64,000 nucleotides of DNA from a virus. Its lineage: Duplodnaviria > Caudoviricetes. Position numbers and translations under genes: made by a program. Positions 1 to 64,000 of the stretch are shown piece after piece. Below the pieces are notes generated by a model. The model had not been told where the DNA came from and did not search any database. It saw nothing but the letters and a program-made list of their open reading frames with translations. Each line of letters opens with the position of its first letter. Positions within the stretch are counted from its first letter, which is position 1. The stretch lies in the IMG/VR virus record IMGVR_UViG_3300021426_000067; one strand, written 5' to 3'.

Positions 1-1520
1 TTTACATAGGCTCTATCAACATCTTGCCCCCAATAGTCATTCATTTTAGCAATCTATAATATTTTTTGATTATTATTTTCTCTTTCACTAAAATTATAAT
101 CTATTCTATAAATAGGGTCAACAGAGACTCCTTCCAGAAGTTTATCTACGCGGCAAAGAAAATTATTTACTTCACTACCTTTTATACTCACTCCCGCCGC
201 ATTGTTATGTCCCTGCACATAAACAACTTCAGGGCATTGTTCAAGCACTTCTTTAAAACTGTCAATCCCTGTTTTAGTGTATCCCCGCATAGAACCTTCA
301 TATGTTTCCTATCCATTTCTATTGGTTCTGGTTAATAAACAACAAGGTCTTTGATATTTTGCCATAAACTTATTTGCAATTAAACCGCGGATTTCAGGCT
401 CAATTTGACCTGGTTCTAATAGGAATAAAAGAATTTTATGGTCAAGCATATTATTAGTTTTTATCATTTTTTCTAATGCAGTCAAACCTGCTTCTTCTGC
501 TCTTGTCTGTCTATTTTTAACATTTGTAACTGTTCTAATTGCTTGTAGAATTAATGGTTCTAACTCTCCTAATTTATGTCCACGCTTGTTTGAAATAACT
601 TTCTCAAAAGCCTTATGATTTAACATCGAATTAAATAATAGATTTTTCTATTCTATTGTTCCACTTCTGGTGATAGCATTTACAAAAGGAACAATAAAAA
701 ATGCGGCGCCCATTGAAGTGCAAGCCATTTCAGCATCAGCTGAGACATAATCTGCTTTTGATAATGGGAATCCATTTTTTTCAATCATATAATCAATAAA
801 AGGATTTTTAATATTTTCTTTTTTAAAACCTTTTGTAATAAGATAACGAGTTTCAAAAGAGCGTAATGACATCATATCTCCGCAATTACCAAGAGCAACA
901 AGGTCTAAGAAATCATTAGCATAATTTTCAGTTAAAAATGAATCTATATAACGGCAAAATTGCCAGACAACTCCAACTCCAGATAATTCTTTATTAGGAT
1001 AATTTGATAATTGATTATTAATAGTTACCGCATAATCGCTTGGATAAGGAGCTAAGTGATGATCTAAAACTAAAACGCCTATGCCTTTAGAATATAATTC
1101 AGTATGATATCTATAATCATTACTACTTGAATCGGGACAAATAACTAAAGAATAATAATTTGAAATTTTATCCATACAATCAGATAATCCATGTTGTTTA
1201 CCAGAGTGCATTATCCATTTCAAGTGTTGAGTAACCCAAGTAGGAAATATTTTATATAAATAATTAATTAATAGGGCGGCAGATGTATAACCATCACAGT
1301 CGCAATCAACTATTACTAAAGCATTTTTATTTTTTAAAATAGTATCTAATAATAATTTTAATCCTTGTTTTAAATTCTATTCTCCTAAAAATAATGGAGA
1401 ATAAATATCATTATCTGATAAGTTTGTATAATGAGCAATATCTGTAATTCCTCTATTAAATAAGATTTGCTATGTTGCAGAAAACTGCTCATTAGGTTCA
1501 TTTATTAATTTATATTTCAC
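1..1520 (-). CDS. recJ: RecJ-like ssDNA exonuclease (DHH family), 3' end beyond the window; TAG read-through
   Basis: GTG at 1520 after AAGGAG; track ORFs 648-1223, 309-626 and 54-290 share one frame and are separated only by TAG; motifs DCDCDGYTSAA, VLDHH, ELSGVGV, GSMRG, GHNNAAG. Confidence 0.9.
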
Positions 1521-1586
1521 GTTTTATTTCTCCTTTAGTAAAAATTTTTCTATTATATTATAACAAAAAAAGAAAGAGTTGTCAAG

Positions 1587-2375
1587 TCAACTCTTTCTAA
1601 TACATTCGTTAAAGGCTTTAAAATTATCAGAATTTAATTTTCCAGGAACAGCATATATAATATTTTTAATTTTACTTTCTTTAAAAATGAAATCAAATAA
1701 TCTTGCAATAACTTTTGGGTGTTGTCCAAATACACCGCATCCCCAAGCTCCAAGAATAAGAATATCAACATTATTAAGTTCTGCAATATTTTTAATAAAT
1801 TGCATGCGCTGAGCTAATACAAGAGTATTTTCAACTTGAGTAACTCCTCGCTCACTTGCAGCAGTCCAATTAGGAGATGCACAAGTGATTACATCTGCTT
1901 TTACTATTTTTTCTCCTTTATTAAAAATAATATCTGGAGAATATAAAGCCCTATCAGTATAAAGATTTCTATTTGCTTTAGAATTATTTTCTTTATAATA
2001 CGGTGCAAAATTTTTTAAAACATTATAAAGATTAGATTCATGACATAAACATTCTTCTTGAGCATTACTACCTTCAATAAATTTTCCACCAGGATTTCTA
2101 TATGAAGCAAAATTAAGAACTGCAATTTTTGCATCTTTTACAGCCTTTCGAATGAAAAAAATAGCTTCTACAGTATTCATATCAAGTAATAGTGAATAAG
2201 GAGATGGATTTAATCCATTTGTAGTCCAATCCCATTTATCTATTGGGCCAGTATAAATAGTTGTATTAGCGACAGTTGTCATAGTTTCTTTAGCAAAATG
2301 TTTGTTCATATATTCAATTTGTTTTTGTGCTTTTATTTTATTATCTTCTTTATATTTCCATGGACTTACTTTCAT
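1587..2375 (-). CDS. Bacterial-type PARG / macrodomain protein (TIGR02452-like ADP-ribose glycohydrolase)
   Basis: VLNFAS..NPGGKF..GSNAQEECLC, LYSPD, DVITCASPN and ILGAWGCGVFG motifs. Confidence 0.85.
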   Translation of the reverse strand: MKVSPWKYKEDNKIKAQKQIEYMNKHFAKETMTTVANTTIYTGPIDKWDWTTNGLNPSPYSLLLDMNTVEAIFFIRKAVKDAKIAVLNFASYRNPGGKFIEGSNAQEECLCHESNLYNVLKNFAPYYKENNSKANRNLYTDRALYSPDIIFNKGEKIVKADVITCASPNWTAASERGVTQVENTLVLAQRMQFIKNIAELNNVDILILGAWGCGVFGQHPKVIARLFDFIFKESKIKNIIYAVPGKLNSDNFKAFNECIRKS

Positions 2376-3466
2376 TCTATTATAATTCTCCTTTTAAATA
2401 ATTCTAAAAATTTACTTTTACCACAATCTATTGGTGAATCTTTATAACCAATTAAATTATCTTTATCAAACATATAACTAACATTTACATAACTACCATA
2501 TTTATTATATAAAGTTTTTAATTTAGTTACCCATTTCTCCCATTCTTTATCCCCAATTTCTTGAAACTGTTTATCAAAAGCAATAATAATTTCTTTTACC
2601 CCAAGAGATAAAAGTAATTTTACTTGATAATTAATTAAATTACTGCCGCAACATGCAACACTTATATCAGAGTCTTTACCAAAAAAAGTTGCATATTTAA
2701 GACAACTCTTCTCTCCTTCAAATACAATAGCTTTTTTAAATGCGGCGATAGCTTGTTTACTATAATTTAAATTATATAAATTAAATCCAAGCGGGTGATT
2801 ATACATTTTTCCATTAATTTTTGCTGGTCTATATTTTCCATATATTTCATTTTCTTTAATTAATGTTCGTTCTCTTATCCCCACAAGGTTTCCATTTATA
2901 TCATAATGAGGAATAACGACTCCTTCAGAAATAGGATCATAACAAATTCCTCTTGATTCCATTATATTAAAATCAATACCTTCTTCATACCAAGGATAGA
3001 CAAGCGGATGCGGTAAATATTTTAAAATTTTATCATCATAAATTTTTAATTCTACAATTTGTGACTGAGTAATTTCTTTATTTCTTTTGAAATTATTAAT
3101 AATTTTCCAATCTTCAGTGGTTTCTTGATTATCTTCAAAATCAAAAGTTTCTGGTGTATAACCAAAATATTTTGCAACAAAGGCAATAGCGCGTGGAAGA
3201 GAAAAATTTTCAACTCCCGCAGTATTATTAACTCTTAAAACTAAATCATATATATCAAATGATGCGTCTCCGCATCCTGTATAACAATGAAATAAATGTG
3301 TATTAGAATAATAATAAAGTTTATGGCTATCTCCGCCATGACAGATAGTGCGGGCGGTGAACAATCCATTTCCCATAATAGGTTCACCGCCTAATTCGCT
3401 AACTAAGTCAAATACTTCTTCTATTGTTAAATTTTCTTTTAAAGTATCTTTATCGTATTTATACAT
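2372..3466 (-). CDS. Phage DNA primase (Zn finger + TOPRIM)
   Basis: TICHGG..FHCYTGC Zn module; IVFEGEKS and IIIAFD TOPRIM motifs; close to the helicase. Confidence 0.85.
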   Translation of the reverse strand: MYKYDKDTLKENLTIEEVFDLVSELGGEPIMGNGLFTARTICHGGDSHKLYYYSNTHLFHCYTGCGDASFDIYDLVLRVNNTAGVENFSLPRAIAFVAKYFGYTPETFDFEDNQETTEDWKIINNFKRNKEITQSQIVELKIYDDKILKYLPHPLVYPWYEEGIDFNIMESRGICYDPISEGVVIPHYDINGNLVGIRERTLIKENEIYGKYRPAKINGKMYNHPLGFNLYNLNYSKQAIAAFKKAIVFEGEKSCLKYATFFGKDSDISVACCGSNLINYQVKLLLSLGVKEIIIAFDKQFQEIGDKEWEKWVTKLKTLYNKYGSYVNVSYMFDKDNLIGYKDSPIDCGKSKFLELFKRRIIIE

Positions 3467-3638
3467 CTTTTTTTTCTTTTATCTCTTTTAAAGGACAATG
3501 TGGCATACGTTTATCAAATATATTAAATTTATATCCCATAGATTTATCAGTTATATAACAAGTAGGATAGTCCCAACGATCGTCATACATAGGGCAATCA
3601 TTACAACTTTTAGGCATTTCTATTTCTATTGTAACCAT
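3459..3638 (-). CDS. Small Cys-rich hypothetical protein (59 aa)
   Basis: MVTIEIEMPKSCNDCPM...CPLKEI; overlaps the primase start; read manually. Confidence 0.65.
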   Translation of the reverse strand: MVTIEIEMPKSCNDCPMYDDRWDYPTCYITDKSMGYKFNIFDKRMPHCPLKEIKEKKDV

Positions 3639-3642
3639 ACTT

Positions 3643-3789
3643 TTTATCTCTATATTCTTTTCTAAACATTTTTAATCTTTCACAACTATTACATTTATTA
3701 TGATTATATTTACAATCCCAACAGTTATCATTATCCCACCAAAACCATCTTGGCGGTTGAGGTCTTGGTTTTCTATATTTTCTTTTCAT
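3643..3789 (-). CDS. Small Cys/Trp-rich hypothetical protein (about 48 aa)
   Basis: MKRKYRKPRPQPPRWFWWDNDNCWDC...; ATG abuts the helicase stop; ends TAG-AGA-TAA. Confidence 0.55.
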
Positions 3790-5331
3790 TTAAAATGCAC
3801 TTTCCTCTATTGGCATAACATTAATTTTTAAATCTTCAATACTAATCAATTCATAATTATAATTAGTAGCAAAGATAGGATTAATTCTACAAATTCCTCT
3901 ATCAGCTCTACACCAAAGTAATATATCTTTATAGCGGCCGCGCCTATTTTTATATACAGAAATCTTTATACTTGGCATTTCAATACCCATCGTATCTATA
4001 ATATTTTTTAAAGATTCTCTATCATCTTGACTAACTTGTAACATAATCATACCACAGTCAATTTTATCCGCAATAGCTTTAGCACCTCTCAAAAGATTTT
4101 GATCGTATTGCTGTGCTGAAACATAATCAGCATTTAACTGAGTAGCGGACATAATAAAAACGCCATATTGATTACAAAGATCTTTTAATCTGACGCTAAT
4201 CATAAAAAGAATATTATCTTCTCTAAGTCCTTTGACACCCGCTTTTGAACTAATTTCACTAAGAATCTTCATACTGGAATGAATATAATCCATAAAGACA
4301 TATCTAATACCATATTGTCGAATACCAAATTTTATAGTATTTTCAATATCTTGTAATGAAAAATCTGGTAACTTTTTAATATATAAAGGACTTTTTAAAA
4401 GAATTGCGGCGGCCTCATTAACACGCTCCCATTCATCGCCGGTATAAGTGTTTTCTAAGATATGATCTTCATTAACCCCAGAAAGAAAAGAAATCATCAT
4501 TGTTTGAATTTCATCTTCTTCTTGTTCTGTTGTTATAAATTGAGTAGGTTCACAAGTTCCATTGTCTTCCCATTTTCTTGTTTCAAGATTATAAATTTTA
4601 TCACAAGCTATAAAACAAGCATCCGCAATCATAGAACGAGTCTTTCCTACACCCGTAGCCGCAGATCGCAAATAAAACTTTTTTAATCTGGCTCCTCTAT
4701 GAACTGCATTAATCAATTTTCCATATAAAGGATAACCAACTTCTGGATTATCTTTTAATCTTTGTAAAAGAGCTGCCGCGCCTTCTCCCGCCTGAATAAC
4801 TCCATCTTCTGAGTTATCGACATATTTTGCTTTAATTTTTTCTATTCTATCGTTAATAACATTAGCTATATCTCCAATAGAAGTATTATCAAACCATGTT
4901 TCTTGCGCTTCTTTCTTTTTTACATCTAATATATTGTCTGGGTCATAAAGCCAAGATAAATCCATTCCTACAGATTTATTATACATTCTTAATAATGTCA
5001 TTTTTTTCATTCGATTATAATAATAATCAAAAGCCGCAAGTTGACACATTTCTTTAAGATTAGCTAAATATTCTGACCCTTTATTTATTTTATATACAGC
5101 ATATTTTTTTGGTCTTTGCTCTAAATATTTCTCTATATCATCTATTGTTATTTGTTTTGCTCCTAATTGATGCAGATTATAAATAGACCCAAATAAAATT
5201 TTATGAAACTCTTGCGGAAAGTCTTGTTCATTAAATTTATATTTATCTTCTAAATCTAATAAAGATGGATTAATAAATACATCACCTATTACCTGCATAT
5301 TTGCTGAAGTATCAACATATTTTGAACCCAT
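3790..5331 (-). CDS. dnaB: Replicative DnaB-like helicase
   Basis: Walker A SAATGVGKT, VFMDYIH, SATQLN, LRGAKAIADKID, KNRRG. Confidence 0.9.
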   Translation of the reverse strand: MGSKYVDTSANMQVIGDVFINPSLLDLEDKYKFNEQDFPQEFHKILFGSIYNLHQLGAKQITIDDIEKYLEQRPKKYAVYKINKGSEYLANLKEMCQLAAFDYYYNRMKKMTLLRMYNKSVGMDLSWLYDPDNILDVKKKEAQETWFDNTSIGDIANVINDRIEKIKAKYVDNSEDGVIQAGEGAAALLQRLKDNPEVGYPLYGKLINAVHRGARLKKFYLRSAATGVGKTRSMIADACFIACDKIYNLETRKWEDNGTCEPTQFITTEQEEDEIQTMMISFLSGVNEDHILENTYTGDEWERVNEAAAILLKSPLYIKKLPDFSLQDIENTIKFGIRQYGIRYVFMDYIHSSMKILSEISSKAGVKGLREDNILFMISVRLKDLCNQYGVFIMSATQLNADYVSAQQYDQNLLRGAKAIADKIDCGMIMLQVSQDDRESLKNIIDTMGIEMPSIKISVYKNRRGRYKDILLWCRADRGICRINPIFATNYNYELISIEDLKINVMPIEESAF

Positions 5332-5843
5332 TATTCGTCCTCTCCTTCAAACCACATTCGCGGCGGCCGCACATCTACTCGTGGAGATTTTATATTTATA
5401 ACTCTTTCTTTTGGCAAAATAAAAATTGGAATATTCTTTTGCTGATTTACTAATTGTGCTTGATAAAGCATATAATAATAGCGTTTAGCTTGTTGATAGA
5501 TATAAGGAATAATTCCTATACTACCGTTACTTTTTTCTGTTGAATGTCCTTCTTTTTCATAATACCATTTTAGACTACTTAACATACCATGATAAGTATA
5601 ATGATTTTCTTTTATATATCTTTCTGCTAATTTTTTAGTTAAAGTATAATTATAATCTTCTCCAAATAATTGTTTAGTATACTCATAAAAAGCTATCATG
5701 TCTTTTTCTTCTTGAGACATATTAGCAATATGTTCTTCCCAACATTTTAGATGTGCGTACCTACGAGCAGAAACTTGTTTTGTAGGTTCTTTATCTCTAT
5801 CAAATTGTTGTCTACAATAAAAACAAATTACTTTATGAGCCAT
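5331..5843 (-). CDS. Hypothetical protein with N-terminal CxxC/HxxC (possible helicase loader)
   Basis: Intact 170-aa ORF translationally coupled to the helicase. Confidence 0.7.
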   Translation of the reverse strand: MAHKVICFYCRQQFDRDKEPTKQVSARRYAHLKCWEEHIANMSQEEKDMIAFYEYTKQLFGEDYNYTLTKKLAERYIKENHYTYHGMLSSLKWYYEKEGHSTEKSNGSIGIIPYIYQQAKRYYYMLYQAQLVNQQKNIPIFILPKERVINIKSPRVDVRPPRMWFEGEDE

Positions 5844-5932
5844 AAAAATCTCCTAATTTTTTCTATATATTATATTATAATAAAAAAAATAAGACTTGTC
5901 AAATTACTTTGGCAAGTCTTATCATATATATA

Positions 5933-6982
5933 TTATTCTGACGGCGTTTCCTTGGAAAGCTGGATTAGGTCATCGCAAATCAGAGACAGGGCCTCTACTT
6001 GTTCACGAGAACATTGATTTATCTTTTGACCGCGTCCTAAGTATCGCTCAATAATCTGAGTAATTCGGGGTTGGTAGTATTTATCAAAAACGCCTGACTC
6101 AGAATAATTATCTAACATTGATTTGATTAAACTATTGCATTTACCTATAATGTCATCAAAATTCAATTCTTTTGTTGTATCTTGATAAAGATTACTTTTT
6201 TCATTAGTAAAATACTGTTCGCCATCTTCTTCCGCTTGTTTATCAATAGCTTCACTAATGGCATCTACTAAATTATTATAAGAAAAATCAATATATGGAG
6301 GAGTGTATTTAAAACGACTACCAGCTTCATATCTTGGAGTTCCTCTCATAAATAACTTAGTGGAACTTTTACCTTCTTTATCAGTAACAATTCTTGAATA
6401 ACCGATTATATCAGACATTCTTGCAACGATGTTATTGGCTCTTTTGTCAAGAGTTGGGACAATTTTATTATATTCATTTCCATTCTAATCTTTAAAAACT
6501 TTATCAGTAGCATGAGAAATAAGAATAAGTCCATAATCCATCATTACAATAGAACGCAAACATTCATCAAATTCTTTTGATACCATGCTGTATCCCTTAC
6601 CAAAAGGAATATCACTAATACTGTCTACTCCAAATCCACCACCTTGTTCTTGTGTTCTTGGAGCGTTATCACAAATATATTTTGTACAATAATCATAAGC
6701 TATATCACAGGTATCAATAGTAATTGTATAATATTTCTATTTAGCTCTTGGGTCTTTTAATTGGCGTAGAACTTTTCTAAAGTCCGCCCAGTTATTAATA
6801 GGCTGTGCCATAATTCCTGGAATTGCATTATATCCTTTTTCAAAAGCTAAGAGTAAATTTTTCTAAAACTTTGATGCAGTTGTTGTCTTGCCGCTCTTTG
6901 GTTCTCCATAAAAGAATATAGAATATCCACGAAGATTTCTACTTACCTGATGCGGCTAAATATTAAAAATATCAATTGCCAT
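5933..6982 (-). CDS. Sak4-like AAA ATPase (ssDNA-annealing recombinase); TAG read-through
   Basis: ATG at 6982 in frame with track ORF 5933-6418; YGEPKSGKTT Walker A, LLAFEKGY, ITIDT, LISH; 4 in-frame TAG. Confidence 0.85.
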
Positions 6983-7002
6983 ACATTATCCTTTCTATGT
7001 GG

Positions 7003-7025
7003 TTAGAGGGGTATAACCCCTCTAA
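7003..7025. terminator. Intrinsic terminator-like hairpin
   Basis: TTAGAGGGG-tataa-CCCCTCTAA directly after the 7026-8015 gene. Confidence 0.5.
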
Positions 7026-8015
7026 TTACCAATTACTCATATCAAAATTAAAGTCACCAGAAGCAACTGGAACACTCTCGGTTGGAAGACTACTTGTAGT
7101 TGTAGCATTTTTCTGATTTTCTTTGAATCTGCTTTCAACTTCTGCAAGTTTAATCTGACGATTCTGATTCATTTTGTTGACATCTTCGGCTGTAAGAACA
7201 TCATCATTTCCAAAATCATAAGGAATTTTTGCAGTTCCAGTAATAACATATTCACGACTTTTTTGCTCAGAAGAAGTAACCATAGCTTCTCCCCATGCAG
7301 ACTCTTCAACTCTTTCAGTTTTCACAGTCATGCAATTAATACGTCCCCATACTTTTGTAAAAACAGGGTCTTTCTGAGTTACTTCAAGATCTTCAAAATA
7401 ATTCATTCCACCAGGATTGCGAACTACAAAAGTTGCAGGAATAAGTGTAGGAATTTCTGCTCCATATCCAAAAATGCAACCACTAACTCTGGTAAAATCA
7501 TCTTTAATACCTCTTTCCTCATTAGCATCTACATGAGTAACTTTTGCAATAAGCATATCTGTCATAAAGGTGTTTCTATCTGACTCTGGACCAAGGTCAT
7601 TTATAATACTACAGAAGCCATTTTCATTTCTAAGTGCGGCAACTTTTGTTTCATCAGAAGCAATAAAATCATTTACCGCGATAGCAACACCAGTACACTG
7701 AACTTTAATAGCATTTTCTTTACCACCTGTCAGCCATGTTCTATCAGGACTATCAATAATTTTCTTTAAAGTAGCATATGTACTGTTAGGAGTCCCTTTC
7801 TTTGTCTGAGGTGTGACATAGGAATAATGTACAGTAATTACATTTAAACCATTCTCATCTACGGCAATATCAAGATCGCCTGCAATATATTCAGCACCAG
7901 GGTTTTTTGCTTTCTCCCCAGCGGTTCTTGTTGAAAGTTGATTAAAACCACTACCTGTACTATATACGTAACCTTCAATTTTTTCTCTGTTAATAAAATT
8001 TGCCTTATTTTTCAT
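7026..8015 (-). CDS. Probable ssDNA-binding protein
   Basis: Next to the Sak4-like gene; beta-rich, with an acidic/aromatic C-terminal tail; function inferred from context. Confidence 0.5.
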   Translation of the reverse strand: MKNKANFINREKIEGYVYSTGSGFNQLSTRTAGEKAKNPGAEYIAGDLDIAVDENGLNVITVHYSYVTPQTKKGTPNSTYATLKKIIDSPDRTWLTGGKENAIKVQCTGVAIAVNDFIASDETKVAALRNENGFCSIINDLGPESDRNTFMTDMLIAKVTHVDANEERGIKDDFTRVSGCIFGYGAEIPTLIPATFVVRNPGGMNYFEDLEVTQKDPVFTKVWGRINCMTVKTERVEESAWGEAMVTSSEQKSREYVITGTAKIPYDFGNDDVLTAEDVNKMNQNRQIKLAEVESRFKENQKNATTTSSLPTESVPVASGDFNFDMSNW

Positions 8016-8070
8016 ATTTACTTACCTTTCTTTATCAACTTTTTACTCTTATATTATAATAAAAATTTTT

Positions 8071-8445
8071 TTAGTTGTCAATGTGATACAGTCTTCCAGT
8101 CTCTGTAAGAGAATATTGAACAGGGTTTTTCCCAATTTTTTCTACATATCCATCATTAACTAATTTCTTCATAGAACCTGAAATAGAACGACCAGATGTA
8201 AAAAGCCCTTCTCCTATTTCTTTTGCTGTGAAAACATTAGACATTTCCTCTATATGTTCCTGCATCCACGTGAGAACTTTTAAACCATTTTCAGTCATAT
8301 CTTTTGGAGGCGCAAGACATTTCTTATAATCTTCCCAAAAGGAACATATATCGCCCCAATCCGCTTCCCAGTTTTCAGAATAAATGTCAGGATTATCAAA
8401 AATTTCTGTTTGAATACAATTAATAAATTTTTCTTTTTTAGTCAT
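8071..8445 (-). CDS. Winged-helix DNA-binding protein
   Basis: FTAKEIGEGLFTSGRSISGSMKKLVNDGYVEK..P..YSLT. Confidence 0.7.
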   Translation of the reverse strand: MTKKEKFINCIQTEIFDNPDIYSENWEADWGDICSFWEDYKKCLAPPKDMTENGLKVLTWMQEHIEEMSNVFTAKEIGEGLFTSGRSISGSMKKLVNDGYVEKIGKNPVQYSLTETGRLYHIDN

Positions 8446-8525
8446 ATAATTCTTTCCTTTTCAATTCTTAATTTTTATAATTTTATTATAATATAATATT
8501 TTTTATTTTTCAAATTAGAAAAGAA

Positions 8526-9392
8526 TTATTCTTCATCATAAAAAATTAACTCATTAGCATAAGGCAAAGACTTTGCCCATTTTATAAAATTATCTTTAGA
8601 AGAATCATCTTTACCGCTCCATTCATTAAGTTTATGATTCATTCTTTGATGACAAATTGTACGAATTACTTCATAATTAGCCGTCCATGTTCTGGTTTGA
8701 AGCCAGCTCTCGGGTAGCCACCGCACAAGTTCTTTCCAATATCTTTTATCTTTTGTTTCAAGATATTTTTGACGAAGAAATTCAAGTTGTTCAATCATAA
8801 AATCAGATAACATCCCAATATCATTACCTGCAAGTTTGCCTGCATATGTTGGGATACTGTAATATATTAAATCAGAATTCATATCATCTGTTTCAAAACA
8901 ATCAAGAGTAATAGGGTTACTTGTTAATTTGTGCATAGTAGAAGTGCTGTTAGCAACTGTTCCTACTTTATATGTATCCATCTATTTCCACCAATATAAA
9001 GGTGCAGTAATATCAACAGATACAAAGATTTGACGTAAGAATTTACGATGTTCTGGTCCACCTTTAATAAGAGTCTGAGCAAGTTTTAAATCATTAGGTC
9101 CAATAAAAGCATTATCTCTATACTGATAATCTTTAGATTCTTTTAAAACTCCTTCTGCAATTAACCAATCGCAATATTTATTTTCTAAATCAAAAAATTC
9201 TTTAGTATCTTCCTATCCATTCCATTCGGGATGATTTTGATAAACCCAAGCATTAGCTACATCAAGAACCCCTTCATCATAATCATCCGTAATATTAAAA
9301 TAACTATCACTTTTATTCCAACTATTTTTAGGGTTTCTCATTCCTCTAATGGCGTGTTCAAAACCCCAGACCTATGTATTTTCAAATTTCAT
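8526..9392 (-). CDS. ThyX-like (flavin-dependent thymidylate synthase-like) phage protein; TAG read-through
   Basis: MKFENT*VWGFEHAIRGMRNP, EHRKFLRQI, APLYWWK*MDTYKVGT, STMHK, HKLNEW in one frame. Confidence 0.75.
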
Positions 9393-9395
9393 ATT

Positions 9396-9656
9396 TTAAT
9401 CTCCTAAATTTGTTTTTATCGTAATAGAATTATTAGATATATCACTGCCATTAATAGTATATGGATTATTTGAATCTGCTTTAATGGTAGTGGTAGTAAG
9501 TGGAGTGGTAATAACTGAAGGGGAAGAACAAGTCCACCAATGCGAATAATTTCCGCGGTTATATCCTTCCCAATAACTTTCATTTAAAAGCTACTCTAAT
9601 TCTTTTTTTGTTAATTCTATTTTTCCATTTTTATTTAATGTAAATACTTTAATCAT
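9396..9656 (-). CDS. Hypothetical protein (86 aa); TAG read-through
   Basis: MIKVFTLNKNGKIELTKKELE*LLNESYWEGY; coupled to the upstream TGA. Confidence 0.7.
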
Positions 9657-10579
9657 AATGTGTTATTTCCTTTCGTTGAATTATAGCCAAATTTATTACT
9701 TTGATACATGTCTATCCAGAATTTTTCTTTTTCATTTAATAAATTTCTCTAATGGATTTGTTCTAATAATTCAAAAGAAAAGTTCCAAACACCATATTTT
9801 TGCATAGCATTATAAAGTTTATTTGTTGCGGATGCGTCAATTCCTAAACCACATTTACAATGTTGTTTCCAGCGGTCAGCAACGTTCACGCTTTGACCTA
9901 TATAAGCCTATTCTGTTAATAAATTTGTAATTTTATAAATACCACAAACAGATTCTTTTCCTAAAACTCTATCACATAATTCATTCATTTGCTTTTGAAA
10001 ATATTGTGTCCAGATTAATTTACTTAAAATAACTGGTTTATGTAAAGTTGATTTTAAATTTTCTAAAACTTTAACATCTGACAAATCAGTTTCATTAATA
10101 AATAATTTATAAAAATTTATTTTTTCTTTTTTTTCTTGCTCGCGGAGACGAGCTTCAACACCCGCGCTTAAAGAAGATCTTATTTTATCTATTTCCGCCT
10201 GTATTTCCATTTTCTATTTTTTTGCTGATTCTCTAATATTATTTAAATCAGTATGAATCTGAGTTATTTCAGCATATGCCGCATTATTAGCTTGTTGTAT
10301 TTTAATATCAAAAATTTCTTTTCTTGCGGCTAAATCTTCATCAATTCTATTTTTCTATTTTTCAAATTGCTATTCAATAGATTTAATTTGTTCTTGTTTA
10401 GATGTAATTGTTGCTGATAAGTTTAAATTTTGGTTAGCTAATTGATTTGTCTATTCAGCTAATTTCTAATTATATTGCTATTGCTATTCATTTTTTTGTA
10501 GTATTGTTCGTTGTCCTTTAAAAAAAAGGAAACAACCAATAATAAATAAAATAACACTAAGAAAATTTACTACTATCAT
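9653..10579 (-). CDS. Membrane-anchored coiled-coil protein with C-terminal GIY-YIG nuclease; TAG read-through
   Basis: N-terminal hydrophobic helix, coiled coil, CGIYKITN...AYIGQS..RWKQH, FGYN; 9 in-frame TAG. Confidence 0.8.
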
Positions 10580-10600
10580 ATTTTCTCCATATAAAAACAA

Positions 10601-10624
10601 GGGTTAGAAATAAAATTCTAACCC
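10601..10624. terminator. Intrinsic terminator-like hairpin
   Basis: GGGTTAGAA-ataaaa-TTCTAACCC with a T-rich tail on the minus strand. Confidence 0.5.
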
Positions 10625-10651
10625 TTATCAAGTCTTAACAATGAAAGGAAA

Positions 10652-10936
10652 TTAGTCCTCAGCTTCTGGATCAAATTCACGACCTTCATCAGTTAACTGG
10701 ATGAATTTAACAGGTTTATGAAGTCCAGTTTCAGGGTCAACGATTTCTGCGGGGACACGAACCATTAGAGGAATCTCTTCTTTAGCCGCATTTTTATGAC
10801 GCTGAAAAGCTGAAGTAATAATTCCATTTACAGAACGAACTTTCATACCAAGAGCATCTGCAATATCCTGTGCTGTAAAATCTTCTCCATCATGTTCTTT
10901 TACAAAACTTAATACTTTCTTACTATTATCATTCAT
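10652..10936 (-). CDS. Small winged-helix/HTH DNA-binding protein
   Basis: FTAQDIADALGMKVRSVNGII...LTDEG. Confidence 0.7.
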   Translation of the reverse strand: MNDNSKKVLSFVKEHDGEDFTAQDIADALGMKVRSVNGIITSAFQRHKNAAKEEIPLMVRVPAEIVDPETGLHKPVKFIQLTDEGREFDPEAED

Positions 10937-11158
10937 AATTATTTACTCCTTTGTATAATTTTTATTATTTGTTTATATTTTCCTAAAGATGAATTTATAT
11001 TTATCATCTGTATTCTTATTATATGAAAAATTTTTCATAAAGTCAAGAAAAATTCCAGATAAATGAAATATATTTTTACATTTTTGTTTTATTGTTTGAA
11101 TAACAACTTTCTCTTAACTATTCATCTTATTTACAATTCTATTATATAAAAAATTTTT

Positions 11159-13117
11159 TCAGTTTTCAAGGTAATGCTTTATGAAGTCTGCTTCTGATAG
11201 GATTGGTATACCTCGTTGTTTAGCTGCATTATTCTTAGCTGAATTACTATTTACATCATTGTTAATAAGTAAATCAGTTTTTCCTGTAATAGAACTTCCA
11301 ACTTTTCCGCCAGCTTTTTCAATAATAGATTTTAATTTGTCTCTATTTTTAAAATTTGTAAGTTTTCCAGTAATAACAATAATTTTTCCTTGTAAATTAC
11401 TATTTATTAAAGTGTTGTTTACAACAGGGGTTTCAATAATTAAAATTTTAGAAATTCTATCAGCTTCAGAATAATCAAAAGTTTTTAAGAAATTATCCAT
11501 TTCTATGCCGAAATTAGGTAAGTCATAAAAATGATATTCCTTATCTTTTACAGCATTACGGAAATCTTCATAAGTTTTAAATTCTTTAGCTAAATCTGCT
11601 GCAACTGTTTTTCCGATAAAAGGAATACCGATAGCAGAAATAAACGCATTAAGAGTTGTATGTTTATGTTCTTCTATTGATGCAAGAATTTTGTCAACAG
11701 ATTTAGTACCAAAGCCACTTTTATTAATCCATTCATTTCTATGGGCGGCAAGGGTAAAAACATCTTCTATATTATTTACCCAGCCCCAATCAATAAGTTT
11801 TTCAAAAGTTGCTTTTGAAAGTCCTTTTATATCAAGTCCTTTCTTTCCGCAAAAATGGTCAAGTCTATTGATTAACTTACCTCCGCATTGAGGATTAGTA
11901 CAATATAAAACCTCACTATCAATATCTTTTCTTATTTCTGTTGGCTGACCGCAATATGGGCAAATCTTGGGGATTTCAATCATTGGAATATTGTTAGGAT
12001 TATCTTCCTGTGCGCTTTCAACCTGTGGAATAATTTGATTAGCTTTATAAATAAAAACTTTCTGACCAGGATAAGCGCCACCCATAAGCTGTACCATAAC
12101 GCTAATATTATGTAAACTTGCTCTATTACAGATTGCTCCATCAATTTCAATATCTTTATAAATTAAAACAGGAGTAAGCTGTCCAGTTCTTCCCATAGTC
12201 CATTCAATATCTTTGACTTCTGTTTCATAAGATTCATCATAGAATTTATATGCCAAACCGCCCTTGAAGTGGTGGTCTGTGCGGCCTGCCGCCTCATAAT
12301 CTTTAACATTATCATATTTAAATACAACTCCGTCAATAGGGTAGCCTTTCTCTTTTGCTCTATCTTTAATATAAGTTATTGGTATATTAAGAGAATTAGC
12401 TTCTTTAATTTCTTCATCTATAATATAAGGTACTATATTAAAGCCAAGAATTTGTAACCCTATTAATTTAACGAATAATGAAGCCGCCTCTTCTTCTGCT
12501 TCTATTATATCCCAAGCCACAAAAGTTAATTTTCTTTTTTTACATTCTTTTGAATCTAATAATCTTATACTTCCACTTGCAAAATTACGAGGATTTTTAT
12601 AATCTTTTTTAAATGATTCAAAATCTTCATAAGTACAAATAATTTCTCCATCAATGATTAATTCTTTTTTATATTTGATTTCATTAGGGATAGATGAAAT
12701 TACTAAAGCATTATGAGTAACATCTTCCCCTTCTATACCGTTTCCTCTTGTTTCTGCGGAAACCAGTTTTCCATCAACATAGCGTAATGAACAAGTTAAA
12801 CCATCCATTTTTGCCATAGCAATCCATTCATGTCCTTTTATAAAAGATTCTACTTCTTTTATATTTTTTGTTTTATTAAGGGAAAGCATTGGATGATTAT
12901 GTTTAACTTTTTTTAATTCAGAAACTTTTTTAAAATGGATTTTATGAGTAGGAGAATTTTTAAAAAAGAAATCACATTCTTCTTCCAAAGTTTTTAATTC
13001 AAAATAAAGATTATCCCATTCTTCATCTGTCATTGTGGGAGTTCCTTTATCATATTCCTCTGTTGCTTTATTTAATAAAATTGTTAATTCTTTAATTCTT
13101 AAAATTCGTTTATCCAT
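11159..13117 (-). CDS. ligA: NAD-dependent DNA ligase
   Basis: KMDG active site, TRGNG, NPRN, GRTG, Zn finger CPYC..C, C-terminal BRCT. Confidence 0.95.
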   Translation of the reverse strand: MDKRILRIKELTILLNKATEEYDKGTPTMTDEEWDNLYFELKTLEEECDFFFKNSPTHKIHFKKVSELKKVKHNHPMLSLNKTKNIKEVESFIKGHEWIAMAKMDGLTCSLRYVDGKLVSAETRGNGIEGEDVTHNALVISSIPNEIKYKKELIIDGEIICTYEDFESFKKDYKNPRNFASGSIRLLDSKECKKRKLTFVAWDIIEAEEEAASLFVKLIGLQILGFNIVPYIIDEEIKEANSLNIPITYIKDRAKEKGYPIDGVVFKYDNVKDYEAAGRTDHHFKGGLAYKFYDESYETEVKDIEWTMGRTGQLTPVLIYKDIEIDGAICNRASLHNISVMVQLMGGAYPGQKVFIYKANQIIPQVESAQEDNPNNIPMIEIPKICPYCGQPTEIRKDIDSEVLYCTNPQCGGKLINRLDHFCGKKGLDIKGLSKATFEKLIDWGWVNNIEDVFTLAAHRNEWINKSGFGTKSVDKILASIEEHKHTTLNAFISAIGIPFIGKTVAADLAKEFKTYEDFRNAVKDKEYHFYDLPNFGIEMDNFLKTFDYSEADRISKILIIETPVVNNTLINSNLQGKIIVITGKLTNFKNRDKLKSIIEKAGGKVGSSITGKTDLLINNDVNSNSAKNNAAKQRGIPILSEADFIKHYLEN

Positions 13118-13171
13118 TATTTTCTCCTTTTTTTATATAAAAATATTATAACATATTTTTTATAAAAAATC

Positions 13172-13195
13172 AAAAAAGAGGGGCGACCCCTCTTT
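13172..13195 (-). terminator. Intrinsic terminator after gyrA
   Basis: AAAGAGGGG-tcgc-CCCTC followed by a T run on the minus strand. Confidence 0.55.
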
Positions 13196-15539
13196 AAAAT
13201 TTTACAACAGAGGAAATATTAGATTTTATCATAATATTTCCATAACTGGTTCTGGTTAATAAAGGTAAATCTGATGCGGTAATACATATAGAATTAGGCT
13301 GGCCTGTAAGAAGAACTGTATCAGAGTTAGATACGACAAAGGCTCCCGCAATATTTCCATAAACTACGCTTGGTTTATAAATTACAAGACCTTTTCCGCC
13401 ACGTCCTTGTACATTAAATTCTTTAACAGAAGTCTTTTTACCATATCCTTTTGTTGAAAATATAGCAATCTGATCTTTATCAGAAGAGATAGGGAGTCCA
13501 ACAACAACCTCGTCATCTTCATCTAATTTAATAGTTTTTACTCCTGCCGCAACTCTGCCAATAGGATTGACATTTTTACTTTCAAAATGAATTGACATTC
13601 CATTCTTAGTAATAACTAAAATATTTTCTTCATTGATAAATTCTACATTTGCAATAGAATCACCTTCATTAATTTTAATTGCCGCAATTCCCGTACTTCT
13701 TTTTACTTTTGTATATTCTTCAAGATAGGTTTTTTTCATTAAACCTTTTTTAGTAAAGAATACAACATATTTAGCAGTATTGCTTCTGGCAAGAGAGGTG
13801 ATAGCAATAACTTCATCATTTTCATCCATATGAATTAATGTACCCACATGAGTTCCTTTTGAAGCATTTGTTCCAACCGGCACTTCATCTACGATAATTT
13901 TATACATCTTACCTTTTTTAGTAAAAAGAAGAAGATTATCAATAGTATTAGTAGAAATGGTAGACATTACTACATCATCTTTTGTTTTTATGCCTTTCCC
14001 ATTTTTGCGCTGTACCTTAAAAGATTTTGTAGGTACACGTTTAATATCACCAGATTGAGACAATATAACAACGCAATCTTCTGGAACAACTTCTTCAATT
14101 TTTTTCTCTTCAGGTTTGATGTCAATATGAGTTAATTCAGTGCGGCGAGCATCTCCATATTTGTTAACCAGTCCTTGAAGCCGTACTTTAAGAATTCCGA
14201 TTTGCTCATCTCGACTATCTAAAATCTGATTAAGCATAAAAATTTTATCTTTTAAATCTTCGGCTTCTTTTTCTAATTCAACTTTTTCAAGTTTTGCAAG
14301 AGAAGAAAGTCTCATAGCTAAAATTGCTTTAGCTTGATTTTCTGTGAACTGATATTTTTTAATTAATGCTTCTTTTGCGGCAGCCGCACTTTCAGAACTT
14401 TTAATCAGCGCTATAATGTTGTCAATATCTTCGAGTGCCCGCAGTAAACCATTAACAATTTCAAGTCTATCAATAGCTTTGTTTAAATCAAATTGAATTT
14501 CTCTTACAATACAATTAATATTAAAATCAACATAAACTTTGATACAATCTTTAAGATTTAGTTCAGTTGGTACTTTATCAATAAGAGCAACTTGATTATA
14601 ACTAAATGAACTTTGAAGATTTGTTTTTGAAAATAACTTATTTACGATACTGATGGGATTAATTTTTTTATCACATTCAATAACAATTCTAATACCTTTT
14701 TTATTAGATTCGTCACGAATATTCTCAATTCCTTCAATTTCTTTTGAATCAGCAACTTCGCCAATTTCTGCCATTAATCCTTCAACAGTAGTTCCATAAG
14801 GAATCTCAGTAAAGATAATTTTTCGTTTATCAATTTCATACTTACCGCGGACTTTTACACTTCCATGGCCAGTTCTCATAATAGTTGGAATATCTTTTGA
14901 ATTAATAATAATTCCACCCGTAGGAAAATCTGGTCCAGGAAGCATCGGTTCTTCTCCCGCTAAATATTGATTAATTGCGGCAGCTACTTCATTTAAATTA
15001 TGGGGTGCCCATGAGCAAGCCATAGCCACACCAATTCCGCTGTTAGGATTACAAAGTAAATTTGGGAAGATGCTTGGTAATGAAATTGGTTCTTCTGTTG
15101 TTTCATCATAGTTTGGAAGGAAATCAACATTATTTTTCTTTATACCTTGAAGTAATCCATCTTCAGCAAGTTTACTCAATCGACATTCAGTATAACGCAT
15201 GTGAGCAGGTCCATCGCCAATAATATTACCATTATTCCCATGAAAATCAATTAATGGATAACGCATAATCCAATTTTGTGATAACCGCACTAACGCGCCA
15301 TAGATAGATGAATCTCCATGTGGATGATATGTACCCATAATATCACCCACAAGTTTAGCTGCTTTTACATGAGGTTTTTTTGATACACATTTAGTTTTAT
15401 CTTCAGCTCCCCATAAAATGCGTTTAGCAACTGGTTTAAGACCATCTTTAGCATTAGGTATAGCACGGTCAGTATTCACGGCAACCGCATATTCTATAAA
15501 ATTTGTTCCTAATTCTTTTGTTAAATCATTCTGCATCAT
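13194..15539 (-). CDS. gyrA: DNA gyrase / type IIA topoisomerase subunit A
   Basis: DGLKPV, YHPHGDSS, AHMRYTE catalytic Tyr, GPDFPTGG, beta-pinwheel CTD with QRKNGKG. Confidence 0.95.
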   Translation of the reverse strand: MMQNDLTKELGTNFIEYAVAVNTDRAIPNAKDGLKPVAKRILWGAEDKTKCVSKKPHVKAAKLVGDIMGTYHPHGDSSIYGALVRLSQNWIMRYPLIDFHGNNGNIIGDGPAHMRYTECRLSKLAEDGLLQGIKKNNVDFLPNYDETTEEPISLPSIFPNLLCNPNSGIGVAMACSWAPHNLNEVAAAINQYLAGEEPMLPGPDFPTGGIIINSKDIPTIMRTGHGSVKVRGKYEIDKRKIIFTEIPYGTTVEGLMAEIGEVADSKEIEGIENIRDESNKKGIRIVIECDKKINPISIVNKLFSKTNLQSSFSYNQVALIDKVPTELNLKDCIKVYVDFNINCIVREIQFDLNKAIDRLEIVNGLLRALEDIDNIIALIKSSESAAAAKEALIKKYQFTENQAKAILAMRLSSLAKLEKVELEKEAEDLKDKIFMLNQILDSRDEQIGILKVRLQGLVNKYGDARRTELTHIDIKPEEKKIEEVVPEDCVVILSQSGDIKRVPTKSFKVQRKNGKGIKTKDDVVMSTISTNTIDNLLLFTKKGKMYKIIVDEVPVGTNASKGTHVGTLIHMDENDEVIAITSLARSNTAKYVVFFTKKGLMKKTYLEEYTKVKRSTGIAAIKINEGDSIANVEFINEENILVITKNGMSIHFESKNVNPIGRVAAGVKTIKLDEDDEVVVGLPISSDKDQIAIFSTKGYGKKTSVKEFNVQGRGGKGLVIYKPSVVYGNIAGAFVVSNSDTVLLTGQPNSICITASDLPLLTRTSYGNIMIKSNISSVVKF

Positions 15540-15798
15540 TTATAACCTCATAATTTACTTCTAAAGGAGCACCCCAATCTTCTATCCTATAATCATCTAT
15601 AATTAAATCTAAATCGCATAAAAGATCTTCTTCATCAAGAAATTTCATAGAATTTTCTTTTAATCTTTGAAGTTCCTCTTCTGTTAATTCTAAAATACCT
15701 TCTTTATGTCCATAACGTAAATACCCAAAAACATAATCTAATGGAATATTAAATTTTACTTTTATTGTTTTATTCTGCATTATATGTAGCCTCCGCAC
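15526..15798 (-). CDS. Small acidic hypothetical protein between gyrB and gyrA
   Basis: ORF overlaps the gyrB stop and the gyrA start; true start may be the internal MQNK. Confidence 0.6.
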   Translation of the reverse strand: MRRLHIMQNKTIKVKFNIPLDYVFGYLRYGHKEGILELTEEELQRLKENSMKFLDEEDLLCDLDLIIDDYRIEDWGAPLEVNYEVINDAE

Positions 15799-17686
15799 TA
15801 TGTTCTTTAATATATCTTTTTCTTGGCATAACTAAATTACCCATTAAATCATTAAAAAGTTTATTAGCCGCTGTAACATCTTCAACAGTAATTTGTTTAA
15901 TAATTCTGTTATTTGGATCTGTAAGAGTTTCTTCAATCTCTTCAACGTCCATTTCACCAAGACCTTTCATACGACCAATCTGACTTGTTTTTCCCCTATT
16001 TTCTTTTTGAAACTCAGCTAATGCTTCATCATTTTTAAGATATTTATAGCCTTTATTTGCAGCAAGAGTAACTTTATAAAGAGGGGGAACGCCTGCATAA
16101 ACATATCCATCTTTAACTAAATCTGGACAAAAGTTCCATATAAACGTATAGAAAAGATTTTTAATATGTGCTCCGTCAACATCTGCATCTGACATAATAA
16201 TTATCTTACCATATCGGACTTGATGATAATTTACTTTTAAAGTTTTAGGATCAATAGACCAGTCTCCAGGTCCAAAGAAAGCATCACACATTGTCATAAT
16301 TTCTGCATTTTTTTGAATTTGTGCAAAAGTAGCTTTCTGTGTATTAAGGATTTTACCACGAACAGGAATAACTGCCTGAAATTCATTATCACGAGCAAGT
16401 TTTAACATACCTGCCGCACTATCTCCCTCAACGACATAAACTTCACATTTATCTCTTCTTTCAGAATAACAATCCGCAAGTTTAGTGTCAAATTTAAGTG
16501 CTTTTTGTTTCTTTTTATTCTGTTCTCTTGCTTTATCTCTTGCTTTCTTCGCGGCGTCTCGTGCTTTACGTGCGGCAGCCGCCTTCTCAAAAATTAATTT
16601 TACTTCTTTTTCATTATTATTAAACCAAATATTTAAATTTGTGCTTAATGCAGAAGTAAAAGGAGTCATATCAATTTTTGTAACTCTGCTTTTGACCTGG
16701 GCATCATATCCTACATTTGGGGCTGTAATATTAAATACTACATACATTCCCTCTTGAATATCATCACCAGTTAAATTTGCATCTTTTTCTTTTAACCATT
16801 TTTTCTCTTTAAAGAATTTATTAAATTCCCTTGTAATAACAGTTTTAATCTGAGTGATATGTGGTCCAGATTCAGTCAAGCCTGTATTGACATAGGGAAC
16901 AATAGTAGAAGAATAATTGCTTGTATATGTGAAAGCCATATCAAGTTTATTTTTACCTTCTGAAAAATTCATTGAAAAACGATTATCAAGAAGTTCTGCA
17001 TTTTTATTTACAACATTATTTATTAAGTCATGGATACCATTTACAGAAACAAAAATGATTGGTGCTTCATTATTATATTGTAAATTGATAGTTAATCCAG
17101 GGCATAAACTTACAATAGTTTGAAATAAATCTTTAATTTTATTTATTTCGACTTCTGTATGTGTAAAAAATTCTCCTGAAGGTTTCCATTCAACAAGAGT
17201 ACCAGAAACACCTCCCGCACCAGTTGTTCTATTAGAAAAAACACCTTCTTCAAAATATACTTCTTCCCATTGTGAATCTCTCATTGTTTTAACTCTTAAC
17301 CAATGAGAAAGAAAAGTAGTAATTTTAGAACCAATACCAAAAGAACCTAATGAAGTTCCTTCATAAGTTCCATCTTCTCGATATTTACCTGATGTATTTA
17401 ATACACTGAAAGCTGCTTCAAGAATAGTTTTTCCATCTTCTCTAAATGAATTTGGAATAAAACCTTGTCCATAATCTCGGACTGCAACCATATCTCCAAT
17501 TATTGTTACATCAATTTTATTTCCATGTCCAAGTCGATATTCATCAACTGCATTAGAAATAATTTCAACTAACAACTGAGTTGAATATGTACAATCACCG
17601 GCATATACTTGAGGACGAAGTCTTGTAAATTCAAGAGGACTTAAACTTTCAATACTCTCTTCTGTATATAAATGTTTATCGTTCAT
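15770..17686 (-). CDS. gyrB: DNA gyrase / type IIA topoisomerase subunit B
   Basis: EIISNAVDE, VEGDSA, PVRGKILN, SDADVDGAHI, MKGLGEM. Confidence 0.95.
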   Translation of the reverse strand: MNDKHLYTEESIESLSPLEFTRLRPQVYAGDCTYSTQLLVEIISNAVDEYRLGHGNKIDVTIIGDMVAVRDYGQGFIPNSFREDGKTILEAAFSVLNTSGKYREDGTYEGTSLGSFGIGSKITTFLSHWLRVKTMRDSQWEEVYFEEGVFSNRTTGAGGVSGTLVEWKPSGEFFTHTEVEINKIKDLFQTIVSLCPGLTINLQYNNEAPIIFVSVNGIHDLINNVVNKNAELLDNRFSMNFSEGKNKLDMAFTYTSNYSSTIVPYVNTGLTESGPHITQIKTVITREFNKFFKEKKWLKEKDANLTGDDIQEGMYVVFNITAPNVGYDAQVKSRVTKIDMTPFTSALSTNLNIWFNNNEKEVKLIFEKAAAARKARDAAKKARDKAREQNKKKQKALKFDTKLADCYSERRDKCEVYVVEGDSAAGMLKLARDNEFQAVIPVRGKILNTQKATFAQIQKNAEIMTMCDAFFGPGDWSIDPKTLKVNYHQVRYGKIIIMSDADVDGAHIKNLFYTFIWNFCPDLVKDGYVYAGVPPLYKVTLAANKGYKYLKNDEALAEFQKENRGKTSQIGRMKGLGEMDVEEIEETLTDPNNRIIKQITVEDVTAANKLFNDLMGNLVMPRKRYIKEHSAEATYNAE

Positions 17687-17754
17687 ATTTTTTACCTTTC
17701 ATTTTTTATTATATAATAATATTATAACAAATTTTTTTAATTTTAGCAAATTTT

Positions 17755-18258
17755 TTACGAGAGCTTAATCTGAATATGGTTCTTTAATATAAGATTTGAA
17801 AATTTTTGCTTGTCTGCCGCGGCAAGAGCATCAGCCAATTCATTCCCTATAATTCCTTTATGTCCTTCAACTTTGACAATATAAATTTGATTAATGAAAA
17901 ATTTTATATTATAATATTCATATAGGGATAATATAATATCCAGATTTTTTACAGTTTTGTTTTTACTATTCTTCCAGTCATTTTGACTCCAAGAATAAAT
18001 CCAAGAAGTGAGGATATTTATACAATATGCAGAATCAGAATAAATTGTAGCTTGTTCATTTTTATATTTAGAATTTAATAATTCAAATGTTTTTAGAAAT
18101 GCTTTTAATTCCATTTGATTATTTGTTACATTATCAAATTGTTCAGAATAAGCATCAATTAAATTGCGGTTTTCATCAAATATTATTATACCATAGCCGC
18201 CCTTTGAATTATTTTTACCATTCCCGCGACAAGAACCATCTATATAAATATATAACAT
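17755..18258 (-). CDS. rnhA: Ribonuclease HI
   Basis: YIDGSC.GN, TNNQMEL, YSDSAY, VKNLD, KVEGH.G..GNELADALA. Confidence 0.92.
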   Translation of the reverse strand: MLYIYIDGSCRGNGKNNSKGGYGIIIFDENRNLIDAYSEQFDNVTNNQMELKAFLKTFELLNSKYKNEQATIYSDSAYCINILTSWIYSWSQNDWKNSKNKTVKNLDIILSLYEYYNIKFFINQIYIVKVEGHKGIIGNELADALAAADKQKFSNLILKNHIQIKLS

Positions 18259-18331
18259 ATTATAATCTCCTTGATATTTTTATAGTATATTATATAATAA
18301 AATCTTATTTTTGTCAAATAGAGACAAAAAA

Positions 18332-18369
18332 ATAGGTATTTTAATAGCTTTAGCTATTAAAATACCTAT
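18332..18369 (-). terminator. Long perfect hairpin (18-bp arms) terminating the holin gene
   Basis: ATAGGTATTTTAATAGCT-tt-AGCTATTAAAATACCTAT followed by a T run on the minus strand. Confidence 0.65.
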
Positions 18370-18380
18370 ACAGTTTGTTT

Positions 18381-18647
18381 TTATTTTTTAGGCTTTTGAT
18401 ATGTCATAGCCTGGGCACTATCAGTAACTCCTGCTGTTGTAGGGTCATTAAGTGCGTTCCATACTGATACAGCAATTAAACCAAGCACATAGGGATTACT
18501 TAAAGCTCCCATTAAAAGGTTGCCAAGTGCTCCCCAAGTTGTAAGATCTTGAAGAGTTAATCCCGCATATGCGAGAATTGGAGTTAAGATAGCAAGGATA
18601 AGTTGAACAATAAAAACAGGATTTCTAAATCTGACTTTTAGATTCAT
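18381..18647 (-). CDS. Holin (phiLC3-like family)
   Basis: MNLKVRFRNPVF, two hydrophobic segments, DPTTAGVTDSAQAMTY.KPK; GGAGG RBS before the ATG at 18647. Confidence 0.85.
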   Translation of the reverse strand: MNLKVRFRNPVFIVQLILAILTPILAYAGLTLQDLTTWGALGNLLMGALSNPYVLGLIAVSVWNALNDPTTAGVTDSAQAMTYQKPKK

Positions 18648-18732
18648 ATATATACCTCCATTCAACAATAAAAAAACATTCCTTAGAGATTTGATTCTCT
18701 AAGGAATATAAAAAATAGAAGTATATAATTAT

Positions 18733-19227
18733 TCATTTTTGTCCAAAATCCACCATCATCCGCAGTCCTTCTTTACTATTGTATTTAAAGATGTTATCAA
18801 AGCCTTCTTTAAAAGAAGGTTCAACAAGCTGAGTAAACATACGGCGAATAGTGCCTCTGGGGACATATGCGCGAGTTCCTTTGCGTTTTTCATTTCTCTC
18901 TAAACAAGTTTCAAGATCTTCATCAATAAGAACAATATTGAGTTTAGCATATCCTGTAACGTGTTGAATGAACCATTTTCTGGATCTTGGAGTAAGAGAT
19001 GTCTGATCTGCTACAACATGATTTCCTTTAGCAAGATTATCATTAATCTGTTTCCAAAATTCTTTAGTAACTTCATCTTCCCGTGAAAAATAATCCTCAT
19101 CAGGTGATACTAAAGAAAAACGAATTTTATCACGAGAAATTACTGAAACAGCTTGATTAAAATTTTCTTCAATAAAAGTTGATTTTCCTGCGCCAGGACA
19201 ACCACACATTAAGTATAAGTTAGCCAT
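18733..19227 (-). CDS. P-loop kinase (polynucleotide kinase-like, AAA_33)
   Basis: CGCPGAGKST, ISRDKIR, ADQT, CLERNEKR. Confidence 0.8.
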   Translation of the reverse strand: MANLYLMCGCPGAGKSTFIEENFNQAVSVISRDKIRFSLVSPDEDYFSREDEVTKEFWKQINDNLAKGNHVVADQTSLTPRSRKWFIQHVTGYAKLNIVLIDEDLETCLERNEKRKGTRAYVPRGTIRRMFTQLVEPSFKEGFDNIFKYNSKEGLRMMVDFGQK

Positions 19228-19495
19228 TATAATTTTCCTTTCTAAGAGTTTTTAAAGGTTTTATTCTATTGCCATCTTTATCAAAATTATGATGCTCCAT
19301 TTCATATTTAAAATCTTCATAAGTATAATTTGAATAAGGCTTTACTTCAGCGTGATTCCAAAGTTTCCCACAATATACACAATAAAGTTTTTTTAAATGT
19401 CCATCCTCGCGGGAATGGGATTTTTTTCTACAGATTGGTAATCCCTCTTTTCCGCAGTTACAGCAATACATTTTTGAAATTGTAAAATTACTCAT
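19220..19495 (-). CDS. Small Zn-ribbon hypothetical protein
   Basis: YCCNCG...HLKKLYCVYC. Confidence 0.7.
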   Translation of the reverse strand: MSNFTISKMYCCNCGKEGLPICRKKSHSREDGHLKKLYCVYCGKLWNHAEVKPYSNYTYEDFKYEMEHHNFDKDGNRIKPLKTLRKENYNG

Positions 19496-19721
19496 TAGAT
19501 GTATTCATTACCTCCTTTAAGAAATAAAGAGATTTAGCAAAATCTTTTATATCGTCTAAAATAAATTCATCCTCAATATAGAATACATCTCTATGATATT
19601 TGTCATAATACCAACCTTGGAAATTTATGATAAATTGTCCAAACCGCCAGTCAGGAAAATAGGTTCTATGAATTTCTTTTAATGTTTCATAAAAAGTATC
19701 TAATCTATTAGGGTCTCTCAT
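19488..19721 (-). CDS. Hypothetical phage protein (MRDPNR / PDWRFGQ type)
   Basis: Intact ORF with RBS, first gene after a sigmaA-like promoter. Confidence 0.75.
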   Translation of the reverse strand: MRDPNRLDTFYETLKEIHRTYFPDWRFGQFIINFQGWYYDKYHRDVFYIEDEFILDDIKDFAKSLYFLKEVMNTSNE

Positions 19722-19781
19722 AATATCACTCTCCTTTTGTTTTTTAACTTTTAAATATTTTTATTTCTCATTTCTATAAAA

Positions 19782-19810
19782 ATTATAACAAAATTTTTAT
19801 AAAATATCAA
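19782..19810 (-). promoter_or_regulatory. SigmaA-like early promoter (representative of a recurrent family)
   Basis: TTGATA-17bp-TATAAT with extended TG; similar TTGA/TTGC..TATAAT elements near 1557, 5874, 8053, 8485, 11018, 11141, 13145, 17721, 18289, 61665, 62943, 63589 (minus) and 28939 (plus). Confidence 0.7.
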
Positions 19811-19821
19811 AAAATTCTTTG

Positions 19822-19863
19822 TGGTCAAGATATAATAATTAAAATAAATAAATTTTTAATATA
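19822..19863 (+). promoter_or_regulatory. Putative late-promoter motif T(G/T)G(T/A)CAA(G/A)A-N21/22-TTTTTWATAT
   Basis: Heads the plus-strand structural operon; matching copies at 18705-18745(-), 36005-36047(+), 59877-59919(-). Confidence 0.55.
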
Positions 19864-19936
19864 AGTATGGAAAGAAAATTTTTAAATGAAACTATTGAGG
19901 TTTCTTATTGTTTTTATAAAATGGAGGAAAAATATT

Positions 19937-20218
19937 ATGTTAAATGGAAGAGTAGGGCAAGTAGTTGGCCCATTTGAAGCAGGAGTAGATTTATTAGATA
20001 GTGATGCTCCTATTGGTGCGTATACACCTGAAACTTCAAGACCTATTATTTATAAATTAGGTATTCAGGCGGCAGAGGGTACTGAAGTAAAAATTAATAA
20101 AGCAACCATTAAAATTGGTAAAACAGGCATTTATGAATTGGATAATGTTGTTGATGTATATCGTTTAATTTTCCCGAATGGAGCAGATTCAGATACTCTT
20201 GTTGATTTTGTATATTAA
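19937..20218 (+). CDS. Small putative virion protein (paralog of 49190-49552)
   Basis: GGAGG RBS before the ATG at 19937; GQVVGPFEAG, KLGIQ, IGKTGIYEL, VDFVY. Confidence 0.7.
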   Translation: MLNGRVGQVVGPFEAGVDLLDSDAPIGAYTPETSRPIIYKLGIQAAEGTEVKINKATIKIGKTGIYELDNVVDVYRLIFPNGADSDTLVDFVY

Positions 20219-20249
20219 TTAACAAAAATCGTAAAGGAGATAAAAGGAT

Positions 20250-23200
20250 ATGGCACAAGCATCAGGCGAAATTAAATATACGATTGGATTTGATGTCCAA
20301 AAACAAAGTTTAAATGATTTAAAGGCTTCATTAGAAAGCATACGTAAAATGACGTATGGCGATTTTATGAAGATTAATAATTCAAGTATAAAAGAAGCCA
20401 GAAAAGATTTTGCTGAAGTTTAGAAAACTATTAAAGTTGTTGAAACAGCTATGGAAAGTGCATTTAATAAAAAATTAAATACAGTTAACATAGATGCTTT
20501 TAATAGTAAATTAAAACAGAATTAGTTGACTCTTTAGCAAGTATATACAACTTTTAGTAAAGCTGGTGCAAGAGGATAGGCTTCTTTTAGAAATTTAACA
20601 ACAAGTTTATTAAGTGTTAATACTGAATTAAGAAAATCACATGAATTTTTAGATAAAGTTGCAAATACATTTGCAAATACAATAAAGTGGACCATTTCAT
20701 CTTCTATTGTTAATAATTTCTCTCGTTCAATCCAAGAAGCATGGGGATATACAAAAGCATTAGATTCTTCTTTAAATGATATTAGAATTGTTACTGGTAA
20801 TTCAGCAAATGAAATGGCAAGATTTGCGGTTTAGGCTAATGAGACTGCAAAAGCTCTTGGTAAAACTACAACTGATTATACTAACGCGGCTTTAATCTAT
20901 GCTCAACAGGGTTTAAGTGATGAAGAAATTGCAAAAAGAACCGAAATAACTTTAAAGACTGCTAATGTTACTGGGCAATCTACGGATAAAGTATCTGAAG
21001 AATTAACTGCAGTTTGGAATGGTTATAAAGTAAATGCAGATGAAGCTGAAGTTTATGTAGATAGATTAGCGGCTGTTGCGGCAACAACCGCTTCTGACCT
21101 TCAAGAACTTAGTACTGCGATGAGTAAGGTCGCGAGCGCCGCAAATGCGATGGGTGTTAGTGAAGAACAGCTTGCCGCGCAATTATCAACTATTATTTCC
21201 GCTACTCGTCAAGCACCAGAATCAGTTGGTACTGCCTTAAGAACTGTTTATGCACGTATTTCAGATATACAGGCCGGAATTGATGAAGAAGGGGTTTCTC
21301 TTGGTAACTATTCTGGAAAGATGGCAGAATTAGGTTTCAACGTTCTTGATATGAATGGTAAACTTCGTGATATGGGCGAAGTTATGGAAGAAATTGGTAA
21401 TCGTTGGGGCGATTTAACTCGTGAACAACAAATTTCTCTTGCACAAACTATGGCTGGTCAAAGACAATATTCAAATTTAATTGCATTATTTGATAATTTT
21501 GAACAATATAATAAATCTTTGACTACAGCTCAAAATGCAGCTGGCACACTACAAGAACAACAAGATATATATATGGATAGTATGGCAGCGCATTTAAAGC
21601 AATTAAAAGCATCTACTGAAGGTATTTTTAATAGTTTATTTGATGAGTAGGCAACGGATGGAATAAAAGATTTAGTAGATGGATTGTCTGGTGTTGCTGA
21701 TTTAATAGCCCAAGTTACTCAAGGATTAGGCGGTGGAATTGGAGTTTTACAGACTTTAGGAACAGTTGCTCTTCAAGTTTTTCAAACTCAATTAGCGCGA
21801 GGTTTAGCAATTTCAATAGAAAATTTTCAAGCCGCAGAAAGAAATGCTTAGGCTTTAAAACAATCTATTCAAGCAGCAGCAGATATTTCAGCTTAGTTAG
21901 AAAAAAGACGTTCTGCAGATCCTTTTAATGCAAATTTAGATTATACTAAAGATATAGTTGATAAATATCAATTTTTCGGAGATAATTCTCGTTTATTGAC
22001 ACAAGAAGAATTTTCGCAAGCTCAACAACTTTTACAGAAGCAAGGAGATATTAGCGGAAAAATATTAATTAATGATGAGGATATTGAAGCAATTGAAAGA
22101 GCCAGAATAGCTGTTTATTAGTTAATGGAAAGTGAATAGCGTTTTAGTAGTAGTGATGAAGTAGAAAAACATCTTTAGAAGCAAAAAGTATCCCTTTTTG
22201 GAGTCCAAAAAGAATTAAAAAATTTTGCATCAACTTGGAAAGATTTTAGTAATGCTTTAGAACAAGGAAATACTAATGATATTAATACTTATTTTGGACA
22301 ATTACAAACAATATTAACTAACTTAAAGACAAAAGTTGGTGCGGGAGGAATTTTTCAAGATATTCCAGATGCAGCAAAAAAAGCTATATATGCAGCACAA
22401 CTTGAATTTAATAAAATTGATTTAAGTGGTTCTGCAGACAGTATTAAAGAACAAACTTTAGCAATTTTTGGAAATTTATCTGCAGGAGTAAAAACATCAA
22501 TAGCAGAAATTAATGCTGAAATGGAAGTTATTAAAGGCACAGATTAGGCAAAATATAAAGAATTACTTCAACGAAGACAAGAATTAGAAAAATTATTAGC
22601 AGACATTTAGAAAGATAGACAAGCTCTTGTAAATACTACTTAGAATAGAATTAACACAGAAAGTTTAGTCAAAACAGTTGGTGGAGTTGCAAGTTTAGCA
22701 AGAGGAATAGCTCAAACAGGTCAAATAGTAAAAACTTTTTTTAATGACAATTTGACAGCAGGAGAAAAATTTACACAAATAATTACTGGATTATCTTTTG
22801 CTATTCCAATGTTGACAAAGGGATTTCAACAAGCTAAAGAAGCGGCAGTTACATTTTTTGGAGTAAGTTAGGCGATGGCAGGACCTGTTATAATAGCCAT
22901 TACAGCGATAATAGCGGTTTTTACTGCAATCTCTGAATATCAAAAACAAATATATTAGAATGAAATTAAAGCCTATGATGCCGCTATTGAAACTAACAGA
23001 GCAATTCGATAGGAAGCTGAATCTTATGAAGGTTTATATGATGCATTAGAGAAATTAAATGAATAGCAACAAGATCATATTATGACAAGACATTAGTTAA
23101 GAACTAAAATTGAAGAATTAATTAATGAATATGGTCTTGAAGGAGAAGCTGCTGAAAAACTTCGTAAAAATTATACAGATTTAAAACAAGGTATCATTTA

Positions 23201-26200
23201 GGCTCGTCAGTAGGCAGCAAAAACAGAATTTAATGCTGCTCAAGAGGAATTTAATGCTGCTGGTGGTAAATTCAATAAAATGGCTGATCATTATACTGAT
23301 TCAAACTTATTTGAAGGTGGACATCAGAGAGTATTTACTGGAAGAATGTCTGAAAGTGGAGATAGAGATATAGCAGATAAACTTTCTCAAATTCAAGGGA
23401 TAGAATCAAGTATAGACGGAAGCGGAATTATATCTCTTGAACTTAAAATGAGTGATTCTGTTTATGAGCGTTTTAAACAAATTGAAGAGATAAAAACAAA
23501 AATAAATGAATTAGAAAGTGAAGCTACAACAAGTGAGGAAAAAACTGCTTTATATAACAGTCCTCTATATACTCAACTTAATGGTTTCTTAACTAAATTA
23601 TAGGAAGGAACAGCAGATTATAAAACTTCTTTAGAAGCTATATAGCAAGCTACTGTAAATACTGTATTAGTAAATATTCCTGATTTTATGAATAATTCTA
23701 TTTAGGGCGTAAATAATTATTTAATTAACAGAGCAGAAGCTATCAAACAAGTAGAATAGGAATTAAAATAGCAAGGAATAGAACAAGAGGGATTAGCAGC
23801 AGAATTAGTTGATAAACAGTTATCTTCTAAATTTGGAGAATTATATGCGGATTATGGTAAGGCTGGAAAATTTATTGATGAATTAACTGAAAAATTTGGA
23901 AAAGATACTGATAAAATTCAACAAGAATTAGATAAATTAAACCCAAATCAATTGGAATATTTAATTCAATTACTTGATTTAAATCCTTCTATTGGGAAGA
24001 CTTGGGAAGATATATTATCTCTTATTGATAAGGTTTCCAAAAAAGAAGTTTCTGATTTGGCGATTAATCCAGATAATTTATCGGCTTTTCAAGAAATGGC
24101 TTCTTAGAAATATAGTTCTTTACAATAGGTTGAAGATAAAGTTAAAAGTGGAAAAAATTTAACTAAAACTGAATTTCAAAATTTAGGTTCTTTAGCTCCT
24201 GATTTAACAGATTATTTTAAACAAGCAATAAATGGAACATATGAATTAAAAGAATCTGCTCAAGAATTTTATAATGCGATTGATAAAGAAAAAGTTGCTG
24301 ATTTTGGAACTGCTTTAAGTACTGCTTATGACCAAATTGATAAAATAAAAACTTTAAAAGCAACTGGGGTGGATTATGAAGATGTAATGCAAAAAAATTA
24401 TTAGTCAGTACAGTCTATCCCTGGAGGACCTGATCAGGCTATTGGAATTAATGATGAATTAGTTCAAAAGCAATTAGATTATTTATAGGCGGTTGATGCA
24501 ACCAATAAAGAATCTGTTGATATGTGGAGATAGCAAATTCAAGAAGGTAGAGCAACTAAGGAAACTTATGATGAAATTTATCAAGCATTAGAAAGAGTAA
24601 AAGATCTTGGTGACCTTAATGACGCTTTAGGGGAAAATGAGAAAACAGCCAGATAGTTAGAACAAGCTATTCATGATGCTATGTTTCCTCTTGATGAAGA
24701 TGTTGATTCAAAAGCACTTCAATCTTTAACTGATACAATTCAAGGAATGGCTGATTCTTCAGCTGAATTAGCAGATATTTTAGAAGAAGATAAACGAGCA
24801 GCTGAAGATGTGTCAGAGTCTATTTTAAGATTTGACGATGCTATTCAAAATGTCGTAGATAGTTATGATGATTGGATGGGAGCGTTAACAAGTGGTGCTG
24901 TGGGAGAGCAATCTGAAGCAATAGATGGATTACGAGATGCTTATGCTGATTTATTAGATATGGATGCTTCTGCTTTACCTGAAAGTTTTTTACAAAGTGC
25001 TGAAAATCTTTAGTTGATGAAAGCTGCTATTGATGGTAGTGAAGAGGCTTATAATCAACTTCTTGAAAATGCTGCTCAAGCTATTTTATTAGATGTAGGA
25101 TTAGATACTGATCAATTTTATAGTGACAGAGATAATATTCAAACTGCTATGGAGTATTTAACAGGACAGGAGTTTGATGATATCGAAGTTGGAGCTGAAT
25201 TAAATGATGCTAATTTTTTAGCTGGTTTAGAGAATATTGTTAATGCGTCTGGGATGACCGCTCAACAGGCAACAGACTATCTTGCTGCTATGGGCGTAGA
25301 TGCAGAAGTTATAGAAGATACCAGCCGAGTTAGAGACATCCATCAATATACCGGTGCGAAACCAACCATTGAAGATAATCCTTTCCTTGGTACTGATCCT
25401 GCAACTGGAGCGCCAATGACATATCATTTCCCTACAGTGACTTATGAAACCGTTCCTTCTTAGGGTGAAGATATAAAAGAAAATTCTGCTTTTGCCTTAA
25501 AAGTAACTGCTGCTCATAAATCTTCTGGTGGTGGTTTTAAATTTAGAAATGCTGCAAATGGTGGTGGTTCTAAAGGTCAACAACGTAGAGCTGGTTCCGG
25601 TAAAAAAGGCGGCGGAGGTAAGAAAGGTGGAGGCGGGAAAGGCAAATCCGCACAACCAGATACCTCTAAAAAAGATAAGAAAAAGGAGATGGAAGATTAG
25701 CGAGATATTTACCATGATATTAATATTGAATTAGAGCAAATTAATAGATAGCTTGAAAGAACATAGAAAGTTCAATAGAGATTGTATGGTAAAGATCTTA
25801 TTGATAATTTAAATAAACAAACCGCAATCTTAGAAGCTCATAAAAAGAAACTTAAAGAAAAACAAGAACTTCAAAAAGAAGATTTAAAGAATCAACAAAA
25901 AAATCTTAAAAATCTCGGCGTTATGTTTGATGAGTATGGTAATATTGCCAATTATATGAGTGTTCTTGGTAATAAACAACTTGAGATTAATGCCAGAACA
26001 AAAGATTATAATGCTTTAATTGAACAATATAATAAATCAACTAATAAAGATGCTAAAAAAGCTATTGCTGACCAAGCTGAAGCTATAAATAAAGAAATTA
26101 AAAAAGCGGAAGACGAATATAAAGACCTTGAAAAGAAAATTAAAAACTATGATAAACTTCGTGAAGATATGGAAGATTTAGTTGATGAGATTGAAGAAGA

Positions 26201-28721
26201 AACTCAAAAGCAAATTGAATTAAATATTAAGAAGTTTAGAATGGAACTTGAAATCAGATTAGATATGGGATAGGCTGAACGAGATTGGAATAAGTTCCGC
26301 AGAGAAGTCCTTGAAGGCACTGATGTTCTTAAAGGTACTGAATTTGAGAAGATTTTTAAGGACGCCGCAAAAGACGCTACAGATTTAAATTCTTATTTTG
26401 ATGTTCACGGAAGCAAAGGAACTATATAGACTCTTACTGATCAACTATTAGCTACAAAAGCGCAGATTGACGCTATTAATGCCACTGGTACATCTGATAT
26501 TTATGGTGACAATAAAGCGCAAGCTATGTAGGATTTACAGAATGATCTTAAAGAATTAATGGATCAAATGGAAGAAGTTGAAGAGTTAATTAATAATATT
26601 GATGAAGCATATCTTGACACTATTGATGATGTTCAAGACCAATTTGATAAACAAATTGAAGATTATGAATATATTAATGATTTAATTGAATCTAATATGG
26701 ATTTATTAGAAATTATGTATGGTGAAAAGAATTATAATGCTATGCAAAATTATTATGATATGTTACAAAGAAATAATATAAGACAACTTGATTCATTAAA
26801 ACAACAGAGACAATTCTGGAAAGAACAATGGGATGCGGCAGTTGCTCGTGGAGACACGAACGCCGCAGAGAAATTTAAAGAAAATTATAAGGAAACTATC
26901 AAAAATCTTAATTCTTTAATTCAAGAATCTGCAGAAACTTTACAAGATAAGTATGTTAATGCTATTGATAAAATATTTGATGAATTAGATAAGAAATTAT
27001 CTAATGGTCATGGAACTGATTATTTAAATACACAATGGTAGTTAATGAATAAAAATGCAGACGAATATCTTGATACTATTAATACCGCATTTGCTATTCA
27101 AGAGACTGAAGATAAATTTAGAAAAGCATTAGATGATACTAAGAGTATTAAAAATCAACAAGCCTTAAAGAAATTAATGAATGAACAACTTGATATTTTA
27201 AAGAATAAATAGAAAGTTACTCAATATGATATTGATAGGGCGGAGAAGCTGTTAGAAGTAGAAAGAGCCAGAATCGCACTTGAAGAAGCGCAATCCGCAA
27301 AAACTTCTTTAAGATTAAAGAGAGACTCTCAAGGTAATTATTCTTATGAGTATGCGGCAGATAGTGGTTCTGTAGATGATGCTCGTTCTAATTTAGCACA
27401 GGCTCAAAATGATTTATATAATTTCGATAAAGAGCGTTATCAATCTAATTTGAATGATATGCTTCAGGCTTGGAAAGATTTCCAAAATGATTATAAAGAT
27501 ATATTAACTGATACTGCTTTAACTGAACAAGAGAGAGTTGAAAGACTTGCTTTATTAAGAGACGAATATGGTCAATATATCAATGATAAAACTGAAGAAA
27601 ATCTTAATATTAGAAATAATTTAAGAGAGTCTGCATTTGCCGATATAGCTGCATTATATAATACAGATGTTGCTAATTATAATCAAATGTCTCAAGATGA
27701 GCAAAATATTCTTATGGGAGATTTGGTTCCAGCATGGCAAAGTGGTATTCAAGAGATGTCAGATGCGGTTGCTGGTGAAGGTGGATTTATCCCTACCTGT
27801 GAAGAAGCATTTGAAGATATTGAAGAACAGACTCGTTCTTACCAAGATTCATTACAAGAATTAGCGGATGCTGCAGGTATCAATCTTGAGGATATTAGAA
27901 ATGGTGTTTCTAATTTAATAGATGAATTTGAAGTATTAGTAGAAGAAAATGATGATATTCTTAATCGCATGAGAGATTAGATGTTTGCTATTGAATCTTT
28001 AAAAAATCAAGCACAACAACTTGTTGGAGAATATAATAATGTTTATCAAGCAGCTGCTAATGCGGTTATTCAATTACATAATTTCGTACAAGCTGAACAA
28101 GCTGCTGCCGCCGCATATCAAGCTACTGCCGCGTCATATGAAAATATGATTCGTAGGATGCAAGCTGCTAACGCCGCCTATGCGAGAAATCCATATGGAG
28201 GAGGCATCTCTGGAGATAGCAGTTCTGGCGGTGGAAGTAGTTCCGGTGGTGGAGGAGGAAACGGATCCGGAGGAAGTGGATCTGGAAGTTCATCAGGAAG
28301 AAGTAGTAATTCCGCTTCTGGAAATAGGGGCGGTTATGCTTATTATACAGGTAGCACAGGTAAGGTTACTTATACAGGGCATTATAGATATGCTTCTGGT
28401 GGATATACTGGAGACTGGGGGAGTGATGACCCCAAATTAGCTTGGGTTGATAGAAAAGAGTTAGTATTAAATAAAGATGATACTAAAAACTTCTTAGAAG
28501 GAACTTATATTCTAAGAGAAATTTCTGCTTCATTAGAAGGTTCTTTAAGTAATCGAATGAACAATATTGGTATTAGATCTGTTAATTCTAAGGATAAAGA
28601 TGAAATTCAACAAAATGTGCATATAGATGCTACATTCCCTAATGTAGATAGTAAACGTGAAATCGAAGAAGCACTTAGTGATTTAGTTAATCTTGCCGCA
28701 CAAAGAGTATTACATAGATAA
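20250..28721 (+). CDS. Tail tape measure protein, 2823 aa; TAG read-through
   Basis: Track fragments 21120, 23280, 24681, 25014, 25782, 26559, 27450 and 27981 are all in frame with the ATG at 20250; TP901-type core (LNDIRIVTG, YAQQG, ESVGTALRT, AGQRQ); C-terminal ASGGYTG; ends TAA. Confidence 0.9.
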
Positions 28722-28722
28722 A

Positions 28723-28755
28723 AGTAAGGGGTATTTTACCCCTTACTTCTTTTTT
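28723..28755 (+). terminator. Intrinsic terminator after the tape measure gene
   Basis: AAGTAAGGGGTA-ttt-TACCCCTTACTT then a T run. Confidence 0.7.
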
Positions 28756-28766
28756 AAGGAGAAAAT

Positions 28767-28937
28767 ATGGATAAAGATGAATTATAGTTATTAAGACACA
28801 AGTGGTAGCATAGAGTATTAGAAATTGAGGATATGTTATAGCTTGTGGATAGTGGGAAAATAACTAAAGAAGATTTTTTTGATATAACCAGATACTCTTA
28901 TTAGGGTATTTATATAGCTAAAAAATTTGAGGATTAA
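28767..28937 (+). CDS. XkdX-like small protein (56 aa); TAG read-through
   Basis: AAGGAG RBS; LVDSGKITKEDFFDIT; 4 in-frame TAG; ends TAA. Confidence 0.6.
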
Positions 28938-29042
28938 TTTGACTTTTGAAAAAAATTATGGTATAATATCCATGAGGATAAGATAAAACATCTTGTCTAA
29001 AGGATTTTTATATCTAATTAAAAAGAGATATAAGGAGGAAAC

Positions 29043-32000
29043 ATGAGTATAAGTGAAAAAGTTTTAGATGCTATTTAGATATTAGCAGATAATTCTGTAA
29101 AAAAAGCAGATTACGATAGAACAATTCAAGCTCAGATACTTTCATGTGAAGATGCAACGATTGGTAAATATAGATGTCGTTATCAAGACGCAGTTTTCTA
29201 TGCTTATTCAAATAATACGGATATTACGTATAGTAATGGCGCATTGGTTTATATATTAGTGCCAGGTAATGATTTTAAGAAGGAAAAAACAATTCTTGGT
29301 ACAACTAAAAAATTAGGAATTAATTATATTACTCAGGCGGAAGGCGATTAGGCTTATGATATAATTGGAACTAATGGGATAGAAAATAGTCAAACTTTTT
29401 ATTTAGATACAAATTATGAATATGAGTATTCTATATATGAAGCAGAAGGCGAAAAAAGTATTGAATTAGATACCCAAGCCATAGAAAAATATATAAAAGA
29501 ATCTTCATCTATTATTGTCGGAGCTGCTATAAAAACTTCAATAAAAGCTGAAAGACAATTAAGAGGACATTATGGTATTGTTTATAATTTAAAATTTATA
29601 GATAATGCTACTGGAAAAGAAACTATTCGTTCATATACAATAGATGAAGATAATATGGTTGGAAATCCTTATAGATTATTATATCCTATTAGACAATACC
29701 AAATTTTTGACGTTGATGGTCCGAATTTTGTAAGAGTTGAATCTATTAAAATTTTTTGTAAGAGTTTCCCAGATAGTGTTCCTTTAGAAAATAACACTGA
29801 ACTTCATCCAGATATTGAAATTAGTCAGTTATAGTTAAATGGCGCTTGCCGCATGTCAGAAAGTTAGATTAATGGGATTGCAATTTCTTTTTATACTCCA
29901 CAAGGAACTTTCTTTCCACCGGGGACAAAAGGCGGCAATAAGCTGATCACCGCACAAGTTAGGGTAAAAGGAAAATTAGTTTCAGCAGATCAAAAGATTC
30001 CTTTCTATTGGGGAAAAGAAAATGTAGGAGTAACTCCAAGTAATCCTTATTATAATAAATACTTAGGACGTGGTTGGAAATGTATTAATAGTAAACAAGA
30101 ATTAGATAGTGAAACTTTTGAATGGATTTCTGGTAAAAATACATATGTTATTAATTTTGGAGAAGCTACCGCAAAAGATAACTGGTTAAAAGTTGCTATT
30201 GTATATGATGGTAATGTTATTAGTAAAAAAATTAATATTCAAAATTTAACAGATAAAATTTATCCAATAATTGAATCAAATGATGGAACTAAATTTTATT
30301 ATGATGTTGGACATCCAACTTTGACCGTAAAAATTATGTAGAAAAAAGACGGTGTAATAAAATAGATTGAAGATATAAGTCAATTTCAATATTATTGGGC
30401 ATATGAAGATAATACAGGGAATCTCGTTGAATTGCCTTAGATTTTTGGAACAGAAAGCCCTAATTATAAATATAATAAAGCTGTAAATGATTTAAATGAT
30501 TTAACCAATGATATTCAAAAAAATTATAATGCTGAAAATATTAGAGTATTAAATGAAACTCTTAAACAATATGATTTTATTCAAAGAGTTTAGGGGAATC
30601 AAATTCATGATGTTCAAATTAGAAACATAACTTCATTTGGTACTTTTAAATGCTCTGTTTTTTCAGGAGAATTATACATTGGAACCGCCCAAATTACTTT
30701 AACAAATACTTTAGATGGAGAAGGATTATATTCTCTTGTTATTAATAATGGTTCTGCGGTTTATCAATATAATGAAAATGGAGTCGCTCCTAATAATAAA
30801 ACTTTAGATAATCCTCAACAGATTCCTGCACTTACATTTACTGTATATGATAATCAAGGAAAACCGCTTGATTCAAATATGATTGTAAATGATAGTAAGT
30901 GTAAAGTTAGATGGAAAATTCCTTTAGGAAATGATACTTTATTAGTTGATAATATGCTTAAGACTCCTAATGATCCAAATCGTATTGAAACTGAATCATA
31001 TGTATATTATGATAAGGTCGAAACTTTATCTTATGGAATTGCTAATAAATATGATATTAAAAAGCAAAATAATCAGATTTAGCTTACTGTTGATTATAAA
31101 GGATTAAATTTAACAGCGAGAACTAACTTTACTTTTGCTAAACAAGGTGAACCAGGAACTAACGGTACTGAATATGTTGTTAAAATTGTTCCAAATACTA
31201 CAATGGATAATCCGCCATTATGGCCGATGATTACTAAGAAAGAAGGTGCCGGATATTAGATAAATTATGGTATAAATAGTTCTGCACCTATTTCTGAAAT
31301 AAATGAAGGTGTAGATAAAAAATTATTTAAAGCTCAACTTTGGCAAGATGGAGAAGAAATTTGGGAAGGTATTTCCAACGATGATGAATATAAAAATTTA
31401 AAAGTAGATCTTATTCATTGGGAAGTTTTAAAAAATATATATAATAAAAGTAATAATATTAATATAGAAGATTTTTCTGCTTTTCAGATACCTTCATAGG
31501 GGGATATTCAATTATCTCAATGGGAAGGAAATTTGAAAACACCTGAAGCTAATATTATTAAATGTAGTATTACTTATGGCGGACAAGGTAAAACTTACTA
31601 TGGGACTATTCCTATAATAACCGCGTGGGTTAAACAAGAAAAAAATGAAAAGAATGAATATAAAGAGAAATATAGAATTGGATTAAGAAATTTTACTGGT
31701 TTTAGACATGTGTTATATACTTCTGATGGCATAAATCCTCAATATGATAATTCTCATCCTTTTGAATTTTATTGTGAAGAATTAATTAAAAAAGAAGGTA
31801 CAGAAATTTAGACTTGGGAAGACGTTTCTAATGTTTAGGGTAGTCATCAAATAACTTATAAATTTTTTGCAATAGGAAATTATCAAAGTTATGATGAAAC
31901 ATATACTTCAACTAATGCAAACTTATTAACTATATTAGGAGAGGCTTACAGAAAAGGGCTAACTCCAAATCAATGCCCTGCTCGTCCAGCCGCAAAATAT

Positions 32001-33911
32001 GATGGACAATGTGTAAATGTAGCTATCTGTTGTGAAATGCGTCAGAATGGAGAAGTAATAGGTCAAATTAAAGTTCCTATTCATTATTTATTAAATAAAT
32101 TTGGTTTATCTCATATTAATGATTGGGATGGTAATAGTATTTAGATTAATAATAATGGTGGTTATATACTATCACCGCAAATGGGAGCTGGTGTAAAAAA
32201 TAAACAAAATCAATTTACTGGCGTATTAATGGGTGAAGTTATTACTCCAAATAAAAAAGAATCTGATATAGGTTTATTAGGTTATGTAGATGGCGACAGA
32301 ACAATTTTCTTAAATAGTAGAAATGGTTCTGCACTTTTTGGTAGAGCTAATCAAGCTCAAATTACTATTGACCCAACAACAGATAGAGGAATGATTTATA
32401 GTGGAAAATTTTGGAAAAACTATAATTAGGATGGGCTACCAAATGATTATAAATATAGACATTTTCCAACAGAAGAAGATAGAAAAGCAAAAAATTTTAA
32501 TTAGAATGATGAAAAATATTTTAAACCTAATGAAAATGTTATTAATAAACAAGGATTAATAATTGATTTAACTACTCCTGAGATTTATTTTGGTACTGGT
32601 AATTTTTATGTAACAAAAGATGGCTATATTCATGCTGTAGGTGGCGGAGATATTGCTAATTGGCAAATTGGTAAGACTACATTAAAAAGTAAAACTGGTG
32701 GGATTACTTTAGATTCTTCTGGAAAGGTTTATTCTGGTGCTCATGATGATTTAACAAAAACCAGTGATGGATTTTATTTGGCGGCAGATGGATTGTCTAT
32801 TGGTCATCAAGTTAAAATTGAAAAAGATGGAATAATGTATTTAGGAAAAAATGCAGTATCTCAAGCCTATGATAACTATTGGACTATTGATGGAAGTGAT
32901 GCTGGATCTCATATTTCTTTTGGAACATTAATAAATCTTCCAAAGTTAGATAAAAATGGAAAAGAAATAAAAGATAAAGATGGGAAAACTGTATATGAAG
33001 GTTAGAAATGGTATCCAGCGACACCTAAAAGTGGAATAAATAAAAATGATAAAAGAATAAAAGATGGAACTGACCCCAGAAGTAATACAATTTATTTAGG
33101 TACAGATGGAATTTCTCTTGGTAAAAGATTTTCTGTTTCACCAGGTGGACAATTAATCGCTTATAATGGAATTATTGGTGGTTGGACAATTGATTCAACA
33201 AAAATTTATGCAGAAAGTATACAATTAAATAGTGATGGTTCAATGAAAGGTGGGTATGCGAAAGCTATTCTTAATAAAGATAAACCAAATGAAACGACTA
33301 ATACTCAATGGAGTATTAGTAATCAAGGAGTAGCTTCTTTTAATTATATTAAAGCTAATAGTGGTGGAAAAATAGGTGGTTGGACAATTCAACCAGGAAC
33401 TTTAACTGGAACATCAGATGGAGGCAATAAAATTATATTAGATGCAAATGGTGGAACTATAAAAGCAGTAAATAGTGATGGAGCTGCTTTATGGTCTATT
33501 GGTCGAGGCGGAACGGCAAGTTTTAATAATAATTTTTATTTATCTGGTACAGGAGAAATTCAAGGAACTGGAAGTTTATCAGGATCAGGCATGAGTATGG
33601 GAGCTGTAGGAAGCACGATAAATCCTGCAAGTGTTACTGTTCCAGATGGAGGTACTTTAACAAAATATATTAGTAAGTTAATTGTAAATGATTTAAATGT
33701 ATGTAAAAATTTTCAGTATAATGGTAACAAAGTTTTTTGGAGAAAAATTGAATTTGTAACAGGTATACACAAATCTCAAAGTATAGGAAAATTTTTTTAT
33801 TATACATAGTCTTTATGGGTACTGGGAACAGAGGTGACGGGAGGATTGACAGCAAAAGGTGTTACTCTTAATTTACCAGAAAGTAAGCCAAGAACATCAA
33901 CAGGAGGATAA
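29043..33911 (+). CDS. Large tail / baseplate-associated protein, 1622 aa; TAG read-through
   Basis: Track fragments 30879, 31533, 32181, 32778 and 33243 are in frame with the ATG at 29043; G.IGGWTI beta repeats in the C-terminal half; ends TAA. Confidence 0.8.
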
Positions 33912-33919
33912 TATTATTT

Positions 33920-34126
33920 ATGAATGAAAAAATTTCAATAAATTTAGCTACACAAAATTTTAAAGAAAAATTAATAGAAGATATATAGAATAGTGGATTA
34001 CCTGCAGTAGTTATTATGTTAATTTGGCAATCTATGTTAAGAGATATAGAAAGTGCATATTATTCTTCTCTTAATATTGAAATGGCTTAGCAAAAACAAA
34101 AAGATTTTAAAGAAGAGGAAATATGA
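33920..34126 (+). CDS. Small hypothetical protein (68 aa); TAG read-through
   Basis: MNEKISINLA...I*NSGLPAVV; TGA overlaps the next ATG. Confidence 0.65.
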
Positions 34127-34611
34127 AAATTTTATCGTTAGATTTATCTACGAAAAGTAGCGGCTATGCAGTTTCTTAGGACTAGACCTTGGAATCTTAT
34201 GGCTGCATAACCGCAACTTCAAGAGATGTAATACAAAGAATAATAAAAATGCGGAATTAGCTATCTCAAATTATTAAAGATAATAACGTAAAAAAGATAT
34301 TGATGGAAGAAGTGCGACCTGATTATAATATTCATACAAGTAAAGTGTTAATGTGGTTACAGGCGGCGGTTGTTATCGCCGCCCATGAACTGGACCCAAC
34401 AATTTAGTATGAATTTATTAACACTAATTAGTGGCGGGCCGCCCTGAACATTAAACAAGGACGAGGTATACGAAGATAGCAACTGAAACCGCAAGATATT
34501 AAATATGTTTAGGATAAATATCATATAACAGTAAATGATGATATAGCAGACGCTATTTGTATATTAGATGCTTATCATACAAAAATAAATAATTAGATTA
34601 ATTGGTAGTAA
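34123..34611 (+). CDS. ruvC: RuvC-like Holliday junction resolvase; TAG read-through (absent from the ORF track)
   Basis: ILSLDLSTKSSGYA, ILMEEV, *WR, NDDIADAICI catalytic acidic motifs; 9 in-frame TAG; ends TAA. Confidence 0.85.
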
Positions 34612-34621
34612 GGAGAATCAA

Positions 34622-35893
34622 ATGGGAAAAATTTATTGTCCGAGATTTTCATCAGATTGGGGTTCTATGATGTTAATAGAGTCTCAAGGTGAATATTTAT
34701 TAATAGATACTTACTATAAAGGAAATACGCATCCAAGAAGTGTGGTTAAATGGATTGTGGGAAATAAAAAAATATCATTATTAGATACGCATGGGCATAA
34801 AGACCATAATGGAGATACGGATGCTTATTTAGATATAGTAAATCATTATTATTGTTCAATTTATGACCCCTATCAAGAGTCAAGTAAAGACAAGGATCGC
34901 CGCGTAGCAATCCTTTCTAAATGTGCGAAGAAAGGCATCCCAGTTACTAAACTTAAAACAGGAAGTAGTTTTGTAATTGGCGGAGCTAAAATAACTTGTT
35001 TATTTGCGGGAAATAAATATTCAAATAATGCTAAGAGTCTTTGTCTATTGATTGAGATGGATGGATGTAGAATATTAAATTGCGGGGACGCGACTGAGTG
35101 GACTCTTAATCAACTGGTCGCGCAAGGATATAATCTGGATAATATCGACATATGGATGTTTAATCATCATGGAGTTAAAGAAAACAATCCCGCATGGTGG
35201 ATTAATAAAATCAAACCTACTATTGCTATTAGTAATTGTAATGGAGAAAATAAAAATACATATAAAGGTTGGGCAAAAGAAACCTACGCAAGATGTGAAA
35301 ATGCGGGAGTCAACTGTTATAGTACGCAATATAACGGTGACTTAATTTTTACATGTATTGGTGGTTTAGTTTTTCCAGAGGTTGAACGTAATGGTCAAGA
35401 ATTAATTAAAGATGGCAGAACAGTAGTAATGAATAAGGCGGCTAAGAAATATTGGCGTGGAAACTTTACTCGTAAAAACAGACTTCCGCGCGATATAGCG
35501 GTTGAAGTTATGTTACAGCAATGGGGTCGCGACCCGCAAAGATCAAGAATGATAATTGAAGGTGGATATAACCCTAAAGAAGTTCAGGCTTATGTTAATG
35601 CTTTTTGTGAAGATGAAAAAGAATTACTTTGGGCTATGGCAGATTATATTTGGCGTGGTTTTGCTGGCTCTGGAGAACAACGTAAAAATATTTTAAGTAG
35701 AACTGGATATTATAATTATTATGCTAAAGTTCAAGATTATGTTCAGCTTATTGATAAAGTTGCTAATGATGTAATTCAAAATTTATATGGATATGGGAAA
35801 GAGAGAGAAGAAGCACTAAGAGCAGCGGGGTATCCGCCTAATATTATCCAAAACCGCGTTAATCAAATATTAGGAAGTTCAGCGAGGTCTTGA
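34622..35893 (+). CDS. Metallo-beta-lactamase-fold hydrolase (ComEC/Pce-like) with C-terminal Cpl-7 (CW_7) repeats
   Basis: THGHKDH, NAKSL, CGDA, NHHG; AVEVMLQQWG and ANDVIQNLYGYGKEREEALRAAGY..IQNRVN repeats. Confidence 0.8.
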   Translation: MGKIYCPRFSSDWGSMMLIESQGEYLLIDTYYKGNTHPRSVVKWIVGNKKISLLDTHGHKDHNGDTDAYLDIVNHYYCSIYDPYQESSKDKDRRVAILSKCAKKGIPVTKLKTGSSFVIGGAKITCLFAGNKYSNNAKSLCLLIEMDGCRILNCGDATEWTLNQLVAQGYNLDNIDIWMFNHHGVKENNPAWWINKIKPTIAISNCNGENKNTYKGWAKETYARCENAGVNCYSTQYNGDLIFTCIGGLVFPEVERNGQELIKDGRTVVMNKAAKKYWRGNFTRKNRLPRDIAVEVMLQQWGRDPQRSRMIIEGGYNPKEVQAYVNAFCEDEKELLWAMADYIWRGFAGSGEQRKNILSRTGYYNYYAKVQDYVQLIDKVANDVIQNLYGYGKEREEALRAAGYPPNIIQNRVNQILGSSARS

Positions 35894-36147
35894 TATGAAA
35901 AAAGAAGAAAAATATTTTATTCCGAGAGGAACCACAGCAAATTATAAATGAGATAATTATTAAGAATTAATAAATATCATAAAGCAAAAATATTTAAAAA
36001 ATTTTTGTCAAAAGTGATTAATTCATTTGCCGCATTTTTTATATATAAATGGAAGGTAAAAGATAATATCTTTTATTTTCTAATATGTGCATATTTGTAA
36101 CTATTAACAAAAATTTTTTCTGGTATACCATAGGAGGTCATAGAGTA

Positions 36148-36612
36148 ATGCCAAATTACACTTATACTTATCCTAACACGAATTTGCAGTCGATTACAGG
36201 GGCGCAGATTCAAAACCCATATGGGAATAATAACATGTTGATGAATTTGCCGTATAATAATGGTAGTAATTATATGGTGCAAGGTAGCAATAGTCCAAAT
36301 CAATTTTTAAAATGTAGACCAGTTTCGTCAAAAGATGAAGCAAGAGCTTATCAAATTGATTTAGATGGTTCCCTTTGGGTTTTTACTGATGTAGGAAATG
36401 GTAAAATTTATACTAAACAAGTGAATAATGATGGAACTGCAACTTTTAAAACTTATGCTTTCACTTAGGATGAAAATCCTTATGCTTCTACTTATGTTAC
36501 AAAAGAAGAGTTTAATAAGGTAATTCAAACTTTAATGGCTACTATTTAGTCTAATGGCTCTCAAGAGTCAATGGGTATGAATAAGTCAAGTGAACCAATA
36601 ATGAATTTTTAA
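36148..36612 (+). CDS. Cassette gene 1, hypothetical (N/Y/Q-rich N-terminus); TAG read-through
   Basis: GGAGG RBS; RPVSSKDEARA, IYTKQ, YVTKEEF; 2 TAG; ends TAA. Confidence 0.75.
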
Positions 36613-36620
36613 GGGGGTAA

Positions 36621-36857
36621 ATGATGAATATTAATCCTTTTCAATTAATTCAAATGATTAAAAGTGGGCAGAATCCACAACAGCTTGTAATGAGTATATT
36701 ACAACAGCAGAGTCAAAAAAATCCTATTTTAAATAATGCTATGAATTTAGCGCAAGGCGGGGATGCGCAGGGGTTGGTAATGTTAGCGCGTAATCTTGCT
36801 GCCCAAAGGGGTTTGGACTTTGATACAGAGTTTGCAAACTTTAAGAAACAATTTTAA
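36621..36857 (+). CDS. Cassette gene 2, small Q/N/M-rich helical protein
   Basis: NPFQLIQMIKSGQNPQQL, ARNL..QRG. Confidence 0.75.
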   Translation: MMNINPFQLIQMIKSGQNPQQLVMSILQQQSQKNPILNNAMNLAQGGDAQGLVMLARNLAAQRGLDFDTEFANFKKQF

Positions 36858-36906
36858 AAAGGAATGGTAGTTTCCTTGGAAAGCACAAAAAGAAGGGGTA
36901 TAAAAT

Positions 36907-37683
36907 ATGTTTAATAATAATAATGGTTATTCGTTAGCAGATATAGCTGCCGCAACTGGAAACAACAATAATAATGGTTTTGGTTTTAATGGTGATGGCG
37001 GTTGGATTCTTCTTTTGTTTATCTTATTACTTGCCGGCGGAGGCTGGGGTAATGGATATGGCGGATTTGGAGGAGGTAACACTGGATATGTTACATCCGA
37101 TATTCAAAGAGGATTTGACCAAAGTGCAGTTATCAACGGGCTAACGGGTATATCTAATGCAGTTAACTCTGGTTTCTCAAACGCAGAAATTTCTCGTTGT
37201 AATTCACAGGCAAATATTCTTCAAACTCTTAATAATAATCAAGGTAACCTTTCTAATCAGCTTAATACTATAGCGATGAATCAGCAACAGTGTTGTTGTG
37301 AAAATCGCGCTGGATTAGCTGATTTAAAATATACAGTAGCAACAGAAGCATGCGCTGATCGTTCTGCGGTTAGTGATGCACTTAAAGATGTAATTGCTTC
37401 TAATACTGCGAATACTCAAGCTATTCTTGATAAATTATGCGAGCAAGAAATTGAGGCTCTTAAATCTCAAAATCAACAGCTTCAGATGCAAAGTTATCTT
37501 GCAAGTCTTGCCGCTTCTCAAAATGCTCAGACTGGTCAGATTTTAAATGACAATGCGGCTCAAACAACTGCATTACTTAGAGCATTAAACCCAACTCCTA
37601 TTCCTGCTTATGTTGTTCCTAATCCAGTAGGATGTAATTGCGGAAATGGGTGTGGATGCGCGAACGCCGCCTTCTATAATTAA
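36907..37683 (+). CDS. Cassette gene 3, Gly-rich/TM + coiled-coil + Cys-rich protein
   Basis: GWILLLFILLLAGGGWG, QRGFD, QQCCCEN, C-terminal PIPAY..CNCGNGCGC. Confidence 0.8.
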   Translation: MFNNNNGYSLADIAAATGNNNNNGFGFNGDGGWILLLFILLLAGGGWGNGYGGFGGGNTGYVTSDIQRGFDQSAVINGLTGISNAVNSGFSNAEISRCNSQANILQTLNNNQGNLSNQLNTIAMNQQQCCCENRAGLADLKYTVATEACADRSAVSDALKDVIASNTANTQAILDKLCEQEIEALKSQNQQLQMQSYLASLAASQNAQTGQILNDNAAQTTALLRALNPTPIPAYVVPNPVGCNCGNGCGCANAAFYN

Positions 37684-37699
37684 TTAAGGAGGATTGCTT

Positions 37700-38155
37700 A
37701 TGTCAAGTTATGTAACAACAGCTGATGCAACAGTAGCATTAAATGGCATAATTCCATTTAACAGTGTTTCTATTCCCTGTAATAAAGGTAACGTCGTTCC
37801 TGTTGTTCCGGGGATTCTTAACTTAAATGGCAATACAACTAATCGCTTTGCAAGATATGCAGTGACTCTTCAAGGAAATATTCAAATTCCTACAGGAGGA
37901 ACTGTCACTCCCATCGCTTTAGGGATTGCTCTTAATGGAGTTGTAATTCCTTAGAGTGTTGCTATTGTGACGCCTGCGGCGGTAGGAGAATATTGGCATG
38001 TTAACACAACTGCCTCTGTAACTGTTCCTTGTGGATGTTGTTTAACTGTATCTGGAGTCTATGCAGATGGTACTGAAGATGATGCAGCAACAACTCCTAC
38101 TCCGTCTATTCAAGTTAGACGCGGAGCTTCATTAGAGGTAAGAAGGACAGCATAA
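37700..38155 (+). CDS. Cassette gene 4, beta-rich protein; TAG read-through
   Basis: Track ORFs 37694 and 37967 are in frame across one TAG; VPCGCC motif. Confidence 0.75.
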
Positions 38156-38165
38156 GGAGGTTAAA

Positions 38166-38699
38166 ATGAGTATAGATAATTTAAAAACTATGAAAGAACA
38201 GCTTATGAGTTGTGTGCAAGGTCAATTAGGAGATTTATCTAAGGTTGATGCTCATGAACTCGGTGAAGCGGTTGACATGATAAAAGATTTATCAGAAGCA
38301 ATTTACTATTGTACAATTACTGAATCGATGGAGAAAAGTGAATAGGATAAAAAAGGAGATACTAATATTAATTATTACACTACTCCTATGGAGAGAAATA
38401 ATGGATATATGTATTATCCTACTGGCGGTAACGGAGGACATTCCAATGGCGTAAATTATTATACTGAGACGGCTGGTTTAATGGGCCGTGACCCGCGTGA
38501 AGGCAGAAGTCCTATGCGCCGCCGCATGTATATGGAAGGCAAATAGATGCACAAAGATACTAATTCGCAACTTCGTGAATTAGAAGCCTATTTACAAGAG
38601 CTATCCACTGATATAACAGAAATGATTAAGGATGCGTCTCCCGAAGAAAGAAATACTTTACGTCAGAAAATGACGACTTTAGCAAGTAAGATTAATTAA
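38166..38699 (+). CDS. Cassette gene 5, helical hypothetical protein; TAG read-through
   Basis: ELGEAVDMIKDL, RDPREGRSPMRRRMYME, ASPEER; 2 TAG; stop overlaps the next ATG. Confidence 0.75.
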
Positions 38700-39013
38700 T
38701 GTTTTTAATTAATAATATTTATTGGAAACTTGCATTTGTATCCCCAGATTTTCCTCTTTTACAGAGGGAATCTGGGGAATATTCCATAGGTGCATGTGAT
38801 AATTTGACAAGAACCATTTATATAAATGAGACGCTAAGAGATAAACTTTTAAAAAAGGTTCTTTGTCACGAAATTACACATGCCGCGATGTTTTCCTATA
38901 ATGTAAGTTTAACTCCTGAGCAAGAGGAGTTAATAGCCGATTTAATATCTACCTATGGAGAATAGATTATATATATAACAAATAAAATTTTTACTAAATT
39001 AGAAAATTTATAA
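38699..39013 (+). CDS. Cassette gene 6, HEXXH zincin-like metallopeptidase; TAG read-through
   Basis: VLCHEITHA with downstream EE; ends TAA at 39013. Confidence 0.7.
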
Positions 39014-39059
39014 GAGTAATCTTATTTTATAAATAAATAGAGAAAATGGAGGAATATTT

Positions 39060-42000
39060 ATGAATAAAGCCTCTGCTTTTAGAATAAAACAGGCGGATGG
39101 AACTTATGGCGATCCTATCGTTTTTGGATTAGACAAAAGTGAAGTTTGGCCAAGTACAAAAGAGATACCAGAAAACGCTGATTTAGACGATTACGTTTTA
39201 CCTGGAACTTATAATTGTTTAACCAATGTAATATCAGCAACTATTTCTAATGTCCCGTTGCCTAAAGCCTTTTCGCTTATTGTTTATAGAACCGGACGCC
39301 TTAATAGTTGTGTGCAATTTCTGTCGGTGTTTTCTAATGGTTTATCAAGTCAGGGTGCGCAAGACGATGCCAATCGCATATTCACAAGAACATATTATCA
39401 TGAAGACGGTTGGTCGCCGTGGACAGAAATAGTAACAAGTTTGGACAGACCTGTTGATTATACATCGGCTGGATGGACGCTTGATACATACGCTGACCAC
39501 TGTTGGCATAAGATGGCTACTTTTAGAAATACCAATAGTACAACAGATCGTCGAGCCGTGTTTCTTGTGACAGATTCTTACTGGTACGGAACTTCTGCAC
39601 CTAATGGAAGACCAGATTTAAAAATTGGTTTGTTACATGTTCATATTCGTAAAACAATTGGAACTTGTGCGTCGACCAGAAGGCTGTCTTTTAATTTAAA
39701 TGCTGGTTACGATCCAAATGATTTTGTTCTGGTATACAATCCAGTTGATGATTCAGACGAATTGTGGACAAGAATTCCAATACGTTATACATTTCGAACT
39801 TTCAATCTTATAGAAACTGGTCTGCATTATGGCGGGAATCGATATTACCAAACAACGGTTAATCCTATTGAAATGTATAGGCGAGTGCGGGATTCTGAGG
39901 GTTATGATTCCTACCCTACTGGCGAAGGTTATGTAGCAATTACAGCCGAAAATGCAGTCATAGAACAACCGTCAAGAGGTATTGTCGATCTTGGAGTTTA
40001 CTATAATAAAACTACTACAAAACGGCTGACTTCAGCCAATAATTTGCCGTGCGGCGATGCTAATTTAAAGTATTTTAATTCTACGTCATCCATGACCGTT
40101 GCAGAAGGTAAACCGATTCATACTAAATCCTTAAGCGCAATGGACGCGCATGTGCTGCATTTGCCATGGGATAATGCCGGCGGGTACGATGCGCAGATTG
40201 CTGTACCGAATAACTTAACAACGTCGGAAGACCCGGACGTTATAAAAACAGTTCAATGGCGCGCTGGAACAGGTCAAAAAACCACACTGGATGACGGAAC
40301 CGTAATTCAAACTGATTGGTCTGATTGGCAGCACGTTGTCGATAGCCAGTTTACATTTGATGGTATTCATCCGAATCATAGGCATGTAAGTCATTATGCA
40401 GTATGTTCTACACCTGCTGCTACTGCGGTAAAAACTGTTGATATTCTTGGCTTTTAGTTGGTTGCTGGCGCGTATGTAATTATTACGTTCACAAATAAAA
40501 ATACTGCTGCAGTTGCAAATTTAAAACTCAATGTGTCAAATACTGGAGATATTCCAATAAAATATCATAATGAAAATTTAGTGGCGACTGGAGATTTAAT
40601 TGCTAATCGTCCATTTATGTTTGTATATGACGGAACAAATTGGCAACTTGGTATTGATATTGATAAAAATACTAATACTAATTATTATGATAGAATGAAA
40701 ACTGCGGGAGCTGTTTATCCTAAAGAAAATATTACTACTACTACTATTATAGTTAATGATGGTACTGGTTATTTTAAATTAAGAGCAGAACCTTTTAATA
40801 TAACTTATCCAATATTAGCTACTGGAGCAGCTTTTACAGCAGGTACTGCAAATGCAAATGCTTATACTGTTTATCATTTTGCTATAAAAAATACTCAAAA
40901 TTTTACAATGACTCAGCATGCTCCAGTATTTATTAAAGGAACCTTAAATGGAGTAATGTTTACTCCAGTAAGTAATACTCCATTAGTACAAACATTACCA
41001 AATACAGAAGACGGTTATCAATATATATATCTTGGATATGCCTATTCAACAGCTAATATACAACTTGTTTAGACGCATCCTATTGTAGAATATGTAAATG
41101 GTGCAATTAGACCGTATCAAGAAAAAAGATATGGAGATAGAATTTTAGCGCGATTACCGGATACAAGTGCTACACCAAATGATGCTGATTATTTAGAAAA
41201 TCTTTTTGCAAAAGGTCGAATTTTATTACAACCAAATGCTCATTATCATCTTAGACGCACAGTTATATTGCCAGAAAATATAGATATTGATATGAATGGC
41301 GCGACTATTGAATATAATGGGCCTGGATGGGATGGACCTGATGAAGATCATTTATCTGATACCTCAAATTATAATTATACAACTGGTTGTGCTTTTCTTA
41401 ACGTAAGAGATGGAGGACATCCTGCCAGCGCATCCGATCCAGATAGAAATATAACAGCTTATAATGGTCGCGGTAATATGCGTTTTTATAATGGAACCTT
41501 TATGAACTGTGCTTTTGGTTTACTTCATGGGCATGATATTTCGTTTGAAGATATAACTTTTACTGAAGTTCATACAAACCATGTATTTCAGATATGTGCA
41601 TGTAAAAATGTAAGTTTTGAACGTTGTACATTTTTCGGTATGGATAAAACAATTGATTATCAATATACGCCTGATGCTTCTAATCCTATTCAAAGTAATA
41701 ATGAAGTTATTAATTTAGATTGTGCTACTGCAAGTGGGCAATTTATAGGAATATGGTTTCTTGAACCTATTGGTTCAACAAATGCAGCGACTTGGGATGA
41801 CTATGCTTGTAGAGAAATAACTGTTAATAACTGTACTTTTCGTCCTAATAATGACAGTATTATGTTTGATGCAATAGGCTATCATGCTAATTTTATGAAG
41901 CCTTTAACTGATGAAGTATCTGGCGCCGCAGATTATAAATATAATTTACATAAAAATATACGAGTAACTAATAATTATTTTTATGGAACAAAAAAGAGTA

Positions 42001-42686
42001 CGGGCTATAATAAATATAGTATAGCATTTTTAATTCGTCATATGATGAATAGCACTTTTGCAAATAATGTATGTGAAAATGTTAGGTCTTTATGTTTAAT
42101 TGATCATGTTCGAAATATTACTATTACTGGAAATGTAGCAACAAATAATGGAGAAAATTATGCGATATGTCAAATAGTTTCGACTTCACATAATTCAACT
42201 CTTCAAGGAGTAGCGAATTTTAAAACATTATCTAAATATTTAAATATTTCTGGTAATCTTGGATTAGACGCTTTAGCTACGCGGATTGATACAGAAGATA
42301 ATATAACAACAATAGCTAATAGAAAAATTTATAAATATGCGGAATGGACACCAAATACTTCAGCTTATCCAAGATTTAATATAGATGGTCAAACAGTTAC
42401 TTTATATGGACGTGTTAAAGCTACCGCGTCAAAAACAATAAGTTCAGAAGAAAGCGTTATGTGTCTTCCTGTTGGTCTTAGACCTACAACAACAGTAGCT
42501 TGGATTCAACGTATTGATACATATGGAGGCAGTCCCGCTAATGCGGCTGTTCTTATTAAAATACTTAAGTCAGGTGAAATGTCTATAAACCCCATTGGAG
42601 GGTCAATAAATGTTATTGCGGGAAGTGACCTTTGGCTTGATGGAACTTATTTAAATGATGGCGCAAGCTATACTTATGGTGGTTAA
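39060..42686 (+). CDS. Tail fibre/spike with pectin-lyase-like beta-helix (possible depolymerase), 1208 aa; TAG read-through
   Basis: Track ORFs 39060, 40458 and 41268 are in frame, split by 2 TAG; ADLDDY..PGTY and WSPW fibre motifs; N.T/F.NN..F beta-helix pattern. Confidence 0.75.
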
Positions 42687-42735
42687 TTTATATAAATAAT
42701 ATTGGTTTTATATTTAAGATAAGGAGCCAGATATA

Positions 42736-43314
42736 ATGGGTAAAAAAAGAGTATTTGCAATTAAAATAAAATACTCCGATGGGACTTTTTCAGATGAAAT
42801 TCCTATTGGATTATTAGAAGAAGATTTAGCGCATGTCGCTATATCTGGTGAATATGAAGATTTATAGAACGCCCCAAAAATAAAACCAGGAGAAGGGGAA
42901 GATAGTATTGTATCTAATGAAGGTTATGCAGCGGAAGGTGATTTTGCACATGCGGAAGGTTATGGTACAATAGCAACAGATGACTATCAACACGTAATGG
43001 GGCGTTATAATAAAATAAATGACGAAACTGATGACCCATTAGTTTTTATTATTGGTAATGGAACAAGTGGGTCAAACACGTTTCGTTCTAATGCGGCTAC
43101 GGTGGACTGGGACGGGAATGGTTGGTTCTCAGGACGAGTTTCCGCAGGCACATAGTAGTTTCCTGCGCCGATTGAAAAAAATAATGATTTAACAACTAAG
43201 CAATATGTTGATGATAAAATCAGTGATATTGAGATTGAAGGCGGCGGAGGAATAAATGTAGAGTTATCTGGGGAGAACTTAATTTTTCTTAATCCTCAGC
43301 ATAGCGAAGATTAA
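42736..43314 (+). CDS. Fibre-associated protein with a short HAEG (YadA-head-like) repeat; TAG read-through
   Basis: FAHAEGYGT, QHVMGRYN, IGNG, RSNA..VDWDGN, DLTTKQYVD. Confidence 0.7.
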
Positions 43315-43333
43315 ATAAAAAGGAGAAAATAAT

Positions 43334-44875
43334 ATGAGTTCTTTTTATGGAAATGGAGGCTACTCCTCAGGTGGCGGAGGAGGTAGCGGTGAGGTAACCT
43401 CAGTCAACGGTAAGAAGGGGCAAGTAACCCTGGACGCCGCCGATGTGCATGCTTTACCAGAAGATACCTTGATTCCTTCTCTTGAGGGGCTTGCTACAGA
43501 AGAATGGGTACAGGAACAGGGATATGCTACAGAAGGGGAAATCCCAACACATATGGTGAATGGTTCTGCAGCTGGTTCGGTGCGTGGTATCAATACAGCG
43601 TCTGAGGATTCGTCCTACACGATGGGTACTTATGCGTTTGCGGAAGGTTATACTACCAAAGCAAGCGGTCTGCGATCACATGCGGAAGGCTTCGAAACTA
43701 CAGCAAGTGGACAGGATTCCCATGCTGAAGGAAGTTCAACAACAGCAAGTGGTAGTAGTTCGCATGCAGAGGGGTCTGGTAATCAAGCAACAAATTACTC
43801 TTCACATGCTGAAGGTGGTTGGACAACAGCAAGCGGAACAGGATCACACGCTGAAGGTATGTCAACAACAGCCAGTGGGATAGCATCACATGCCGAAAAT
43901 ATGTCAACAACAGCAGTAGGTGACTATTCACATGCAGAAGGTAATTCAACGACAGCAAGCGGTCCACAGGCTCATGCGGAAGGTATATCAACGACAGCAA
44001 GTGGGATGGCATCACATGCTGAAGGTGGTGGTACAACAGCACAAGGATATATGCAGCATGTTATGGGTGAATATAATGTTCCGCAGGGGACACAAGACTC
44101 CCACACAAGCAGTGATTATATATTTATCGTTGGAAATGGCACTGCACAAAATCCGTCTAACGCATTTGCTATGAAGTGGGATGGTACTTTTGTTTTTGCC
44201 AATAGCACAGAAATTACTCCTGCTCAATTTGCTTCTTTATATAATATAAATAATAAAATTCCTTTAACAGGGAATGAAACAGAAGGTCAAGTATTAACAA
44301 TAGATGAAAATGGACAACCTAAATGGGATAATACTTCTTTTGTAAAAGTTACAGATGATGGTCAAGGTAATGTATCTATGGAAACTTTATATGGGGTTTT
44401 AATAGATGCAGTACCTACACAAAATAGTAATAATTTGGTTACAAGTGGCGGGGTGTATGCAATGCAATCACCAACAATTGATTTTAGTGTAAGTTCTTTT
44501 ACAAATAATACATCTGTAACTTGTAATATGACTTGGGAACAAATTTATAATACAACTGGGTCTCAAAAAGAAAAAAATATTATTTTACATGATACTTATG
44601 CTTCTTAGAGTTTTTACTGTTATAAAGCTGTTAAAACATCTGGGTTAGGAGGAGTTACTATATCTTTCTATTTTTTAAATGAAGATTTAAATACTCAATA
44701 TGTTGTAAAAACACATAGCAGCGGAAGTATGACATTATTAGTAAATAATCTTTTATCAAATTATGCACTGAAGAGTGAAATTCCTACTGTCACTAATGAT
44801 TTTACAAATGATTATAAAAACAAAGTTGATTCGTTATGGGAAGACTATCAGGATGCCATAACAGCTTTAGGTTAA
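43334..44875 (+). CDS. Tail fibre/adhesin with YadA-head-like SHAEG repeats, 513 aa; TAG read-through
   Basis: VTSVNGKKGQVTL, about 10 repeats of 14 aa; extends past TAG 44606 to TAA 44875. Confidence 0.8.
43635..44060 (+). repeat. Degenerate 42-bp tandem repeat encoding SHAEGxxTTASGxx
   Basis: Repeated catgc.gaagg...acagcaag units. Confidence 0.85.
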
Positions 44876-44888
44876 GGGGGGTGACGTA

Positions 44889-45716
44889 ATGGAAAAAGTA
44901 TTGACTCCCAAAATTGAAGCATTGACCGCATATGCGAACGGAATAACTGGGAAAAATGATACAACCTTATCTGATGCGGTAGCAAGTTTAGCTGATGGAT
45001 ATGGACAAGGTGGACAATCCTATGAAGGGATAGAGGTTGTCACCGATTCGAGTGGAAAGATAACAGACTATATCTTCCACATGGAGACAGTGCCAGATTT
45101 TGTGCTTAACTATCTTGGGTACAACAGGAATGATAGGACGGATGGTATACCGAACATTAAATTTGCTGTAAAACCAAAGCATATTGGCACGTATGCGTTC
45201 AACAAAGCGAAGGTAAAGATGGACTGGTCTAGTCTGTCTGAGATAGAGACAATCGACGGAGAATTCGCACTTTCGTTGTCTTATAGCCAGTATAATGATG
45301 CATCTGCTGATGTCGTAAATCTTCCTAAATTTGTCGGATATACGACAACGAACGTATCTATTTCACTATTCAGAACTGAAAGTGTACACGCACCAAAAGT
45401 ATTCAATCTGCCAGTGTGTGCAGTCATACCGCAGTTCGCATGGTATCAATTTGCTGTGACTGATCTTGATGTGACCATCGGCAGTATTGGTCATGCTGTT
45501 ACAGGCTCAAGAGTACAGCCATTCGGTTCGACTTCCAAGGCAAGCGGAACTGTAACAATCTATACCAAAGGTGATGTTCTTGATACATTGAGAACTGCAG
45601 TACAGCAGTATGCAGGAGCAAATATCTCTTTTATCTACAAGGCGGCTGAAGCCACAACTTATAATGATGTCAATTATCAAGCAGGAGACACAATTCTTAC
45701 AAGTACATCAACATAA
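44889..45716 (+). CDS. Hypothetical fibre-associated protein (weak BspA/LRR-like character)
   Basis: ITGKNDTTLSDAVASL..GYG N-terminus; IGTYAF. Confidence 0.65.
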   Translation: MEKVLTPKIEALTAYANGITGKNDTTLSDAVASLADGYGQGGQSYEGIEVVTDSSGKITDYIFHMETVPDFVLNYLGYNRNDRTDGIPNIKFAVKPKHIGTYAFNKAKVKMDWSSLSEIETIDGEFALSLSYSQYNDASADVVNLPKFVGYTTTNVSISLFRTESVHAPKVFNLPVCAVIPQFAWYQFAVTDLDVTIGSIGHAVTGSRVQPFGSTSKASGTVTIYTKGDVLDTLRTAVQQYAGANISFIYKAAEATTYNDVNYQAGDTILTSTST

Positions 45717-45731
45717 AGGAGGTAAAAAATT

Positions 45732-45962
45732 ATGTTATATCTTATTGTTTTAATCGTCACAAACACAGATAGCACCTACTCTTATTATACTTATGATTTT
45801 CGTAGTTTTGCGACTGCTCTTGTTGCTTATGATCGCAAACAGGCAGAAATTACAGCAGACACAAGTAGAACATTTTATACTATCAAGCTGATGGATGCGA
45901 CAGGCAACATTCTCAAATCCGAAGAGCGTGATCTTACAAACATGAGAGCGCAGGAAGAATAA
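45732..45962 (+). CDS. Small hypothetical protein
   Basis: AAGGAGG RBS, intact ORF. Confidence 0.7.
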   Translation: MLYLIVLIVTNTDSTYSYYTYDFRSFATALVAYDRKQAEITADTSRTFYTIKLMDATGNILKSEERDLTNMRAQEE

Positions 45963-45989
45963 TGGATTATAAAGAAAGGAGTGTCTTAA

Positions 45990-46316
45990 ATGCCAAATGT
46001 AGAAAATAATATTATGAGTACATTTACTATTGGCGGTAAAACGTATCAAGTAGGCAGTGGCGGCAGTTTTATAGTGAGTGCGACTGTAGATGAGGAAGAT
46101 CATGTTGTTTTAAACAACACATGGCAGGAGATTTATGATGCTGCCGCAGCAGGGAAGACTGTTGTCCTGGATACGAGACCATATTTTCAGAATATTACAT
46201 ATCTGATGACTGTTTTGTTTGAAGATCCAAATTACGTTGTTACGTTCTATAATCTATCTGCATACGCGACTGGTCCGAATGACTATCCTACCGTGAGAGG
46301 CGGATCATCAAGATAA
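45990..46316 (+). CDS. Small fibre-associated hypothetical protein
   Basis: AAGGAG RBS; TWQEIYDA..AGK motif, similar to TWEQIYN in 43334-44875. Confidence 0.7.
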   Translation: MPNVENNIMSTFTIGGKTYQVGSGGSFIVSATVDEEDHVVLNNTWQEIYDAAAAGKTVVLDTRPYFQNITYLMTVLFEDPNYVVTFYNLSAYATGPNDYPTVRGGSSR

Positions 46317-46394
46317 GAATTATTATTATATCAGAATTGGTTAAAAATATATTTTAATAATTAAAAATAATATAAAAAAGAGGTTAAATAAATT

Positions 46395-47564
46395 ATGGGA
46401 ACTGTAAAATTACATATTATAGGAATGGATATTCCAGCGGATAAAGGCACTAAAAGTGGTGATTATGCAGTTTTCTATGATGAACACGGTAACGCATTGG
46501 TATTAGATGCAGGTCAAAGACCTGCATCTGCCAAATTGCGTGAATGGATAAAGAAACAAAATTTTAAAAGAATATGGGCAGTAGGTACACATGCACACAC
46601 AGACCACGTAAACGGAATCATTGATGGGATTTATGACCCTGATATTAAAATAGATAAAGTTTGGTGTGTAGATTATGAATATTTAAAAGTCTATATGTCT
46701 GATAAATATAAATCTAAACCTTGGTACACACAATTATGCAATATGTATAATAGATGTGGGAAAGGTTTATATGATTTATGTAAAAAAAATAATATACCTG
46801 TAGGTATGTTAAAGACAGGTACACATATTAGAATGGGAGATATTCATTGTAAAGTATTATGGCAAAAATCAAGTTATGGAAGCCCTAACGATGATAATAC
46901 AGCAGGTAGTTATATTAACAATAGTTCTCCTGTTTTCTTATTTGATTTTGGATATTTTACAGCAGGTGATAATCATTTAACACATTCTGAAATTAGAAAA
47001 TTATTACCTCAAGTTATTATTGCCCAAATACCGCATCATGGAAATTATGTAGATACAGAAGCCTTTAATAAATTAAATCCTAAAGCCGCATGGTATAATT
47101 ATGGTGAAGTAAAAGGTGCTATTGGAAAAGATAAAGGATTTACTTCATGGACTATTCCTAAATTAACTAAAAAGGGAATAGATATTTGGAATAACTATGC
47201 TCATGGTGATTTAGATATGATATTTACTGATAAAGAAGTAACTATCAAAAGTAAGAAAAAAGGTAGTAAAACTTATTCTTTAGATAATTATAAAAACTGG
47301 CAAAGAACTGATACTGAATTGGCGGTTGAGGTTATGCTTGGTAAATGGGGGAGCGGCGATGCAAGAAAAAATGCTCTTGGAACGAGATATAGTAATGTGC
47401 AAAATATAATTAATAATTTTGTAAAAGATGAGAATATGATGTTAAATGCGATGGCTGATTATGTTATCCGTGGTCTTGCAGGTAATGATGAAACTCGTAA
47501 AAATAACTTAAAAGGTTATTATACAAAAGTTCAAGATATTATTAATGAAAGGTATAAAAAATAA
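46395..47564 (+). CDS. Second MBL-fold hydrolase (ComEC/Pce-like) with CW_7 repeats
   Basis: THAHTDH, NNSS, TAGD, PHHG; AVEVMLGKWGSGDARKNALG..Y..VQ..IN repeats. Confidence 0.82.
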   Translation: MGTVKLHIIGMDIPADKGTKSGDYAVFYDEHGNALVLDAGQRPASAKLREWIKKQNFKRIWAVGTHAHTDHVNGIIDGIYDPDIKIDKVWCVDYEYLKVYMSDKYKSKPWYTQLCNMYNRCGKGLYDLCKKNNIPVGMLKTGTHIRMGDIHCKVLWQKSSYGSPNDDNTAGSYINNSSPVFLFDFGYFTAGDNHLTHSEIRKLLPQVIIAQIPHHGNYVDTEAFNKLNPKAAWYNYGEVKGAIGKDKGFTSWTIPKLTKKGIDIWNNYAHGDLDMIFTDKEVTIKSKKKGSKTYSLDNYKNWQRTDTELAVEVMLGKWGSGDARKNALGTRYSNVQNIINNFVKDENMMLNAMADYVIRGLAGNDETRKNNLKGYYTKVQDIINERYKK

Positions 47565-49138
47565 TGGCAAATAAAATAGTTTTTGACTTTTCAGAACATA
47601 ATACTTTTTCAAAATCCGATTGGGATAAAATGAAAACTATGTATGATGAAGGAAAACTTCATGGAATTATTCTTAGGATTGGACTAAGAGGTTCTCTTAA
47701 GGATAATCCAGAATACTATGGAAAGATTCGTTATGATTTTAAATTTAAAGATTTCTTAGCGGAGATTAAAAAGAGAAATATTCCATATAGTGTTTATTTT
47801 TTCCCTACTTCTATTACATAGACAGAAGCGCATGAATAGGGAAAATGGTTGGTTTAGGCTTTAAAAGATAATAAAGTAGAGCCTTCTATTCCAATTTGTC
47901 AAGATTCTGAAGTTGTAGATAGTAAAAATAAAAAAGGAAGGGCGGATAAACTTCCAAAAGCAGATAGAACTAAATTTATTAATATTATAAACCAGCATTT
48001 AAAAGATGCGGGGTACAAATATGGAGTTTATGCTTCTACTTCTTGGTTTTATGATTGTTTAAATGATAAAGACTTATTATAGGGAACCTATAGATGGGTG
48101 GCGCAATATGCTTCTAAATGTACTTATAAAGGCATTGTTAATATGTGGCAATATACCAGCGGTTATTCTTTAAATGGTAAGCATGTTGATGCAAGTTATT
48201 GCTATTCTGAAATTAAAACTGCGGAGGCGCTGCCAATAGAAGAAAAGAAAGAAGAGCCTATGAAAACTAAAAAGAAAATAACTGAAGCGGATTGCATTGA
48301 TAAAATGATTGAAATTGCACTTGCGGAAGTTGGCTATTTATAGAAGAAATCTAATTCAAATTTATATAGTAAGACTGGAAATGCGGGGTCTAATAATTAT
48401 ACTAAATATGGTTATTAGCTTCATAAAATTCAATCAAGTAATATGGACTTCCCTGCCGCTTGGTGTGATGCTTTTGTAGATTGGGTAGTGTTAGAAACAT
48501 GTAAGGCTTTTGGTAGAGGAATCGCGGAAGCCAGAAAAGTAATATGCGGTGATTTTGATGATTATACTGTTTATTCCGCAAACTATTATAAGAAAAAAAA
48601 TAGATGGTTTACTAAACAACCTAAAAAGGGTGACCAAATATTCTTTAAAAACTCAAGTGGTATTTGTCATACAGGTATTGTATATAAAGTAGATAGTTCA
48701 ACAGTTTATACTGTTGAAGGCAATACTTCAAATGCGTCAGGCGTAGTTGCAAATGGCGGAGGCGTCGCTAAAAAATCTTATAATCTGGGTTATAGCAAGA
48801 TCGCAGGCTACGGTAGACCAGATTGGAGCGAGATAGTTGGAACCGAAGTCAAGGTATCTGACAGTCTAAAACCTGCGACTTCCGCATCTTCTTTTACTGT
48901 CACTGGCAAAGTTTATCCTAATAAAACTCCTAAATTTAAAGGAGTGGTAACCGCATCTTCACTTAATGTGAGAGCATGGGCGGGAGTTGATGAAAAGAAA
49001 GTTTCATTCAGTCCGTTATTAAAAGGTAAAGAAATTCAAGTTTGTGATTCTATTTTAGATACTCAAGGAAATACTTGGTATTATATTAATTACGATGGCA
49101 AATTTGGTTTCGTCAGTTCTGAATATATAAAAATATAA
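47564..49138 (+). CDS. Endolysin GH25 muramidase + CHAP + SH3b, 524 aa; TAG read-through
   Basis: Three track ORFs in frame; D.SEHN, D.E, WVAQY, WQYTS (GH25); AWCDAFV, HTGIV, TVEGNT, GYGRP (CHAP); LNVR..WY..GFVS (SH3); 6 TAG. Confidence 0.88.
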
Positions 49139-49188
49139 TAAAAAAAATGGGTAGATACTATAAAAAGTATCTACCCTTTATTTTTTTG
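49139..49188. terminator. Bidirectional terminator between the convergent late operons
   Basis: A run-GGGTAGATACT-ataaaa-AGTATCTACCC-T run. Confidence 0.8.
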
Positions 49189-49189
49189 C

Positions 49190-49552
49190 TTATTTGTATT
49201 GATAATCAATATATACATTACTATCTGTTGGTTCAAGAAATTTTATTGAAACAATATGCACATCTTCTAATTCTAACATTCTTGTTTTTCCAATTTGAAA
49301 TATTATAGGATTATCATTAGCATTTTCTTTTATTGCTACATGAGCATATTTATCTGGATCTGAGGGAGGCCAATAAACTCCATTTAAATCAAAATTAAAG
49401 TTCCCAGGATAATGAATTCCTATTTTAGTAATATAGTTTATAGGATTCTTACACTGAGCTTGAATACGTGAAACAACATCTTCTGTAGTTTCAAAAGCAC
49501 CTCCCTAAAAAGGCCCTTGAATCTGACCAAAGAATCCATTAGTTGCCGCCAT
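49190..49552 (-). CDS. Small putative virion protein (paralog of 19937-20218); TAG read-through
   Basis: GAGGAGG RBS; GQIQGPF*GG, KIGIH, IGKTRMLEL, IDYQY. Confidence 0.75.
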
Positions 49553-49570
49553 ATATTACCTCCTCAAACA

Positions 49571-52500
49571 TTATTTAGGTTGAATATTAAAACTTAAAGA
49601 ACCAAATTCAATAGAAACTTCTGCATTTCCTGTTGGACTATTAGGATATGCAGATTTAGTAAATTTTTTCTTTCCACCTGATGTAGTCCATGAGCCATGA
49701 TAAATTTGAAGACTATATCCAAAAGGAGTCATCCATCCATTCACTTGTTTGTCGGCAGTAGCTGTATCTTGTACGGGATCAGCTTGCCCCCAAGAGTTAT
49801 CGCTTCCTGCCAAATATTTACCATTTTGACGAACTTTATAATTAACTCCTCTTACAGTTATTGAAAATTTACTTGTATCTATTGGATTTTGAAAATGAAT
49901 AGTACAATATACCATATTTTTATCATCATTTAAAAATCCATTTACTACAAAATTCCCTTCTAACTTAGGATTAGCTTGTGTTAAAAATGGATGTATATTA
50001 TTATTGATAATATTTGCCCAATCTGAATTGTCTGATTCAAGAATTTTTGACCAACGAGAATTATTTGATTCAAGAATATTAATCCAACGAGAATCATTTG
50101 GAAATTGAACCATATAATTCCAATTTGACCATTCTGAATTATAATAATATCGAGTTGCAATTTTACCATTTCTACTAATAGCAATTTGAACGCAATTGTT
50201 AGCACTTGTTGTAGAACCCGCGTCAAAAATTGAACAAACAATTAATTTAAAATAAATATTAAATGGAGCATTTGCTATTGTTTGTGTTACAGTTTGTCCA
50301 TTATTTGTCCATGACATAGTTCCACCAGTGGCATAATAAGTGCCTGGAATTTTATAGTTATCTAAAGATACTAATATATTGTTTACGGCTTTATCAAAAT
50401 CATAAGTAATTTTCTAACCAGGAGAAGCTAATACTAATCCTTTTTTAGTAATACCTTCTCCCATAACGCGAATATTAATACCGTCAGAAATAATATAAGC
50501 ATCATCTCTATCAATATTTTCTCCAATAATAATTGCATCTGTTGCATTTATTAAATGTTGCATTGTTTCACTTGAACTATACTCATTAAGATTTGTATCA
50601 TTTCGACCTATCACAAAAGCAACTTTTGGATTAATTTTTTCTAAATAATTAGGGTCTGTATGATTTGTATAAGTGTGGTGTTCAAGTTTATAAATGTCTG
50701 GAGTTTTAGTAATTGAATTTGCGATTTGCGCCTGTGCGGCAGGTTCAATATCTCCTGGAGATAAAAAAGTAATATCTCCATGTTTAAATTCAGTTACTAA
50801 AGAAAAGTTATTATATCTTGTTCCCTGATTTATTTTTTCATTATAAGAAGTTACATTATAGTAGTGACTAAATTTTGAACTACAATTTAAAAATCTTACT
50901 GAAAAATGAGGATTATTAATAGCATCAAATACAAAAGTTTGTTCTTCAACAGGATAAGTAATTAAATCTTCATTTTTAAAATACATATTAAGATTGCCTG
51001 AAGTTGACTGTTTAATAGCATTAATCCAACTAATAAGATTATCATGTTGCTCTTTTATTCTACTATATTTATCCATCTCTTCTTCAGTTCCATCAATAAA
51101 TTGATTTTGAGTTGGTAAGGTTGGTAAAAAGAATTTACAATTATTTTTGAAGAGATGCTATACATTTTCTGGGTTTAACAAGGTCTAAAATCCGCCTACA
51201 TGATCTATATGATAATGACTAACAATAACATGAGAAATAGGTGTAATTTGATTATTATCAATAGCTTGTTGAATTTTTGGTATTACATTTTCGATAAAAC
51301 CTTTATTTGAAGCATCTACTAAAATAGTTGTTTGACCACAAGATACAATAAAACAATCTCCTTTAGTTTTAAAATTAGAATAATCAGGGTCTAATTGATT
51401 TGTTCCTTTAAAAGGTAAATAAATTTTCATCTAAGGAAGATTAAGTGTATCAATACTATTTTCAATTTGATTTAATCTTTCTTGCCAATCTATCTGTGCA
51501 GTTGCAGGGCGTTCATTTAAAGAAAAATTTAAAAGAATTGGGTCTACTACCTACACTAAAACAGGAATAGGTTTAGTAAAAGATTCCTCATAAACGCTAA
51601 AGTTATGTGTTGATAAATCCTAAGTATCATCTAAAATATTAAATGTTATTCCAAATAATCCTGTTTCTACTGTTTTTGAAATACGTTCTTCATTTAAATT
51701 TAACCCATTTTCAGGAGTAACTTCTGCTTCATTTCTATAAACTTTAATTTTTCCTCTCATTATATTAGCATCTATTACTAATTTAGAAATTAATTGAGTA
51801 GGAGATGCGGTAAAAGTTAACATTCCATTTGATATAATTCCAGAAGCATGATATCCATTATTAATAGTTGCTGAATCTTCATTTAAATTAAAAAGTTCAG
51901 TTCCAAAAGTACCTATCCAACGCCATTGATCTCTTTCATTAAAAGTAATATTGTCAGTACTTGCGGGTGGATCAAAATGCATTAAGAAATTTCCAGATCC
52001 GTCTACCGCCACTCCATCAATAGAAGTTAAAGGATTAGGAGTTATAATTTGAGGTTTCTCATCTCCTTCCCATTGTACTTCTATTTTTTTATCTGCATTT
52101 AAATTTATAGAAATTGGTCTTTTAAAGAAATTTTCAAAAATATCAATAACAGGATTATTGTTATTATTACTATCTTTTAAATTGTAAGTAATAACTAAAT
52201 TAGTTCCTTGTTTTTCTATATCTTTAATCCATTTTATAGGATTGTTTTCATTTAAAATTTGAGGATTTTCATTGTCATTCCATTTAAGGGAAAATAATCC
52301 TGTATCATTATTTAAAGTTGCAGAATCAATCCAACGTAGCTGAAGTCCGTTTTGACTGGTAATTTTTCTACCTGTGCTAAGTGTAGTTGTTATATTACCC
52401 TCTTGATCTATATCAACAGTTTCTATCCAACCGAATAAGTTAGATTCTTGAGGTAAAGCATTTGTAAAATTTACTTTTATTTTATTAGTTTGTGAATCAA

Positions 52501-53635
52501 CTTCAATATTTCGAATAGAATTTAAATAAAATTTTTCAGTTTCATTTACAATCTGACTTCCGCTATCAGTATCTTGTTCAATTAAAGTATTATATTTAAC
52601 TGTAACTTCACCAGTCTATTTGTTAAAAGATATATCATCTATCCATCTTATAGGGGTTGAATTAATTTGTTCTATATTATTATCATTCCATTGAGTTTGT
52701 AAAAGACCCTCATTAGAAAGAGTCATATCTTTAACCCATTTTATTTTTGTATCAGGGTTTATTACAATCGGACCATCATGAAGATAAGTAATTCTTATAG
52801 AACCATCTTCCTAAAGACTAATATTTTCAATCATATTATAATCGCCAAGATATATTTTTTTAGATTCTCCTTCTTCTGAATTATCATAATTATGATATTC
52901 ATAAATTAAAATTTGTCGATGATTTTCACGATCTTCACGTTGTTTATTGTCTCCATAAGGTTCTACCCCATCATTTTCATCTGCTGTAATAACTTGTAAA
53001 TTTTTAAAACTATCTCCTTTAATACCATTTGGTATATCTAATTGCCATTTTTCATAAAAAGGATGTGAACCATCGTCAATTCGATTAGCTGCAATATCAA
53101 CGTAAGGATCTACTTTCTTAAGTGTAAAATCTATTACAGGATATGGAAAGGTAAATCCAATATAAGCTATTGTATTAGTTTTTGTTTCAGCATCTCTTAA
53201 GGAGCAGCAGTGCCAAGAAATTTCATCATGAAAATCATTTCCCTATTTACCTGGAACTAAACTATGATTAGTTAAAGTATAAGAACCATTACTAAATCTT
53301 GTATCGAATCCCTGATTATCTTTATATTGTTGATATTTTTGTTCAACATCCGCCTCAGTTGTCATCTAAACTTCAGGAGAACCTCCAGCAGGACCAACAA
53401 TTGTTCCTATATATTCCGCGCCACCCTGACTGTTTGTATATTCATAACCGCGACGATAAATTTTACCATTATCTTCGCTATTTTTATCTTGTGTATTAAT
53501 TATAACATATTCATCATAATGCACATCAGTATAGTTTGGTCCTTTTTTAAAATCATCGACCATATCCTGCACAGTTGGAAAATTCTTAATTATGATGAAT
53601 GAGTTACCTGGTCTTCCGCCATAAAAAGAATACAT
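49571..53635 (-). CDS. Large virion protein (1354 aa) with tandem beta repeats, an internal MBL-fold hydrolase and a C-terminal fibre module; TAG read-through
   Basis: Track ORFs 53366, 51620, 51185, 50414 and 49571 are all in frame; SHYHIDH, NNFS, PGD, EHH; LDNYKIPGTYY..WSNW. Confidence 0.78.
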
Positions 53636-53637
53636 AT

Positions 53638-54327
53638 TTAATCCTCCTCTTGAGTATATTCAAAATCTAAAATAAAATAATCAATTAAACTTCTGGGCAC
53701 AAACCCAATATAAGTAATTTTAATTTTATTATTATTAAGTTCATAAATTCCATTTTTACCTAATCGAATTTGTTCTCTATTAATACAAGTTAATAAAGAG
53801 GGTGGACCTTGGATACCTATTTTAGTTAAATATCTTACATTTGAATTATTGGCGGTTAAACGTCCCATTATATTAATTAATTGAGCAAATTCTTTAATTT
53901 CGATTTGAATTTGTCTTGAAGTTTTTCTATAGTCATCCGTAGTTCTTTGTAATTCCCAAACAATTTGATTATAACTATTATTTGGGGCGATTATAATTTC
54001 TAAAGGTACGGTTTCTTCATCCCCTGCACCTATTTCAAATATTTCAATTAATTGTTCATTGTCTTCTGTTGCTTGTGTATCTCGTAATTTTAAACGAATA
54101 ATTTGAATATTATCTACATTTTTCTTAATATTAAAACGAATATAATAACAATTAGTATTATTCATCGTTAAATTACCTTTTAGATTTAAACAAGGATTTG
54201 TGAAAACAACATCATTAACGGCAACAGTAGTTGTAGATTGCGTTCCTATTTCATAATTTGTATTTTCTTCAAAAGGAATAAAATATTGTTCCTATGTAGA
54301 ACGTCTATATTGCCCAATTTTATACAT
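53638..54327 (-). CDS. Structural-module hypothetical protein; TAG read-through
   Basis: ATG at 54327 in frame with the track ORF; C-terminal KIGIQGP...IRLGKNGIYEL...LDFEY resembles the small paralogs. Confidence 0.72.
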
Positions 54328-54347
54328 AATCTCCTTTTTCCTCCTTA

Positions 54348-56402
54348 TTAAATTCTTTCTAATGCTTTCACGCAAGATAAACTCATTGTACCATCAGTGC
54401 CTAATGGTAATGAAATTGAGTTAATCATATAGTCTCCATATATACCTACTTCTAAATTTCTAACAGTAATTCTTACATTCGGTTCTAAATAATAAATTGG
54501 TATCACTGTTAAAGAAATTTGTTCATTATAGCTGGTGTATTGGTAAAGTTCTTTTCTCATTTCTTCATAAGCAGATCTTAAAACTCCTCCATTAGCTAAC
54601 ATAGAATAGGTATCAGGGTCCATTTGAACAAATTCTTGTTTCATATGGATACACTGCTATCTTAACTATGCGACATCTTCATCATCAGTATTTATGATAA
54701 CAATATCTGGATTATCTGGTTCAAATATGCAATTAATTGAGTCATCTACTAAAGTAGTCGTTCTACGACCTATATTATTTACGCTAAATTCTGAAATTGA
54801 ACTTGGAGTATCTATAAAATCTAAAAAGAAATCTATATCGCTCGGTTCGGTAATAACATCACCATAAAATTCTTTTTTAGATATATCATATAATTTAGGC
54901 CACTCATTCTTAAGTTCAGTAAAATAATAATTACTTGTTAATCCTAAGGGTTCACTCGCCACTCCTGATAAATATAACTAAGTTCTATAATCAGTTGATT
55001 CTACTGAAGTTAATTCATAATTAGTCTCTTCGTATTCATTTTTAACTGGATTCCATTTATAAATAGTTTTAGTTTCGTCTGCATAATAATATTGATCAAA
55101 TAATCCCGGCACTGGAAAGTCATCTTTTGTTAAAAATTTAATAGGCGCTTTAGCTGCGGGTTTCATAATTCCATTTTCTGGATCAGTATAAAAAAATATA
55201 TCAGTATAAACATTTCCAGTTTGAGGTTTTTCATCAATAGCTAAATGATATCTAATAGGAATTTCTTGTCCATCTATTGAAATCCTTTTTCCCCATATCA
55301 TAAAATCATTTTTTATTTGCTGATACTGTGGAGCATTGGTGTAAGACTGAATTATATCAGCGCCCTAAAAAGTATATACTGACTTGCCGCCCGCATAATC
55401 AACTAAATAATTGTCGGCATTTATCTAATTAATTTTAAAAGTTGAATATGAAGTATTTAAATAATTCTTTATCTATTGGAATCTAAAATTTCCTTCTATA
55501 TCATAGAAATATTCATAATTTCCTAAAGTATCTTTAATTTGATCTAAAATGGTAACTACTGTATCTCCCGCGTTTCCTATTAATTCTCCAGGATAAGTAA
55601 AATCAGTAAGTATATATCCCACATCTTGCCCATAATTAAAACTTGTAAGATTTTTTTCTATTTCTTCTTGAGTTTTATTTTTAGTAAGTTCATTATAATT
55701 AGTTGAATAACGATAATAAATATTATTATTTTCATTATCAAATTCTTGATATAAATAGATAGGAATAGAACCAGTCCATTTCATTACTTTTTTAATGCGG
55801 TTATCTATATCACTAATAATAATTTTCCCAAGTTGCTAACCGCCAAAATGATTTACTAATTCTTGAATAATTTGATAAATAGTTGGTTCAATAATAATTC
55901 TATCACCATTTACATCTACATCCTACATTTCATGGAATACTACTGATGCGGGGAGGACTCCTCCGCACTATCCATTTAATAAAGCCATTTTATCATGTAA
56001 AGTTAATGAAATATTAATTCCACTTGAATTATAAGTTATATTAGGAGTTACGATAACATATACACCTTGGGGAAACCATAAAATAGGAAATTCTTTATAT
56101 TCATCTGTTGTATTAGTAAAACCTACTAATAATTCAACTTTTTTATTTATACTTAATAAATGTTTTGTGTCAGTTAGATCATTCTAATAAGGGTCTGCTA
56201 CTAAACTAATGTTACCTGTTCTCCGCATACTGGAAGAACCATCTAATGAAAGATTGCCGCCCGTAGCTTTTCCTTGTATCTATTGAATAGGTTGCTAATC
56301 AAAAGTTAGAACGATTAATTTAATAAATTGCTATTTTAATTTAATTTTATCAAAGTTTTTAAGAAAGACGGAATCTTTTAAATATGGAAAATTATGTTTC
56401 AT
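54348..56402 (-). CDS. Baseplate hub / distal tail-type protein, 684 aa; TAG read-through
   Basis: Four track ORFs in frame; LDGSSSMRRT, WFPQG, LGNYEYFYD, IPIYYLEPN, ISLPL. Confidence 0.75.
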
Positions 56403-56403
56403 A

Positions 56404-59277
56404 TTAATAGACCCCCTTTACAACTTGACAAGTATAATTAACAATAGCATTAATTGGATGTAACATTTCTCCAGTTCCATGTTCTCCAACAAAGAAAGGA
56501 TACCAAGCATTATGATAATAAATATATTTATTTGAATTTAAAAATTTTTCTTCAATAATTAAAATAAATTTATCATCAGTCTATTCAACATGTTCTTCAT
56601 CCATTAATAAAATAGGATTAAATCCAGCTCCTATGTCATTTTCATCAATTTCTAAAACTGTTTTAGTAATTTGATAGACTCCATTAGGCATTGGATTTTC
56701 TACTTCATAAAAATTACTATATTCGCCTGCCATAATGGTATATTCTCCTTCTTGAGTTGCGGTAGTATCAGAAGTATCTTGCTTTTGTCTTAAAAGTATT
56801 CCTGAAAAATATAAATCTGTGATTGCCGCATCTTCGTCTCTTAATTGAAGGTATCCATTCTATAAAACATGTCTATCAAAATCATCATCTTTAGAGTCTT
56901 TTATATAGACTATTGTACCAGGCGGCGCTTCAATATCAATCCCATCAACATCAACTAAGTATTGATAAGAAGCATTATATATTTCTCTATATTTATTATA
57001 GATTTTTTTCATTAAAGAATCTTGAGGATTAAAAGTTCCATATAATTGTCCTGGTTTATAATAATTATAAGTAGTTTTAGCTACTTTTGAAACGTCCTCT
57101 TTTTCTTCTAATTTTACTACATAATCAATAGTAGCAGTTACAGGGTATTTAAATTTCAAACTGGTAATATAAGTATTATCTTCTTTTAATTCAAAATATC
57201 CTAAATTTATAATCTAATATGCTGTTTCATCTATATTAGATCTTTTTCTTTCCATTTTAGGGGTAATAAGCATTTCAACCCCATTAATTTCTACTACATA
57301 TCCCATTAAACGTCTTAGTGTAGTAGGGGTTGATGCAGTTATTTGAACTAATTGATTTCCCTGCTCAACAACAACATATGGAGCTGATTCAAAAGTTAAT
57401 TTTAATGAAGTTAATCCTTTTACTTCATTTAAATAACCTTCATTAGCAGAACTACTATATTTATTTGTTAAAATAGTATTTAAAATGTTTCCATCTTCAG
57501 GTTTAAAATTTTTTTGAACTTGACCTAATAATTCATGAGTATATGTAACCTATGCCTAATATTTTCCTACTGTTTGAATACCATATTTTTCACAGTTGCG
57601 GACAGTTACTTCATCTATTTCTACAGCGGTTGCAGTAAAAGAATATAATTTTCTACCTAAAGATTCAACAGGTTGAAAATCAATATTCATCAGTTTAATT
57701 AAAATATTACCTTCTGCCGCAGACCTAAATAATTTTATATTATGTTTATATAAAAATTCATAAACCTTGTCTCTAAACTATTTTTCATAAATAAAATCAT
57801 AGTAATCTGAGATTCCATTCTATTGATTATATGTATCATATAAAGATTTACTTTCTTTATAAATTTCTCTTTTAGAAGTAAATAATTTTAATTCATTTTC
57901 TGAGTTATGAAATTGTCCATCATAAAAATGAGGATCATACCAGTTTGTGGTATCTGATAGAAAAGAAATTAATCCACCAATAGGAAAAGTTCTAAAGTAA
58001 TTGTTTCCATTTCTATTGATATATGGATATTTAGCACCAATAGTAACTTGTTGAGATTCTGTAACATTATATTTAAATTCATTTAAAGAAGGATTAAATT
58101 TAATACATAATTGTTCATTTTCTCTTGTTAAGAAAATATCTTCAAATTCACATATTGCAAAATTTGAAAATATAGTTTGTCCGCGGGCGCCATATGTATT
58201 TCGTCTATGAGCGCAGTAGCGATACCAGACTCCACTTTCGATTGTAAAATCTTGCCACTATAAATCTAATGTTTCTTCATTTATATATACTATTGTTTTA
58301 ACATCTTCCCATTTCTTAAAGTCACTTTTAGAAGAAGTTCTTCTAATAGTTAAGTTTCCCATAAACCCTTGACCTTCTGTTTTGGACTTTATATTAATTA
58401 CCATTGTTCCATTTTCTTTATTTGGAGAAGCGGTAATATCTGCATTTAATGGGTCAGCGCCTTCATCTATTATTATAAATTGATATTTTTTAGTTTCTGT
58501 GTATAGATTATTTGTGGTGTATTTAAATTTCATTATATAATGTACACCTTCTACGAAATCATATAATACCTAATAATTAATTTCGTTTGGATTATGCGGA
58601 TTCGTATAAATCTAATCACTTTCCCAAAGGGGTGTTTCAGGATCCTAATTATTATACAGTTTTATTTGATAACTTTTTAAACATTCTTTATCATTAGGAT
58701 CTGCAAAAACGACTGAACCAATAATATCAGTTAAAGATGTTGACAAGGTAGTTTCTTGGAAATCAGCATTTAAATCTCTATTATCATCAAGACCTTTTAA
58801 AACAAGGGTTGGACTTGATATTGCTTTTACTAAACAAACTTTAGACCATTCTGAAAAGTTATCTTGATTTTCTTTTAACCAAACCGCATCACCTTTTTCT
58901 GAATTATAGCTCTCTTTACAAAATCTTAATTGAGCTTTATAAAATTGATTTAATCCAAAAAAAGTCTAATTTGATCCATCATTTTTTAAATCTGATAAAT
59001 TTATTGAAACAAAATATTTATAATCATTAGTTGAATCATTAATAGTTGCTTCTTCCCAAGAAACATTCACAATTTTTGTCCCAGTTGGCCAGCTTTCAAG
59101 ATTTAATACTGAAGCGTTTGTCTTTAAATCAATTAAAGATATTTGAACAGATTTTATATCACTACTTTTATTAAAAGAAGATAATCCAAAATAAATATCA
59201 CAACTTCCAGTATTTTTAAAGGCAGGCTGTGTATCATATACTATGGGAGGATAAAGATTATTAAATATATTACTCAT
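56404..59277 (-). CDS. Large structural (baseplate-region) protein, 957 aa; TAG read-through
   Basis: Three track ORFs in frame; NLYPP, FSEWS, KLFRSAAEGN, LGRKLYSF. Confidence 0.72.
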
Positions 59278-59336
59278 TATAACAGCCTCCTTTTTTTCTA
59301 TTTTTCATATATGTATCTCCTTTTTTCTCCTTAGCC

Positions 59337-59837
59337 TTATTTATAACTCATAACATCTTTTCCGCCTTCTTGCGGTGCTTGTTTAGGAAGGGCACGTAAC
59401 TCTTCCATAAAACCCTATATAAAAGAATTTCCGCCTTCATCTGTATAATGTTGATAACGTCTTTCTAAACAATCAAGACTGAAATCATCAATCCAACCTA
59501 CATAATAGCAGAAATAGTGGTGATCTCTTGTAATATATGCTTTTATTGCATCTTTATCAGATTGAATAAGCATATCAATTTTGTCTGATAATTTACATAA
59601 AACGTCATCAGTTACCTGTTGATCTTTTTGTAGAGATTCCATTATGGTACTTCCTTGACGAAGACGTCTTTCTAATTCTTCTTTTGAATTTATTTTTGAA
59701 TATTCTTTATCGAAAAATTTTCTTATATAAGTATACCCCCAATCAAAGAAAGTAAGTAAACTCTTTACCGCTAAGGCTAAAAAAACAATAAAAATAAGAA
59801 TTTCCTATAAAGAATAATGTTCAAGTAATTCTACCAT
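59337..59837 (-). CDS. Single-TM membrane protein (holin-like / lysis accessory); TAG read-through
   Basis: GGAGG RBS; N-terminal hydrophobic helix, coiled coil, Y..EGGNSFI*GFMEELRALP. Confidence 0.65.
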
Positions 59838-60044
59838 ATAAGTAAGCCTCCTGTTAAAATGATTTCTCTCACTAAATATATATTAAAAATGGGGAAGACT
59901 ATTTATTTATTCTTGACCAAAGATATTTTTACAAAAATTGAAAGAAAAAAATCCAAAGGCGGTTTTGAATTGCATGGAGCGGGTGTCTGCGCGCCGAGCA
60001 GTTTATGGAATCTCTCAACCAGGTTCTATAAATCTTTTGCATAT

Positions 60045-60081
60045 AAAAAAAATGGGTGCGTGTCAAAGACACACACCCTAT
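60045..60081 (-). terminator. Intrinsic terminator after the DUF2828 gene
   Basis: GGGTGTGTGT-ctttg-ACACGCACCC then a T run on the minus strand. Confidence 0.65.
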
Positions 60082-60091
60082 CTATATAAAG

Positions 60092-61636
60092 TTACGCAGT
60101 TACAGCTGCATAACGGTCAGAGAGGAGCTTCTCAAGCATGAGGTCGTAACCGTCCTTTCCGCTGAGAATAGTATCAATCATAGAAGGAGAGAAACCGCTA
60201 ACATAGCTGAAACCTTCCCCAATAGCAGGGATTCTATCATTTCTCGCTTTCAGATTCCAGAAAACTACCTGAGGCATTTTGTAACCTTCTCGCGCCCATT
60301 CTCTCTTAATCTTCTCCAGATCAGAGTTAACTTCATCAATAGAATTTACAGTTTCATATTCATCCCAGTAGCCATATCTAATACGCTTATTAGAGAAAGT
60401 TACACATTTATCGAACTCCATATCAGAGAAGATATAAATACGAGTAGGCATATCTTCAACCTTTACTCTATTGCGCTTTGCTGTAGAAAGAAGCATATCA
60501 AATACTGCTTTAATGTTAGTATTCATACCCCAATTTGCGTTCTTGCAACGATTAAGTTTGTCAACAATGTCAACGCCCTCAAATCTCACAAGTTCAGGTT
60601 TTGCAGAGAAAGTAATGAAGTGGTGTGCAAAAGGTCCATGCGCCTTATCAGCGATGTAAGCACCCATAGAAACAGCGGCTTCCATAGGAGTACCAATCAT
60701 AGAACCAGATACATCAACAACTGCAATACCATTCTCTTCTCTACCATTGTAGAAGTCTTTCAGATTATCCCAATATTTCTGAAGCATCAGACGCTCAGGA
60801 GCGTCCAGAGCACGTCGTCTCATATCAGGATCAAACGCCTTATGCGCTACATCGTGAGGATACAGTGCTTCAGCATTAACCTTAGTAGAAGTATTCTTTG
60901 CAAATGCTTCATACTTCTTAGCAATAATATCGCGTCTTGCAAAAGCATTACGATAAACAAGACCAGCCTTAGAAGGAATCTTATCAAACTCGATTTCATC
61001 CCAGCGGTTTTCACTCATCAAACGCTCAAGAACATTGATGCGGGCACGAAGAGCAGAAAGAGTCTTACGATACTGTCTGCTGGTAACACCCAGAGCATTA
61101 GCGAGAACATGTCCCAGTCTTTTAGTATCCGCATTAGATGCGTTCTGAGAAGGGAGCCACTTTGCAAGCAGAGAAGGGGTCTTTGACTGAACATCAAGAG
61201 CAAGCTGATGCTTGATGACGTTAATCATATCTTTTTCTACAGGAGTTCCAACTGTAGTGTAAATCAGGTCATCCCAACGACCATATTCACTAACATTCAG
61301 AAGGTTCTTTCTTGCTACTTCAGGACGGTAATTACAAAGCCAACGGAAAGCAGTTCTGAAGAAACGTCTTTCACCTTGACCACCGCGAACGTCACGAAGA
61401 TAGAACAGGCACTTCATAGCCAGGTTACGGTTCTCTTCAAATGCGTTCTTAAACAGAAGAATCACATCTGCATCAGATCTGGTACGATAAGCACCACCAA
61501 CCGCAAACATATCAAGAACCTTTGATTCTGTTGACTTACGAGTCAGTCCACCATTTTCAGTACGAGTAATGTTGTTGTTTTTAACCATTTCATTTAAAAA
61601 AGTATTCATTCCTTTTAACTCCTTTACTTTTGTCAA
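60092..61636 (-). CDS. DUF2828-type helical + vWA protein (Ro60/TROVE-like architecture)
   Basis: RDVRGGQGER, EYGRWDDL, LAKWLPS, YRKTLS, VVDVSGSM (MIDAS), IFSDMEFD, VFWNL, SGFSP. Confidence 0.85.
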   Translation of the reverse strand: MTKVKELKGMNTFLNEMVKNNNITRTENGGLTRKSTESKVLDMFAVGGAYRTRSDADVILLFKNAFEENRNLAMKCLFYLRDVRGGQGERRFFRTAFRWLCNYRPEVARKNLLNVSEYGRWDDLIYTTVGTPVEKDMINVIKHQLALDVQSKTPSLLAKWLPSQNASNADTKRLGHVLANALGVTSRQYRKTLSALRARINVLERLMSENRWDEIEFDKIPSKAGLVYRNAFARRDIIAKKYEAFAKNTSTKVNAEALYPHDVAHKAFDPDMRRRALDAPERLMLQKYWDNLKDFYNGREENGIAVVDVSGSMIGTPMEAAVSMGAYIADKAHGPFAHHFITFSAKPELVRFEGVDIVDKLNRCKNANWGMNTNIKAVFDMLLSTAKRNRVKVEDMPTRIYIFSDMEFDKCVTFSNKRIRYGYWDEYETVNSIDEVNSDLEKIKREWAREGYKMPQVVFWNLKARNDRIPAIGEGFSYVSGFSPSMIDTILSGKDGYDLMLEKLLSDRYAAVTA

Positions 61637-61696
61637 AGTAATTTTTTATCATCTTACGTTATTTATTATATCAAAATTTTTTTTAAAAATCAAGAA

Positions 61697-61772
61697 AGAG
61701 CTGAGAGGGATTTGAACCCCCGAATAATTGGTTTGCAGCCAACCCCCTTTAACCAGACTTGGGTATCAACTC
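61697..61772 (-). tRNA. tRNA-Cys(GCA)
   Basis: Cloverleaf; TTGG-CT GCA AA-CCAA; T loop TTCAAAT. Confidence 0.88.
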
Positions 61773-61854
61773 AAAAAGGAAGGCTGGATTAAAACTATCC
61801 AGCCAAAATCAAAAGAAAGGGAATAAAGTGAGAAACTTTATTTCGGATTAAGGC

Positions 61855-61921
61855 AAGACACGAATTTTTATTGACAAAAACCTCTATTTGACAAATCTTG
61901 ATTGATTGCTGCGTGTGTCTT
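61855..61921 (-). ncRNA. Short Y-RNA-like RNA: terminal stem + CAGCAA motif
   Basis: AAGACAC/GTGTCTT terminal stem with ACGCAGCAA 3' of the 5' strand, same layout as 62352-62462. Confidence 0.55.
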
Positions 61922-61927
61922 ATGATA

Positions 61928-61998
61928 AGCACCATGAGGGAGTCGAACCCTCGACTTTTGGTTGGAAGCCAAATATTTTACCGCTAAACTAATAGTGC
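61928..61998 (-). tRNA. tRNA-Gly(TCC)
   Basis: Cloverleaf; TTTGG-CT TCC AA-CCAAA. Confidence 0.9.
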
Positions 61999-62271
61999 AT
62001 GAACGCGAAATTTTAATTTTAGGAGATTTCGCACAACTCCATATACGCGTCTCTTTAAACGTAACTACTTTCCGCGAAGACAACTCATTGGCTTGAAATT
62101 TGCTTTTTCTATATCTTTTAGGTTATAAAAGTATAGCGAGGAAATCTTGAGTAAATTAAGTGCCCGATAAAAACACATTCACATTTCTCAAGTAAGCTAC
62201 AGTTATCGGTCAGCAGCCTCGACCAAACTTTCCTCCCCATCGTTAGGCTTTCACTCATTACATTTAAATAG

Positions 62272-62345
62272 CTGGGGTAGTAGGGCTCGAACCTACGAAT
62301 CCGTGAGTCAAAGTCACGTGTGTTTGCCAACTTCACCATACCCCA
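62272..62345 (-). tRNA. tRNA-Gln(TTG)
   Basis: U1-A72 acceptor TGGGGTA/TACCCCA; CGTGA-CT TTG AC-TCACG. Confidence 0.92.
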
Positions 62346-62351
62346 TTGTCA

Positions 62352-62462
62352 AGGCGTTTTAAACTAATTATCTAACCATTTGATATACTCAATAATCACG
62401 TGCTTGAGATAGGACTCGAACCTATACGTTTTAGTTAAAAAACTATTTTGCTGTAAACGCCT
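62352..62462 (-). ncRNA. YrlA-like Y RNA (circularly permuted tRNA mimic)
   Basis: AGGCGTTT/AAACGCCT terminal stem, CAGCAA, AACTAA/TTAGTT stem, T arm ATAGG-TTCGAGT-CCTAT, loop-closed acceptor CTCAA/TTGAG, then TA and D arm TATC-AAATGGTTA-GATA. Confidence 0.75.
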
Positions 62463-62464
62463 AA

Positions 62465-62538
62465 TACTCACAGAGGGATTTGAACCCTCGACACCTTGAT
62501 TAAAAGTCAAGTGCTACTACCTGCTGAGCTATGTGAGT
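62465..62538 (-). tRNA. tRNA-Lys(TTT)
   Basis: Cloverleaf; CTTGA-CT TTT AA-TCAAG. Confidence 0.9.
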
Positions 62539-62547
62539 AAAGTTTAT

Positions 62548-62651
62548 ATCAGAAAGTCGGACTCGAACCAACATCTTTTTTAGTAAACCCTCATTGTCAT
62601 TCGAAGGTGCGGCGTGACCAGCGTCGCAATCTCCCATTGAATTATTTCTGA
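62548..62651 (-). ncRNA. Atypical 104-nt tRNA-like RNA (GGT anticodon-like loop, oversized variable region)
   Basis: TCAGAAA/TTTCTGA acceptor, T arm GTTGG-TTCGAGT-CCGAC, CGACG-CTGGTCA-CGCCG hairpin, about 37-nt variable region. Confidence 0.55.
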
Positions 62652-62657
62652 TATAAA

Positions 62658-62732
62658 TCGGAGTAGTAGGATTTGAACCTACGATCTCTTGATCCCAAAT
62701 CAAGCGCGCTAACCAAACTACGCTATACTCCG
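62658..62732 (-). tRNA. tRNA-Pro(TGG)
   Basis: CGGAGTA/TACTCCG; CTTGA-TT TGG GA-TCAAG. Confidence 0.92.
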
Positions 62733-62740
62733 TTAGAGGG

Positions 62741-62920
62741 TTATTCAACCCATTGAACTTTTTCACTTGATACCCAAGCACCAAAAAGAGTTACCTTTTT
62801 TGTTGTATCTCTGCAAGGGATTTCATCACTCCACACTTCATTTGTTTGTGGATTTCTATGAGTAAACACATAAGTTTTTCCGCCGTACTGCCCTTTGCGA
62901 GTATATTTTTTAATAATCAT
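62741..62920 (-). CDS. Small hypothetical protein (59 aa) inside the tRNA cluster
   Basis: AAGGA RBS and upstream promoter; MIIKKYTRKGQYGGKTYVFTHRNP...WVE. Confidence 0.6.
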   Translation of the reverse strand: MIIKKYTRKGQYGGKTYVFTHRNPQTNEVWSDEIPCRDTTKKVTLFGAWVSSEKVQWVE

Positions 62921-62977
62921 TTTCCTTACCCTTTCTTATATAATTATAATAAAAATTTTTATAATTTTCAAATAAAA

Positions 62978-63051
62978 TACTCAAGGAAGGAGTTGAACCT
63001 TCGACCTTGCGGTTATCAGCCGCATACTCTAACCTACTGAGCTACTTGAGT
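62978..63051 (-). tRNA. tRNA-Ile(GAT)
   Basis: Cloverleaf; TGCGG-CT GAT AA-CCGCA. Confidence 0.9.
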
Positions 63052-63057
63052 AGATAA

Positions 63058-63130
63058 TGCTCGATAATGGACTTGAACCATTGACTTCTAACTTGTAAGG
63101 ATAGCACTCTCCCAGCTGAGTTAATCGAGC
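63058..63130 (-). tRNA. tRNA-Val(TAC)
   Basis: Cloverleaf; CT TAC AA loop; one mismatch in the anticodon stem. Confidence 0.88.
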
Positions 63131-63266
63131 AAGTGACAGTTTCCATCTCTTCTCGCTGAAACTGCCAAACCTGAGGGTCTCCCCTTATGCTTAGCTAAAG
63201 CATGAGATATGATTAGTTTATCACCTATTAAAATTATATCAAAACTAATAAAGGTATAATCAGGCG

Positions 63267-63339
63267 TGGAGAATACGGGATTTGAACCCGTGACCCTTTG
63301 CTTGCAAGGCAAATGTTCTCCCAACTGAACTAATCCCCC
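63267..63339 (-). tRNA. tRNA-Ala(TGC)
   Basis: G3-U70 in the acceptor; TTTGC-CT TGC AA-GCAAA. Confidence 0.92.
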
Positions 63340-63483
63340 AAATGACAGATGTTTTGCCACACTTTTACCCCCTGGAAGGACATCTGCCGCGCCCCTTCTT
63401 CAATAACTGGAAGTGCAGTACAAGTTCCCCTCTACACTTGTAGGTTTGTTCTTGAATAAGACTGGCAAATTTCTTATTAAGAG

Positions 63484-63557
63484 AGGCCCATGAGGGACTC
63501 GAACCCTCGACACCGTGGTTAACAGCCACGTGCTCTAACCGACTGAGCTAAAGAGCC
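63484..63557 (-). tRNA. tRNA-Asn(GTT)
   Basis: Cloverleaf; CGTGG-CT GTT AA-CCACG. Confidence 0.9.
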
Positions 63558-63617
63558 TTATTTTTTCCTTTCTTTATCTTACATATATATTATATCAAAA
63601 ATTTTTAAAAAAATCAA

Positions 63618-63872
63618 TTAATGGAGTTCCCACTGGTAATCAAAATATTTTTTATAATCACTTTTTTCTCTTGAACTGTTAATTATATTCTTTGCTTTTA
63701 AACGTGTGATTTTACTACATCTTCTTTTGAGCCAAGCAGTATTAGAACCTTTAATCCTAATGATTCTATCTTTATCTTCATTATACCAGGCTCCCGCAAA
63801 CCAATGATTTTTGCTTGCGTTATAAAGTTTCTTTAATCTGTGCTTTTCTTCCATTTTTCTTCGATGAGACAT
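63618..63872 (-). CDS. Small basic hypothetical protein (84 aa)
   Basis: AAGGAGG RBS before the ATG at 63872 (MSHRRKMEEK). Confidence 0.7.
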   Translation of the reverse strand: MSHRRKMEEKHRLKKLYNASKNHWFAGAWYNEDKDRIIRIKGSNTAWLKRRCSKITRLKAKNIINSSREKSDYKKYFDYQWELH

Positions 63873-63896
63873 AATAAAGACCTCCTTATTTAAAAA

Positions 63897-63940
63897 GCAT
63901 GTAGGTGGGACTCGAACCCACACCACATAGATGATTTTCA
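63897..63940 (-). other. tRNA-like 3' portion (T arm + acceptor 3' strand); 5' partner not in the window
   Basis: AAAATCATC-TATGTGGT-GTGGG-TTCGAGT-CCCAC-CTACATGC; no complementary 5' acceptor strand within the remaining 60 nt. Confidence 0.45.
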
Positions 63941-64000
63941 AAAGGTGGCTAATCCCTCAAAAATACTGCTACTCCTCTTTTCACAACTACTTTTATTAAA

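Follow-up and report, generated by a model that had tools for sequence, protein, structure and literature searches.

A phage lineage, probably of Gram-positive rumen hosts, in which UAG likely encodes glutamate

Genes of the window and the use of TAG within them

The window, the whole 64,000-nucleotide (64-kb) stretch of DNA analysed here, comes from a tailed phage with a genome of about 138 kb. Its hosts are probably Gram-positive bacteria of the rumen, the Gram-positive assignment following from the GH25, CHAP and SH3_3 domains of the endolysin. The features considered are as follows, TAG numbers referring to in-frame codons and Pfam names for the genes in 1587-5843 being taken from public gene calls.

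3-1520, minus strand: RecJ-like DHH/DHHA1 gene, open at the window start; 5 TAG
1587-5843, minus: replication genes for a PARG-like protein, a 364-aa protein, DnaB helicase and a 170-aa protein; no TAG
5933-6982, minus: Sak4/AAA_24 gene; 4 TAG
8526-9392, minus: phrog_6721 gene without a Pfam match, earlier called ThyX-like; 3 TAG
9653-10600, minus: GIY-YIG domain gene; 9 TAG
11159-19227, minus: block of five large ORFs, including NAD-dependent DNA ligase (11159-13117); no TAG
19886-20218, plus: small gene with GPFEAG, paralogue of 49190-49552
20250-28721, plus: tape measure protein, 2823 aa; 44 TAG
29043-33911, plus: late protein, 1622 aa; 18 TAG
34123-34611, plus: RuvC-like resolvase (DUF3882/RuvC); 9 TAG, 5 GAA, no GAG
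36085-36612, 37694-38155, 38166-38699, 39060-42686, 42736-43314 and 43334-44875, plus: late genes; 1-3 TAG each
36907-37683, plus: TAG-free gene among the late genes of 36085-44875
47564-49138, plus: endolysin with GH25, CHAP and SH3_3 domains; 6 TAG
49190-49552, minus: small gene with GPF-TAG-GG (TAG at 49505)
49571-53635, minus: tail protein, 1354 aa; 10 TAG
53638-54375, minus: 245-aa protein; 1 TAG
54348-56402, minus: hub/baseplate protein, 684 aa; 13 TAG
56404-59277, minus: tail protein, 957 aa; 12 TAG
59337-59837, minus: 166-aa protein; 2 TAG
61697-63557, minus: first nine genes of a tRNA array of about 30, which continues beyond the window

TAG is a sense codon in this phage. We tallied 147 in-frame TAG codons in 19 of 34 large ORFs; of the 33 complete ORFs, 27 terminate with TAA and 6 with TGA, and TAG never serves as terminator. 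Reading TAG as sense restores full-length genes from fragments, among them those for the 2823-aa tape measure and the 1622-, 1354-, 957- and 684-aa proteins. One could suppose that TAG is left untranslated, the genes being broken or readthrough being rare, and the formal meaning of TAG in table 11 is the only point in favour of this. However, the long conserved frames of the essential virion genes contain no TAA or TGA against the 147 TAG, and dozens of related contigs have the same in-frame pattern with TAG at other positions, which leaves this supposition next to no probability; in practice, we consider it excluded.

All the TAG coordinates given by an earlier, sequence-only reading of this DNA (9372, 8982, 48341, 48416, 1470, 6485, 55836, 55473, 54978, 59415 and 49505) are in frame and lie in the peptide contexts it quoted. 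The paralogue pair it aligned, GQVVGPFEAG in 19886-20218 (plus) with GQIQGPF-TAG-GG in 49190-49552 (minus), and its count of nine TAG and no GAG in the RuvC-like gene at 34123-34611, where we also find five GAA, were likewise reproduced.

The codon is unevenly distributed. Ten replication genes (1587-5843, 7026-8015 and 11159-19227) contain 293 GAA or GAG codons and not a single TAG; with TAG making up about 16% of the Glu-type codons outside these genes, an arithmetic estimate puts the chance of such a TAG-free block at about 1e-22. Confinement of TAG to the late genes is not strict, the RecJ, Sak4 and GIY-YIG genes being carriers outside them.

The amino acid at TAG sites

Residue columns at TAG were compared with those at GAR and CAR codons, the main site-weighted test covering 95 TAG sites with homologues in TAG-free relatives (n = 32). 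Glu is the best fit, with Gln, Asp and Lys lower by 26.2, 33.7 and 47.6 nats, respectively, and it wins 2000 of 2000 site bootstraps. The raw profile opposite TAG (Glu.355, Asp.103) matches the one opposite GAA (Glu.364, Asp.131); opposite CAA, Gln is at.318. The strongly conserved TAG columns are Glu in six of six cases. The earlier reading had argued, on family motifs, for Glu at many of these positions. This is borne out for Sak4 TAG 6485 (residue 166; GAA 32, GAG 2, TAG 2, with Glu in 14 of 14 TAG-free relatives), for TAG 8982 of the phrog_6721 gene (residue 137; GAA 19, GAG 3, TAG 4, with Glu in 10 of 10 standard-code references) and for hub/baseplate residues 36, 189, 310 and 475 (Glu in 17/18, 17/18, 18/18 and 13/16 standard-code relatives), all of which lie in near-invariant Glu columns, but not for RecJ 1470 and 9372, which lie in variable ones. 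At another RecJ-like site, residue 291, the relatives have only GAA or TAG.

The terminase gene, read on a contig that matches the window at 100% identity across a 12,375-base overlap, carries TAG at a Walker-B-like position, GGLME-TAG-CVLIDG, which aligns with GLIDE, GLIEE, GLVEE and TLEE. In this column, whose Glu is presumed to be catalytic, we found GAA 36 times and GAG 32 times (68 relatives), TAG 10 times and no other codon, and three cultured phages have Glu there. All 32 TAG-free relatives have Glu in terminase columns 290 and 321, and 31 of the 32 have it in column 240. Over the terminase TAG positions of 42 related contigs, the majority residue in TAG-free relatives is Glu at 335 of 416 and Gln at 6. 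The cultured standard-code phages Enterococcus H1, Geobacillus E3 and Alicyclobacillus KKP_3916 have Glu at a frequency of.36 opposite TAG, equal to that opposite GAA/GAG.

These observations bear on the most conventional alternative, ordinary code 15, in which TAG encodes glutamine, the reading found in crAss-like, Lak and Phass-1 phages. No other TAG reassignment has been reported in phages, the public gene calls for this contig put Gln at TAG, and a few TAG sites do align with Gln: RuvC residue 21, GIY-YIG residues 77 and 231 and Sak4 residue 9 fall in Gln- or Lys-rich columns. True GAA sites, however, also hit such columns, Gln did not win a single bootstrap over the 95 sites, and TAG occupies invariant Glu columns including the terminase one. 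Nor is the method blind to Gln; applied identically to control relatives, it returned Gln for 11, Trp for 8 that are TGA-recoded and Glu for 14, and it returned Gln for Phass-1, a published code-15 phage. Together with the lack of U1-A72 and G73 in the cognate tRNA described below, this makes code 15 a disfavoured and very improbable reading for this phage. The claim of the sequence-only reading that TAG means Glu rather than Gln is thus supported, the column comparison having come out decisively for Glu and being validated by the Gln-type and Trp-type relatives and Phass-1. As judged from these alignments, UAG behaves as glutamate in the evolution of this phage.

The phage-borne tRNA(CUA) and its likely charging

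The CUA tRNA whose search had been suggested was found just outside the window. On contig L058, which is 100% identical to window positions 50092-64000, it occupies L058:4190-4263, approximately window-equivalent 67347-67420 and 3.3 kb past the window end, with genes for tRNA-Glu(UUC) and tRNA-Glu(CUC) just beyond it in the array. Members of this CUA tRNA family fold into a cloverleaf, and 10 of its 20 pairs show compensatory changes. The window genome's copy has C1-G72, G2.U71, C3-G70 and A73 at the acceptor end and G10-C25, U11-A24, C12-G23 and G13.A22 in the D arm. Across the family, pair 1-72 is C-G, G-C or G.U and never U-A; G2.U71, A73, U11-A24 and the 13.22 mismatch recur, and the D loop is long, 9 nt (AGYGGYYYA), as in the relatives' tRNA-Glu(UUC) genes, which have a mismatched 13-22 pair too (A13.A22).

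The E. coli GluRS identity set includes U11-A24, an augmented D helix involving 13-22 and missing residue 47 (PMC9976931). GatCAB depends on U1-A72 and does not accept a tRNA with an extra base in the D loop (PMC2811023; PMC9976931). From the E. coli GluRS set, tRNA(CUA) has U11-A24 with a non-Watson-Crick 13-22 pair. The missing residue 47 is not among its features because its variable loop is 5 nt long (GGAAC), a 4-nt loop being found only in L075, a second Glu-type lineage; the weak determinants G1-C72 and U2-A71 are also lacking, and the phage's own tRNA-Glu(CUC) has C1-G72 and G2.U71 just as tRNA(CUA) does. Of the features for GatCAB and GlnRS, it has neither U1-A72 nor the G2-C71, G3-C70 and G73 that count in addition for GlnRS, and its 9-nt D loop contains the extra base. 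By comparison, the D loops of the phage family's tRNA-Gln genes are mostly 7 nt (7-9 overall), U1-A72 or A1-U72 is present in all of these genes and in the cleanly parsing Gln-type suppressors, and tRNA-Gln(UUG) at 62271-62345 in the window has U1-A72 and G73. By overall similarity tRNA(CUA) does not group with tRNA-Glu: outside its own family it matches Leu, Gln, Lys and Glu tRNAs best, at 0.70-0.72, and in the acceptor and T arms it is similar to some relatives' tRNA-Gln(UUG) genes.

We propose that this tRNA, drawn from the phage's own array, would decode UAG as glutamate after being charged, most likely, by a host glutamyl-tRNA synthetase. The non-discriminating enzymes of bacteria without GlnRS distinguish anticodon position 36 poorly. 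Because tRNA(CUA) has C1-G72 rather than U1-A72, and extra D-loop bases, no acceptance by GatCAB or GlnRS is expected, and therefore Glu on it would stay Glu; lack of U1-A72 together with a long D loop fits the idea, put forward by the sequence-only reading, of a glutamylated tRNA left unconverted by GatCAB, and amidation would presumably not occur. The TAG-free replication genes would be readable by a naive host, perhaps one with the standard code, and the virion, lysis and several DNA-metabolism genes would need the suppressor, which may give the partition a role in timing. We regard this explanation as a whole, with UAG read as Glu through phage tRNA(CUA), probable charging by host GluRS, no amidation and a replication block kept free of TAG, as very likely.

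Decoding might instead be ambiguous, with glutamylated tRNA(CUA) partly amidated or otherwise charged to give a Glu/Gln or Glu/Lys mix. Mischarging is common among amber suppressor tRNAs, 28 of 29 phage CUA tRNAs tested in E. coli extract gave Gln, and TAG is somewhat enriched opposite CAG in close relatives. Yet the Gln-like fraction of TAG sites has a best estimate of 0.00 (range approximately 0 to 0.18, 77-site set), TAG is tolerated where Glu is presumed to be catalytic and in further columns of invariant Glu, and the GatCAB determinants are absent from the tRNA. We therefore consider such a mix quite improbable; as far as the columns indicate, a Glu/Gln mixture at TAG is not required.

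Probable glutamate decoding among related phages and known codes

The same phage family includes, besides UAG = Glu, standard-code, UAG = Gln and UGA = Trp lineages, and on the tail-gene tree UAG = Glu appears at least twice. Several codes within one family imply repeated code switching. This also bears on whether the host's own code reads TAG as Glu, with the phage merely matching it, as code-25 hosts are matched by code-25 phages. Against this stand the phage-borne nature of tRNA(CUA), the complete avoidance of TAG in the ten replication genes, and a tree on which Glu-type phages are intermixed with standard-code, Gln-type and Trp-type ones. When 185,579 species genomes were scanned for tRNAs of this type, a single 3.3-kb contig was returned, which resembles a phage tRNA array and was binned in a rumen Ruminococcus MAG. 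We judge a host-wide code improbable.

Much of the organisation is shared with code 15 phages (crAss-like, Lak, Garnet and others, and Phass-1), in which TAG is likewise concentrated in virion and lysis genes with early genes TAG-free, and a phage tRNA(CUA) operates without a phage synthetase in hosts whose own code is presumed to be standard. Five near-complete Glu-type relatives yielded no gene for a GluRS/GlnRS-type enzyme or a release factor. Phass-1 is itself a relative, with a terminase 44.5% identical. The differences are the amino acid, Glu here and Gln there, and a suppressor that here lacks the tRNA-Gln acceptor features. The indirect Gln-tRNA pathway, with a non-discriminating GluRS and GatCAB, may allow a switch between the two codes in a single step: with a CUA tRNA charged by GluRS, the outcome would be Gln where GatCAB accepts the tRNA (U1-A72, short D loop), and otherwise Glu. 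U1-A72 is present in the Gln-type suppressors of the sister phages and absent from the Glu-type ones.

Outside phages, NCBI tables 30 (Peritrich) and 31 (Blastocrithidia) are nuclear codes in which UAG and UAA both mean Glu, genome-wide in the cell. They share UAG = Glu with the present phage, but here TAA is the main stop, ending 27 of 33 ORFs and absent in frame, and the change is viral and probably stage-specific. Engineered E. coli tRNA-Glu amber suppressors can insert Glu, and GlnRS was prone to charge them wrongly with Gln; tRNA(CUA) here, by contrast, occurs naturally and is conserved throughout a phage clade, with Glu insertion suggested by sequence comparison.

We found no published report of TAG-to-Glu recoding in phages, and Borges et al. 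observed only TAG-to-Gln and TGA-to-Trp, to which the current view of phage stop-codon recoding is limited. It is likely, in our assessment, that a clade of large Firmicutes phages uses UAG for Glu with UAA and UGA as stops, a code undescribed in any virus or bacterium, perhaps reached through a change of the suppressor acceptor end and D loop that ended amidation, in a family that switches codes repeatedly. Annotation tools (table 15, prodigal-gv and similar) hard-code Gln for TAG, which here would place Gln at about 1% of residues, including the presumed catalytic terminase Glu, and TAG-as-Gln translations of this genome are already present in public protein collections. A third reassignment would mean that the amino acid of UAG in phages is not set by synthetase susceptibility alone. 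The sister Gln- and Glu-type lineages, with suppressors that differ at the GatCAB determinants, would constitute a natural and testable switch between two codes, and tRNA(CUA) is a candidate natural amber suppressor inserting Glu.

Reading of TAG as a sense codon and the amino acid inserted

When the window (64 kb, ~30% G+C, two divergent gene blocks) is translated with table 11, many of its long genes are broken, and reading TAG as sense fuses the fragments into the following products:

tape measure protein, 2823 aa
proteins of 1622, 1354, 957 and 684 aa
endolysin, GH25-CHAP-SH3
RuvC-like, RecJ-like, Sak4 and GIY-YIG genes

In-frame TAG occurs 147 times, spread over 19 of the 34 ORFs tallied, and the complete ORFs terminate with TAA (27) or TGA (6). 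From public contigs with sequence identical to that of the window, the genome is ~138 kb long, the complete contig measuring 137,851 bases, and its virion genes are Yom/Yon genes of the SPbeta type; one of these contigs, NODE_96, the window's own contig, is 100% identical to the window over 12,375 bases and carries the packaging module. The phage is present in the ENA assemblies ERZ12302818, ERZ12302851 and ERZ28613016, whereas megablast of 8.5 kb against GenBank phages gave no hit, nor did exact-match searches of viral and metagenome contigs with the end of the window. The terminase shares 31-46% identity with its counterparts in cultured Enterococcus, Geobacillus, Alicyclobacillus, Lactococcus and Bacillus phages, a likeness by which the host is almost certainly a Firmicute, and 44.5% with that of Phass-1. 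The only pointers to a possible rumen origin are sample and MAG labels.

The sequence-only reading had proposed, from a pair of paralogues and typical family motifs, that the recoded TAG encodes Glu rather than Gln. Every TAG that it quoted is indeed in frame and in the context described, the paralogues do pair GPFEAG with GPF-TAG-GG, and 9 TAG but not a single GAG occur in the RuvC-like gene. To assign the amino acid, related loci were collected, 57 with the hub protein (684 aa, 54348-56402(-)) and 36 with Sak4, and compared with the window proteins by tblastn with X placed at each TAG, so that the alignment could not favour any residue; the subject codon was then read opposite each window codon. 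Residues of relatives opposite TAG were Glu at.355, Asp at.103 and Gln at.031. In the comparison with GAR and CAR columns that had been proposed earlier, this profile is that of GAA (Glu.364, Asp.131) and not that of CAA (Gln.318). In a site-weighted test (weight one per site), with relatives lacking in-frame stop codons as references, Glu was the best fit to the 95 TAG sites, with Gln at -26.2, Asp at -33.7 and Lys at -47.6 nats, and Glu won 2000 of 2000 site bootstraps, bearing out the proposal. The strongly conserved columns at TAG (at least 80% one residue with at least 8 references) were Glu in six of six, and a two-component model estimated the Gln-like fraction of sites as 0.00, its approximate range of support reaching 0.18.

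The same procedure, applied as a control to each recoded relative against standard-code relatives, returned Glu for 14 loci, Gln for 11 and Trp for 8, the last with in-frame TGA; Phass-1, published as TAG-to-Gln (PMC10607447), gave Gln. The method can therefore tell Gln and Glu apart, and the assignment of Glu is no artefact of composition. Opposite the TAGs of NODE_96, three cultured standard-code phages show Glu at.36, the value found opposite GAA/GAG. We consider it very likely that TAG means Glu in this phage.

The phage is of the recoded kind and not a code 15 phage, in which TAG is Gln. Some eukaryotic nuclear codes do read UAG as Glu, and UAA is Glu there too, whereas TAA is the main stop codon of this phage. 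Borges et al. observed TAG-to-Gln and TGA-to-Trp only, and work after theirs assumes Gln for TAG; a 2025 screen of 162 phage CUA tRNAs gave Gln, one Ala and one Tyr pair. Full-text literature searches turned up no published case of UAG read as Glu in a phage or bacterium.

TAG sites in the terminase

The terminase on NODE_96 contains 10 TAG, one of them in the motif GGLME-TAG-CVLIDG, whose counterparts are GLIDE-VILVDG (Enterococcus H1), GLIEE-VILVDG (Geobacillus E3), GLVEE-VILVDG (Alicyclobacillus KKP_3916) and TLEE (Phass-1). Across 78 IMG/VR relatives this column holds GAA (36), GAG (32), TAG (10) and nothing else; at columns 290 and 321 Glu is present in 32 of 32 TAG-free relatives, and at column 240 in 31 of 32. 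We take the motif to be the Walker B of terminase ATPases, in which the second acidic residue is the catalytic base. Since sequence searches with the terminase gave no PDB match and no Pfam match, this putative assignment rests on the order of motifs (Walker-A-like RAYSKS, hhhh-[DE]-E, then an ITTAG coupling-type motif) and on alignment to annotated terminases of cultured phages. Searching the PDB for catalytic residues with the RuvC-like and endolysin proteins gave nothing usable; the RuvC catalytic Glu candidates are ordinary GAA codons.

Because a strict pattern for the suppressor tRNA matched three viral contigs only, prevalence was judged from terminase loci, in 42 related contigs whose terminase genes each contain three or more TAG. 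At their 416 TAG positions the majority residue in TAG-free relatives was Glu at 335, Asp at 53 and Gln at 6. In the public protein collection, the proteins of this phage (L081, L083, public gene calls of the window's contig) have Gln written for TAG ('with_TAG=Q'); at positions that are Glu in the phage, the deposited sequences therefore probably show Gln, the Walker-B-like site of the terminase included.

Suppressor tRNA and its proposed charging

A CUA tRNA, which the earlier reading had suggested looking for together with its identity elements, was found in the array that starts near the window's end, on L058, a contig 100% identical to window 50092-64000. The features of this region are:

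60092-61636(-), gene for a DUF2828/DUF7788 vWA protein, G+C-richer, TAG-free, directly adjoining the tRNA array
61.7-63.6 kb, nine tRNAs, the start of a ~30-gene array
63895-63990(-), tRNA-like piece whose T arm is canonical (GGTTCGAGTCC) and whose 3' end resembles an acceptor, without a complete cloverleaf, called by neither ARAGORN nor Rfam
L058:1005-1895, sigma-70 family gene (regions 1.2, 2, 3, 4) in the tRNA array region just past the window, a possible phage regulator of transcription at later stages
L058:4190-4263, tRNA with anticodon CUA, ~3.3 kb past the window end, adjoining tRNA-Glu(UUC) and tRNA-Glu(CUC)

The family of this tRNA(CUA) was compared in seven distinct members from phages in which TAG reads as Glu (Glu-type); they form a cloverleaf, and 10 of its 20 pairs show compensatory changes. 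Pair 1-72 is C-G in five, G-C in one and G.U in one, hence never U-A; G2.U71 and A73 are each present in six of seven, and the family has U8, G10-C25, U11-A24 and a mismatched 13-22 pair. Its 9-nt D loop, AGYGGYYYA, matches that of the relatives' tRNA-Glu(UUC) genes, and the genome's own tRNA-Glu(CUC) has C1-G72, G2.U71 and A73 in common with it. In the tRNA-Gln genes of the phage family, pair 1-72 is without exception U1-A72 or A1-U72, and most D loops are 7 nt long. The element that bacterial GatCAB recognises is U1-A72, and G1-C72 together with an additional D-loop base leads it to reject tRNA-Glu (PMC2811023, PMC9976931); the GluRS identity set includes U11-A24 and the 13-22 pair (PMC9976931). 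No gene for a GluRS/GlnRS-type synthetase or a class-I release factor was found in five near-complete Glu-type relatives. Taken together, these features make it the simplest mechanism that host GluRS would glutamylate tRNA(CUA) and that the Glu would then not be amidated. We regard this route as plausible and go no further than inferring it, because overall similarity does not tie tRNA(CUA) to tRNA-Glu and its variable loop is 5 nt, against 4 nt in tRNA-Glu.

The two cleanly parsing suppressor families of Gln-type relatives have U1-A72 but a long variable arm. Four CUA suppressors of Gln-type relatives (L062:8465-8563, L063:2259-2357, L065:1866-1964, L066:10681-10771) have U1-A72, CCA and a type-II-like variable arm of 20-28 nt, and for three of the four ARAGORN wrongly gives an anticodon of 4 bases; that of L066 is closest in overall similarity to tRNA-Ser genes of the family (0.73), although Gln is what the alignments indicate. 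Separately, one Glu-type relative (L022:2389-2463, the same as L070:2898-2972) has near its tRNA(CUA) a tRNA with anticodon UUA, which would read TAA; its aligned genes showed no TAA in frame, and genes usually end in TAA.

Partition of TAG among genes and codes in the phage family

Ten replication genes (1587-5843, 7026-8015, 11159-19227) hold 293 GAA/GAG codons and 0 TAG, while outside them TAG makes up ~16% of Glu-type codons, a partition with a chance of ~1e-22 by our own arithmetic. Such a split agrees with a published proposal in which a naive host can translate the early genes and the later ones depend on the suppressor. As a rival reading, TAG could be a sense codon in the host too; the TAG-free replication genes argue that the host stops at it. 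The partition is not purely by function, as RecJ, Sak4, the phrog_6721 gene (8526-9392(-)) and the GIY-YIG gene carry TAG. Inside the TAG-free block, 1587-2375(-) encodes a domain resembling microbial poly(ADP-ribose) glycohydrolase (PF10021).

In a FastTree phylogeny (midpoint root) built from the hub and the neighbouring tail protein, the window is placed in the main Glu-type clade of 17 tips, itself included, and a second Glu-type pair (L026, L028) falls next to a Gln-type locus. There are at least three groups of Gln-type loci and two of Trp-type loci, with standard-code loci interleaved; tail genes recombine, so the number of code switches is only indicative. The loci collected with the hub (L001-L057) hold four codes in one phage family, namely the standard code, TAG as Glu, TAG as Gln and TGA as Trp, and their interleaving makes this family a natural system for studies of code switching.
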